Of a DNA stretch of 64,000 bases, positions 1 through 64,000 are shown piece by piece. This DNA is from Convolutriloba macropyga (lineage: Eukaryota), in NCBI RefSeq assembly GCF_964194025.1, contig NC_134482.1, positions 1,736,001 through 1,800,000 on the forward strand. Direction: 5' to 3'. The stretch's first letter is position 1. Every line of letters starts with the position of its first letter. Under the pieces are notes generated by a model. That model was not told the origin of the DNA, ran no database searches, and saw only the letters and a program-made list of their open reading frames with translations. The translations under genes and the position numbers were made by a program.

Positions 1-2
1 CC

Positions 3-2410
3 TTCAAATTTGGGGATATTCAATTTCTGGATATTGTAAATTTTCTCGGTGGAGCAACAACTCTGGACTCCTTTCTGAAAGCATATCAATCCGAAGAGAC
101 AAAAGGATATTTCCCGTATGAATGGTTTGATTCGCCATCGAAACTTGACTGTAGCCATCTTCCACCTTACGATTCCTTCTTCAGCAAACTGAAAAATATG
201 AATCCACTGGAAAAAGATTTCACTCAGTTCGAAAAATTGATTCAATCTGGAAAAGAGGAGTCGGTAGTTCTCCGGGAAATGGGACTAAAAGAAAAGCCTA
301 GAACTGGAATAGAAAACTATGCTCTCCTAGAAGAGTTGTGGAAGATGGAGAAAATGAAAACTTTTCGAGATTTCCTTCGTTGGTATAATAACAAAGATGT
401 TGTACCAACGTTGAAGGCAATGGTGAAAATGATGGAGTTTTATCATGGTCAGAAAGTTGACATGTTAAAGCTTGGTTGCACGCTACCCAATTTAGCAAAT
501 ATCTGTCTTCATAAATCGATGGATAGAAAGTTTTACCCTTTCATCGAAGCTGACAAGGACTTGCATGAGAAAATACGAAGTGAAATGACTGGTGGTCCAT
601 CAATAGTGTTTACGAGGAAAGCTGTTGTAGACGAAACTTTCATCCGGAGGTCAAACAATGTCTGTAAAACAATAGTTGGAATAGATGCTAGCCAATTATA
701 TCCTTTCTCCATGTGTCAAGCGATGCCAACTGGACTCTATACTAGATGGGAGTTTGATAGCGATCTTCAAAAGTTCAAAGCTCGTCAAAACAAAATCAGG
801 AAGTTTGAGAACATGATAATGTCTTTCTATCAAGCAAACAGACCCGAATGCACTATTGAAAGTATCTATAAAACTGGAAAACAGAAAAAAATTATTCCTT
901 TAGTGTGGATGGCTTTTGTGGTCATTGTCAAAAAATTTTTGAAGCTCTCGGATGCTACTACCACTTCTGTCCCTGTAGAGAAACTCAACCAATTCTTGAT
1001 AAAGTCCAATTTGAAAATGGTATCCGGAAGCGTGAGTCTGATATCTTACGAAGACTTCATCTGGAAAAGAAAGGATATAAAATTGTTGAGATGAGAGAAT
1101 GTGAATGATGGGATCAGGTTCAGAAGAGCTCTATTTTGAAAGATCATGTTCGAAAAAATTTTCCCTACAAGTTACCTTTGAGCAAAGAGACACTGTTGAC
1201 GCGGATACATGAAGATAAATTATTCGGATATGTACAATGCGATTTAGAAGTTCCTGAGGAGCCTTGTGAACGATTTGCAAACTTTCCTCCAATTTTCAAA
1301 AACTGTGATGTTGGAAGAGAGAATATAGGTAATTTCATGTTGGAATATGCTGAAAAAAACGCGTTGTTGTTAAAACATCAACGAATATTGATTTCGAAAT
1401 ACAAATTAAACAATGGAATAGTCATAACACCATTATTAAAGTTTTATTTGAAGCTGGGTCTACGCTGTACCAAAATCCACAGATTTGTTGAGTATACCCC
1501 GCAAAAATGTTTCAACGGTTTCGTTCAATCTGTTGTTGATGCAAGGCGAGAAGGTGATGAAAATCCAGACTCTAGCGTTGTTGCTGAAACTATGAAATTA
1601 CTTGGAAATAGCTCTTATGGTTATCAGATCATGGATCGAAGCCGACATACGCAAACACTTTATCTCAGCGATGAAAATACTCACAAAGCTATCAATAACC
1701 GTCTTTTCAGGAGATTGAACAATGTCGGGAGAGGTATATATGAGATTGAGCTTGTGAAAAGCACTGTTGAACATCATGAACCAATAATTGTTGGATTCTT
1801 TATCTTGCAGTACGCAAAATTGAGAATGTTGGAGCTTTACTATAACTTTTTTGACAAGTTCTGTGATGTTCAGAAATTTGAAGAGCTTGAAATGGACACC
1901 GATTCCTTGTATCTGGCGCTGGCTCATGAAAATCTATATGACTGCATTCGACCCGAAATGAGAAGCATTTGGAACGAGATAAGAAGAGATGACTGTACAG
2001 AAACTTATCGCGCTGACAGTACGTGCAATTTTTTTCCAAGAACTTGTTGCGATAAACATGTGAAGCATGACAAGCTTGAACATGGTTTATTCAAGGAGGA
2101 GTTTTGGTGCACCGAAATGCTATGTTTATGTAGCAAGACATATTGCTGTTATAATTCATTAACAAACAAAACTAAGTTCAGCAGCAAAGGACTCAACAAG
2201 AATGTTCTGGAAGAAAACAGTAATGGACCGTTACAGAAGTACAGAAGAGTCCTGGATGATGCAGTAAATGTGTCCTCAACTAACAGAGGGTTCAAAACTA
2301 TGAATCACCAAATTCTAACCTATAAACAGACTAAAAGGGGACTTTCATATTTCTACCCGAAACGAATTGTGGATAGAGATGGAATTCACACAAAACCTTT
2401 ACTGATCTAA
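3..2410 (+). pseudogene. polB: Protein-primed family B DNA polymerase (Polinton type), 5'-truncated by the window, with one frameshift (~894) and one premature stop (1106-1108)
   Basis: Motifs FLDIVNFLG...KGYFPYEWFD, ExoIII WYNNKD, motif A DASQLYP, motif B KLLGNSSYG, motif C MDTDS, GLFKEE, SKTY, SSKG. ORFs 198-1094, 905-1108 and 1136-2410 join through a 1-nt deletion (ATT[G]AT TCC TTT AGT GTG GAT) and a TGG>TGA change (ECE*WDQ). Confidence 0.93.
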
Positions 2411-3483
2411 ACTGGCAATCTATTTGCTTCCAGAACTTTTTATCTATCTAAATTGATCTCTTTTGAACACTTGATAAGATTGTGATATTAATTTGTCAAC
2501 CTAGTAAGTGTATTGTATAATTAGTTCCCATTCGTTGTTTTCGTTGAAACTAATAGATAGAAATAACAGCAGATTTTCAGCATAATTTTAGTCTTCTTTT
2601 CGGAGTTGAGCTAGCATAGTTCTTTCTAAGCAGATTCCTCAATTTCTTGGGAGAGTTCAGTGTAAACCCTAGATAATGAAAAAGCTTCTTTGTTATTCAA
2701 CACTTTCCCGCTGATAAACAGTAACCGTAACCTGGAACGTTCTCGGAATTCTTAACATTTTGCTCTAGCAATCTGATTGGACAACCATCTTTCCCGTTTC
2801 CTTTTTAGCATTATTTTCTGGCTAGATGCACGAAATTTCCTTTTAAGGAAATCAATTATAAACTATGATCTTACCGAACCTTTAGAAGTCTGCTCTGATT
2901 CATTTTGCTTCTCGTTGCCCCAGAGTTCAGATTGCCTAATTTGATTTTCTGTTAGCAAAAGGAATCATCCTATCGATATGATATTTTCCTCTTTTCATGT
3001 GCTGCTAGTGACACAAAATTTATATTGACGTCTTTAATTGTACGTACGAGGGTTTTTTTAGAAATTGAAGGTCTTGAACTAGTTAAAACAAAATTTTTAA
3101 TGTCTAAAAATATCTATGATTAGGGCGTTTTTATAGCATTTTACTATCCCACCATAACCAGATGTGATACACAATAGTAACCACAGTTGAAAATCTTAAC
3201 ATGTTATTACAAGATTCGATGACTCCTCAGCGACTAGAAGACTCACTGTCTTTATCAGTCACAATACGTGTGCCAAGTACTACTCCAGTTACTTGTAACC
3301 TATTAGCTATCTTCGTACATTGGTACAATATAACAATGTAGAATATCAATCAGATAATGTACTCAACGCGATGATGTAGTTAGAAATAATCTCTATTTAT
3401 GTTCGCCTACAGTTAGATAACAAATGTCAATATTACAAGTATCGATGATTCATTAGCAAATTGGTAATATGTAATCAATCCTG

Positions 3484-3745
3484 ATACATGTAAAATCGAT
3501 TACCTATCTTTATACATTATTGTCAAAAATCCAATCTTAATACATGCAAAATCTATTACATATCTTTATAGGTTGTTCTCTTAACTCTAAAGTTAATACA
3601 TGTAAAATCTATTACCTATCTTTATACATTACTGTCAAAAATCAAATCTTAATACATGTAAAATCTATAACCTATCTTTATACGTTGTTCCAATGACTCT
3701 AATGTTAATACATGTAAAATCTATTACCTATCTTTATACATTGTC
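3484..3745. repeat. Polinton subterminal tandem repeat, 56-bp unit, about 4.6 copies, alternating A/B variants
   Basis: ATACATG recurs at 3484, 3540, 3596, 3652 and 3708; core is ATACATGTAAAATCTATTACCTATCTTTATA. Confidence 0.9.
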
Positions 3746-4642
3746 TCACTAATTCAAAGATGACCTAAATAAGTTACAATTGTTATAACCAATCTTAATA
3801 CATGTGGGTCGTCATCCCCCCCGGGCAGCTCGGTCCCTCTATATACTACTACTATATGATAACTTGAGATGAGATGACTGCAAGAACAACAGACATCGAT
3901 GCATTTGAAACGAAAAGAAGCTATTTTTTGTTTTTTTGTCTTTATCTCTATATGTTCATTGGTCCTAAATTGATTCAAAGTTGAAAAAATTGGCGCTACT
4001 GATCCAATTTTTGCTGATTGTTTTTCAAAGCACCTTTAAATAATTTATTGTCACGAAGAGAGAATCTAGATCAGAATCCAAAAATTTGTGTGTTGCTCCG
4101 AATAAACGAATCAGATTATATCATCGTGATCAAAACTCTTGTGTGCCAGTGACGCAGATAAAAAGATAACTCTTCTTTATTCAAGTGCATTTTATTGATA
4201 ATTTTTTTGGCAACGAAAACAATAACTGGGCTTTATTAAATTCTTTTGCTTGTGGTTAATGATAATTAATACCGTATTCAGCTCGTATTAAGAGCTTAAT
4301 TGCATTCTTTATTTTCAAATTAATGATAATACTGTATTCAAGCACGTTAGTTTTTTGCTCCGAGGCGTATATCAGGCAACAGCATAATATCATCTATATA
4401 TAATCTAAGATAAAGAATAGGAGACTGTTGTAAAAAGCTGATGCTTTTTCTCTCCTCTCAAAAATTACATGATTGTTGAAGCCACTCAACTGGTCCTGCC
4501 TAAGTATAGATAAATTTATAAATTTTGCATCAAATTATCATTTCTCTTCAGAGACTGAAAATCTAGTCGTCCAGACAGAGTGCAATTGTTTTCTTCCAGT
4601 TTCCAGAGAGCATTATTGTTTTTGTTGCAAAATCGATTGGAC

Positions 4643-4748
4643 ATGACGTTTACTGCATTGGCTTTGTTGCTGTGCGTGGTAGACGGAGTGAGCGGCGTTG
4701 TACCCATTTTTGACAGTGGCACTGAACTAATGAAAGTTGGATTTTTCA
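4643..4748 (+). CDS. Actin-like gene, first visible coding exon: MTFTALALLLCVVDGVSGVVPIFDSGTELMKVGFF (signal-peptide-like segment plus phosphate-1 loop)
   Basis: PIFDSGTELMKVGF matches actin LVVDNGSGMCKAGF; GTAAGC donor at 4749; phase 1 fits the next exon. Confidence 0.75.
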
Positions 4749-5150
4749 GTAAGCTATACAACATGTCAATTAGAATGTTTTTTGTTACGATAACGTGTCG
4801 GTTACACAACATTTTGCATGATTAAGTTGAAAGTTCTGAGTTAACAATTTCACTTCACGCCTATAACCTTAAAGCAAAAATACCTTCTTACCGCTCTAAA
4901 AACACCAATTTTAGAACACGGCAAATGTAATGTTCACATAATTCGTCAGCGCAAAAATACTTAATGCCAACAAAGAGCACAAATATCATCTTTAGATTTT
5001 CACGTTTTATGAGGGAATGGAGCGTGGGAGGTCGGAGAAGGGAGGGGTAGCAGTTTCTCAGCAAAATTCGATGATGCAAAATTAGAGCATGACAGAGTTA
5101 ATCTGGAATTGAGTGAGATTGTTCGCTTATGAACCGTCTTAACTTTTCAG

Positions 5151-5308
5151 ATCAACAGAAACCTTCCGCATTTCCTAACGTAGTAGGAGTAATTTCGCCT
5201 GACAATGGGACTTATTTCATTGGAGAAGAGGCCTTAAAGAATCACCAAACTCTGGAACTCCACTACCCTGCTCGCCAAGGACACATACAAAAATCTCATT
5301 ATATGAAG
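5151..5308 (+). CDS. Actin-like gene exon: (N)QQKPSAFPNVVGVISPDNGTYFIGEEALKNHQTLELHYPARQGHIQKSHYMK
   Basis: Matches actin DDAPRAVFPSIVG...[39 protein letters not shown] acceptor and AAG|GT donor. Confidence 0.85.
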
Positions 5309-5718
5309 GTGCGCTTTCGTTTCAATTTTGATAACTTCGTCGTGTTCTTTGAAATTCTTCGAAGTTAAGTTACACATGTCGCTGTTCGTGCAAACGAGCC
5401 GCATGTTTAAGCCAAGATACATAGTTACAGTGACATGTCAGATAGCAGAAGGCGCACTTAGCCAAAAAAAATCGAAAAGTGTCAGATATCCAGACTCGCT
5501 CCTTCTAGCTTAAGTAAGAAATTTGGTTAAGGTTAGGAATTCAGCAGCTCGCATTAATTTGACCACTTCCAAGGAATCGCTGCGTGACACAAGACAGCTC
5601 TGATCAGACCAACTACGGTCGCTAACGTGTGGGGGAGGGGGCTGGTTTTACAGACTCTGGCAGGACTAGATACTGTCTGGAAAGTCTGATCAGAGCATCA
5701 CCCAAAATAGTCTTTTCA

Positions 5719-6090
5719 TAGGCAGCGCCAGAGAAATAGGTGCAAAACACTCTATCGGAATAAGTTTCATTTCATTCGCATTGGACTAATAATTCACGAC
5801 GTTAAATGAACATAAAACAGCAAATCTTGCAAAATTTTTTGACAAGTCCTGGCCTCAGATAGAATACCGAGAAGTTTTTAAAACCTAAAAACTTTAAGCC
5901 TAAAACGAGCGCAATCGATTTAGCATATTAGTAGGCTCGAAAAGAATTATGTTATTTGAATTTTTCTGAGCTTTGTACTAAAAATAGAACAGATGTTATA
6001 TGTATTTGAAATAATAAGGCCTAAGTGGTTAAGAATGACGTAACAAAGCACTCTTGCTGCCAGTACGGCTTTAAATAGGTTGCTCAATTT
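5719..6090 (+). repeat. Dispersed repeat fragment, homologous to 17610-17995
   Basis: Both copies start TAGGCAGCGC...ATAGGTGCAAAACACTCTATCGGAA and align through TTAAATAG.TTGCTCA. Confidence 0.8.
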
Positions 6091-6099
6091 ATATAGGCA

Positions 6100-9000
6100 T
6101 GAAAATCCTCCGGCGCAGATGAAGATGTCGGAAAGATCAGTACGAGCTTAGCAAGTGGTTGGACGAGCGATCCGGATGACGTGCGTACTATTGCGGAGTG
6201 GGCGACGCTGTCGGAACCTTACCGGAGCTGTTCAATTCGAGCACTGGGATAGTAACCCTTTGGTTTGCTTTCATTAACATTTAAAACTAAAGAGACGACC
6301 TTGCGGTACTGCTCTGCAGGCGTCTGCCACTTAGATTTACGGTTCAACGCAGGTACGCACTTCTAAACCCAACGTGCCGAGAATTGGCGTAGGAATGCGC
6401 ACTAGCCTACCGCTTACGATAATCGAACTAGTCAACGACAACGATTGACAGAATTCCGGTTGCTTGCTTACCAAGTCGAAAATGATTGGGTATTACTGCA
6501 CCTAGGTCAAACAGGTATGCACTCAAGGGCGTTAGAGGATGTCCATGAAATGTATCATCAACTAGACAAAAATTAGTGTTCAAAACCTCAGCGGTGAGGC
6601 GACGTATACCAAAGATGGTATGAGATACTCTAAAACTACTGACAAATCTCTCCCAGTTGACAAATTTGTGTGGATCACTGGGCGGATCGAACTTCCAAAT
6701 AATGCTTTATGCACAGATCAGTGACGATGCGTAGCGTGTTCCATTTTTTATGCGTTCACGGAGCCCTTTATGGTCCGAAACAATCAACTCCGATGTTAGT
6801 AAAAAGGAAGAAATTGGTATGCGAGTTTCTTTTTTGGGAGGTCTGCCATGACCGGTTGAAAGGTTGCCGCGTGGAATTTTCTGCACCAGACACAGTTTCG
6901 TTTGTTGAAACGTAGAGAGGAGCGCAGTTTAAGTATGGCGTAGCGTTTCTGTACCATTGACCGTGAATAATCGATGTTCTGAAGATGATTTTTTAAATGA
7001 ATATGCCACAAACACAGGGCGCTCATCCAGCACGATAGGGTCTGTAGTGTCTAAGTATATTTCCACTAGCCGTTGGAGCTGACCAGAAGAACGAATGAGA
7101 CCATGAAGCCAAAGAAATGGAGTAAACTGAGCAATTCGGCTGCTCTTCTCGACAAGAAGATCCTTTCTTGACGAGAAGATACTTCATGGCAAGATCCTTT
7201 CTTGAAGATTCATGACAAGATTGACTTGTTGTCAAGAAGATCGTTTCTTCCGATACTGAAGGACTCCCCTTGAACAAAATACTGAAGCTGACGCGCGTCA
7301 TCGTTAGACTCAACAGAGTTCGTTGGGTTGCCGTCTACGGTACAGTAACATTCGTGGGAGTGTGAAAACCGGAGCATCTATGCGGTAACATTAAGTAGTA
7401 TTTGATAAGAAATGAACTTATCAAATTATATTAGATGAATGCTTTGTTCCTTTATGGGTTTGGTTGCTGATGCGGCTAAAGATGAGATAGAGTCATCAGT
7501 TTGTAACTTGGTTACAACTTCGAGCTTGATGCTATCAAAAATGTCGGTATTTGGCACGAAAGGCAATTGCTCATTTTTCTAGAAGTCAGGACCCCTAACC
7601 CAGATACTTGGTTGCAAAACCTCAGCGGACATACCACGCGTGTTGGCGTCTGCCGGTTTACTCAAAGTGGTGAAGTGGCTTCATTGATCAACGCTAACGT
7701 GTTCCATAATTTCATTTAAGAGATTTGCAATAAAGAGAGGGTGTTTGTTGTTTGAGTTTACTCACGGCAAAAAATTGTACTATCTGACCACATCAAAACT
7801 CTGTCTACAGTGGCGGTCAATGCTCGTCAGATTTCGTTTTTCAAGCCTGCAGCGCGCAGAGCGGCCTACAGATCCAACTTTGGAAAAGCCATCACATTCA
7901 TAGGTGCAATACGGGCCTTGCCCAGGACAAAAGCCAACACCTTTTAAGTCTTTCCGGAAACGCAAGTTATCTCAGCCAGAAGCAAACCTACAGCACTGAT
8001 TACGTCTTGTGAACTATCACCAATCATTTGGAGTTCAAGATATTAGAACATTGCTGACAAATAAACTCTTGATATGGTATCTCTGCCAATTGCGGCAATT
8101 CAACGCACCATGCAAGCAATTCGTCAACTGTTTCTTTGGGCAAAATGTCATCCTAACTTTGTCCATTGACACGCCAAATGTCTTTCAAGATTAAACGAGC
8201 ACCTAAAATAAACGGTGCGACAAAACCAATTAGATAGTAGAGCTCTGACACAAGATTTAAGACCAAGCGCTGTGTTAAATTTTTTGTGATTGTGCTGTTA
8301 GTATCCCTGATTACCACAATAGACCATGAAGCCAAAGAAATGGAGTAAACTGAGCAATTCGGCTGCTCTTCTCGACAAGAAGATCCTTTCTTGACGAGAA
8401 GATACTTCATGGCAAGATCCTTTCTTGAAGATTCATGACAAGATTGACTTGTTGTCAAGAAGATCGTTTCTTCCGATACTGAAGGACTCCCCTTGAACAA
8501 AATACTGAAGCTGACGCGCGTCATCGTTAGACTCAACAGAGTTCGTTGGGTTGCCGTCTACGGTACAGTAACATTCGTGGGAGTGTGAAAACCGGAGCAT
8601 CTATGCGGTAACATTAAGTAGTATTTGATAAGAAATGAACTTATCAAATTATATTAGATGAATGCTTTGTTCCTTTATGGGTTTGGTTGCTGATGCGGCT
8701 AAAGATGAGATAGAGTCATCAGTTTGTAACTTGGTTACAACTTCGAGCTTGATGCTATCAAAAATGTCGGTATTTGGCACGAAAGGCAATTGCTCATTTT
8801 TCTAGAAGTCAGGACCCCTAACCCAGATACTTGGTTGCAAAACCTCAGCGGACATACCACGCGTGTTGGCGTCTGCCGGTTTACTCAAAGTGGTGAAGTG
8901 GCTTCATTGATCAACGCTAACGTGTTCCATAATTTCATTTAAGAGATTTGCAATAAAGAGAGGGTGTTTGTTGTTTGAGTTTACTCACGGCAAAAAATTG

Positions 9001-12000
9001 TACTATCTGACCACATCAAAACTCTGTCTACAGTGGCGGTCAATGCTCGTCAGATTTCGTTTTTCAAGCCTGCAGCGCGCAGAGCGGCCTACAGATCCAA
9101 CTTTGGAAAAGCCATCACATTCATAGGTGCAATACGGGCCTTGCCCAGGACAAAAGCCAACACCTTTTAAGTCTTTCCGGAAACGCAAGTTATCTCAGCC
9201 AGAAGCAAACCTACAGCACTGATTACGTCTTGTGAACTATCACCAATCATTTGGAGTTCAAGATATTAGAACATTGCTGACAAATAAACTCTTGATATGG
9301 TATCTCTGCCAATTGCGGCAATTCAACGCACCATGCAAGCAATTCGTCAACTGTTTCTTTGGGCAAAATGTCATCCTAACTTTGTCCATTGACACGCCAA
9401 ATGTCTTTCAAGATTAAACAAGCACCTAAAATAAACGGTGCGACAAAACCAATTAGATAGTAGAGCTCTGACACAAGATTTAAGACCAAGCGCTGTGTTA
9501 AATTTTTTGTGATTGTGCTGTTAGTATCCCTGATTACCACAATAGTTTCATTGTTAGGATTCCACTTAAAATCAAGCACGTGCATTGATTGCTCTTTGGA
9601 TATAACGATGACTTTTGACTGAGTAGAGTGAAGAGATCCATCAATTCGGTCATCCATTTGTGGCACATCACTTACAAACATAGTAAGCTTGAACTCACTT
9701 AGACGGAGAAGAAGTACCAACTCTTTCAACCTAATGAGGGTCTTTGCAGAGGCTTTCAATAACGGTCAGCATTATCATGTGCCGGGCGCAGTAGCGCTAA
9801 ACTGGCGCAGGTGGGCAAAAATTTTGCCCCAAAAAGTGGCGTGTATACTGATGTACAACAACGTTCGATTTTGATGTACCACAACACCCGCCACAAAAAG
9901 CACAAAAATTGCTGATCACATGTTTCATCTACGACTTGGGGGAACATCCCCCGATGTCGGCTGATACGGCAAATTGGTGTTGTCTGAACCTCAGGAGTAC
10001 CTACACTAGGTTATGTAATTCGGGTCCGGTGAGTGGCGATTTTTTATTTTTTGAGTGATGCGCCCTGGAAATTAACTGCCTCAATTAGAACGCAAAGAAT
10101 TTTGCCCGTTTTGTTTTCATTCACAACCCAATTGTGCGGTGCAGTTTAAACTGAACTAGCGCTGAGAAGTAATTAGGTGATCCGATGTTACCTTCAGCTC
10201 ATAGCGTTCCGACATACTTTATTTTCATAATACATTGAGGATTTTTCAAGAGTATCATAAGCACATGCATCCGCTGTAGATTGTGGGACTGCTTGTTTGC
10301 TTGACTTCATATCGTACAAAGACTTAACTTGACTAGTAAGTTAAAAGTCCTGCTCCATGTTAGCCTTGATGCAAATTGAGACTAAACCTGAAGACGACGG
10401 TGAAGAGCCGCTTAAGACCCAACCTACGCAAAACCGAATAACTATGGGCGATCTTTTTTTGTCTGCAGCAAAGTACTCTAAAGAGCGGAAGTTATGATAA
10501 ACATCCTGTCCAATTATCATATCGATATTTCCATATCAATATGTAGTTGCCCACTAGAAGGTTTAATTTGACTTGCGCCAGCATTCGATACCGCCCTTGG
10601 TGACGTTTGAAGAGAATTTTGATGGTTAAACTTTCTCACTACCATGGGGAAGAGTGTTATGGGAGCTGTTGCAACCATATTTGCAACATTTCTTGGGATT
10701 CGGGCGCTGCCGGAACATATTCTTTTCCCTCAAACATGAAAAGAAAAAATTTCATTCAGCTTCTTTCTCGGCTCGCTGAGCGGGAGACTTTTTTTAAAGA
10801 CCCGACATTCCCAGATGCTCTGGTGACCCTTGCAAACAATGCAGCAAGTTGAAGATAATGTGGCAGTTAGAGCCGGTTTGTATGTGATTTAAGGCTGTGT
10901 TATGGTAACGAATGAGAGATGCTTTGAGAAATTTTTGGTTTTGGTTATTCAGTTGATTGATGTTTGCTTCATCAGTTCCGTCGCCTCTGCCTTCTGTTTC
11001 CATCAACCATTGAAGCTGAGGTGTCTCGTCTTCAATCACAGATGGAAGCAAAATGCAGGGGCGAATGAGCCCAATGCTTTTAGGCCGTGAATAGTGACCA
11101 CGATTCTTGCATATTGGGCGGCAACTTTTGCACTGCTGTGTTCAGGAGCGAAGCGTTCTTCAAGTCAGTCTCGTATCAAATGACATAAAAACCCCGACAA
11201 GACCTGAAACTCTTGCAAAATAGTTTATAATATTGTCAGTTTTGTGCTTATTATTTAGTGTTTGAAAACAGCTGAGTTTGTCTAAGTATGAATTAACAAA
11301 TGTCTGTTGTCGGCCGAATTTATGTTCCCGTGTCTAATGTGCATCCTTATACATCAATTTGTAATAAAAAACTCAGCGATTACCGTCTTTGCTTTTCCAG
11401 TCACTTGTGTTTTTAGGTAGGTCAGCTTGACGTCATCATTCAATGGCTATGAGTCTTTTGCGCTTTCAAACTGCCCAAAATTTTCAAGCCACTGCCGCAG
11501 TTCACCATTGCACTGTGATGATTTACCCTGTGGCAGTGGAATGTACTTTTTCACTAGTGATTGCGTCAGCCTACTGTTTTATAAAATCTGCGGAGTCTGA
11601 AAAAGGGGCCGAAGGTGTGGACTGCGGAGGGCCACCCCAACATAATGGGTGCCGAACAGTAGCTTCATTTGTTAGAGGAACCATAGGAGTGAAAAAATGT
11701 GATGCTCTATAGGCGGAAGAACTAAAAGGATTCGGTTGTATGAAGTCTGATGTTACGTGAGTTTGATACCTTGCTGCTGCAAATACATGATTGGAGCAGC
11801 GAAGCAAAGTAGGGACCTGAGGTTTGTATAACGTTGCCAATGATATGTTGCGTAATTTCACGAATGTACCAACAATGGGAGTGCATTAGTTGGGATTGAT
11901 GCTTAACGACGCCAGATATTTTGACCGACTGGAGCTAGAGCTACGTGGGTTGAGCTGACGAGACTTTCCGGCTGGTACCAAAGATCTGGGGGCCGTGGGT

Positions 12001-13460
12001 GATTTAAGTGGGGTACACATATATTTGCGGGAGTTGAAATGATCTGTGCAGTTGAGGAGGCTGGTATTTGATTGGCATTGTTAGCAACAGGATGATTGAA
12101 GTTTAATGGGAGTACTTGTTGTGAGGGTGGTACGGAACCGACATGAAAAGATGGTGGAATTAACAGAAGTTGCGCAGCTATAAGATTAGAGACCGGGGTT
12201 GAAACGGTGGGAAAATTCATGCGTGCTTGTGGTTGACTAAGTGCTGGCGCAGCATTTCGAAAAGATTTAATGGAGTTGAACGAGGTAGATGACCGGGTTC
12301 AATTATCCGAGCATGCTTGACTTGCGGGCTAAATTTTTGTCTAAATGAATACAATCAAAATGCATGGTAGCCTGACCAAGCCGTCGCGTTGTGTTTGGGG
12401 CGGCTGTTTGTGCTGGCCTGCCAAAAATTACTGGTGGTGATAGAGGTGCATTTTGAGGCCGTTGTTGTTCTTGGATAATGTTAGTTTAGTAGCATTATCA
12501 ATTACAAAAATCTTTTTAATGGTCTCTTCCGGCATTTTGACAGTAAGATTGATGTTCTTATCAACTTTGCTCTGTGCCTTGTTGTCTAAAGGAAGCAAGT
12601 TAAGAAGTTGAACTGAAGAAGCACGAATAGCAGTGGCTTGGTTTGATAAGGCTTTGGAACCAGAAAGGTGAAAACTCAAATCATTTGCAACGATTGCCAT
12701 GTTCGCAGCCGGAGGCTAATTCACCCAACCCTGAACAAGTTCCTTGCTCTAACCGTGTTTCTTTTGGTAAAGGTATCGCGCAATTTTCCTGTGTCGGACT
12801 TGTCAGCTAATGGTTTTTTCATCAACCCAATTTCCTTAAGATCTGCAACAGCTATCGGCTTAAGATGTTCCTCCTCAAGCTGCTGAATATTTAATTCTCG
12901 CAAAGGAACTTGTTGTTCAATTTCAGTGCGCTGTCTGGCAATACTGAGCTCAGTCTTGTGTCGCTTTTTAAATGCCTCCCTTTTTAAGTTTTGGTGATTC
13001 TAATACGCGTTGGTTCTGGCTTGATAAATTTGATGAATTCAAATGCAATACTAATTTTCAATGTTGAGATTTATATTGTTTGTTATCTCTTTGTCTTGGA
13101 CCGAAGCAATGTACCCTCAAACATCAACGGAAATGTCGTCAGATCTCTTGGTTACAGTCCTTAACTTTTGCTCCAGATTTTTACTGGCGACATCTGGATC
13201 ATCTCTATAATGCACAATATCAGAGAGCTCCTTCCTCTTATCAATTGCAATTGTGAAATCATTTTGTAACTTTAAAACTGGAAGTTCGATCCTAACTTTC
13301 CTGTCCTGCTTATCAATAAATATATTAATGTCGCTATAGATTCGTCCTCTTTAAATTTTAAGATTCAGCTATTCAGCTATTAAGAGTCAGTATTAAGTTC
13401 AGCCTCTAATTTTGCCTTGGTAGCGCAAATTTTCTGTATTATTTCCCGCAATTTGGTCAT
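6100..13460 (-). mobile_element. Decayed BEL/Pao LTR retrotransposon (gag-pol with many stops and frameshifts); LTRs not resolved
   Basis: Minus-strand peptides: gag DUF1759-like NDDVKLTYLKTQVTGKAK (~11390-11445); RT AVSADIGGMFPQV...DQQFLCFLWR (~9880-9975); LTQRLVLNLVSELYYLIGFVAPF...LKDIWR; integrase WKFDPPSDPH...WERFV...RRLTAEVL (~6570-6700); C-terminal GSDSVAHSAIVRTSSG...LAKL (~6140-6220). Confidence 0.9.
7098..9545. repeat. Near-identical 1223-bp direct tandem duplication inside the BEL element (7098-8320 and 8321-9543)
   Basis: Identical ORF pairs offset by 1223 (7780/9003, 8009/9232); 2-bp AG microhomology at the junction; one difference noticed (G8197/A9420). Confidence 0.95.
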
Positions 13461-14504
13461 GACATTGTGAAAAATTTAACTCACCGCAAAAGGCGAGCAC
13501 ACACACAAACACAAAACAAAAATGGGTTATTTTGAACCCTAGAGCGACAACTTGCCAGCAAACCGCGAAAACCCAGTTTTTTTTCGAGTACAGAGTACTC
13601 GGCGAAAAGTAGAGAAAAGGCAGTAAGCACAAACGTGTGACACGGGAAAAAAGATGGGGCGGACGAGCATAGACACCAAACGAGCAACGAAAGACGCAAC
13701 GCAAAACGGAACGGACGGAAGAGAATTGACGGTCGAAAGGCACGCGACGAAACGGGTAGCCGGGATAGAACGGACGAGAAGCAGTTAGACACGAGCGAAG
13801 AGGCGTACGTAATTATGCTAGCAGACAACAGCAACGAACTCGATCAAGCAAACTAGCCGTAAATACAAATCAAACTCAAGTCACACCCTAGCGAACACCA
13901 CAACCAGACAGCAAAGCGCATGCTACCGAAAATTAAACCAGCTACAAAATAAAAACTAGCAAACTAGTATTGTTCAAATCGCTCAACAAACCAGCCGTTA
14001 CTACAGGAATAAACGAAATCGCACCTTAAAACGCAGCACGATTTTACAACCAACCACAATATACTAGCAGAAAAAAAACCTCAGCAAACTTACTATATCA
14101 TACCACAGATTCACAGGAAAAAGGAGGACACGACAAGAGCGGAGAGAGGAAAAGACGCAAACGGAATTAAATAAACCAGATGACTTGCAGAAAAAGGACC
14201 GTAGTGAAAAACTAAGAAACATGGAAAGAGCAAAACGGTGAGAGCGGAAGTGCTAATGAAATTGAAGGGGAAGAGTGTGGAGGTTATCTAAGATAAATGC
14301 GCGTCGGTTATAGGACTCAAGTCGCCGATCCTGGTTGGAGATCTGCAATCTACTGGAGTGGACTTCGAGATAGATGACATAAAGAACGAACAGATTGACC
14401 ACCTACGCAATGATCAGTTTGATTGCATCCGCGTCAGCGATGAGTACAAATCCGTTATTTGCTCTGTTTTCAACTCTCTCTGAGTGACAAGGGGTCCAAA
14501 CAAT

Positions 14505-14839
14505 GGTTCTAGGAGAATAGATCGAAAGACAACAGATCGAAAGCAAAAATTGGGACGATAGATCAAAAATTAAATTGTTCAAGTGGCGTATTGGCCAATC
14601 AGATTTGAGCGATCATATCTGATTTATTATACAGATTTATTGTACAGCATATAACATATTCTGTTGTGATATTTTTTTCGGTTGTGATAGATTCAGATTA
14701 AGTCTTATAGGCCGCTAAGGCATGGCCATTGCTCGCGAGGCCTGGCCATAATGTGGTAATTACAATTCAAGTTTTCGATCTATTGTCCCAATTTTTCTGT
14801 TTTCGATCTGCTGTCCTTTCGGTCTACTGTCCGGTCACC
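14505..14839. mobile_element. Non-autonomous Mutator-like (MULE) MITE
   Basis: About 70-bp imperfect TIRs (GGTTCTAGGAGAATAGATCGAAAG... / ...TTTCGGTCTACTGTCCGGTCACC) and a perfect 9-bp TSD CCAAACAAT at 14496-14504 and 14840-14848. Confidence 0.9.
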
Positions 14840-16517
14840 CCAAACAATGGAGACGAAGAAAATTTCACTGAGCTGAAGAGGTGCATGCATGACGTTACAC
14901 ACCAGTTCTCACCGCAACACCACAATAAGATTTACTAAAAGACTCTAAAAGAACCGTGCTTAAATGAGCCCTCTACAGATGCGCATGTTGCATCCAATGG
15001 AATAGTGTCTATAGCATACTTGGTTCATTTAGAGGGACAAGATGAGCCTCTTGACTCATCCAGGAAAGGGCGCAATGCCCACGCAATCAGATGAGGAGAC
15101 AAATTGACCATATAAATTTTTGACAAGCGAAAAGCAAAGTTTCGAAAGAGCGCTACTGAATGGAATAAACGGCAGACTAACCCGTAAATCGTGACTAAAG
15201 TAAGTCAGACCGCCAGTGAGCGCATGAATTTCAACATTGACGCAGAACTCGGAAACAATTAGATTATCAAAACTTTCAGTTAAATTCCACCTCCTCGAAC
15301 AAAACAACGGTTAAAAAGCGTTTTCCGACGACGCTTAGAGAGCTTTTTTCAGCGAAAAACGTGTGATTTAGGACCGGAGTTTCTTCTCATGCGATAACAC
15401 TATGGAGATAACACAATAGTTTTTTAATAAATGGATGGTAACCAGAGTACCGCGCTCGAGCTGATCGTAAATATCATGAGTCCCAATCTCGGGCAATATA
15501 TACCTTCTACATACACCTGATAAAATCCATTCACTGCAATAAGCTGCAAAGGCGTTAAAGGCTTATTACAGCGATGACGTGAATGCAACTTTTCCACTAC
15601 TTCAAGCCATATAACCAGCCAGATTTTCCCATGAAAGAAATTACCAATTTGAAATTGAGCAGTTTTCCGTATAATCACAGCAATAGAATTAAAACTCAGA
15701 CCTTACAATGCATCTCTTTTTTAAATTGGTCCTAAAACGCTTGTGGCAAGTTTTCATGGCGTAATGCAGTGAACTGGCAGCAAGGATGATTACCATAAAC
15801 TTTTTTCAGCACATATTGATTTAGCCTTGCTCAAAATCCGAACTCTACTGTCAGTTTTTTTTACTTTCGGATTTCTTTTTTAAACTATAACAATCTTCAA
15901 TAGAAATTTAAACTATAAAATCTTCAATAGTTAATAGTTTTAACAAATTTAAAAATTGTGTTAAAACTATTTCTTTTTGCAAACTTCAAAAAACTTTAAT
16001 TCAATCTAATTGACGAACTGCAAATCTAATTCAATTAGTCATTTAACCTACTTGATCAACTTTCGCAGGAATTCTTTTTTTCCATAATTGTTTTTTGTAA
16101 AATTGGTTTCCATTTGTTCATTTTTTCAATCATTTTTTTTTGCTTCGCTGATTTTAATTTGTATGAGAATACCAAGAATAGCAAAATTTACCTCAATTTG
16201 GTTAATTCTAAATTTTGACCCTAATTAGTCAATTTGTCAGAATCGACATTTTTCCAGAAAAAAAATTGTATGCAGTTGATTTTCGGTGTCCGGGGAAGTC
16301 AAAATTAACAGTTAAAAAACTAATAGAGAACAAGTGTTCTCGGGGAGGGATTGAGTTACCTATATTTGCCGGATTTATCAACATATAGCATCAAAGGAAT
16401 TAAAACTAATTGTTAATGTTTGGATGAGTCTTACAAATTTCGTTGTTGAAAATCTTTGACCAGACATTCTCGTCTAGCCAAACGTTCACTCTTGTTTAAC
16501 AGTTCTTTTTGTACTCT

Positions 16518-16871
16518 ATAGCTTCGGGGTGAATGCGGTGTAGATCATTTTTTGCACCATTTCGGTCGTTTTTAGCTGGTAGTCCTGGTGGTCAAAAGTC
16601 AAGTTTGGGAGGTTTGAGACGGCCTTGTTTTTCAGATGATTGGAAGGTATCAGAATCCGCCTTGTATATATTTGAGTCAATTGTCTGTTATGGTGACTCG
16701 GAATGGACGTATCCATTTTACATCTAAGTGACCACCTTCTCCGTGCATTGTGCAATAAAAAGTGTACTAAATCAATGGATATAGATGGTTTATAAGCTAC
16801 TTCTAGATCAACATTTTGGTTTTCGCTGCTCTCTTACACAGTTGGCTACGCGCTTCCAAACCCGAAGCTAT
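16518..16871. mobile_element. Putative MITE with short TIRs
   Basis: ATAGCTTCGGG at 16518 and its reverse complement CCCGAAGCTAT at 16861-16871; no TSD recognised. Confidence 0.45.
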
Positions 16872-17609
16872 GAATAAAATCATTTCAACAACCGACACTT
16901 CGTGGCACTGTCTGGCCCACCTTGCTGTGGCAATACCGATATGTTAAAGTTGAAATATAATTGTGCAAAATTTGACAAAAGTGCCAGCAGTTGGAAACAA
17001 AATTGAAGTTCAATAACTTCTACATACAGATGAACTTTCTTCTGGAAATTAGTTTGTTTTTTTTTTGTTTGGCGGTTGGTGGGCTTTGAAGGATGCCACT
17101 CACAACTCGCAATGATAAACATATCGATTTTGCTAAAACTGATTAAACTAAAAACACTTGAATATATAGCTACTCCCGCCTAAAAATGCGACAGGAACAA
17201 CTAGTGGACTCAATGACGCGCAATTTCGCAATGTCTCATTTGTCGAGTCACAGTTGCACAATTTCTGACTCATCCGAACTTGTTCGCGCTAAATGGCTCA
17301 GTTTCAACCAAATTCGCACAAAATTGTGCAAATTCCATTCATAATTCAATTATTGTCTCGATTGTCGAGTCATGGCTGTTTTCTGTCTGGATTACGGGGT
17401 TCGTACTTTCACCACCTCACATCGGGATAGATAATATTTACGTTGTATACGCCGGCTTCAGTAACTAAACTCAAATTTGCGTCGCTTCATTAAAATACAC
17501 AGCAACTTTAACAACAGGTGCGCAGGGAAATTTCGAAGAAAGTTTTAAGGGAGAGTAATAATGAAAAAACACAATTGTAGATGGGTCTCTTTTGGGGCGC
17601 CAAAAAATT

Positions 17610-18545
17610 AGGCAGCGCAAGAATTATAGGTGCAAAACACTCTATCGGAAGTTTCATTTCATTGACATTCGACTAATAATTCACGACGTTAAATTCAAAA
17701 GCAAATGAACAAAAAAAAACAGAAAATCTGGCATTATTTTTTGAAAGATCTTAGTCTCAGATCGATTACCGAGAAGTTTTTGAAACCTAAGAATATTAAG
17801 CCTAAAACGAGTGCAATTGATTTAGTATATTAGTAGGCTCGATGAGAATTATGTTATTTGCACTTTTTTTTAGCTTTGTACGCAAAATAGAACAGATTTT
17901 ATGTGTATTTGAGAAGCTGAGGCTTATGGGGTTAAGGAATGACGTAATAAGACTTTTTTTCGCTGCTTGTATAGCTTTAAATAGATTGCTCATTTCGCAG
18001 TAACATTATTAAAAACTTCAAAATTGTCGCCATTTTGAATAAAGGCTGCGTTTGGACCGACGAATCACTCCTACACAAAAGCCAAATTACTTGCGATTAA
18101 AATTGCAAGTCTCATTGATTTACTAGAAAACCGGAAAAATTACCAGAAATATCTATTGTGCAGCTCCGCCTCCATTTTTTACTGTAAGCAAATATCAAAT
18201 TTGCGTGAGATTCAATGAATGAAGCAAACCTATCGTAACCTGTTTCACTGAACCTTTTCATGGTCATGCCTCTCATACGCTGTGGGGCTTAATCCGGAAC
18301 TCGCGGGTCGGTTATCGCGGTGAAGCCACGACGCGCACACAGCACGCCCACAAACCCGCCAGTTAGAATATTTTTTGCTTTGCTTTTAAATTCGGCTAAT
18401 TGCGATAGCATGCTTTATCTTATTCTATTTAGTTTAACATAGTAAGCCCATGCGTGGGAAGATATTGGTCGTCTTTAAATGGTTAATAAATATCTCAGTT
18501 AGTTTTTTTTTCAAGAATAGCCGCCCCTTTTGCAAACGAGGGTCA
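17610..18545. repeat. Dispersed repeat; left part matches 5719-6090, right part (18230-18545) matches 47505-47810 and 48623-48925 in inverted orientation
   Basis: Reverse complement of 18270-18360 aligns with GGTGGGCGCGCGTGTCGAGGCCTTGCGCGATAGCCGACTCGCG...CCTACAGCGCATG. Confidence 0.7.
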
Positions 18546-18772
18546 GTTGTTGAAAAGATCCATTGTCGATTTCTACAAGAGACAAAGAAACATGTCAAAA
18601 AATTTTGTGTTCTGCACTTCCATTTTATACTCTTTGCCAAAATATCGATTTTGCGAAGATTAGATGTTTAATCTGAGCTTGCGTGTGACGAAAAAAGAGA
18701 CAAAATTAAAATTGCGTAAGAATAGGCAATTAAATCACAATTATTATTGCGTTAGTACTAACATTTCAGTAT

Positions 18773-19330
18773 GGTGCTAGGACGAAATACAATAAATCGA
18801 AAAGGAAAATTGAGACAATAGATCGAAAAGAAAAAGTATTCGGTTGCATGTTGGCCAATCAGATTTAAACACTCACGCGTAATATAGCGTATTTTTTATT
18901 CGGTCGCAATAATTTGATCGGTTAACCGAAAAAATTAATGCGACCAAATATTTAATACGCCCTATTACAAGTGAGTGCTTACATCTGATTCGCCAATATG
19001 CAATTTGAATACTTTTTATTTTCGATTGACTGAAATAAGAAGTTATTTGAGCGCTGGCTTAAAATTTCCTCTTCTGGTTATGCCTCGCGAATCATGGCCA
19101 TGCTTTAGCGGCCCGTGGAACTTGATCTGAATCTGTCACAATTATGACAAATTCATATCATGTCCCACGGGCCGCTAAAGCATGGCTATGACTCGAGAGG
19201 CATGGCCAGAAGCGTTAACTTAATGCCAACGCTAAAATAACGCCAATGAGAACAGAGATTAATTTTCGACCTTTTGTCCCAAATTTTCTGTTTTTGACAA
19301 ATTATCTTTTCGATTTACTCTCCGTTCACC
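18773..19330. mobile_element. Older MULE-type MITE of the same family as 14505-14839, with two internal palindromes
   Basis: Termini GGTGCTAGGA... and ...CTCTCCGTTCACC; degenerate 9-bp TSD TTTCAGTAT/CTTAATTAT; shares TTGGCCAATCAGATTT and GGCCGCTAA.GCATGGC with the first copy. Confidence 0.75.
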
Positions 19331-19847
19331 CTTAATTATGCATACCGATACAAATTTCGTACTGAATAGGAATCATTTCACATATATATGTTGACATGCC
19401 TTTTTATTACGTTTTTCTTTTTTGTTGTAATACTGCTACCTACAAACTACAACCACAATTCAGAAGTGACCAGGTTAAAAGTAAAAAGTTAAATCAGCAA
19501 AACTCAAGTTACTGCATAACTCTTCTTAGAAATTTATTTATCAGCACAGTGTTTTGAACTGCGAAAAAATCGACGTCTTTGGGCTAATCCTAACTCCCCA
19601 TTAGCTATAAATTTTGTTTAACGTGATTCCGTGAAATGCGTGAACGATAAATTGATTCTTCTCATGTTGGGCTTCTCTAATTCAGACAGTAATGCAAAGT
19701 TTGTGTGCTGGCAGATTTTTTCTTAGCACCAATTGTTTTTTCTGGTTCTTGGTAGTAAAACAAAATGTTTTAAATTTTCTACCGATCAAAACGGCCGAAA
19801 TCGTGAATGTGTATGAAAACTCTTAACCATTTAGGTGCTGTGTTTAG

Positions 19848-19908
19848 ATTATGTGGAAACAATGGATACATGAGGAAAAGCAAAGAGACTCGACGGCATT
19901 GGATCTTG
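19848..19908 (+). CDS. Actin-like gene small exon: IMWKQWIHEEKQRDSTALDL
   Basis: TTTAG acceptor with phase-0 start continues ...HYMK|IMWKQW, like actin DMEKIWHHTF; G|GTAGTC donor in phase 1. Confidence 0.6.
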
Positions 19909-21621
19909 GTAGTCCAGAAAACTAACTAAAAAACAATTTTTAGTAGACAAAATTGGCATCCTTTTAATTATGAGAAGGCTTTGGAGAAAATTCTTAACTA
20001 CTTTTTCCGAAAAGTAAAAAAAAACCTCAGGATCTCAGCATCAGAAAAGAGATATTTTGAAAAATTGACAAAATCTTCGGTTTCAGATTTAGTAAATGGT
20101 CATATGATTTAGTAAATGGTTCTGAAACGTAACCAACGAGGAAATTTGCGTGTTCAAACATCACGCTACAAAAACTGTTTTTTTTTTCAATTGATGCAAA
20201 TTACTGTCACACACATCAATGTTAGATTCAACAACCAGTTTCGGAGTAATAATAAACTTTGTCGATTTTAAATGCGCTAGTATGTACGGTAGATTTTTTC
20301 GTTAATTCTGTTAAGCAGGGATCCAAAATGAGTCATACAAATCAAACTTTCTGCAAATGCAATGTATCGTAAAAAAACACAACTATATGCAGCCACTGGT
20401 TCTCGGAGAACCTAGAACCTATCTGTTCTTAAGTCCTTCAGCCAAATTTACAGGTGATAATGCAGTGAAACCAAAGTTACCGACAATTTGATACGAATGA
20501 AATCAGAAAGACTGACAATACCAAAGAAAAAAACGTATGAACTTGACAGGTTTAATTGGCTAAAGGTTTTCTGGACTAGGTGCTTTCCCTGTTGTTCTCC
20601 AAAACCCACTAAGTTAGTTTTCCTTCTAAACAAGCGCAAATTCAAGCAATCTATTTAATTTTCTTGGTAATTTCAACTGAAGGCTGACTTTCAAGTAAAA
20701 GTATGCATATTAACTGTTCCCAATTCGAGGTTTTCGTATAAAATCGTTCATGCTCAAACCCTTAGGTAATATAGATAACTCTTAGATATTGGTTCGTTTA
20801 AAATAAAAGGTGGGTTCATAACTTCGTTCAAATTCACGTATGATCGGCCTTTTCTTCGTTAATTTTTCGGTGCACATGTGACTCGCTGATAAATAGTTTG
20901 TCGTTTTGGCTCAATGTTGCTTCACACAATTTCATTCAGTCACCATCACAGACTTGAAAGTTGCATTTTCTATAACTCTTAAATGTTTTATTATGTATAT
21001 GTATTCATTCCTGGTATGAACGAATTAAATAAGATCATAATTTCACGAAATATCGCCCAATACAGGCCAATTTAATGAACAAGTCGTACAGTTTTATTTT
21101 CGTTCATATATGCATAAAATAAGACCAATGTGCATCAAAATTGAACCACTTAAAATTTCATATATTCCGTAAATCTGAATGTTAGCATGCGGGGAAAACG
21201 AAACAAAATAAAACACAAAACCATATGAAAATGATCAAACCTCTTTCTGAGCCCGTTTAATTTTACTTTTTCTGTGATCAGAATTTGGCTTGTTCTATAT
21301 CAGTTCTGATCAGACTTCAGCTCGCTCTCGGAAAATTTCCTGGCAACCGTAATTTTGAACGCACTCACCCGAGTTGCGTTTTTGGTGGTCCAGTCATTAG
21401 TAATTTCGACCGATGACCTTGACTTTGGATCACCAAATTTAAATATACGTCATGTACTTGAACTTCTAAACTATAATTTTCTGAGAAACAAGTAAGTGAC
21501 GTTCCTCAGGATAGTCAGCTTTTTTGTTTACAACTTGACATATAAATCGAACTTGCAAACTCCGGTCCCAACAGGAGAGAGACTGGTGACGTGCCTAAAA
21601 ATATGCAAAGTTTCAACTTGC

Positions 21622-23636
21622 TAATATTTAGGTTTTTAACAGGCGGTAACCAAAAAATATTAATTTCTGAATCTCCGATTTGTATCCATTTCGTAATCTT
21701 TCACGTCTGAAAGGACGCCGATGATCACCAGGCTTTCAGATCAATTTTTGTTTTCTTCATGGTACAACTTTGCGACCTTATTTTTTGTTGCTGAGAAAAT
21801 TTGCACCATGCTCAAAAAATTTCGATAAATGAAAACTAATATCTAATTTCAAATAATCTTAACTTTCCCACCCAAAAACAAGTTTGCGAAGGTAGAACTA
21901 ATAATATCAGTTTCACGTTCGCAAGACCCAGGTTTTTACAACTCAAATGAAGTTGCGACACTAGGAAATATTTCGACCACAGTGACTTAACATTGCTTTG
22001 ATTTCTTTGAGATTAATTCCTCATGAAATCTGTTATTTCAGATCTAATGGAAAATTTAGTTAAACTTGGCCTTAAGACTATGACTGTCGTTTTTTTCTCA
22101 TCCAGTTAAACCAGTTGCCCCACAAAGTTCAGTTGCAAAACTTGGAAAATGCAGGTGAGCTGCAGGAAAAATACAAGAAGTTTTATAGAGGGTATTCTGT
22201 ATAAATTTTTTTGTATTTACACTGCAGCTCACCTCATATGCATTTTTTTTTGTTTTGCAACAGAACTTTGTAGGGCAACTAATTTAACTGGATATTAGGG
22301 GTTTAACTAGTATAATGAACTGGTATAAATGGATGAAATGGTAGAACTGGATGATGTATATTAGTAATATCCTTAAATAACAAACCAGAGTTCTTTCTGC
22401 TTTGATTGTCTGCAGGCCGTGTTAGAATTGAGTTTTCTACTAATCTTAAAGAGTAGAGAAGCCCCGGCTTCGAAGGGTCGTTGTTACAAGTCTATGTAAT
22501 CTTTATCGCAAGATTGCAATAACGATTACATGGATTTGCAAGAAAAACCCTTTGAAGCAGGGGCTCGTCTACTCTTTAAGATTAGCAGAAAACGATTCTA
22601 TCACGGCCTGAAGACGATCAATGTAGAATTCAATCTGATTTTGTTACCCAAGGATATTACTAAATTACATCATTCAGTTATACCATTTCACCCAGTTATG
22701 CAAGTTCATTATATCAGTTATACCCCCTAATATCCAGTTAAACCAGGTGCCTACAAAGTTCTGTTGCAAAACTTGGAAAATGCAGGTGAGCTGCAGGGTA
22801 AATTCAAATAATTTTACAGAAAATTTTTTCGAAAAAATTTTTTGTTGTTTACCCTGCAGCTCACCTGCATTTTCCAAGTTTTGCAACAGAACTTTGTAGG
22901 GCAACTGGTTTAACTGGATGATAGGGGTATAACTGGTATAACGAACTGGCATAACTGGATGAAATGGTATAACTGGATAATGTAAATTAGTAATATCCTT
23001 GGGTAACAAAAAAGATTGAATTCTGTATTGATCGTCTTCAGGCCGTGATAAATTATCAAACTTAGAAATTTTTTGGCTCAATGACAGATTCTCGGTACTG
23101 CATCAATCTTGTTTGATCTTTCTTTGACTTCTTCAGCACCCGGTTTAAATGGACGAAAAATTGAGGACAATCATAGTGTTAAGGCCGAGTTTAACTAAAT
23201 TTGTCATTAGACCTGAATTATCAGACTTGATAATGAGTTAAACTGAAAGCAGTCAAAGCAAAGTTTAGTCATTTTAGGACGAAATATTTCTCATTGTCGC
23301 AACTTCATTTGAGCAGTAAATAACTGTGTCTTGCAAACGTGAAACTCATTTAATTGGTGCTACCTTCACAAGCTCGTTTTTGGGTGGGAAAGTTAGGATT
23401 ATTCGAAGCTAGAGATTAATTATCAGTGATCGAAGTTTTTGGGCAATGGGCAAATTGCCTGAGCAACAAAAAATAAGGTCGGAAATTTGAACCATCAACA
23501 AAACAAAAACTGAGCTGAAAGCCTATAGTGATAATCGGCGTCCTTGTAGACGTGAAAGACTACGAAATGGATACAATTCGGAAACTCAGAAATATATTTT
23601 TTTGTGTGACCGGCTGTTAAGAAACTGTAAATATTA
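21622..23636. mobile_element. Fold-back structure: about 470-bp diverged inverted arms (21622-22090 and 23165-23636) enclosing serial palindromes
   Basis: TGTATCCATTTCGTAATCTTTCACGTCT vs AGACGTGAAAGACTACGAAATGGATACA, and AACTTTCCCACCCAAAAAC vs GTTTTTGGGTGGGAAAGTT; internal symmetry axes near 22200, 22510 and 22828. Confidence 0.85.
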
Positions 23637-24499
23637 CTATATTACAGACAAAAAGTAAACTGAAGTCCAAAAAAAGAAGGCAATGACTTCAATCTGAACA
23701 TCAAACATCAAAATTGCAACAAACGAGCTAAACCGGACAGAGGCACACTGCCAGTAAACTGAAAACATTTGAATATAACTGTCAATGCAGCTAATTGATG
23801 TAGAATGAACGCTGAGTCCCTTGAATTATCACAACATATTATTTTTTAACATTGATTTGAAATATTTCAGCCATCAACTTTTCTTCCATCGTTGATCGTC
23901 GCTGAAAAGTTGAACGCTTATTTTTTTTCTCCCATTTTATATTTTTTTACGGTACCGTTGATCCTTCGTAGAAATTTTGCAATAAAAACGACAAAATTAT
24001 GTCAGGATTAAAAATATACTCAGAAACGAAATTTGCTCAAAATTTTCCTGAGTTCTTAAGTTTAAACCAGTTTTTCGCTTCTTTTTTTTCCATTAGTGAA
24101 GCGCTTGTATCAATCAGTTTTTCAGTGTCAAAATTTGGCACTGATCTATGCTTTTTGCTTTTTTGTATAGTGTATCATTGGAAAGTGCCCTTTTTGCACC
24201 ATCGGTATGCTGAGTAAAGAGAAAAGGTGACGTGAGAGGAGATCGAAATCCAGATATCGTTGCTACAACAATTACGGTGAACATTCCAAACTTTTAATGG
24301 TTGTTACTCGTAACTCCCCCCCCCCCCCGGGGCTGAAGAAATCAAGTAAGATCAAGACAAGATTGAAGCAGTACCAAGAATCTGTCATTGAGCCAAGAAA
24401 CTCCAAGTTTGTGAACCTTCAGAAACGGTAAAACCAATTAAAACATTGCAACATAACAATTAGTTTCGACCAAAATTGTTTATTGGCAAAAGCAAGTGA

Positions 24500-27300
24500 A
24501 GGAAACTAAAATTAACAATAAAGTAAAAAGCAAAAAAAAAAATACAGGAAAGAACATTAACTGATGCTAGAAAATCAAATCAACCCAAAGAAACAATCTA
24601 TCGGTAATAAAATAAAATACAGACAAGGAGGCTTGTTAATGTGCATTGGCACATAATGTTTCGACCTGAGTTCATCTACATTTTTGACTTAGTTGTCAAC
24701 CAAATGAAGAGATAATCAAAAATAGATAAATGTCGTAAAAAACCGTTACAAAACGAAACTACTAATTGGATTACATAATGCAGTGCCTCATTGCCGCACT
24801 CACGAGATCGCCATTAAAAAGACGAGAAGAAAAACCAAGAACAAAATTTAAAAGCATATGGTAACAACATCAGAATTCAATCAGACAAAACTTTAAGTTC
24901 ACAAATTTACTTTTTTTTAACTACACAGCAGATAAGACTTTTTCTAAGTGAGAATAGTTAACAAGTAGACAGAAAAAAGAAAAAATCAGGCGAAACTCAA
25001 TCGTCATAAATTCAAACGTCTCAAAAATTATTAGCTCTTAACCAAAAAATTTTTTGAAAACTTCAATGAAAAGTCATTACAGAACAAAAAAACTTGTCAT
25101 TGGTTAGACTAAGCCATAGAAATGACTAAAAGTGCAGAAAAACTCAAAATATTACAAAACAATTTGCGAAAGAACATTTTTCCGAAGCCATTAAAATCAT
25201 TAACTATTATCTATATATGTTTTTTTAATTCAATTGTTATTTAAACTCTTTCAACTAGAGTTATACTGAAAGAAGAAAAAATTTTTCTGGAGCCTATTTT
25301 GAAAATCATTGGGATCGGTTAATACATGAATGTGCCAAAAGAAGAGAAAAAGAAACACACATATTGACACCGTACAAAAATTTTATGAAATCGCATATTG
25401 TCCAAAAAACAAAACATCAGTTACGACATAATCTTACCAGACACCTTTATGTTGTGATTACGAGGAATTGAATGAGACCTTTCAATGATGAGGATAAGTT
25501 GCAATTTGACGAAAAGGGCAACAAAAACTCAGAAATTTAAATTTTTTTTTGAACACGAAAATATCATAAACTTTAAGACTAATTGCCGTTAATTGACTGC
25601 ATTGAGTAAGATCACTCACTCAATCCCCAACTAGAAGCTTATGAGACCTCTCACCAAAATACAAATACATAAAAAAACAGGCCAAAATAGCAAATTCAAA
25701 AAAACTTGAGAGATAAAAAAGTCGAAGCCACTAAAAGTTGTTTTTCCTTTTTCAAAGGATAATTATTTATTTAATTTTTTAATAACAGTGTTCTTCTTCT
25801 TTTTCAAAAAAAATATATAAGATCGAAAAGTCAGCAAAAATGAACAAATACATTAATATGAGGAAATTTTTGAGAAAGCCCGTAGTATCAACGCCAGATC
25901 AATAGCTTTCAACGGAAGTCAGTAAACATGACAAATTATGCCTCCATGTGGGGGACAATGATTTTTTTTTCAAAACTCATCAATAAGACATAAGTCTCAT
26001 GACTATGAAATCAACATCAAATACAGGCAAAACCCAAACGTTCATTAGAAAAGTGCGAGAAGAAAGTTTCCAAGCCATTTGAACCTTAAACTTTTCTTTG
26101 AAAACTTTATCTTTATCCGTTTAACGTCTTCTTTAAGCCAATGTGAACTATAAATCTTAAGATAATGCGATAAGATTTTAAAAGGAACCAAAATTTGAAA
26201 AAAAGTAATGAAAAACTTAAAGAAATATATGAAAACTCCTTGCATCGAAGTCATGAAACCAAAAGTTAGAGGATAAAACCGCTAGCCAGATTAATATTGG
26301 TTGCAGTAGAAGGCAAGAGGGTCCTGTCATTTCTGAGACTGACATTACGTTAACAAAAAGACTTAAGAAAAAATTTAAGTGAGTAATCACAAAAAAAATT
26401 AGTCAATGATTTCATGCCATAGGACTACAATATCTACCAGAATCTCAAAAAGAAATTCAATTGTTCATCAAAAATCAAAAAAACTCAGTCAAAAGCCAAA
26501 AAAACATATGTGAATACTTGAAAACGATTCTTGTGTTCATTCAGGCATCCTTTAGCTGAAAATGGGGTTTGTCATTAACGGACTAAAGGGCTTAAACAAT
26601 ATGAAAAGTTTACAGCTCTCAAATAGAATTCGATTTTTTCTCTTATAGTAAACTTCCCAATGAGACGACAACTGGCCTTTTATCATCTTTCGTCTATTAG
26701 GAACACAAAATTGATTCATTTTGCAGAGTAAAGTGTAATTTTGAATTAATCTTTTTGCAAAAAAAAAATCTTGATTTGCACCAAAATTACTCTGAAGGTG
26801 AAGAAAATCATGCCAAATATCCAGTGTTGACACAAATTTTTAATCCTCGATAGCTCCTCAAAAAAAAAAACGAAATTTAAAAAATCTATTTAGTTTTAAA
26901 TTTTATGCTGGACGAGCGTTTCAATGATACCACTCACATTTCTCTACGATGAATATATCGATCGGCCAAAGTTGACTGAACAAAAAAAGAAACCCATTTA
27001 AGTATATAGATCCTGCCCCCATAAGTGGGGTTGGTGCAAAAAATAACAATATTGGACCAACCTAATCAGAAAACTAAATCTAACTTCTCCCGTCAGCCTT
27101 ATAACAGTACATAAATGTATAAGCGTTCTAAGTTCTACCAATTGAAGAGAATAGTTTACTCTAAAAACATCTTTAAATCCTTATGAGAAACATGATATAG
27201 GGGACTTGATTATCTGCAGGTAAAATTGGTTAAAATCAACAAATTAGGCTCTCAATAAAAGAGACACGTGAAAACAACAAACTCAAAATCTTGTAGAAAT
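24500..27300 (+). mobile_element. Possible highly decayed LINE ORF2 remnant
   Basis: Strong A-rich strand bias and faint, colinear traces of LINE ORF2 motifs (LKDKKS-like ~25705, RPIS-like ~25895, EYL-like ~26512); no intact ORF; boundaries approximate. Confidence 0.35.
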
Positions 27301-27889
27301 TACATCGCTAATTCAAACGGATGAACGCAAAAGCATTTATCTATTGTCTAAAAAATAACTTTCTCTCTCCCATTTTTTATGATAATTTTTCTTAGAAGTC
27401 TTTTCCTTAGAAGAGTTTAAAAAACGAAATGACATTAATAAAACCTCTATCTGTAAACGATGGTCAGATTTGGTCATTTAAGTTTTTGCAAAACAACTAT
27501 TATGTTCAGGGGAACAGTTCTGTTTCAATCCACAGCTTAGCGGGCAATTATTTACGTCCACTAGGCGCACGTGATTTGTTTTGCATTCTAACGTTCTATA
27601 CAACAACACATAAATTGTAATTGAGAGCATGAAAACACTGGGGATGGAAACAAAATAGATCCGGTTTAGGTCTGTTCATAGCTGCCACTGCCTTGTTTAT
27701 TTTTGCGCCTAAATTGTCATTGATAAATTACTTTATGCTTTTGAACCTAAGGAATTGTGAATGAAAAACCTTGCTATTATAACACTAAAATGTTTTTTTT
27801 TGTATCGAAATTCACCATATCATCATATTCACCATAGCTAAACTTTTTTTTAATATACCTGTCAAACTCAATTGATTTACTTTTGTCTT

Positions 27890-30800
27890 AGCGGTGCGAA
27901 AAGAGAACTTTACTTTTAGATTGTTTTCGCCGCGCAAAATACATGTCTAAGTTTTGGTCTCACATCTGCAGCGCAAATTAAAAAGAAAGTTTGTCAACTG
28001 ATTTGAACTGGTTAATTGAAAAGAATGAAAAGTGAAGTGCCTAACAACAAAAGTATTCATGAACAGATAAGAATTATCAGGCAACGGAAATCGAAAGAGG
28101 AGTGAACAGAAATTAACTCAAACAAAAAGAAAATAAAAAAAGACGTTTGATTAAGATAAAGAAAAAAGGGCAAACTAAATGGAGCTAAAGCTGCATCATA
28201 TCAATTTTAGTGCACTGAATTTTTTAATGATGTCCACGTATCACAGAAGCCGAGAAAATTGATTAAAATTGTACAATAAGAAAAATTTTATTAATATAAA
28301 CAAATTTTCAAAGTTAATTTTTAGTCCCCGGTAAATTATATTATTACAGTATACTCAGTGGCTACGATAGCTTGTGATAGATAGTAAAAATATTTTTATA
28401 TAACCTTCCAGAACATTTTATCCTGAATCGTTATTTAACTCTGCTACAGTAATTGAAGTTATGTCGTCATCCGGTGCCGGGCTCTTGTTATCATACATAT
28501 ATCTCACTCGCGGATCTAGGGGGAGACCATTCTCCAATGACAAAAGAGGTATTTTTTCCTCAGGCGCTTGCTCTGCAGTTGCCTGAACCGTTTCGATCAC
28601 AGATGTGTATGGTGGTTGAACATTCTCCACTTCTCCAGTTCTGCGTTTTTGTGTGGGAGAAGCAGTGATTGCGATGTCCGGTAACGATTCAAAATTTCCA
28701 TAGTACTTTGGTTTCTCCTAATTTGCCCACTAGCACATTGGTCCTTGTTTGTATTTCGTTCAGAGGAGGGAAACTTGTAGAGCAGAGGAAGTTAAATTTG
28801 GATTTTTTGAAAGAGGTGAATCGACCAGCGATTCCTCATTGATTTCAGTATTGCAATCTGTAACGGCCGCAAAGTAGGCAGCTTTTAGGACGCTATATTA
28901 GATTGTGAAGAGAAAGCTCAGCTGCCATGTTCACTTTTCCTATATTTTACCGTTTTGTTATCTTTAAGCTTTCGTGTATCTCCCCTTACATGACTCTGTA
29001 TTTTCGCCTGTGTTAGATTCTCGCTGGAACGGAATCCACAACAATCTGCAAAAACCTTGAGAGGAATTTGGTGCTGGAGCTTGGTGCCAAAGTTTGCAAT
29101 ATTGAACTGCTACCACTGGTTTAACCGGCTCTTTTTTCTTCGAGGTGGTAGGGCTTACTTTCACAATGATGGAGCCCAGGGACTTCAAGATTTTCTTTAG
29201 ACCTTTTCTTTCCGTGAATTAGTCGGGCCCGTTTGAGATGTACAGCCCGTTCAGAGATGAAATTTTGGTGGCAGAGGTTGAAACGTTCGAAACTTTATTT
29301 GCCGATTTTGCTGTTTTTCTCACGTTCATTTGCGTCACGTGTAGCCCTGGTCATTCTCTTCTCAATTCGATATTACTCCGATATCCGTTTACCCGTTTCT
29401 CATCTGGGAGAACAACCTCTGGTTGAACTCTATCTTCATCTAAACAGTACTTGGTAAGGCCCTCGTAAAAGATAGTAGACATTTTAGGTGTAGTACATAT
29501 TACGCTCAGGGAGCTATTAAGTTTTCTACCAGAGTGTGCTATGAAGGGCGAGATCATTGTTCTTTTTGTTAACACATTTGCAGTTGGTGAATTATTATCT
29601 TCAATGCCTGCTTTATGTTGAACGACTTTAAAGCCTATACAGCTTCTTTGATACATATAAGTCTTTAACTAATAGTCTGTTTTAGTCTTTCTACCAATCC
29701 AATTGACAGCTGATTGTTAACTGGAGCCTAAATAATATCTATGTTTTTTCTATTACAAAATTTTTTTGACTAGATTTCCCACGAGACATTTTACTTGATC
29801 CAAATGGATTGTACTTGGTGTACCACGATTTTCAATCTACATGTTCAAAAGTTTTGTTGCTTTTGGACGCTTGCTTTTTCATGAAAAATGCTGTTGATTA
29901 TTTAGAAAAGCAATCTTTGGCAGCTAAAGAGTATATTTCGTCGCCTTCTTCGTCATGAATAGGTCCCTCAAAATCAGTTTGTAATTCCTGATTCGGTTGG
30001 ACACAAGGTATATGGGGGTTGAACTGCCAAACATCAATTACCGATAAGGGTTCTTACCGATTGCAGCGCAAGGTTTTCATTCAGGACCGGACGATCAATT
30101 CCCTATTCATATATTCACAATGTGCAGCCACAGATATCATCACCCAGATACCCGGGTGTCTAGTACGTACATTGTCGAGGAGTGCCTCCCGGAAGACGTT
30201 CGGGATGGCAATTTTTTTCGTCTATACACCAACGAGCATGCAGATCGCACATGTATGTCCCGCTAGTCGGAGTGATATTACTGATTTATTTGTTTTGGTC
30301 GTTTCTTGTTTTTACTGAGAACAAAGTCTTTCGCCTCTTTTAGAGCTCATTTTTGCTTGTAAGGCTTTTGCTAAAGATTTTCCTGCTATGTTATGAGGCT
30401 TTGGGACTTGAGCTTTATTTGTGAGTGGCGTGCTAACGTTTGATGAGGCAGCCGTCGAGTTGGGATTTGGCGTAGAATGGTTTTTCTAAGTTATCAAAAA
30501 TTTCCCCGTATCTACCCGGGACGAGCTTTTCTTGTTTTGTTTGGATAACATTGTGATTTTTTTTAAAAAGTTTGACTGATACTTATGAGGAGGCAACGAG
30601 TAGCAAATGGCGCAAAATGCACTAATTTTAATTTCGTTGTCTGATATTTGCAATTACGATAGAAAGGTCCTAAAATTTGGGAGAAGTTCTTAAATAGTTG
30701 CGTTTCTTGTTTGCTGGGTGTGCCTTTATTCCTAATTTGATGGGTATCAACGGATTGTGGTGGGTTTCGCCTGGCGAGTGATGTGGTAATTAAAAACTGT

Positions 30801-33377
30801 GGCGCGGAATGCGCATATTTGGAATAGTTAAAACTTTGAATGGTCTTTAAAGCTGGGTTTTGCTGAGCGGGTGACAAGTGGTAAGCATGCAAATGGTGAG
30901 TGAGTGGCAAGTGTGATAATTGAATTTATTGAGTTCAAACTAAAATCCTTCATTGTAATTTTTCGTGGTGCGGGATCATGTGTTTTAATAGGAGAATGTA
31001 AACGAGATGCAAATTGAATTAAATTTAACTTTAAGGACTGTTGGTTTATGGGATTTAGCAAGCGGAGAAAAATCGTTTTTAACTGAGTAGAAAAAAAATA
31101 ATCTAAAATTGAAAGAATAACAAGAAAGATATTTTACATCAGAATTTAGAGATTAACAGGAGAGATCTGATTATTAGTTCATGATGGTGATTTGATTTTG
31201 GGGACAAAAACGATCATTAAAATCAGCTGTATATATACTCATTATAAGTGCGAGAAAGTCAAGATACAAATCTAACCTTAGCACCATGATTTACAGTGGG
31301 GGGTTGCAAGGGTTACATAAAATGGTTTGCGTCTGCAAATTTCCCAGTAATCAGTCGCAGGGGGTACCATAGGTGGTATGCGTTTACACTTTTCGAATAC
31401 CGATGGTATCTAATCATTCAATACACGCGGGGAAGGTTTCACATCAAATAATCTCACTCTAATATTAGTTATCTAGATTCACCATTGTGAAACGAATATT
31501 GATTCTAAGCCCCCTTTCTTGACCCATCATTCTTATAATTGCTCTGATCAAAATCAATTTGGTTTTTTCTCTCTAATCTGGTAAGTGAAACTTTCTTTCT
31601 AATTCTCACTAAGTTTAAGACAATAGTTTGATAGATATTCTAACACGCCCACTAAGACTTGAGCTGATTGCGTAGAGTCTGTTCCCATCAAAACAGTTCC
31701 GAATGATTCCACCTGCGATACGTGAAGATTTTGTGAAGATGACGGCTGCCATTTTGTCAGAAGGAGTGTAATGAATTGAAATAGTCCCATCTACCGTCTT
31801 TTACCTAATGAAGTAAAATTTCGTCTCTATGTGTTTGATCCTCTTGTGTATGACTGGGTTTTGGGCCTTTTTTCTAAACGTTTCCTCATTAAATCTGCGC
31901 TGACAACCAAAAACACTAATTTCATGCGCGTTTTTAGTGCCTTTGCTAACTATTAAAACAAAATCTATGGAACAATAAGTGTTTTTAGTTTAATCAAAAT
32001 ATAATCCGTTCAATTTTGATATTTCGCATGCATATCAGCAAGGACAAAAACGTAGTTTGAAATCTTAAACTGCCTGTGACATCGCCGCTTATCATGTTGC
32101 AGTTACCATAATTAGCATTTTCAGGATGTAATTTTAATTAGCTGTTTGCTTTTTCGAGAACACTTCATAAAAAATAGTAATGTTTTGCGGTGCGGGATCA
32201 AAGATTTGCTGAGATATTATTTCGATTAACGTCTCTATATTAGGCATCTGGTATTTGTTTTTGTGTATAGCCCTATTAGGATTTTTCCAATCGAGTGCCA
32301 GTTTAATGGATTGATCTTTCTTCACTGTGTCTACTTTTAGAAAAAAAAACTAATCTGCACAATTTGTGAGTTTTGTGATACTTTCTTCGTTTAATACTTT
32401 AGTAACTTTTGTGTTTAATTTACTGTGTTTACTACCCATTCGTTGTTTTGGTTGGATGTGTTCATGAAAATTTGATTTTTCAACCTGATTTTTTGATCCA
32501 AAGCCCGTTATCGACTCGGGGAACTGGGTTGGTACTTTTTCTTTCGTAGCGCATAGTGTAGTAATAGCATTTCCTTGATTACCTGGTGTAGGTTGATTTT
32601 GTGTAACGGCAAGTCCGAGTTGGCCAAAGGGACAGCGGCCGATTAGTGACCCGAGGCCGCCCGCTACTACCGTGATTTCTGACGTTTAAATATACCAACC
32701 CTTGATTGTCACCGGGGTTCGGATTTTTCTTTTGGTGTTTATAGGTTCGTTCGAAAAAGTGCACAATTGTGACTTGTTTGATTCGTCCTCCCAGATGGCT
32801 TACAAAATACTTTTCAAAATGCTGCATGCACTTTTTGAATCAACCAATAGGTTTAGATAGCTGTTTTCATTTGGCATGTTCAGTGGCTCGATTTTTTGAC
32901 ACTGTCGTTGATTGTAGTCACAATGTTCTTGTACCCACTGCTATAACAGGATTTTTATAATTTGTTGTTTTGTGACCAATGCTCTTAATTGATAGAGTTT
33001 TTCCAGCCTTCGTCTTCGGGCGCGAAAAGACTAACCTGTTTTTGGATTGGATTTCGCACCGCAAATACTTGTCTAAGATTTTGCCTCAACTTTGCAGCTC
33101 GAAATCAAAAGATATTTTCACAACTCAATTTAACTTTTCGAATTAGGAGAATGAAAACTGAAGTGCTTATCAACAAATCATCAACAAATGATCATGCAGC
33201 GGGAAGTGAAATAGGAAACAACAGACGGCAAGTTAAACAACTGAGAAACTTTAAATGAGGTCTGATTAGGAGAATGATATGAAGGGCAAACTAAAATGAA
33301 CTAAAAACTGCATCATTTTAGTTTTAAAGCATTATTTATGAACATAAATCAATTATTTATGATGTCCAGGTATCACA
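27890..33377 (-). mobile_element. Decayed Gypsy/Ty3 LTR retrotransposon flanked by diverged LTR-like direct repeats (about 27890-28245 and 33015-33377)
   Basis: RT KKDQSIKLALD...AIHKNKYQMPNIETLI (32134-32325); integrase Zn-binding-like ...RHPGIW... and PCVQPNQELQTDFEGPI (~29960-30210). Both repeats end ATGATGTCCA.GTATCACA on +, i.e. TGTGATAC on -. Confidence 0.8.
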
Positions 33378-33907
33378 ATACATTTGCCTCTATATTATCT
33401 TCATTTTTAAAATATTTTTTTTTCTGCCTGAATACCCAGTGTGAGATATCCCCGTATAACACTGAAAAGTAGTAAGTGCTTAGTATTTCTGCTCAGAACT
33501 TATGTTTTTGAAAGATCTGAAAAGATAGAACTGAAATTTCGACAACAGTAAGATGTTCGGGAATTATTTCAGAATGATAAAATTAAATACTACTCGAATT
33601 ACGCTATTGCACCATTTTAAATTGCATTTCAACTACAACTATCAAGCTCAGTAACATTTTCTATGGCTATTAAAGGAACCAGAACATAGTTCATTCATAG
33701 TGAACAAAACATAAGCCGCACTCTTTTATATATGAAATTAGTTGCTTGTTGTTGGCAATGCTATTGAGCAAAAAAGGTGTATTGATGCCCTCCCAGGTTT
33801 CACCAAAAAAACGAGAAAAGAAAGGAAAGCGTGTAAAAAAATAACTTTTCACCCATATTTCTCCTCTTAGTGCTTATCAGATAAGTCTCTTATAAGTCTC
33901 TTTAATT

Positions 33908-36900
33908 AAAACAAATGAAGCGTAGGTTTTCGTCGGTTTCAAAATTTAAGAGGAGTTAGTTTTCGTAGGTTTTAAAATGTAAAAAGCGTCGGTTTTCATC
34001 GGTTTTGAACGTAAGAAGCGTCGGTTTTCGTCGGTTTCAAAATATAAGAAGCGCTGGTTTTTGTAGGTTTCAAAACGTAAGAAGCGTCGGTTTTCGTCGG
34101 TTTCCAAAAGTAAGAAGCGTTGGTTTTCGTAGGTTTCAAAACGTAGGAAGCATCGGTTTTCGTCGGTTTTAAACGTAAGGAGCGTCGGTTTTCGTCGGTT
34201 TCAAAATGTAAGAAGCGCTGGTTTTCGTAGGTTTCAAAACCTAAGAAGCGTCGGTTTTCATCGATTTTAAACCTATGAAGCGTCGGTTTTAAACGTAACA
34301 AGCGTTGGTTTTTCCTGGGTTTCAAAATGTAAGAAGTTTTGATTTTCGTAGGTTTCAAAACGTATGAAGCATCGGTTTTCGTCGCTTTTAAACGTAAGAA
34401 GCGTCGGTTTTCGTCGGTTTCAAAATGTAAGAAGCTTTGATTTTCGTAGATTTCAAAACGTATGAAGCGTCGGTTTTCGTCGGTTTCAAAATGTAAGAAG
34501 CGTTGGTTTTCGTATGTTTCAAAACGTAAGAAGCGTTGATTTTTGTAGTTTTCAAAACGTATGAAGCATCGGTTTTCGTCGCTTTTAAACGTAAGAAGTG
34601 CTGGTTTTCGTAGGTTGCAAAACGTAAGAAGCGTCGGTTTCCATCGATTTTAAACGTAAGAAGCGTCGTTTTTCGTCGGTTTCAAAATGTAAGAAGCTTT
34701 GGTTTTCGTAGATTTCAAAACATATGAAGCGTCCGTTTTCGTCGGTTTTAAACGTATGAAGCGTCGGTTTTTGTCGGCTTCAAAATATAAGAGGCCCTGG
34801 TTCTCGTAGATTTCAAAACGTATGAAGCGTCGGTTTTCGTCGGTTTCAAAATGTAAGAAGCGCTGGTTTTCGTAGGTTTCAAAACGTAGGAAGCGTCGGT
34901 TTTCATCGATTTTAAACCTATGAAGCGTCGGTTTTAAACGTAACAAGCGTTGGTTTTTCCTGGGTTTCAAAATGTAAGAAGTTTTGATTTTCGTAGGTTT
35001 CAAAACGTATGAAGCATCGGTTTTCGTCGCTTTTAAACGTAAGAAGCGTCGGTTTTCGTCGGTTTTAAACGTAAGGAGCGTCGGTTTTCGTCGGTTTGAA
35101 AATGTAAGAAGCGCTGGTTTGCGTAGGTTTCAAAACCTAAGAAGCGTCGGTTTTCATCGATTTTAAACCTATGAAGCGTCGGTTTTAAACGTAACAAGCG
35201 TTGGTTTTTCCTGGGTTTCAAAATGTAAGAAGTTTTGATTTTCGTAGGTTTCAAAACGTATGAAGCATCGGTTTTCGTCGCTTTTAAACGTAAGAAGCGT
35301 CGGTTTTCGTCGGTTTCAAAATGTAAGAAGCTTTGATTTTCGTAGATTTCAAAACGTATGAAGTGTCGGTTTTCGTCGGTTTCAAAATGTAAGAAGCGTT
35401 GGTTTTCGTATGTTTCAAAACGTAAGAAGCGTTGATTTTTGTAGTTTTCAAAACGTATGAAGCATCGGTTTTCGTCGCTTTTAAACGTAAGAAGCGCTGG
35501 TTTTTGTAGGTTTCAAAACGTAAGAAGCGTCGATTTTCATCGGTTTTAAACTTAAGAGGCGTCGGTTTATGTCGGTTTCAAAATGTAAGGTGCGCTGGTT
35601 TTCGTAGGTTGCAAAACGTAAGAAGCGTCGGTTTCCATCGATTTTAAACTTAAGAAGCGTCGTTTTTTGTCGGTTTCAAAATGTAAGAAGCTTTGGTTTT
35701 CGTAGATTTCAAAACGTATGAAGCGTCCGTTTTCGTCGGTTTTAAACGTATGAGGCGTCGGTTTTTGTCGGCTTCAAAATGTAAGAGGCCCTGGTTCTCG
35801 TAGATTTCAAAACGTATGAAGCGTCGGTTTTCGTCGGTTTCAAAATGTAAGAAGCGCTGGTTTTTGTAGGTTTCATAACCTAAGAAGCGTCGGTTTTCAT
35901 CGATTTTAAACGTATGAAGCGTCGGTTTTAAATGTAACAAGCGTCGGTTTTCCTCGGTTTCAAAATGTAAGAAGCGTTGGTTTTCGTAGGTTTCAAAACG
36001 TAAGAAGCGTCGGTTTTCGTCGGTTTTAAACGTAAGGCGCGTCGGTTTTTGTCGGTTTCAAAATGTAAGAAGCGTTGGTTTTCGTATGTTTCAAAAAGTA
36101 AGAAGCGTTGATTTTTGTAGTTTTCAAAACGTATGAAGCATCGGTTTTCGTCGCTTTTAAACGTAAGAAGCGCTGGTTTTTGTAGGTTTCAAAACGTAAG
36201 AAGCATCGGTTTTCATCGGTTTTAAACTTAAGAGGCGTCGGTTTATGTCGGTTTCAAAATGTAAGATGCGCTGGTTTTCGTAGGTTTCAAAACGTAAGAA
36301 GCGTCGGTTTCCATTGATTTTAAACGTAAGAAGCGTCGTTTTTCGTCGGTTTCAAAATGTAAGAAGCTTCGGTTTTCGTAGAATTCAAAACGTATGAAAC
36401 GTCGGTTTTCGTCAGGTTTAAACGTAGGAAGCGTCGGTTTTTGTCGGCTTCAAAATGTAAGAGGCCTTGGTTCTCGTAGATTTCAAAACGTATGAAGCGT
36501 CGGTTTTCGTCGGATTCAAAATAAAAGAAGCGCTGGTTTTCGTAGGTTTCAAAACCTAAGAAGCCTCGGTTTTCATTGATTTTAAACGTATGAAGCGTCA
36601 GTTTTAAACGTAACAAGCGTCGGTTTTCCTCAGTTTCAAAATGTAAGAAGTGTTGATTTTCGTAGGTTTCAAAACGTATGAAGCATCGGTTTTCGTCGCT
36701 TTTAAACGTAAGAAGCGTCGGTTTTCGTCGGTTTCAAAATGTAGGAAGCTTTGGTTTTCGTATGTTTCAAAACGTAAGAAGCGTCGGTTTTCGTCGGTTT
36801 TAAACGTAAGAAGCGTTGGTTTTTGTCTGTTTCAAAATATAAGAAGCGTTCGTTTTCGTAGGTTTCAAAACGTAAGAAGCGTCGGTTTTCGTCGGTTTTA

Positions 36901-39680
36901 AACGTAAGGAGCGTCGGTTTTCGTCGGTTTCAAAATGTAAGAAGCGTTGAATTTAGTATGTTTCAAAACATAAGAAGCGTTGATTTTTGTAGGTTTCAAA
37001 ACGTAAGAAGCATCGGTTTTCATCGGTTTTAAACGTAAGAGGCGTCGGTTTATGTCGGTTTCAAAAAGTAAGATGCGCTGGTTTTCGTAGGTTTCAAAAC
37101 GTAAGAAGCGTCGGTTTCCATCAATTTTAAACGTAAGAAGCGTCGTTTTTCGTCGGTTTCAAAATGTAAGAAGCTTTGGTTTTCGTAGATTTCAAAAAGT
37201 ATGAAGCGTCGGTTTTCGTCGGTTTTAAACGTAAGAAGCGTCGGTTTTTGTCGGCTTCAAAATGTAAGAAGCCTTGGTTCTCGTAGATCTCAAAACGTAT
37301 GAAGCGTCGGTTTTCGTCGGTTTCAAAATGGAAGAAGCGCTGGTTTTCGTAGGTTTCAAAACCTAAGAAGCGTCGGTTTTCATCGATTTTAAACGTATGA
37401 AGCGTCGGTTTTAAAAAGTAACAAGCGTCGGTTTTCCTCGGTTTTAAAATGTAAGAAGTGTTGATTTTCGTAGGTTTCAAAACGTAAGAAGCATTGGTTT
37501 TCGTCGCTTTTAAACGTAAGAAGCGTCAGTTTTCGTCGGTTTCAAAATGTAAGAAGCTTTGGTTTTCGTAAGTTTCAAAACGTAAGAAGCGTCGGTTTTC
37601 GTCGGTTTTAAACGTAAGAAGCGTCGGTTTTCGTCTGTTTCAAAATATAAGAAGCGTTAGTTTTTGTAGGTTTCAAAACGTAAGAAGCGTCGGTTTTCGT
37701 CGGTTTTAAACGTAAGGAGCGTCGGTTTTCGTCGGTTTCAAAATGTAAGAAGCGCTGGTTTTTGTAGGTTTCAAAACCTAAGAAGCGTCGGTTTTCATCG
37801 ATTTTAAACGTTAGAAGCGTCGGTTTTTGTCGGTTTCAAATTGTAAGAAGCTTTGGTTTTCGTAGGTTTCAAAACGTATGAAGCACCGGTTTTATACGTA
37901 AGAAGCGTCGGTTTTCGTTGGTTTCAAAATGTAAGAAGATTTGGTTTTCATAGGTTTTAAACGTAAGAGGCGTCGGTTTATGTCGGTTTCAAAAAGTAAG
38001 ATGCGCTGGTTTTCGTAGGTTTCAAAACGTAAGAAGCGTCGGTTTCCATCAATTTTAAACGTAAGAAGCGTCGTTTTTCGTCGGTTTCAAAATGTAAGAA
38101 GCTTTGGTTTTCGTAGATTTCAAAAAGTATGAAGCGTCGGTTTTCGTCGGTTTTAAACGTAAGAAGCGTCGGTTTTTGTCGGCTTCAAAATGTAAGAAGC
38201 CTTGGTTCTCGTAGATCTCAAAACGTATGAAGCGTCGGTTTTCGTCGGTTTCAAAATGTAAGAAGCGCTGGTTTTCGTAGGTTTCAAAACCTAAGAAGCG
38301 TCGGTTTTCATCGATTTTAAACGTATGAAGCGTCGGTTTTAAAAAGTAACAAGCGTCGGTTTTCCTCGGTTTTAAAATGTAAGAAGTGTTGATTTTCGTA
38401 GGTTTCAAAACGTAAGAAGCATTGGTTTTCGTCGCTTTTAAACGTAAGAAGCGTCAGTTTTCGTCGGTTTCAAAATGTAAGAAGCTTTGGTTTTCGTAAG
38501 TTTCAAAACGTAAGAAGCGTCGGTTTTCGTCGGTTTTAAACGTAAGAAGCGTCGGTTTTCGTCTGTTTCAAAATATAAGAAGCGTTCGTTTTTGTAGGTT
38601 TCAAAACGTAAGAAGCGTCGGTTTTCGTCGGTTTTAAACGTAAGGAGCGTCGGTTTTCGTCGGTTTCAAAATGTAAGAAGCGCTGGTTTTTGTAGGTTTC
38701 AAAACCTAAGAAGCGTCGGTTTTCATCGATTTTAAACGTTAGAAGCGTCGGTTTTTGTCGGTTTCAAATTGTAAGAAGCTTTGGTTTTCGTAGGTTTCAA
38801 AACGTATGAAGCACCGGTTTTATACGTAAGAAGCGTCGGTTTTCGTTGGTTTCAAAATGTAAGAAGATTCGGTTTTCATCGGTTTCAAAACGTAAGAAGC
38901 GTCGGTTTTCGTCGGTTTCAAAATGTAAAAAGCGTCGGTTTTCGTCGGTTTCAAAATGTAAGAAGCTTTGGTTTTTGTAGTATTCAAAACGTAAGAGACG
39001 TCGGTTTTCGTTGGTTTTAACGTAAGAAGCCTCGGTTTTTGTCGGTTTCAAAATAAAAGAAGCCTTGCTTTTCGTAGGTTTCAAAACGTATGAAGTGTTG
39101 GTTTTCGTCGGTTTTAAACGTAGGAAGCGTCGGTTTTCGTCTGTTTCAAAATATAAGAAGCGTTGGTTTTCGCAGGTTTCAAAACGTAAGAAGCACCGGT
39201 TTTAAACGTAAGGAGCGTCGGTTTTTGTCGGTTTCAAAATAAAAGAAGCGTTGCTTTTCGTAGGTTTCAAAACGTAAGAAGCGTTGGTTTTCGTCGGCTT
39301 TAAACGTAAGAAGCGTCGGTTTTCGTCGGTTTCAAAATTAAAGAAGCCTTGCTTTTCGTAGGTTTCAAAATGTAAGAAGCGTCGGTCTTCGTCGGTTTTA
39401 ACCGTAAGAAGCCTCGGTTTTCGTCAGTTTCAAAATAAAAGAAGCCTTGCGTTTCATAGGTTTCAAAACGTAAGAAGCGTCGGTTTTTGTCGGTTTTAAT
39501 CGTAAGAAGCGTCGGTTTTTGTCTGTTTCAAAATATAAGAAGCGTTGATTTTCGTAGGTTTCAAAACGTAAGAAGCGTCGGTTTTCGTCGGTTTTAAACG
39601 TAAGGAGCGTCGGTTTTTGTCGGTTTCAAATTGTAAGAAGCGTTGATTTTCGTAGGTTTCAAAACGTACGAAGCGTCGAA
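33908..39680. repeat. Tandem satellite, 33-bp (with 32-bp variant) monomer, about 5.8 kb, with higher-order structure
   Basis: Consensus AAAACGTAAGAAGCGTCGGTTTTCGTCGGTTTC; 11-aa periodicity in spurious ORFs; near-identical blocks offset by 928 bp. Confidence 0.97.
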
Positions 39681-40084
39681 TGTCGTCCACTAGTGGCAGA
39701 ATGGTATAGAATAAGACATATTTAATATATTGGTGTAAATTACAACCCAAATTACACTCTTTGCAAAAAGTGAAAGCAATCGATCATTATCTTGAGCATA
39801 TGTTCAGAAAGCATACATCAATGCAACGTCTTAAATTTCGTGCTGATGTATACATCATAATCTCAAGTTATCTGATTTTTGTTTCATGACGCAGATGAAG
39901 ATGTTACAAAACAAATTTTTTTTCTTCAAAACTAAAAAAAATTTTTTTATTAAAAACTTTATATAAATAGTTTATTGGATTTGTTTTTACGATGATTTGT
40001 TATCAACTGCAATAATTTTTCTTGAAAGTTGTAATCCGTTTCAAAAATTGGTGACTTCTAGAATTCATTAATGCCCCAGGCTGA

Positions 40085-40429
40085 GGTTCCAGAATGAAAG
40101 TCGATATGTCTAGACCGAAATGAACGCACGAAGGGGTCGTCGTGCGTTCAAAATTACACGGTCTGGAAACACGGATGAACGCACGATGGTCCGGACTTGG
40201 ACGCACCAAAACTTTGGTTTTGGAACGCACGAATTTGATTTGGAGCGCACGATGGTCTGGACAAGAACGCACGAAAGTCTGGACTATATACGCTTTTGGT
40301 CTGGGATGGTCTGGACATATTCGACTTAACGCACGAAGAACGCAATGAAAGTTTTGAACGCGCGATAGTCTGAACATAGGCACTTTCCGTCTCGGACGGT
40401 CTGGACATATCGACTTTCGGTCCGGCACC
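40085..40429. mobile_element. MITE with about 33-bp TIRs and internal GGTCTGGA/AACGCACGA repeats (GG...CC ends, MULE-like)
   Basis: GGTTCCAGAATGAAAGTCGATATGTCTAGACCG vs the reverse complement of CGGTCTGGACATATCGACTTTCGGTCCGGCACC; no TSD seen. Confidence 0.7.
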
Positions 40430-40497
40430 TCTGTGTTCTTTTTCATCATGCAAAATTACCAGCTGCACCTTGAAATTTTAGTTTGGTTATTCTTCAG

Positions 40498-40540
40498 ACA
40501 GTCACCATGAAGTGGTGAATTTTCAACCCACATATTTTGT
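40498..40540 (+). CDS. Candidate actin-like micro-exon: (D)SHHEVVNFQPTYF; 3' boundary uncertain
   Basis: TTCTTCAG acceptor; start phase fits the previous exon; HEVVNFQP resembles actin HPVLLTEAP. The donor phase does not directly match the exon at 42349. Confidence 0.45.
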
Positions 40541-40734
40541 GTAAATTTCTCTGGGCAGTGAAACTATGAAAGATTTCAATTAAGATCAAAACTCACGAGC
40601 GAAGAACTTTCACCCAAGATTTTCACCGCACTCACTACATTCAAAGCTAGAATTACAGAACTCAAGATGACTGTCCAAAGCGAATTCAGACAAATTCATG
40701 CGGCGAATTGAAGTAAGATGTCCTCCCTAGTCGA

Positions 40735-41960
40735 GAAATCTTCGGTTTGTAAACATAGAAATCGTCGGTATCGTCGATTTTTCTGGCCAAAAGTGACCAA
40801 ATTGTCTTGATTTTTTGTCGGTATCATCGCTTTTGTTCGGTATAGCATAAAAAGGAATCGGTATCGTTGTTTTTAGACGTAAGCGAATTTCTCTATCGTC
40901 AATTTGAAAACATAAGAAAGTTTCGGTATAGTCGTTTGAAAAAGTAAGAGTTATTCGGTATCGTCCTTATTCAAACATAAAAAAAATTTTGGTCTCGTCG
41001 TTTTAAAACGTAAGAGAAATTGGAAATCGTCGTTTTTTAACGCAAAAGAGATTCGGTATCGTCGCTTGTAAACGCAGATTATCGGCATCGTCATTTTCTT
41101 GAATGATGTTGATAATTTGAAATATCGTCGGAAAATTATCTGAAGTTGATTTGAGAAAAACCAACTTTTGAGATTTACCTCTGCTTTCTGGTGATGTTTC
41201 CCTCCTTCTTTCTCATCTGGAACGGGGACTGGCTACGTGCGGTGGAGTTACCAACAAACAGTCATGAAACAAAAAACAAACAGCTATGAAACAAACAGAA
41301 ATGAGTCCGAGCAAAGGGTATAAAACGCCCCCTAAAACTCTCTCCAAACTATTTTGTACCGAATATATGCTCAAACATCTTTCTCTCGCTCTTTGATAAA
41401 CATGCATAATTAGACACATACATACCATAAGTGCAAACATACATATATACATTCATACATATATACTTATATACACCCATACATACATACACACATCCAT
41501 TTACTTTTTCCTCCATTTTATAAGACTGCTAGTACTACTTTATAAAAATTTTTTAAAAAAACGATGTTGAACACATTTTTTTCATAATGATTTATATCGG
41601 GACATTTTCACCTCGGATCTTATTTTCTTTAAAAATAATCCCTAACAACATACCGAAATTTTCCTACGCTGATAATCCATCATACCTACTATTTCCTACA
41701 TATGCAATTGATGCCGAACGTTTCTTACTTCCATTAACCCAACATACCGAATCTGGCTTAACAGAACATACCAAATATTTCTTAAGTTCCAGACCGAATA
41801 TACCGAATGTGGCAAAACCAAAAATACCGAAGCTTTCTTTTGTTGCAGACCAAACATACCGACGATTTCTTACGTTTGTAACCGAACAAACAGAACAAGC
41901 CTAACATACCGACAATTTTTTTAACGTGGAAAACTAAACATACCGAACATTTGATGCGTC
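40735..41960. repeat. Two degenerate arrays of ~30-35-bp units in opposite orientation (40735-41130 and 41648-41960), related to the satellite monomer
   Basis: Left array: AAACGTAAGA.A..TCGGTATCGTCG; right array: AACATACCGA...TTCTTACGTTT (reverse complement). Confidence 0.65.
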
Positions 41961-42348
41961 GTTTTTGTTTGGTCTTCTGGACTACGGATCCACTAAATAT
42001 CCATTAATATTTTATTAAACCTACGTGCGATACACGAGCTCGGACTGTTCTCGAAGTCAAAATCGGGACTGAACCTTAATTTTTTATTTCTGTATTCTTA
42101 CTCTGATCAGTACTTTGATCATGTCATATTGAATACTTTTCATTATAAAACAGAAAAAAATAAACATTTACTGATTTTAATCTGGGTCATTGTAAATTTG
42201 CAGCATGAAAATAGTAAAAGTACGTTCTGAAAATGAGCTGCAATAATCCGAAACAACCCACGATTCGGGCTTTAAAACAGGGTTCACATCGGCTAACTAC
42301 GACCCAAACTGATTTCAGAGCGTTTCAAATTTATTTTTTCTGTTTCAG

Positions 42349-42579
42349 CCGACCCCTATCAAACATACATTGTAGAAGAAATATGGAAAACCCTGGGCTT
42401 CAGCGAGGTTTTTCTTGAAAATACAGCTGAGATGACAATGGTACATTCTCAAGAAAAAAACAAAACTGGCCTTGTGATCGAATCGGGTGCCGGGGCTACA
42501 TTTGTAGTGGCTATCCACAATGGAAACGAATATAAACTCGCTACAAGATTTATGCTTGTGGCCGGAATTGCAATAACTG
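42349..42579 (+). CDS. Actin-like gene exon: DPYQTYIVEEIWKTLGFSEVFLENTAEMTMVHSQEKNKTGLVIESGAGATFVVAIHNGNEYKLATRFMLVAGIAIT
   Basis: Aligns to actin [66 protein letters not shown] (phosphate-2 loop); polypyrimidine TTTCAG acceptor and G|GTAGGT donor. Confidence 0.85.
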
Positions 42580-44034
42580 GTAGGTATATTCACCTAGCCC
42601 CTAAAGAGAGACCCTTAGCCTTGAACACAAAAAAATGATCGGAATCGTTGGTTCAGGGCTTTGCAATACAAACCATTTCATTTTCCACTTTTAATAACAA
42701 TTATGGCAATATACTGTCAATACAAAAATTTGTAAAAAATTTTTAGCCGTTTTTTCCAGTTATATAATTCGGATGCATTCTGTTTTACAGGACAGCTTAG
42801 AGGGCATATAACTTTTACACCCGCCCCCGGTGTACTGTTTTCAGCATTGTGCTCTTTAACAAATCACAAGATGCAAAGAGGGCATCAAAAACGAAGGGCC
42901 GAAACTAAAAAAGATTTAAGATTTCGTTTCAGATTTGATTGTTGATGCTCAAAAAATCTCGTACGTTTAAAGATGTGACTGTCAGCTTCAAATCCACGGA
43001 TGAACGCATAAAACAAGCAAATGATGCCCTAGTTAACTTTAAAAATCAAAAAAGCTTTGAGATGAATTAGCTCGAAGGATCAAACATATCTTTAAAACAT
43101 TGAAAATAGGGTTAGATAATAAATCCCGGGTTGTGATACCAGCGGATGTGTGGGGATGATATTGATTGTAAAAATTACCTGTACTGAACGTGATGAACAA
43201 AAAACTATGTGGTAAAAAAACTTTTTAACGAGGTCCAGCTAAATGTTCAGTACAATTCATACAAATACTTTACATTTATAATAAATTAATATTAGCGCTT
43301 CCATCGCGTCTTCTTCGAAAACTTTACAATATTTTTCTAAGAACCGAGAACATTTTCATTGCAATCTGAAATAAATTAGGGTAATGAAAAAGGGTTGGTA
43401 CCGGGACAAAATACTGGTTCAGGTCTTTGCGACACAGGTATTTTCATTTGCAGCTATGAACGAACATCAAGGAGCACGGAAAATACTGACAATGCAAAAA
43501 TTACAAAAATCAGCCACTTTTCTCCAGCTTTCCCGTGTAATAGATTTTGGATCTTTACTTCCCCTTAGCGCAATTACTTTTTCTATTACATATTCTTTTT
43601 AACAGGGCACAAAGTGCACTCTTGGGGGGGGGGGTATAAAAAACGGAGGCCGAAACAGAATAGATTTAAGTTATCATTTGAGTTTGCGTAAAACAAACAT
43701 AAAACCCTTAACCGTCAAAAATGTTTGGCTAAAAAGTGAAAAAAAATACTAAGGATAATTTGAGTGCGCTGTTACAATAAAATTTATGAGTATATAATTA
43801 TAAAACAGGGTTCTCCTTTGTTTTCTATTGAAATCATGTTAATAAGTGCTGGTAATTAATCGCCTTATGTGAATAAAGATGTCTTTTCATTGTTGTTCCC
43901 CGCTATCAAGGTATTAGCAGCAATATGTGGATAGGAATGCAAAAAAACGTGCAACATTTTTTTATAATAATGTCGAAGCTGAACTAACTTAATGTAAGGT
44001 GCTGAATGTGTGAAACAAAGCTATAAAGATTTCT

Positions 44035-44234
44035 NNNNNNNNNNNNNNNNNNNNNNNNNNNNNNNNNNNNNNNNNNNNNNNNNNNNNNNNNNNNNNNNNN
44101 NNNNNNNNNNNNNNNNNNNNNNNNNNNNNNNNNNNNNNNNNNNNNNNNNNNNNNNNNNNNNNNNNNNNNNNNNNNNNNNNNNNNNNNNNNNNNNNNNNNN
44201 NNNNNNNNNNNNNNNNNNNNNNNNNNNNNNNNNN
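44035..44234. other. Assembly gap (200 N)
   Basis: Run of N characters. Confidence 1.
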
Positions 44235-44987
44235 CTTCGACTCAATGAAGACATATTTTGAGTTCATTTCGATGAGCCGATGCATTGTTGCCGGAAAACG
44301 TCTGTAGAGGCAGCAAAAAGAATGAGCAGCTACTTGATTGAGTTTTCATTTCTTTTAATGTAGAGGCTGAAACGATATACGTTTTCGTTTATTACATAAG
44401 TTGTGTTGCTAAAAGTTTGTGTTACTAGTGAAGGCGCTGCGCGCTGAAATGCTTTTTTACAGCTTTCTTTGTATTCACCTGAATTATTATTAAGTTTCTT
44501 TAAAAAATTGATTTGATAGAAAATTGCGCTAACTTGGTGAAATTTTGTGCGGTTTGTAGTTTTTACCGGTAAATTTTTTCACCGTTCTCATTGCATTCAA
44601 CGCAATTGTTGCATGTTTTTGTCATTATTTTCTGGGGTGAGAAATAATTTGTGAGAATAACAAAAAATTTGTGAGAAATGCGATATTTAGCGCTGATCTC
44701 CACCGCAATCTTTTTTCCACCGCAATCAACAACAATTCTTGCATCTTTTTTACCGCACTCATCGCAGTTTTCCTCTTAGCACGTTTCTGCGCTGACATTT
44801 CGACTGGAGTTCCGCCAAATTTGAAAGACATTTTTTTTTCGGAAACATGGGTGCTTGCTCAGGAAGATTTTTTTGCCCGTGGCTAGTTGTGGCTTTTGTG
44901 GTCTCATTGATTTCAGAACAAAAAAAAACTATTTTTCGAATTTCCTAATTTCACTGGGTAATCTGTTTATAGCTGTTGTTGTGAACT

Positions 44988-45141
44988 ATGTTGGCGAGCC
45001 AGCTAATGCTGTTCATTGGATGGTTTATAGCGCACATAAATTGGGTTGAGAGTACGGCACCTCAAAATATCACTGGAGGTCTTCTATTCTTCTTAGTGCC
45101 AGATGATGCAACTTCTCCCCACTTCCTCGATAAGAAGAAAG
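44988..45141 (+). CDS. NIDO-like secreted protein, first coding exon with signal peptide: MLASQLMLFIGWFIAHINWVESTAPQNITGGLLFFLVPDDATSPHFLDKKK
   Basis: ATG plus hydrophobic leader; consensus AAG|GTAAGT donor; phase 1 joins the exon at 51952. Confidence 0.7.
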
Positions 45142-45866
45142 GTAAGTCAATTGATTTTCTTTTTTTCTTTCATATAAATTGAATGACCCCAGGCCATATT
45201 GTTACAATGATTCACTTTGTAATGACACGCGCTCTTTATCTGGGGGGGGGGGGGGGGGGGATGCATCACGTATTGTGGGCACAAACGGAAAAGATCCATT
45301 TTTTCTAATATAACCTAAACTTCACCTGATGCGTTGCATGTAAATTCAATTACAATTATTATCCAGATATTTAACTGTGTTCTTCACTTATTTTTATTAT
45401 ATTTTATAATGTTTCTCTCTATCAAACTATAGTCCATCAAAAATATTTTTAAGCACATTTGAAAACAAAGATTCATTCATGTTCAATCTACAAAATTCAT
45501 AACTTTGTGACTTTCTCCAATGATTTTTCAAGTCGTTTGCTGCTTTTTGTAATGTTTCATTAGCGGAAATTATATTAATTTTTACATTTTGAAGCACAAC
45601 CTCCACATAACATCATCACAGTTGTGTTGTTAGTTCTAATTATTATCTCATAAAAACAGGAAAAATCTGAGCAAAGTTGCCTCAGCAACCCCTTGGTTGA
45701 TGATAAGAAGTCAAATTCAACATTAATCTCTCTTTTTCGCAGATAAATCTAAATCGGTAATAGAAATCTACTCATCAAAATTTTCCGACTCTAGTCTATA
45801 TGCCACAACTCTCCAAAAATACCTGAATCATTCAAACATTTCTCGCTAATTTTTGTCTGAACAAAC

Positions 45867-46011
45867 GGGTCTTTCCCATTATAGCCCCCCATGAAAATAC
45901 AGCCCCCCATTATGGTATATTTACCATGATTGGGGGGGGGGGGGCTATAGGTTATCTGACCACTAAACTGGGGGGGGGGGGGGGGGGGGGGGGCTATAAT
46001 GGGAAAGACCC
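45867..46011. mobile_element. 145-bp MITE with perfect TIRs and G/C homopolymer tracts
   Basis: GGGTCTTTCCCATTATAGCCCCCC and its exact reverse complement at the other end; flanks GAACAAAC/GAACAAGT suggest an 8-bp TSD. Confidence 0.85.
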
Positions 46012-47479
46012 GAACAAGTGGGTCTTCTTTATTCCGGCTGGATGCTCTTTTCTGGAATTGTTACTAACCTTTTGACTTGTTTTTCTGGATCAGAAATTGT
46101 AATTTAGTTAATTTTCTTTCAGTCGATAATCGTCCATTCTTTATTGTTCTTTGTATACATTTTTTGATATCATTAGTTTTAGATGATGCTAATGTATTCT
46201 CTCTTTAGTGGGATCCTATAAAACTACTTTTAACGAAATTGAAGGACCACCCGAAACAGCTACGAAAGTCATCGGAAGAAGTTATTTTTCGAGCTTTAAG
46301 GTTTCGGACCTGGATGGACCCCACCCAATAAAAAAAATTAAGGGTCACATGCTTTTTTTTCGCTGCGTGAATTGCGAAAATGTTTTTCGATCAAACGAAC
46401 CTGTTAGCAGTTTTCCGAGTATGTGCGTAGGTACGCTCCACGGCTGACCTTTTTCAGCAATAACGCCAATGAACAGGACGGCTTAATTGTACTTAACTTT
46501 CTCAGAGACAATTTGCTCGAGGCGTCTAAAACTCTTGTGCTGTTAGCGAGAGTACATTAAGGTCTCCACATTCCAGATCAGGGACTTTGAGTTGGCCAGC
46601 TATAAATTACTTGTGGGATGATTTTACGAAGATATGCTATCTCATCTACATTCACCTTCTTATCTGCAGAACCCTCCCATGGGACTTATACAGACAAGAT
46701 GGAAATCAATTCCATCTATCTATTTAGTCGTTTTATGACAACAACTCACTTGCATGGAAACAAAATGCTCATCTACTCCACTGCTCTAAAAGACTCTCAC
46801 TATAGCTGCTGCCTAATATTTATTTTAGATGGGAAACTTTTATACAGGAAATTAAGAAGAATCATTGCCCAGAAAAGCAAATTTTGGGGCGCAATTTCGT
46901 GCTACTGGAGATTAACAAGAAACTTCATCGTTGGCTTTATTTGGTACAATGGCTGCAGTTGTTTTTGCATTAAATTTGTATGCTATCCATTTATAAAAGT
47001 CATTTTCTTAATCCATTTTTATGAAACATGTAAGCAGTTAAAAAAGAAGAATTTGGATTTTTTCAACAATTGCCCACCGATTACGTGAATCTATGCCAAC
47101 GTAAAAGAGTGCCGAAACCGAAACTGAATTTAAAAGTGCCAAAACTGCCAAGACCAATTATTTATCAGATAAATGCCACCGCAGTTTATTTTCAAAGCAA
47201 CCAGGGCCCGCTGATCAGTAGTTTTGTTGTGATAAATTTGTACTGAGTCCAACCAGCCGCTGAGGCGCGGCCATGTTCCGCAATTATCAATGTTTGTTCA
47301 AAATTTATCTCGCTCCAATTATCGTGTCCTATTTAACAATAACATCCAAAACCTGCCAACTTCATTGTATTTGGTTCAAAATTTTTGTGCTCATTTCGAT
47401 TGAAAAAATCTGATTGGTATAGAAATCTATCGGGTGAAAAACTGAATACAGTTTTGGCACTTTTATAATCGGCAGTTTT

Positions 47480-49669
47480 ACGTCGGCATTGTTGTACGTA
47501 TTCTTGCCCACCACCCCCTTTTGCAAAGGGGGCTATTCTTGAATAGAATCTAGGTGAGCGATTTATTTAACACTCAGAAACGACTTATAATTTTGCACTT
47601 AAGCGCAGACTAAATTAAACTGAATAGCCTATTATATACGCCATGCTATGGCAGTTATCCAAATTGGAATACAAATTGCAAACTTTTTCAGACCGGCAGT
47701 TCGGTGGGCGCGCGTGTCGAGGCCTTGCGCGATAGCCGACTCGCGATATCCAGATTACATCCTACAGCGCATGCATTGCGTGGCCTTGAACAGTGGTCCG
47801 CAGTTACGCTTAAACTGATACTCGGCTATCTAAACTGTAGACCAAGCAATATTGTGGTAAAGTATAACACAGAAGGGGGTTCTTGGATCTTTTCTGTTTT
47901 GCCACCCCGTCATAGATAACCAATTTGTTTGCATCCTCTAAATATGTATTTTTTTGTCTTAAGAGATCTCTTATTTGAGTCATCATTACTTGCTGTCACC
48001 GATACAAGATTGAACGGACTTTTGGTTACCCAATTGTCAAAAATGTTACTGTTAAAAAGCCAATCTTTTGATAAATAAGCGCAAAAAAGGTGAAAACACG
48101 CATGATTATTTGTCTGCTTTCATTATATACAGATTTGAATTATTGCAAATGTATTAATTTCAAGAGTTCGCTGCACCATTAAAGTGTTAAGACCTTGTGT
48201 GAAACAGAAAATATCTGGATTTACTACATGGTATCAAAAACTGGTGAAAAGATTCGAGAATTCCTAAATCTTTCGGCAGTAGATTGAAAATTAAAGTTGC
48301 AAAATCGTCTCCTCGTTCTCATACGGAAAAACATGGTTCAACTGATGTCCTTTTAATTAAATTTATTCGAAAATTTTTCCCTATAAGAGTCTTTAAAACA
48401 ACGCTCTGCTTTCTCTTCTCATCACATCATGTGTAACGTGTTTCAATTCTCAGCGGTCTTTAAAATAAAATATCCTTTGTTTTTCTTTTATTTGTTTTGC
48501 GATGAGATAATTCATCCATATTTTTTAGTATATAGACGCTAATTTTTTTGGACTACGCAAAAAAGTTCAAACTGATCAGACTTACTTTAGTATGCTAACG
48601 TCGGCTTTGTTATACGTAACCTTGCCCACCACCCACTTTGGAAAAGGAGCTGTTCTTGAATAGTGTCTAGGCGAGCGATTTATTTAACACTCAGAAACTA
48701 CTTATAATTTCCACTTAAGCGCAGACTATATTAAACTGAATAGCCTATTATATACGCCATGCTATGGCAGTTATCCAAATTGGAATACAAATTGAAAACT
48801 TTTTCAGACCGGCAGTTCGGTGGGCGCGCGTGTCGAGGCCTTGCGCGATAGCCGACTCGCAATATCCAGATTACATCCTACAGCGCATGAGTTGCGTGGC
48901 CGTGAACAGTGGTCCGCAGTTACGCTTAAACTGATACTCGGCTATCTAAACTGTAGTCCCAGCAATATTGTGGTAAAGTATAAATCAGAAGGGGGTTCTT
49001 GGATCTTTTCTGTTTTGCCCCCAGTCCTATATAACCAGTTTGTTTGCATCCTCTAATTATGTACTTTTTTGTCTTAAGAGATCTCTTATTTGAGTCATCA
49101 TTAATTGCTGTCACCGGTACAAGATTGAATGGACTTTTGGTTACCCAATTGTCAAAAATGTTACTGTCATAAAGCCAATCTTTTGATAGATAAGCGCAAA
49201 AAAGGTGAAAACACGCATGATTATTTGTCTGCTTTCATTATATACAGATTTAAATTACTGCAAATGTATTAATTTCAAAAGTTCGCTGCACCATTAAATT
49301 GTAAACACCAAAGATTGGTGAAAAGATCCAAGAATTCCTAAATTTTTCGGCAGAAGATTCAAAATTAAAGTTGCAAAATCGTCTCCTCGTTCTCATACGG
49401 AGTCACATGGTTCAACTGATGTCCTTTTAATTTTATTTAATCGAAAATGTTTCCTATAAGAGTCTTTAAAACAACGCTCTGCTTTCTCTTCTCATCCCAT
49501 CACGTGTAACTTGTTTCAATTCTCAGCGGTCTTCAAATTAAAAGATCCGTTGTTTTTCTTTTATTTGTTTTGTGATGAGCTACTTCATCCATGTTTTTTA
49601 GTAAATAGACGCTAATTTTTTTGGCGTACGAAAAAAGTTCTTACTGATCAGACTTACTTTAGTATGCTA
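47480..49669. repeat. Diverged direct tandem duplication of about 1.1 kb (47480-48597 and 48598-49669)
   Basis: Paralogous ORFs 47704 and 48820 (offset 1116); both copies end ACTGATCAGACTTACTTTAGTATGCTA; scattered substitutions and a deletion near 49300. Confidence 0.92.
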
Positions 49670-49810
49670 GCTTCAGGTTGTTTAAATTAAAGGTTGCAAA
49701 GAAAAATAACTTTCACCGCGTATTTCTTACATCTTTGTGCGGTGAATGCGGTGAATCGCGGAGAATTATTTATTTTCACCGCGTTCTCAGTATTCTTATA
49801 AAAAAGAATC

Positions 49811-49882
49811 GTCCCCACCCGGGTTCGAACCTCTGACCTCCTGCATGCCTGCAACTGCTTATTCTGCTGCGCCAGCTCTTCC
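49811..49882 (-). repeat. tRNA-derived (Ala-like) segment or SINE head; not a functional tRNA
   Basis: Minus strand GAAGAGCTGGCGCAGCAG...TGCAGGCATGCAGGAGGTCAGAGGTTCGAACCCGGG has an A box and a B box, but the acceptor and T stems do not pair properly. Confidence 0.65.
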
Positions 49883-51951
49883 TTACTTCTTTGATATTTC
49901 TTGTGAATTTAAACCAGATTGATTAAACGTTGGAAAGCAAATGCGGTGAATTTTTGTAAGAAATGCGGTGAATTTTGCGGTTAATTTTTGTAAGAAATTC
50001 GGTGAAGTGCGGTGAAATATTTATTTTCACCGCATTCACCTCAATCACCGCATTTCTTACAACAATTCACCGCAATCACCGCATTTCTTACAAAAATTTA
50101 CCCAAAAACCTCGACCCGGGCTGCCTTAAACTTCAGTGTTCTAATCCTACTTTCCTTCTTGTTATTAATTCAATGTTTAATTCAAAGAATCCTTGAATAT
50201 TTTGTCTGCTGTTAAGCATAAATTCACAGTTGAGGAAGGTAAATTTTATACCAAATACAAGGAGAAAGAAGTTTATCAGGCTAATCAAGTATATCACATG
50301 GGTTTTCAAAGGTTCCATTCTCTAATTACAGCTTTAAACGTATTTTATATGGTTTCAATCCTGTAAAATGATTGTTATGTCTTGTTTGTGAAAAATTATA
50401 ATGAAAAATTTGTTTGTAAAGCGGAAACGCTCACACAGAGTTGATACGTTACAACTTCAGAATATCTTCAATAATTTTCCAATTCTCGGTAGATTTTGCG
50501 AATTGAATTTTGCTCTAAAATTATGTTACAGACAAAATAAGAACAATTTTCTAATCATCAATAATCAGTCCCTAAGGAAAACTATACGCAAATCTCTGAT
50601 CTCTGAATTGTAATGGGTAACTATCTTTTTAAACTCGGAGAGAAGTATTACAGAAGTGTCTTTTCAATATTTCTTATTGGAGTAAATCTTTAGACACGAA
50701 ATGAAACACGTGAAAATATTTTGGTGTTGTTTGGATGCTGTTCAAATGGAGCGTGAAGAGAGTGGTTCTTCGTTCATACCACTGATTTGGAGAGAGCGAG
50801 AAATTCAAATGTGACACAATTGTTGTGTGAGCTGTAAGCGAGAAAAAAATTTCGTTCCGGTTTTTTAAAGCAGTTTGTTTCTTTTTTTAAGAGATTTAAA
50901 TACGAAGTTGCTTTATATTTGAGCTTTTCTGATTGTGAATTTGAGGTTTATGACAAAATAATTTGAAGTTAACGCTAATTTGGAGGTTTTTCTGCCATTT
51001 TGCTTTTTTTAGCGAATTTTAGCCAGTATTCGCTTATTGTTTTGTTGTATAACCCTAAGTAGTATTCCAAATGACGCCTATTATTTAAAGAGTTTTTATA
51101 TAACAAATGTATACAGTTTTGTTGGCATAAAACTTTTTTTGTTGAAAAAACTGATAGAAAATTCAGATATCATATTTTTCTTATTTTTTTCTGAAACCGT
51201 AGACTTGTTTTTAAGCTATTTGTGTGTGTGTCTATTAAAAATTTAAAAAACGCATTCTTTTTATTAGTTTTTCATAGCTCAATTTGTTTCTAAGTGTTTT
51301 TTTCATGAATGGACATCACATTTCTCGAATTCTAACGTGTGATTTAAATAAGTACTAAGTTTTTGGATGGGTCTTTTTGTGTTCTCGGTGTCGTTCCCTG
51401 AATTATTCTGGGTATATTTTTTCTTTGGATCTGTTCTCATTTTTCATGATTTTTTAAGTGAAATTGAAATGATGATTTTTGTCGCACCAAAACAAGATTT
51501 TGAGCGGAAAAGAAAGCGAAGTAGAGTGAGATAACAGCGTTTGAACGTTGTCCTGGTTTTTTTGTTCACATGCGGCCATTTGAACATTTTTTAAAAATGT
51601 TTTTGAATTTTTAGGCTTTCTTTTCTAAATTGGTTTTCCAAATCTAGTCCTAGTCAATTCTAGGTTTATTTTGTTGTTTAGTCAATAATAATTTTTTTTA
51701 ATTTTTAAGCCAGGAATTGCTTTTTGTTTGGGAGTATATTTTTTGGGGTGAAGGGGTATTTCTATTTGGTTATCTGATCAAATTTGAGGATCGGTCATTT
51801 CTCACTGGAACTTTTTCCGGTCAATTCTAGGCGTTTGGAAACAGCCCTTTACAAATTTTTTGTGGGAAGAAAAGTGAATGTAGCTGATTATTTGAAACCA
51901 TTTGGCTTATTTTTTGGTCGAATTGATTACCAAGTATCGTTTCCCTTTTAG

Positions 51952-52053
51952 ATGCGTGTGGGGTTGTGAAGAGTCCTACCGATGCCTCGTTCCTGATTGG
52001 GCCAGACATCTACAACCAGATAACAGTTTGTGAAAATGGATACATCATACCAG
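51952..52053 (+). CDS. NIDO-like protein exon: (D)ACGVVKSPTDASFLIGPDIYNQITVCENGYIIP
   Basis: Resembles the F.FFG..Y..IYV..NG.ISF motif that precedes NIDO in nidogen, tectorin and SUSD2; CCCTTTTAG acceptor and CAG|GTTCGA donor. Confidence 0.75.
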
Positions 52054-52231
52054 GTTCGATACGTCACACTAAACGTTACAATACAGTTAAACACTTTTTC
52101 AAGCTTCGCAATTCTTAGCTGCATTCAAAATGACATGGGCTGGAAAATGCAAGGTCGCGCAAAAGTCTGGATAATGGTCGAACCAAGGTCTGATCGGGTG
52201 TTAATTTCCTCTCATTCTGTCTCTCTTGCAG

Positions 52232-52338
52232 GAACTGAAGGTGTTTTGCACACTGGGTCTGCTCTGGTGAACTCGAGTGAATTTGATTATATCAATATGA
52301 CAGTGATTGCAGTTGCACTTGTCGACAACGATCGACAG
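52232..52338 (+). CDS. NIDO-like protein exon: (G)TEGVLHTGSALVNSSEFDYINMTVIAVALVDNDRQ
   Basis: VIAVALVDNDR resembles the IAPFWADVDTR motif; strong polypyrimidine acceptor and CAG|GTAACA donor; phases consistent. Confidence 0.75.
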
Positions 52339-55300
52339 GTAACATCCCAAAAAAATCCAAATTAGTCTAGTCCCTTTCCATGTCACGACAATAAAACATG
52401 GTTTTGAGACAAAGTTGGTTGTAGAAGAAAATTACACCACCCAGGTTGATGTTCCTGGCAATAGCGCCATTTTATCAGAACATCAGAGCTAAGCTTCAAG
52501 CAATTCGAGGAAACGTGCGCCAGAAACTGGACATGGAGTCAAGAGTTTTTAGAGCAATGAACTGTTGCAATTGTACGCTTGATACAACCAATATGTTGCA
52601 TATAATTTTAACAAAGTTACTAGTTGGGCACACGGCTGTTAGTAACTCGGTCGCTTTCGTGAAGCATTGGTTCCAGAGCCATTAGCCGTGTCTTTTGATG
52701 CAGCTCAACCTTAACTTGCTATGAAAAGACTCCAACTGAAACAGTGAATAGAGTTTGCTTCGACATTAACTATGTGCTGGACCGTGTAATGTAATCATAG
52801 TCAATCATGGACCCTCCCCCCGCTAGAATTATGAAGTCTTTTCATAAGTCGAGGTCTAAATCTGAGTGGCAATGACTGATCATGTGGTTGATTCGATCAA
52901 AACTTTAAAAAAATAAAAACTTGAAATATATTGCAATCGATTCCAAATCGCAATTTTTTTAAATGAAGATACACGTTTTTTTAAACTACTGTTGAGAAAA
53001 CCTGTCCATATTTAACAGCTATATTTTATGCAAAATTTTTGCTTGACGGTTTTGACTTTCCGAGTGACTTTTACGCACTTGACTTTATGCGTTTCACGTG
53101 ATCTATAATTCTCTCAATCACAATTTCAAGCAGCTGAACTCATTTGGTGGCAATTTAATACTAAAAGTCAAATGAAAAGTGCGCCGAAACTGGTGCCATT
53201 TTTCACTTCAAATTTTAGTAGTGGTATATGTTAAGCTCTAATGTGGTTATTTGACGCCCACTATTAAACTTCTTAGTCTCATTTAAGCTCTCCCCCCCCC
53301 CCCCCCCCCCGACTGAAGCAGGCTGCAATTGATTAGAGCTCCCAATAGTCAATCGAGAGCAATTCTTCCGACGTTTAGTCGGTTATGTTTTAAACGTTTA
53401 TTTAAAATACGTTGTAAAAATCAATGCCGCACGTGAAGACTAAGTGTTTAGATCAAAAAGCTGAACGAATTAAAGAGAAGGAAAAAGAGGGGTTTTCAAT
53501 TCATGTCGCTTTCTGGGGAGAGAGAGATAGAGAGTGAGAAAAGATTGTGTAAAAAAAGTTTCGCTAAGCAAGCCATTTTTTTTCCACCAAGTTCCGCTTT
53601 TTCAAAGCAGTTTTTAGTTTTAACTTCCTTCTTTTTTCATTCAAAGGTGTTGCATTGAATTATCAAAGGCGTTGCAGTCAACAATCACTAGTTTGGAAGA
53701 CTTTTGTGACCATCTGAAATGTTTAAAAGACTTTTCGGCTATTTTTACCATTTTCTCGTGAGCTTTTTTGAACAGTTTTTGAATTCTTGTTCATTTTTAT
53801 AGCATTTGAGGAAAAAGTGTTGCTTGAATAAGTTTTTATTGGTTGTCTTGCATTTTAATTGATAGTTATTATAAAATGTTGAATAAACAAAATTGAGAAA
53901 AACAAAAGAACAAATTTCGCACTTTTTGTCAGTTTTTTTTAAAGGTTTTGCCTACTTTATCTGACTTTATGCTTTTCGCTCTAAAAGTTCTCGATCATTT
54001 CACAATCCAAAAATGTTCCTTGAGTTTTGCTAGTATCAGGTGATACTCTAAAGCTAGACATGACCTTTTCTTTGAAATAAAATACAAAAATTTCTATTTT
54101 CATGTGCCTTTGCTTTTTTAAAACTATTGTATCATTTCTATCTGCCAACTATTAGTTGAGTGACTGATCTGGCTGCAAAATCAATTTAAGTTTTAGGGGA
54201 CTCTTGCGAGCTAGAGAGGTCACTTCTCGATGAAAAAATTACAAAATTCTTTGTGTAAATTTTTCTGATCTTTGCATTTTTCTGTTGTTGTGATACATTT
54301 CTCTGCATAATACTGTGTTGGTGACTGAATAAGCGGAATTTTTTTATGGAATTTACCCTGACAATGTTTTGGAGGTTTAATATTAGCATTTTGTGGAGAA
54401 TTTTGTCTATGAATTTTGTAGAGAATTTTGTTGTTTTTAATTTTGTCCTTTGTCATCTTTCCCTTTCCTCGTTTTTTATTAACCGGTCTGATAGTTCGTT
54501 TTTCGGTTGGTAATTTGCAGTTGCAAAATAAATATCTACAAAGTCTTTTGCATAGTTTTTATAATCGCAACCTGAACGTGAAGTAAACTTTGTCAGATGC
54601 TAAATCTGGTTTAGTCGGTTACTTTTCTTATCTTAATTTTCTTGTTTCTGTTTCAAAATGTTTAATTGAGACGCATTAGAATAGAGAGGATGGCCACATT
54701 GCTACTTTTAGACGTTTCAGCATTTCATTCGCTCTCTTTGGCTATATTCTCTGCTCTTATACAGCATCGTTAGAGTCGGAAAGAAACGCTTACACATCGC
54801 ATCTAAAACTGGCACAACGCAGAAAACACAAATCTTAAATTACCGATCATTTAGTACTTCATTAGCGGTTGACAAGATTTAAAAAATTTTATCAACAGGA
54901 ACCGGCTATATGAAAAATACTATAAAACTTACCATTAAGACTATCTAATTGCTGTTAAGTTTAAAAATTTTCCAGAAAAGCTTCAAAAACGAAAAAATAG
55001 CCAAAAACTTTTTTCAGCAATCAATCTCATTTTTGAAGTTTTTACTGAGTTCGAATGTTAAAAAAGATTCCCAACTAATAATCTGGACTAATGAAAAAAA
55101 ATGTAAAAGGTCAGTGTAGTTAGTGCAGGAGGCAATATTTAGAGAAATTACACAGTCAAGCAATTACTTGAAGTTCTTGATTGCTTTCATTAGTGTTTTG
55201 ACGGATCCTCACGTCTTTTCATATCGAATTAAATTCGATTATGGTCATAAATCGATGGTCAAGCATGCAATAGCAAAACTAAAGTAGCATTGCATTGGGC

Positions 55301-55449
55301 AGTCAGTTTTCAATATAAAAAATTTGAATTGAGTTTGAATTTCTCCTGTTATTTTTATAAAGTATGCAGAAGTTGTGGACACAGCAGAATCCACTATTAA
55401 AGATGCATAAATCCAAAGTTTCATTAAGATAGTTGCCAATACTAACGTA

Positions 55450-58400
55450 TCTTAATTAAGCGCCCTGGCTTTATTTTAAGACAAGTTTTTAGCGTATCGT
55501 TTTGAATGATCAAGCTATATTGCAGTGCATTGACTAGTTTTCTAATTTTATACAGGACATGGTTTCCTGTTTAAGCTGAGGTAGTATTTTTTGTTTCATT
55601 AGAAAATTTATCAAAATTATACCGCGATAACCCAGAGAGGTCCGAGTTGAATTTCTTTTTGATGTTTTTGTTTGTATAATAAGAGTGTTTTTCGAACGAG
55701 TATTGTAGGAAGAACTTTGATTTGCGGTCAAAATCTCATGCATCATTTTGTTTGAATGTAACCCAAAGTGTGATTTAAGGCTGAATGAAAGCAGATGTTT
55801 TATGTATAGTTCAGAAACTGTTAAAAATTTGAACTCGATTAAAGTTTCAAAGATGGAGTCACTTGGTTTCTTTCCAAAGACAATTCTCAAAATTTTCTTT
55901 TGTAACTGTTCAATTTTTTGAAGCTTATTTAACGTTGTTCCACCATAAATAAGAAGTCCATACTAAAAAATTGGTTCCACGGTAGTTTTATAGAACATCA
56001 AAGTGGTGCTGCGACTGTAAGTTTTCCTCAGCCTTGCAGTTATTCCGATCCGCTTCTTTAATTTTAAACCAATGAATTCCACATGTGCTTCGACAGTTAA
56101 ATTCGCGTCTAGAATTACTCCTAGATATTCGTAGGTATTGCAGTTCTGAATCGCGCAATTTTGAATGTTTGTGTTTGCCTTAGTTTCAAAAAAATTCATT
56201 AAAAATGTTTTTGACTCGTTTAAATCCAATTTATTTTGATGAAGCCACAGTGAAACTGAATGAATTTCAGTATTTAACTCTTCAGAAGTTGGTCTTATGT
56301 TGAATAGAAGGCTGGTGTGATCGGCAAAAAAATACGGAGTGGATAGTTTTCAAGCGTCCACAAAGTCAGTAAAGTACAGTATAAACAAAACAAGACCCAG
56401 AACGGAACCTTGAGTAACTCCATTTGTTTTTGTCAGTTCTTTCGATATTCTTTTTTTCCATATAACACACTGTGTTCTTGATTTGAGATATGAAGAACGC
56501 CAGCTTAATACCTGACTACTAAATCCAAAGTTTTCTAATTTTTTCAACAGCAGCAAGTGATTTACCGTGTCGAAAGCCTTCTAAAATCTAGGAATACCGT
56601 GGTGCTATTGTTCCCTTTTTTCCAACCTTATTCTTTCCACTACACTCACGAGAGTGCATCAACTGTTGATCTCCGATTGAGGAAACCAAACTGATTTTCA
56701 CCAAGAATTTTGAATTTCTCTATATAGTCGAGAATTTTGATTTTCATAATTTTTTCAAATATTTTTCCAAAAGACGGCAAAATTGAAATTGGTCGATAGT
56801 TATTGACATCAGTTTTTGATCACGTTTTGAAATAAGGTTGGATACTTGCTCGTTTTAATTATTTGGGAAAACTCCGCTCAAAAAAATTTGTTTATATAAC
56901 TAACTAAAAATGGGGCTAAATTTCTGTCAAATCTCTTAATAAAGGCTTTAGTGATCAGATCCACACCATACGCAAAAGAGTGTTTTAGGCTTGCCATTTG
57001 TGAAAGCACTTCTACCACATTTGTTTCATGCAGCATCATAGATTGTTCTTCAGCATAATTAGATGAAGGAAAACTTATTTGTGGTGATTTGTTAACTATT
57101 TCATCTGCAACAGTTACAAAATGTTCATTGAAACAGTCAGCTATTGTACTGGGGTCATCAGTTCCAATTTTATTGAAAACAAGGTTAAAACTCACATCAC
57201 TTCTGCTGTTCCTGCCTGTCATTTTGCTTATGATTTTGTGCATTTTCCTTGAGTTCCTACCACAATTGTGAATTTTCTTTTGTATAAAAATTTTTTTGCG
57301 TCGTTCATAACTTGAGTGCTCTTGCATTTCAGCTGAAGATATCTATTTTTTATCAATGTTATTTTTTTGTTCTCAACCGTTTTGTTTTTGCATTGTTTCT
57401 CTTCGCAAAAAAAATTTTTAATCGATTTGTGACCCATTGGTTCCTATTTTTCTTTTCTTTGATATCACCAAATGCTGGTATTTGTCGACTACAATATCTA
57501 AACAATTAGAAAATGCGTTGAAAGTTTGATCCGTATTGTTGTTCTGAAATATATTTAGGTTTTTTTTCAAATTCCCTTTTGTATTTTTCAAACAGTGTTT
57601 TGTTGTTGAAAACAGACGTATTACGACGTTTAAATGCTTTTATCTGTTTTTTATCATCTATTTTGTTAGACAAAAAAATACGGGATAATGATCGGTAATG
57701 TCGTAACTGATAGAATTTACTATGCATTGATCTTTTTTGATATTTGTCGGAAAAAAATCGAGGGATGATTTTGCTGTTGACGTTTCTCTATTTATACCCG
57801 AATCCATTAGGTTTATACCATTACTAGAGATAACATCTTCAAATCGCTTTTTTATAGGAGTCAGAGGTAGTTGATCTATATTGAAGTCTCTAAGATTTTG
57901 GTTCACACCCATCATAGTCTTAAAATAGCTGTCAAATTATGTCCAGAACTGATTTTTATTGAGCCCTGGGAGAACATAGTATGCAATCAAAGTATAGTTT
58001 TCGTTATTTGTTCTAATTTTTATACCTAGGTTCTCACCATAGTTCATTGCAAAGCTTTCTAAGAGAAGAATAACCTCCCTGCAAAACATGGCTACTCCAC
58101 ACCAATTCCCACCCTGTTTTTAGCAATTATTTTCTGATAACCTGATATATTGAAGTGTTCTTCATGAGAACCCTCCTGTATCCAAGTTTCAACCAGACAA
58201 ATCACAGTTGGTAGGGACTCAAATGTTTGCAGAAAACCTGAAGTTCCTCAAGGTGTTTGTTTGAAGAACGGATATTAACAAGCAAGACTGTGAATGTTAG
58301 TTTTTGATGCATAAGTTTTATTTTGCTGAAATGAAACACCGTACATATCTTGTTTTTTGTTCATAGGTATATCTTTTCCATTGTTTGTTGCGTCCATATC

Positions 58401-59250
58401 AGGCGAAAAAGCATATGTTCTTTTGTTGCTCAAGAATGGAGTACCACTATTTTGTATAGTTTGCAAACTCTTTTGTTGTCTCCTTTGATAATCCGAGAGC
58501 TCGCTGATGTCATCAACTGGTTGATATCTTTCGCCGTCAAAAGCCCATAAGTGTGATTTCCTAATTTTATAGTGAATATCCAGTTCTCGAGCTTTTTTTC
58601 AATGATAACACATTTTTTTGCCAGTCGTTCATGAATAAAAATAGGATTCCCCATTGAATTTCTCAGATCTGCTTACAATGAAGCACGTTTCAGAATTATG
58701 TCCGTTTGTTGCAAATGTAAAAATTGAACAATAACAGGCGCAATGTTTCCCTATTTTAGTGGGTGGGCAATCGAGATTTCGTCGGGATTCAAACTAACCT
58801 GTAACTTCTTGTTTACTATCTGTAAAATTGGTGCAAGTACGTTACCATCAGCTGGGGTGTCGATGCTAGTAAAAATAAGAAACGGTCTGTTTTGATACCT
58901 TTCTACTGCTGTTAATCGTTTTTCTAACTGATAGATGTTATTTTCTGGAGTAATTTGGTTGTTCTCAAGTTTTTCGAGACTATCTGTAAAATTTTGTATG
59001 ACTAGGTTTTGCTTTGTTACAGTATTGGTAAGTTTTTCAATAATTTGCTTCAATTCGGAAATGTTTCCTGAAGTAAGGTTCTCTTGGTTGGTCAGTTTGA
59101 CAATAAAGCAACGTGAATTTCAAGGCTTTTGAATCGCAAGTTTGTATTTTGGCGGGAAAAAATCAAGAAACTTTGAACTCTTAAGATGAAAATTTTCTTG
59201 CAAGTGAGTTATTGTCACTTCATTCGGTTGAACGCAACCAGTAAACATAG
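55450..59250 (-). mobile_element. Near full-length decayed LINE (CR1/L2-type): ORF1 plus APE-RT ORF2, antisense in an intron of the NIDO-like gene
   Basis: ORF1 coiled coil plus ERYQNRPFLIF...ISIAHPL (58751-59053); APE VICLVETW, GGVAMF, DITDHYPV; RT NYRPISILPSFGKIFEKI, AFDTVNH.LLKKLE, GVTQGSVLG, FFADHT, YEYLGVILD. Confidence 0.92.
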
Positions 59251-59697
59251 CTCTTACAGTCGTCACTACAATTGCCCTGATATTAAAGATATTAAAGCGT
59301 GATATTTTGGTAATTTCGATTGTAAAAACAGAAAATTTTCGATACTCACATCAGCGGAGTTCCTTTTTCTTTTTAATTTCCTGAACATTAAAAGTTTAAA
59401 GGGCAATAGACGTTGACTACTTAATCTGCATAGAAACTCATAGCGTGGATGTAGAATCTTTGGGTTCAGCTGAAAATTTTGGGCGAGCTGAAGTCCGGCA
59501 ATTGAAAATGGGTCAAGTTAAAGTCGTGAGGACGAATTTTCATGCCACTTTCTGGTTGAGCGTCCTTAGGTTGAGGACTCATATAGGTTTGCCATCACCA
59601 CGCCATAGGCAGTTCACAAGCAATGAAGCAGGGATACTAAAAAATACAACAATTAATTTTTCAATAATTTGATAACAAAGCATTCATATGATGTTAG

Positions 59698-59830
59698 GAC
59701 AATCTGTGGGATCAAGAGTGTTTTATCAACTACGAGAACACAGGATACTACAGGGAGTCTATTTGCAACAACATCATCACGTGGTATGTCAGCTTAGACC
59801 AACAGGGCTGGATCGAGGATGACTTCAAGG
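59698..59830 (+). CDS. NIDO-like protein exon (candidate): DNLWDQECFINYENTGYYRESICNNIITWYVSLDQQGWIEDDFK
   Basis: TTAG acceptor, phase-0 start fits the previous exon, open frame to a G|GTTCGT donor. Confidence 0.55.
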
Positions 59831-60033
59831 GTTCGTCTCACAAAGTTAACAATTTCAGTATTGTGACATTAAAGATTCGAATTCAAACATTTGACGCATT
59901 AACTACTCAATAAATTTGAAGTATCAAAATTATTTGCAGTCACTTGACTTCACTATCTATTCCTTTGTTGGCAAATCTGTCTATTCTGTTAGATTTATGT
60001 GTTGCCCAACTAAATGGAATTTTATCCTACTAG

Positions 60034-60081
60034 AGTTAGCGTGTTTTCTACTAAATTCACGAAAGGCGTTTGCTAACATAG
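60034..60081 (+). CDS. NIDO-like protein micro-exon (candidate): (E)LACFLLNSRKAFANI
   Basis: CTACTAG acceptor, TAG|GTAATT donor, phase 1-1. Confidence 0.4.
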
Positions 60082-60306
60082 GTAATTGAGACATTGAATA
60101 CAAAGCGGTGATTCACTGAATAACCATCAGAAAAAAAATAAAACTTTAAATTTTTTTTACTGTTATACATAATAAGATCTCACATAATAAGACACTTTCA
60201 ACACTTTGAGACTTCAGCTGCAATGCTTATTCGTGAACTGAATACCAGTTAAGGATTTCTTTCGTTTTCCGTAGTTGATTGCTATGATTATTTTTTGTAT
60301 TTACAG

Positions 60307-60393
60307 CTGTTCCGTATGCACTAACCGTGAACTATGACCCCAGTGCACTTAATGCAACTGTTGTCCAAGCATGGCTCAATTCAACCAACCCAG
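60307..60393 (+). CDS. NIDO-like protein exon (candidate): VPYALTVNYDPSALNATVVQAWLNSTNP
   Basis: Strong TTTGTATTTACAG acceptor; two N-glycosylation sequons; predicted donor is the non-canonical CAG|GCTAGT. Confidence 0.5.
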
Positions 60394-60709
60394 GCTAGTG
60401 TTCATTTCCATATCTTCCAATTCTAACGGGACTGATTAATTTCCAAAGAGCTATGAATATATTTATCTGTGCCTATTTTTACTAGTACATTCCAGTTTGA
60501 TGTTCCTACATTAGAAAGTAACACAAAAATCTAATTCGTTGCATGCAATGCCGTCAAACTAGTTGCTGTTTGAGATTTTTGGTCAGCAAGATTGCAGCAA
60601 ACTACGATTCTCTGAATTTGAATTCCAATAATTGCTTATCAGAGCCAGCTTTATTGACACACTATGTACAATCTTACACATCTGTAATCCGGAATATGTC
60701 GTATAAAAA

Positions 60710-62433
60710 CCCGGGTTGGAGTCCCAGTGAATCCCATCGATGGATCATAGAAATTTCAAGAAAAGTCCACCGATGGGTCATCGATAGTTCATTACCACTT
60801 TTTCTCTGATCATAGAAATTCCATAGATGGGAAAGCTCTGAATTTCACTGGATCATAGAAAATCAATCGATGGAAAAGCTCTGAAATTCACTGGATCATA
60901 GAAGTTCCATCGATGGCAAGCTATGAATTTCACCGGATCATAGAAAGTCCATTGATGGAATTTCATTGGATCATAGAAAATAGGTCAAAATTAGGTCTGA
61001 AAATTGTCAAAAATAGGTCTCAAAATCTCAAAAATAGCTTTGAAAAACATTGAAATTGGTCCAAAAATCGTCGAAATTATATCTGAAAATTGTCAAAAAT
61101 AGGTCTCAAAATCGCCAAAAAAGTTTTGAAAAATATTGACATTGGTCCGAAAATCGTCAAAATAGGTCTGAAAATCGCCAAAAACAGGTCTCTATTGTTC
61201 AGGTCGTTTTAATATCGAAATGACTATATAGTCGAGCTGAAAACTTTTCTTTGGCTATTTGGGCCGCGTAAGGATTTCTTTGGATCTATTCTGTCCCCAC
61301 TCAATACTTTTATGCACCCAATTGAAATTTGTGTTGCTATATAGAACGTTGGATCACTACTTATTTGATTACTACGTATGGTCAATACTCTATTGGGGGG
61401 GGGGGGGTAGGGCTCATTACTCCTGCTCCCTCTGTTTTGAAATTCAACTACCACACTATTTCGCATAAGTCTATTCAAAATTAATTCTTTAGCGCGTGCT
61501 ATATTTCAAGTATCAAGTATTGGAACTGAACACAATCATAATTCTTCTCACATAGTTGATGTCAAATGCAGGCCCAGAAATTGATGCCATTCTCCCGGGG
61601 CCCGTTGCTGACACTGACAATTGACTTGCTTTTGACACTGACGCGCGATTCCCGTCTAGCAGCGAGAAAGCACTCTTTTTAAAAACAATCTGGTTGCATG
61701 TACTAGAGTGATACTGTCTCTTTAAATAACTATGATTCATCGAAGGGGTTCACTGGGAGCCCAACGCGGGGGATGATCATGCATTTATTTCGTTGATTTT
61801 GTTCCTCAGATTCAAATTTTTTCAACATTTGGCTGCAACATTACTTTACCCAAAATGTTTTGTTCTGTGTATCCTTAAGAAATGAGTCACCTGTCCGCAG
61901 TTCGCTACAGTCTTGCTTGAAGTTGTCACAATTACTTCTACGTAGAATTACTTCCCGGGAGTTGTAAAATTGTTCGAGCTGGATTAGAATATTTCCATTA
62001 CTTCAATAGAAGGAGCCCACTGAAAATATTGTGCTTTACAGTGTTACAGAGCTCACTTCTATTTAAAAAGAAGCTCAAGTTGATGAGTCCGGGAATTTCG
62101 GTTCTAGATATAAATTGAGTGATAATAGTCTTGTTACTACTTTACGTCAGTTAACGGCAGTCAATTCTGATATGCTGAAGATATTCAGATCTTTAATTCT
62201 GCAGCCGAAGACTCTCTTCAGCTTATATACTTGAATGGTGACCATTTTGACTCCATCTGTTGTTGAAATTTATGCCATTCAAATTTTTATTCGAAAGAAC
62301 TGTATCTTTATATTGATCAAAAAATTATGATCAACCGACGGGTTTATGAAAAAAATATAATCCATCGATGGGTTATGATAGTTTATGAAATAACTATGGT
62401 CCATCGATGGAATTCAATGGAGCCCAACCAGGG
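60710..62433. mobile_element. Non-autonomous DNA transposon with CCC...GGG ends, subterminal tandem repeats and a 2-bp AA TSD (EnSpm/CMC-like)
   Basis: Left end CCCGGGTTGGAGTCCCAGTGAATCCCATCGATGGATCATAG; right-end reverse complement CCCTGGTTGGGCTCCATTGAATTCCATCGATGGACCATAG; GGATCATAGAAA...CATCGATGG repeats at 60740-60980. Confidence 0.7.
60977..61192. repeat. Degenerate minisatellite, about 21-bp unit (AAAATAGGTCTGAAAATTGTC-like)
   Basis: Repeated AAAATAGGTCT / AAAATCGTCAAAA motifs. Confidence 0.7.
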
Positions 62434-63431
62434 AACGAATTATCCTATGTTCATAATCTTATGTATCTGATCCTAAAAAAGAACAGCGTTCAAACAACAT
62501 AGTCTTTTTCTATCTCTATGTTGGATAGTTGACACTTGTTCTGTTTCAAGTGAGCAATCAGCTAAACAAAACCAGAACCCTAAGCTGTTTCCCTAAACCG
62601 AAACCTTAGACTGTTATTGTTAAATTTATATGCGAGTAAATTCAAACACGGCAAACAATTTTTGTTCTAAAACATTTTGAAATTCCGTGTTAGTTCTGTT
62701 ATTAATGCACATCGCTTTGCGCGCATTTTACTAAATGCTTCAACATCTGTTACACCCTAGTTACTTTTGCTTAAATTTTTAGTGCTGCACTATTTCAGAG
62801 CCAATTTTTTGGAACAATAAAAATTTGTGCAGCTAGCTCTGATGGGTTTTAAACTTTAACAATAGCACATGAAATACTGAATATATGCCACTAGCCAATC
62901 AGACTGAAAAGACCGTATTCTCTTTTATCTAGTGCTTTTGTAATTATGATTGAGCACGTCATGTGTATTCTCAATACCTTGGTTCCAGTGTTAACTATAT
63001 TATACGCCGTAAACAACTCTAACCGTAAGACGAATTCACACAGAACACAATTTTTCTTCTTACAGAGACACCTAGAGCTAAAATTTGCTATCTTTACACA
63101 TCTTTAACTGCTTAAATTTGTAAATAGAAAACACTATCCTATTGCATAACTCCAGTCACATTTATTCACAAATTACACAAAATTACTCCCTGTCAAATGA
63201 GCCATCACAGCGGTCAAACATCGTCTACATCGGACACTCAATTGTCTATACTCAGACAAAAAAATAATCGTTTGAGAGAGGACACAAATTATTTGAAATT
63301 ACAAAAATTCAGAATGGAGATGAATTCAAATTACTATTAAATGCAGCTATCCAACACAAAACTCACTATTGTAGCGCAAAGCAACAGTTTTTCTCCCCCT
63401 GCCGGAAAATTCATAACAAATTCTCTTACAG

Positions 63432-63461
63432 GTTTTCTTTTTTACCTCAAAGAAATCTATG
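63432..63461 (+). CDS. NIDO-like protein micro-exon (candidate): (G)FLFYLKEIY
   Basis: TTCTCTTACAG acceptor, G|GTAAAC donor, phase 1-1; resembles the G.VYYRE motif. Confidence 0.4.
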
Positions 63462-64000
63462 GTAAACAATTAACTAAAGGCACAATCACTTTTATTCGTG
63501 ATCCCATCACGGCTAGACATATTTTCTTATTTTTGATACACTGCTTTACACATTATCAGATACATTATTTGAATTTCTACAATGAGCGTGTGACCAAATA
63601 CACACGACTGACAGACGGTTCGGTTTGGGAAATGATTAAAAATTACTAGCATCAGCACTAAACGCAAACTACGCGCAGTCAGGAGCAAATAGCGTACATA
63701 AAATAACTTTAAAACAATGGAAGGCTTTAATCAATTAAAAAACAAACATTTTTGAGCTCAGTAAATGATTTAGATTGATCAGACGTAGAGATATTAGATG
63801 TACTCACACGTCTGTCATTGTATATACACTGTTTCTGGAAAAATCTGGTCAGTCATATTTTCTTAGCTACAAAAGCTATAGCCGAAAAATACCACTACGT
63901 AATTCCACAATTGCCCGATGTATAACATTATATATATGATCCCAACTGGTTCCCGAAATTCGGTACTTTTTATTATTGAACCAGTATTTTTAATTTCGTC

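What the first reader, a model, noticed from the sequence alone, without database searches (positions are those of the whole stretch)
4643..42579. Divergent actin-fold protein with an apparent secretory signal peptide
Seen in sequence: the spliced exons give MTFTALALLLCVVDGVSG-VVPIFDSGTELMKVGFFNQQKPSAFPNVVG...FIGEEAL...LHYPARQG...MKIMW...TGLVIESGAGATFVVAIHNG...VAGIAIT, colinear with roughly actin residues 7-186. An 18-aa leader with a hydrophobic core (ALALLLCVV) and a small-residue V-S-G cleavage site sits directly before the first actin strand, and NGT and NKT sequons are present. Established: actins and Arps are cytosolic or nuclear and lack signal peptides. Inference: this may be an ER-targeted or secreted actin-like protein, possibly a lineage-specific family. 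Caveat: an acceptor-like TTCCAG at ~4599/4606 and an open frame upstream of the ATG mean the true start could lie further 5'.
Basis: partly seen in the sequence, partly recalled or inferred. Interest (0 to 1): 0.82.

Follow-up and report, generated by a model that had tools for sequence, protein, structure and literature searches.

The report
Actin-derived gene family with signal-peptide-like leaders
This window of the acoel worm Convolutriloba macropyga holds the front half of one fast-evolving member of a family of at least seven, probably eleven, actin-derived genes that all start with a hydrophobic, signal-peptide-like leader, which would matter because no actin-family protein is known to enter the secretory pathway.

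Summary
Four GT-AG exons (4643-4748, 5151-5308, 19848-19908, 42349-42579, + strand) give a stop-free 185-codon reading that is colinear with actin residues ~7-186. An 18-20 residue hydrophobic leader sits directly before strand beta1.

The genome is the acoel Convolutriloba macropyga.

**Leader across the family.** I could read exon 1 in seven paralogs, and all seven carry a poorly conserved but uniformly hydrophobic leader of 20-32 residues. Four more loci match the leader+beta1 profile end to end. Nine conventional actins and Arps of the same genome have none. One paralog is an NCBI model (352 aa), with an in-frame stop 12 nt upstream of its ATG. In its AlphaFold2 model the leader is unstructured and lies outside a confident actin fold.

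**Other family traits.** The family derives from conventional actin and shares its first intron position. It lacks actin's last ~30 residues and has replaced the hydrolysis residues Q137 and H161.

**Open points.** Secretory targeting is inferred only: no RNA data, no SignalP, no proteomics. The window copy has a shifted exon-3 donor and a very long branch, although its reading frame was clearly kept by selection. It shows no C-terminal exon in 84 kb of assembled sequence. That exon is expected about where an assembly gap lies (44035-44234).

The parts
4590..4606 (+). Two acceptor-like sites (tttcttccag| and tttccag|) 37-44 nt upstream of the ATG; possible 5'UTR intron acceptor
   Evidence: Read directly. 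A similar pyrimidine-AG site lies 2-30 nt upstream of the ATG in most paralogs.
4643..4748 (+). Exon 1. The leader MTFTALALLLCVVDGVSG(VV) is 4643-4696/4702. It is followed by strand beta1 and the phosphate-1 loop (PIFDSGTELMKVGFF). The donor is G|GTAAGC in phase 1.
   Evidence: The intron position and phase match the paralogs and the conventional actin genes of this genome.
5151..5308 (+). Exon 2 (NQQKPSAFPNVVG...FIGEEAL...LHYPARQGHIQKSHYMK); D-loop shortened by 7 residues
   Evidence: Pfam Actin E 4e-4; 40% identical to paralog A exon 2 with the same exon end.
19848..19908 (+). Exon 3 (IMWKQWIHEEKQRDSTALDL). The donor TTG|GTAGTC lies 21 nt upstream of the ancestral donor position; reading through gives ...GSPEN then a stop.
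33917..39678 (.). 5.8-kb satellite (33-bp unit, ~179 copies) inside the 22.4-kb intron 3
   Evidence: strong GC skew.
42349..42579 (+). Exon 4 (ADPYQTYIVEEIWKTLGF...NKTGLVIESGAGATFVVAIHNG...VAGIAIT + G), with the phosphate-2 loop as ESGAGAT. The donor is G|GTAGGT in phase 1.
   Evidence: Pfam Actin E 4.3e-5; 47% identical to paralog A.
42791..42940 (+). Candidate exon 5. It has a good acceptor (ttctgttttacag|), is open for 150 nt and has the same phases as paralog A exon 5 (153 nt). The weak donor T|GTTGAT overlaps the stop at 42943-42945. It has no sequence similarity to the family's exon 5.
   Evidence: the length and phase comparison with L035:5391-5543 is. Status is inferred, not shown.
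44035..44234 (.). Assembly gap (200 N), 1.1 kb after candidate exon 5. This is about where the family's conserved last exon would be expected (the paralog A intron 5 is 1.3 kb).

Best explanation
The window carries one member of an acoel (Convolutriloba macropyga) family of actin-derived genes.

Origin: the family arose from an intron-containing conventional actin gene. Exon 1 was extended at its 5' end, so the protein begins with 20-32 residues that have the properties of a cleavable ER signal peptide. These are a short uncharged n-region, 9-19 apolar residues, and a polar stretch ending in small residues directly before strand beta1.

Other family changes: the proteins have lost actin's last ~30 residues (the helices of the subdomain-1 target-binding cleft). 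They have replaced the ATP-hydrolysis residues (Q137 to T, H161 to F, D154 to E). The window and paralog-A clade has also lost 7 residues of the D-loop.

Most likely mechanism (inferred): the products are co-translationally translocated into the ER. They then act as soluble, non-cytoskeletal actin-fold proteins in the secretory pathway or outside the cell, not as filament-forming actin.

The window copy is the fastest-evolving member. Its first four exons (and probably a fifth) have been kept open by selection. Its conserved last exon is missing from the assembled sequence and is expected about where a 200-N assembly gap lies. The copy is therefore either incompletely assembled or recently truncated.
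For: Exons, splice sites and open frame.

Organism and NCBI model: P0014, 'actin-6-like', 352 aa, starts MIPVTIFVFTCFAFAHVSVQE|TIVIDSG.

Leader in 7 of 7 readable exon 1s:
- window
- L031:223-337
- L024:1062-1179
- L043:1426-1549
- L048:1411-1552
- L050:1501-1612
- L051:1495-1605(-)
.

Four further loci match the leader+beta1 profile end to end, while conventional actins match only the beta1 part.

Hydropathy (best 9-residue Kyte-Doolittle mean) is 2.4-3.3 in the family against -0.8 to 0.3 in nine control actins/Arps.

The leader sequence is not conserved and its length varies, but its hydrophobicity is kept, as in signal peptides.

The C9 paralog has an in-frame TAA 12 nt upstream of its ATG.

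AlphaFold2 of P0014: pLDDT 80.6, pTM 0.80, with residues 1-20 at pLDDT ~25 and unstructured.

Best solved relatives are all conventional actins, residues 21-347 against actin 6-343; Pfam Actin 221 bits.

The first intron has the same position and phase as in conventional actin genes of this genome.

All family C-termini stop 3-11 residues after SAW[IL]GA. A contiguous (apparently intron-free) 1,063-bp contig from a JGI sample (3300019136) encodes a 44%-identical member with the same short C-terminus.

The window ORF was kept by selection: it is sister to paralog A with a branch of 1.62 against 0.31, and neutral drift would give 5-8 stops.
Against: - No trained signal-peptide predictor could be run.
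- No RNA runs of this species are served, so the transcription start, the exon joins and the window's start codon are unverified.
- The window's frame is open for 28 codons upstream of the ATG and contains acceptor-like sites.
- There are no proteomic data.
- Family members have few or no N-glycosylation sequons, no conserved cysteine pattern and no KDEL.
- The n-regions lack the usual basic residue in most copies.
- For the window copy, the ancestral exon-3 donor is lost, candidate exon 5 has no family similarity, and the best-conserved last exon is absent from the window and the next 20 kb on both strands.
Confidence: 0.55

Rival explanations
1. The leader is an uncleaved N-terminal membrane anchor (signal-anchor or reverse signal-anchor). 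It would tether an actin-like domain to the ER or another membrane, possibly on the cytosolic face as in microsomal P450s, rather than being a cleaved secretory signal.
For: Some leaders have long apolar stretches (C8b 19 residues, C9 16) that run straight into the hydrophobic strand beta1. Most lack a basic n-region. A cytosolic orientation would keep the domain in the compartment where actin folds. No sequons or disulfide pattern were gained.
Against: Most apolar cores are 9-15 residues (window 9-11), which is short for a bilayer span. They are followed by polar stretches with small residues (VSG, GSG, SVQ, STQ). There is no basic cluster after the hydrophobic core, as reverse signal-anchors usually have.
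Confidence: 0.15
2. The window locus is a dying or dead copy: a 5' half-gene left by truncation. In that case its leader says nothing about a functional product, whatever the intact paralogs do.
For: No family C-terminal exon was found in 84 kb. The ancestral exon-3 donor is lost and a weak donor 21 nt upstream must be used, deleting the conserved (Y/E)(S/A)PL motif. The branch is five times longer than its sister's. The introns are 14.5 and 22.4 kb and filled with repeats and a satellite. Candidate exon 5 has no family similarity and a weak donor. No annotated full-length product was retrieved, only ORF-caller fragments P0002 and P0026.
Against: 185 codons across four exons are free of stops and frameshifts despite 61% divergence from the nearest paralog; a neutral simulation gives P < 0.003. 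All splice sites are usable. The phosphate-1 and phosphate-2 loops are kept. The missing exon is expected at about the position of the assembly gap.
Confidence: 0.3
3. The start codon is mis-called. Upstream coding exons join at the acceptor-like sites, so the hydrophobic stretch is an internal segment of a larger protein.
For: The window frame is open from 4559, with TTCCAG sites at 4599 and 4606. Similar acceptor-like sites precede the ATG in most paralogs.
Against: In the C9 paralog an in-frame TAA lies between the acceptor-like site and the ATG, and the NCBI model starts at that ATG. In all seven copies an ATG sits immediately before the hydrophobic stretch, and in the window it is the first in-frame ATG after the upstream stop. 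The profile hits at four more loci also begin at the Met.
Confidence: 0.07
4. The leader is a structural element that packs onto subdomain 1 in place of the lost C-terminal helices. On this reading the protein is cytosolic.
For: Actin's N- and C-termini both lie in subdomain 1. The family gained the leader and lost the last ~30 residues.
Against: In AlphaFold2 residues 1-20 have pLDDT ~25 with no secondary structure or packing. The leader has no conserved positions and its length varies from 20 to 32 residues, which is unlike a packed helix.
Confidence: 0.03

Closest known systems
Conventional actin (Pfam PF00022; e.g. PDB 4efh, cytoplasmic beta/gamma actin)
   Same: Best sequence relatives (E 4e-69 for paralog P0014). 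Same fold in the AlphaFold2 model. Same first intron position and phase as actin genes of this genome. The phosphate-1 loop is D-x-G-S/T-x-x-x-K-x-G and the phosphate-2 loop is recognisable.
   Different: N-terminal hydrophobic leader instead of the acidic N-terminus. The last ~30 residues are missing. Q137 to T, H161 to F, D154 to E, and N12 to S in most copies. The D-loop is 7 residues shorter in the window/paralog-A clade. Only 25-38% identical to actin over the N-terminal half.
Lineage-specific divergent actin duplicates and Arps (e.g. mammalian ACTL7/ACTRT, Drosophila Arp53D/Arp2D, Arp1-Arp10)
   Same: Actin-fold duplicates that diverged fast in one lineage. Drosophila Arp2D appears among the few database hits.
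   Different: By established knowledge those proteins are cytosolic or nuclear and have no hydrophobic leader. This family is closer to actin than to any Arp class and forms its own multi-copy clade in one acoel genome.
Actin-like (ASKHA) ATPase-fold proteins that work in the secretory pathway: BiP/GRP78 (Hsp70) and ecto-NTPDases (GDA1/CD39)
   Same: Works-like analogy from established knowledge: the same superfold can function in the ER lumen or outside the cell when it is preceded by a signal peptide or anchor.
   Different: Different families with no family-level sequence relation to actin; not tested here. The acoel proteins are bona fide Pfam Actin members that have lost actin's hydrolysis residues.

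Membership tests
Actin family (Pfam PF00022) | Match to the Actin profile above the gathering score (27 bits) | tested here: inconclusive
   Window exons score 19.5 bits (e2) and 22.7 bits (e4) separately, each below the cut-off but colinear. The spliced product could not be submitted. Paralog P0014 scores 221 bits.
Actin family (Pfam PF00022) | Strand beta1 followed by the phosphate-1 loop (DxG[ST]xxxKxG) | tested here: met
   Window has IFDSGTELMKVGF against actin VVDNGSGMCKAGF, with no gaps.
Actin family (Pfam PF00022) | Phosphate-2 loop (DSGDGV in actin) | tested here: met
   Window has ESGAGAT; the family has ESG/ETG. The motif is recognisable, but D154 to E, D157 is lost and H161 is F.
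Actin family (Pfam PF00022) | C-terminal half: subdomains 3/4 with the adenosine-binding region (VLSGGTT..., ...WIGGS) | tested here: not met
   Absent from the window and the next 20 kb with tblastn, a generic actin HMM and a family HMM. Present in the paralogs as VLGGGN...SAWIGAS. An assembly gap lies about where it is expected.
Actin family (Pfam PF00022) | Catalytic residues for ATP hydrolysis (Q137, H161) | tested here: not met
   T and F in the window copy and the five other family members aligned across this region. The role of these residues comes from established actin biochemistry.
Eukaryotic cleavable ER signal peptide | Apolar h-region of about 7-15 residues within the first ~25 residues | tested here: met
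   Window ALALLLCVV (9; 11 with FT). Family best 9-residue hydropathy is 2.4-3.3 against at most 0.3 in nine controls.
Eukaryotic cleavable ER signal peptide | Small uncharged residues at -3/-1 after a polar c-region | tested here: met
   Window V-S-G|V and paralog A G-S-G|T fit the rule. In the other leaders only a polar stretch after the apolar core was seen. This is a rule-of-thumb reading only.
Eukaryotic cleavable ER signal peptide | Located at the true N-terminus of the translated protein | tested here: inconclusive
   Shown for the C9 paralog (in-frame stop upstream, NCBI model). The window frame is open upstream and no RNA data exist.
Eukaryotic cleavable ER signal peptide | Positive call by a trained predictor, and experimental cleavage or secretion | not testable with these tools
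   SignalP and DeepTMHMM are not available; there are no proteomic data.
Established Arp classes (Arp1-Arp10) | Closer to one Arp class than to conventional actin | tested here: not met
   The 60 best solved relatives of P0014 are all conventional actins. In the tree the family is not nested in the genome's Arps (small sample).

The most novel reading that the evidence does not exclude
Acoels have evolved the first actin-family proteins that function inside the secretory pathway or outside the cell. One possibility is that they are structural or polymerising cargo of gland-cell granules or extrusomes (rhabdoids, or the needle of sagittocysts, whose composition is unknown to me). The rapid divergence of copies such as the window's would then reflect an extracellular, possibly defensive or prey-directed role.
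Probability: 0.1. Interest if true: 0.9.

Novelty: new variant of a known kind. Interest (0 to 1): 0.66.

Why it matters
Actin and its relatives are the textbook example of cytosolic and nuclear proteins. A multi-copy family that keeps the actin fold, gains a signal-peptide-like leader, drops the hydrolysis residues and loses the C-terminal cleft helices would show the fold being recruited to a new compartment. It would also give a concrete, testable set of genes in an animal lineage (Acoela) whose secretory cell types are poorly understood at the molecular level.

I found no precedent in the paper library. The only database entries were one NCBI model named 'actin-6-like' and one environmental (JGI) contig. 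The leader has therefore apparently gone unremarked.

Tried and rejected
1. phmmer of exon 4 against 1.8 billion representatives returned only spurious repeat proteins and a 68-aa ORF-caller fragment of the window itself.

2. RNA evidence: both run searches (window e1-e2, and a compact paralog as control) returned only genomic runs from one study. Expression and splice joins could not be tested, and read laying was not used.

3. C-terminal half: tblastn with actin and paralog exons, a generic actin HMM and a family HMM found nothing in the window or the next 20 kb. A weak match at 57913-57981 (11 of 23 identities) was rejected because no GGGN/ER/SAW motif follows in any frame and the region is repeat-rich.

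4. Leader as a replacement for the lost C-terminal helices: not supported by AlphaFold2.

5. Sequons as evidence for secretion: rejected, since they are not conserved and the family has 0-1 per protein.

6. Old pseudogene: rejected by the neutral-drift simulation. Recent truncation remains possible.

7. Word-indexed protein searches with P0014 and a family alignment found only P0014, one JGI contig and unrelated actins/Arps. The look-up of encoding contigs had no record for P0014.

8. A first fragment alignment (A3) misplaced the exon-1 pieces and was replaced by A4.

Four further exon-1 hits are therefore known only as profile matches.

10. The spliced window protein was not submitted to any tool, because it has no reference.

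Full report
**What is in the window**

The window is G000:C16:1736001-1800000 of a 1.176-Gb animal genome. It is Convolutriloba macropyga, an acoel. A paralog is 99% identical to the NCBI protein 'actin-6-like [Convolutriloba macropyga]' (P0014), and the assembly size equals that of the published genome note (PMC13650328).

I read every boundary:
- e1 4643-4748, donor A|GTAAGC, phase 1
- e2 5151-5308
- e3 19848-19908
- e4 42349-42579, phase 1

All have AG acceptors and GT donors, and the spliced reading has 185 codons without a stop.

Pfam Actin hits e2 (E 4e-4, profile 28-74) and e4 (E 4.3e-5, profile 120-180). IFDSGTELMKVGF aligns without gaps to actin's VVDNGSGMCKAGF, so MTFTALALLLCVVDGVSGVV is an extra N-terminal segment placed before strand beta1.

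**The leader is a family property**

A six-frame Pfam search of the whole genome shows conventional actins, Arps and a set of divergent actin-like loci. About ten of these are 36-47% identical to the window's exon 4.

I found exon 1 of six paralogs. Each begins with an ATG followed by a hydrophobic stretch and then beta1:
- paralog A on C16: MLICEFFVLVWVGVGVRVGSG|TVVIVDSG
- C8b: MISTFSLCIASIFSLIGLSCQNA|VVVIDSG
- C8a: MNSFLTFSLIIIFASLWQPSSTQLD|VVVFDGG
- C2: MTCAKFELVIVWFLFSVATNFQTGFPASEDD|LVVIDSG
- C9 (the NCBI model P0014): MIPVTIFVFTCFAFAHVSVQE|TIVIDSG
- C12c: MSSFLFSFVGFLSLGHLSVQK|TVVIDCG

A profile of the seven exon 1s matches four more loci from its first positions to the end. Conventional actins and Arps match only its beta1 part; I could not fetch those four loci.

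The best 9-residue hydropathy is 2.4-3.3 in the seven leaders. It is -0.8 to 0.3 in nine control actin-family N-termini of the same genome. Leader sequence and length are not conserved, but hydrophobicity and the polar, small-residue end are. This is the pattern expected of signal peptides.

**Is the ATG the start?**

In the C9 paralog an in-frame TAA lies 12 nt upstream of the ATG, and the NCBI model starts there.

In the window the ATG is the first one in a frame that is open from 4559. Homology with the other six argues against it.

No RNA runs of this species are served; both searches returned only genomic runs of one study.

**What the family is**

P0014 is closest to conventional actins, not Arps. 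Residues 21-347 align to actin 6-343 at E 4e-69, and Pfam Actin scores 221 bits.

The first intron sits at the same codon and phase as in intron-containing actin genes of this genome (GCT G|GTAAGT).

I assembled full models for paralog A (350 aa), C8b (343 aa) and C2 (364 aa). All family C-termini end 3-11 residues after SAW[IL]GA, so actin's last ~30 residues are missing.

Across the six members aligned through this region (including the N-terminally truncated contig product P0017), the positions of Q137 and H161 are T and F, and D154 is E. The window and paralog-A clade lacks 7 D-loop residues.

AlphaFold2 of P0014 gives a confident actin fold (pLDDT 80.6, pTM 0.80). Residues 1-20 have pLDDT ~25 and are unstructured. 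The leader is therefore not modelled as part of the fold, and the idea that it replaces the lost C-terminal helices finds no support.

Outside this genome I found one member. It is a contiguous (apparently intron-free) 1,063-bp contig from a JGI sample, 44% identical, with its N-terminus cut off and the same short C-terminus.

I found no paper describing such proteins.

**State of the window copy**

It is sister to paralog A (support 0.96), but its branch is 1.62 substitutions per site against 0.31.

In a simulation, neutral drift from a paralog-A-like sequence to 60% identity already gives about 5 stops (P(no stop) = 0.0025). Drift to the observed ~40% gives 7-8 stops. The open frame was therefore kept by selection for most of that divergence.

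Three features are irregular:
- **Shifted e3 donor.** The ancestral e3 donor is gone. Reading on gives GSPEN and a stop, where paralogs have YSPL followed by the donor. The only frame-keeping donor is a weak GTAGTC 21 nt upstream, and using it removes the conserved SPL motif.
- **Candidate e5 without family similarity.** After e4 a good acceptor opens a 150-nt frame (42791-42940). It has the same phases as paralog A's 153-nt e5 and is within one codon of its length. It has no family similarity and a weak donor overlapping the stop.
- **Missing last exon.** The family's best-conserved last exon (FQAPE...VLGGGN...SAWIGAS) is absent from the window and the next 20 kb on both strands. I checked with tblastn, a generic actin HMM and a family HMM.

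In paralog A the last exon lies 1.3 kb after e5. In the window that distance falls about at the 200-N gap at 44035-44234.

The copy is therefore either incompletely assembled or recently truncated. The two readings cannot be told apart here.

**Verdict**

Secretory targeting is the best-supported reading of a conserved, non-fold, hydrophobic N-terminal leader, but it is an inference without RNA, predictor or protein data. A membrane-anchor reading is the main rival.

The window copy alone would be weak evidence because it lacks a C-terminal half. The family-level pattern is what makes the finding interesting.

Noticed in passing
window 33917-39678: 5.8-kb satellite array (33-bp unit, about 179 copies; also a 98-bp higher-order period) with strong GC skew, inside intron 3 of the actin-like gene.
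   Followed up: partly
window 198-1094 and 1136-2410 (+): Two adjacent long ORFs (298 and 424 aa) whose translations contain family-B DNA-polymerase-like motifs (..SQLYPFS....NSSYGYQ....EMDTDSLY..). This suggests a Polinton/Maverick-type element relic, but Pfam gave no hit at E <= 0.01, so this is my reading of the motifs only.
   Followed up: partly
window 8153-8536 and 9376-9759 (-): Two 127-aa ORFs 1.2 kb apart share a near-identical ~55-residue C-terminal part (..VVIRDTNSTITKNLTQRLVLNLVSELYYLIGFVAPFILGA..). This looks like a repeated element inside intron 2; no Pfam hit for the one tested.
   Followed up: no
G000:C16:1870382-1874378 (-) and 1895223-1912170 (+) (L032/L036 vs L031/L035): The nearest paralog exists as an inverted pair of near-identical copies about 35 kb apart, 90-130 kb downstream of the window. 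Exon 1 of the minus-strand copy was not found by the searches.
   Followed up: partly
G000:C16:1403234-1403539 (L028), C3167:8211-8507 (L030), C1960:12365-12760: Family-type last exons with no other family exon detected nearby. Two of them are on unplaced scaffolds. They could be orphan fragments or parts of genes split by the assembly.
   Followed up: no
upstream of the ATG in window (4590-4606), L031:~207-214, L024:~1052-1060, L043, L050: A pyrimidine-rich AG acceptor-like site lies 2-45 nt upstream of the start codon in most family members. This suggests a conserved 5'UTR intron (or another form of 5' processing). It could not be tested without RNA.
   Followed up: no
L051:1495-1605 (-) (G000:C12:13467052-13467162): Exon 1 of this paralog ends with G|GCAAGT, a likely GC-AG intron at the position where the other copies have GT donors.
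   Followed up: no
L052 (JGI sample 3300019136, contig Ga0193112_1042177): A contiguous, apparently intron-free 1,063-bp contig encodes a 317-aa, N-terminally truncated family member (44% identical to P0014). This may mean the family is transcribed in some other organism in an environmental sample.
   Followed up: partly
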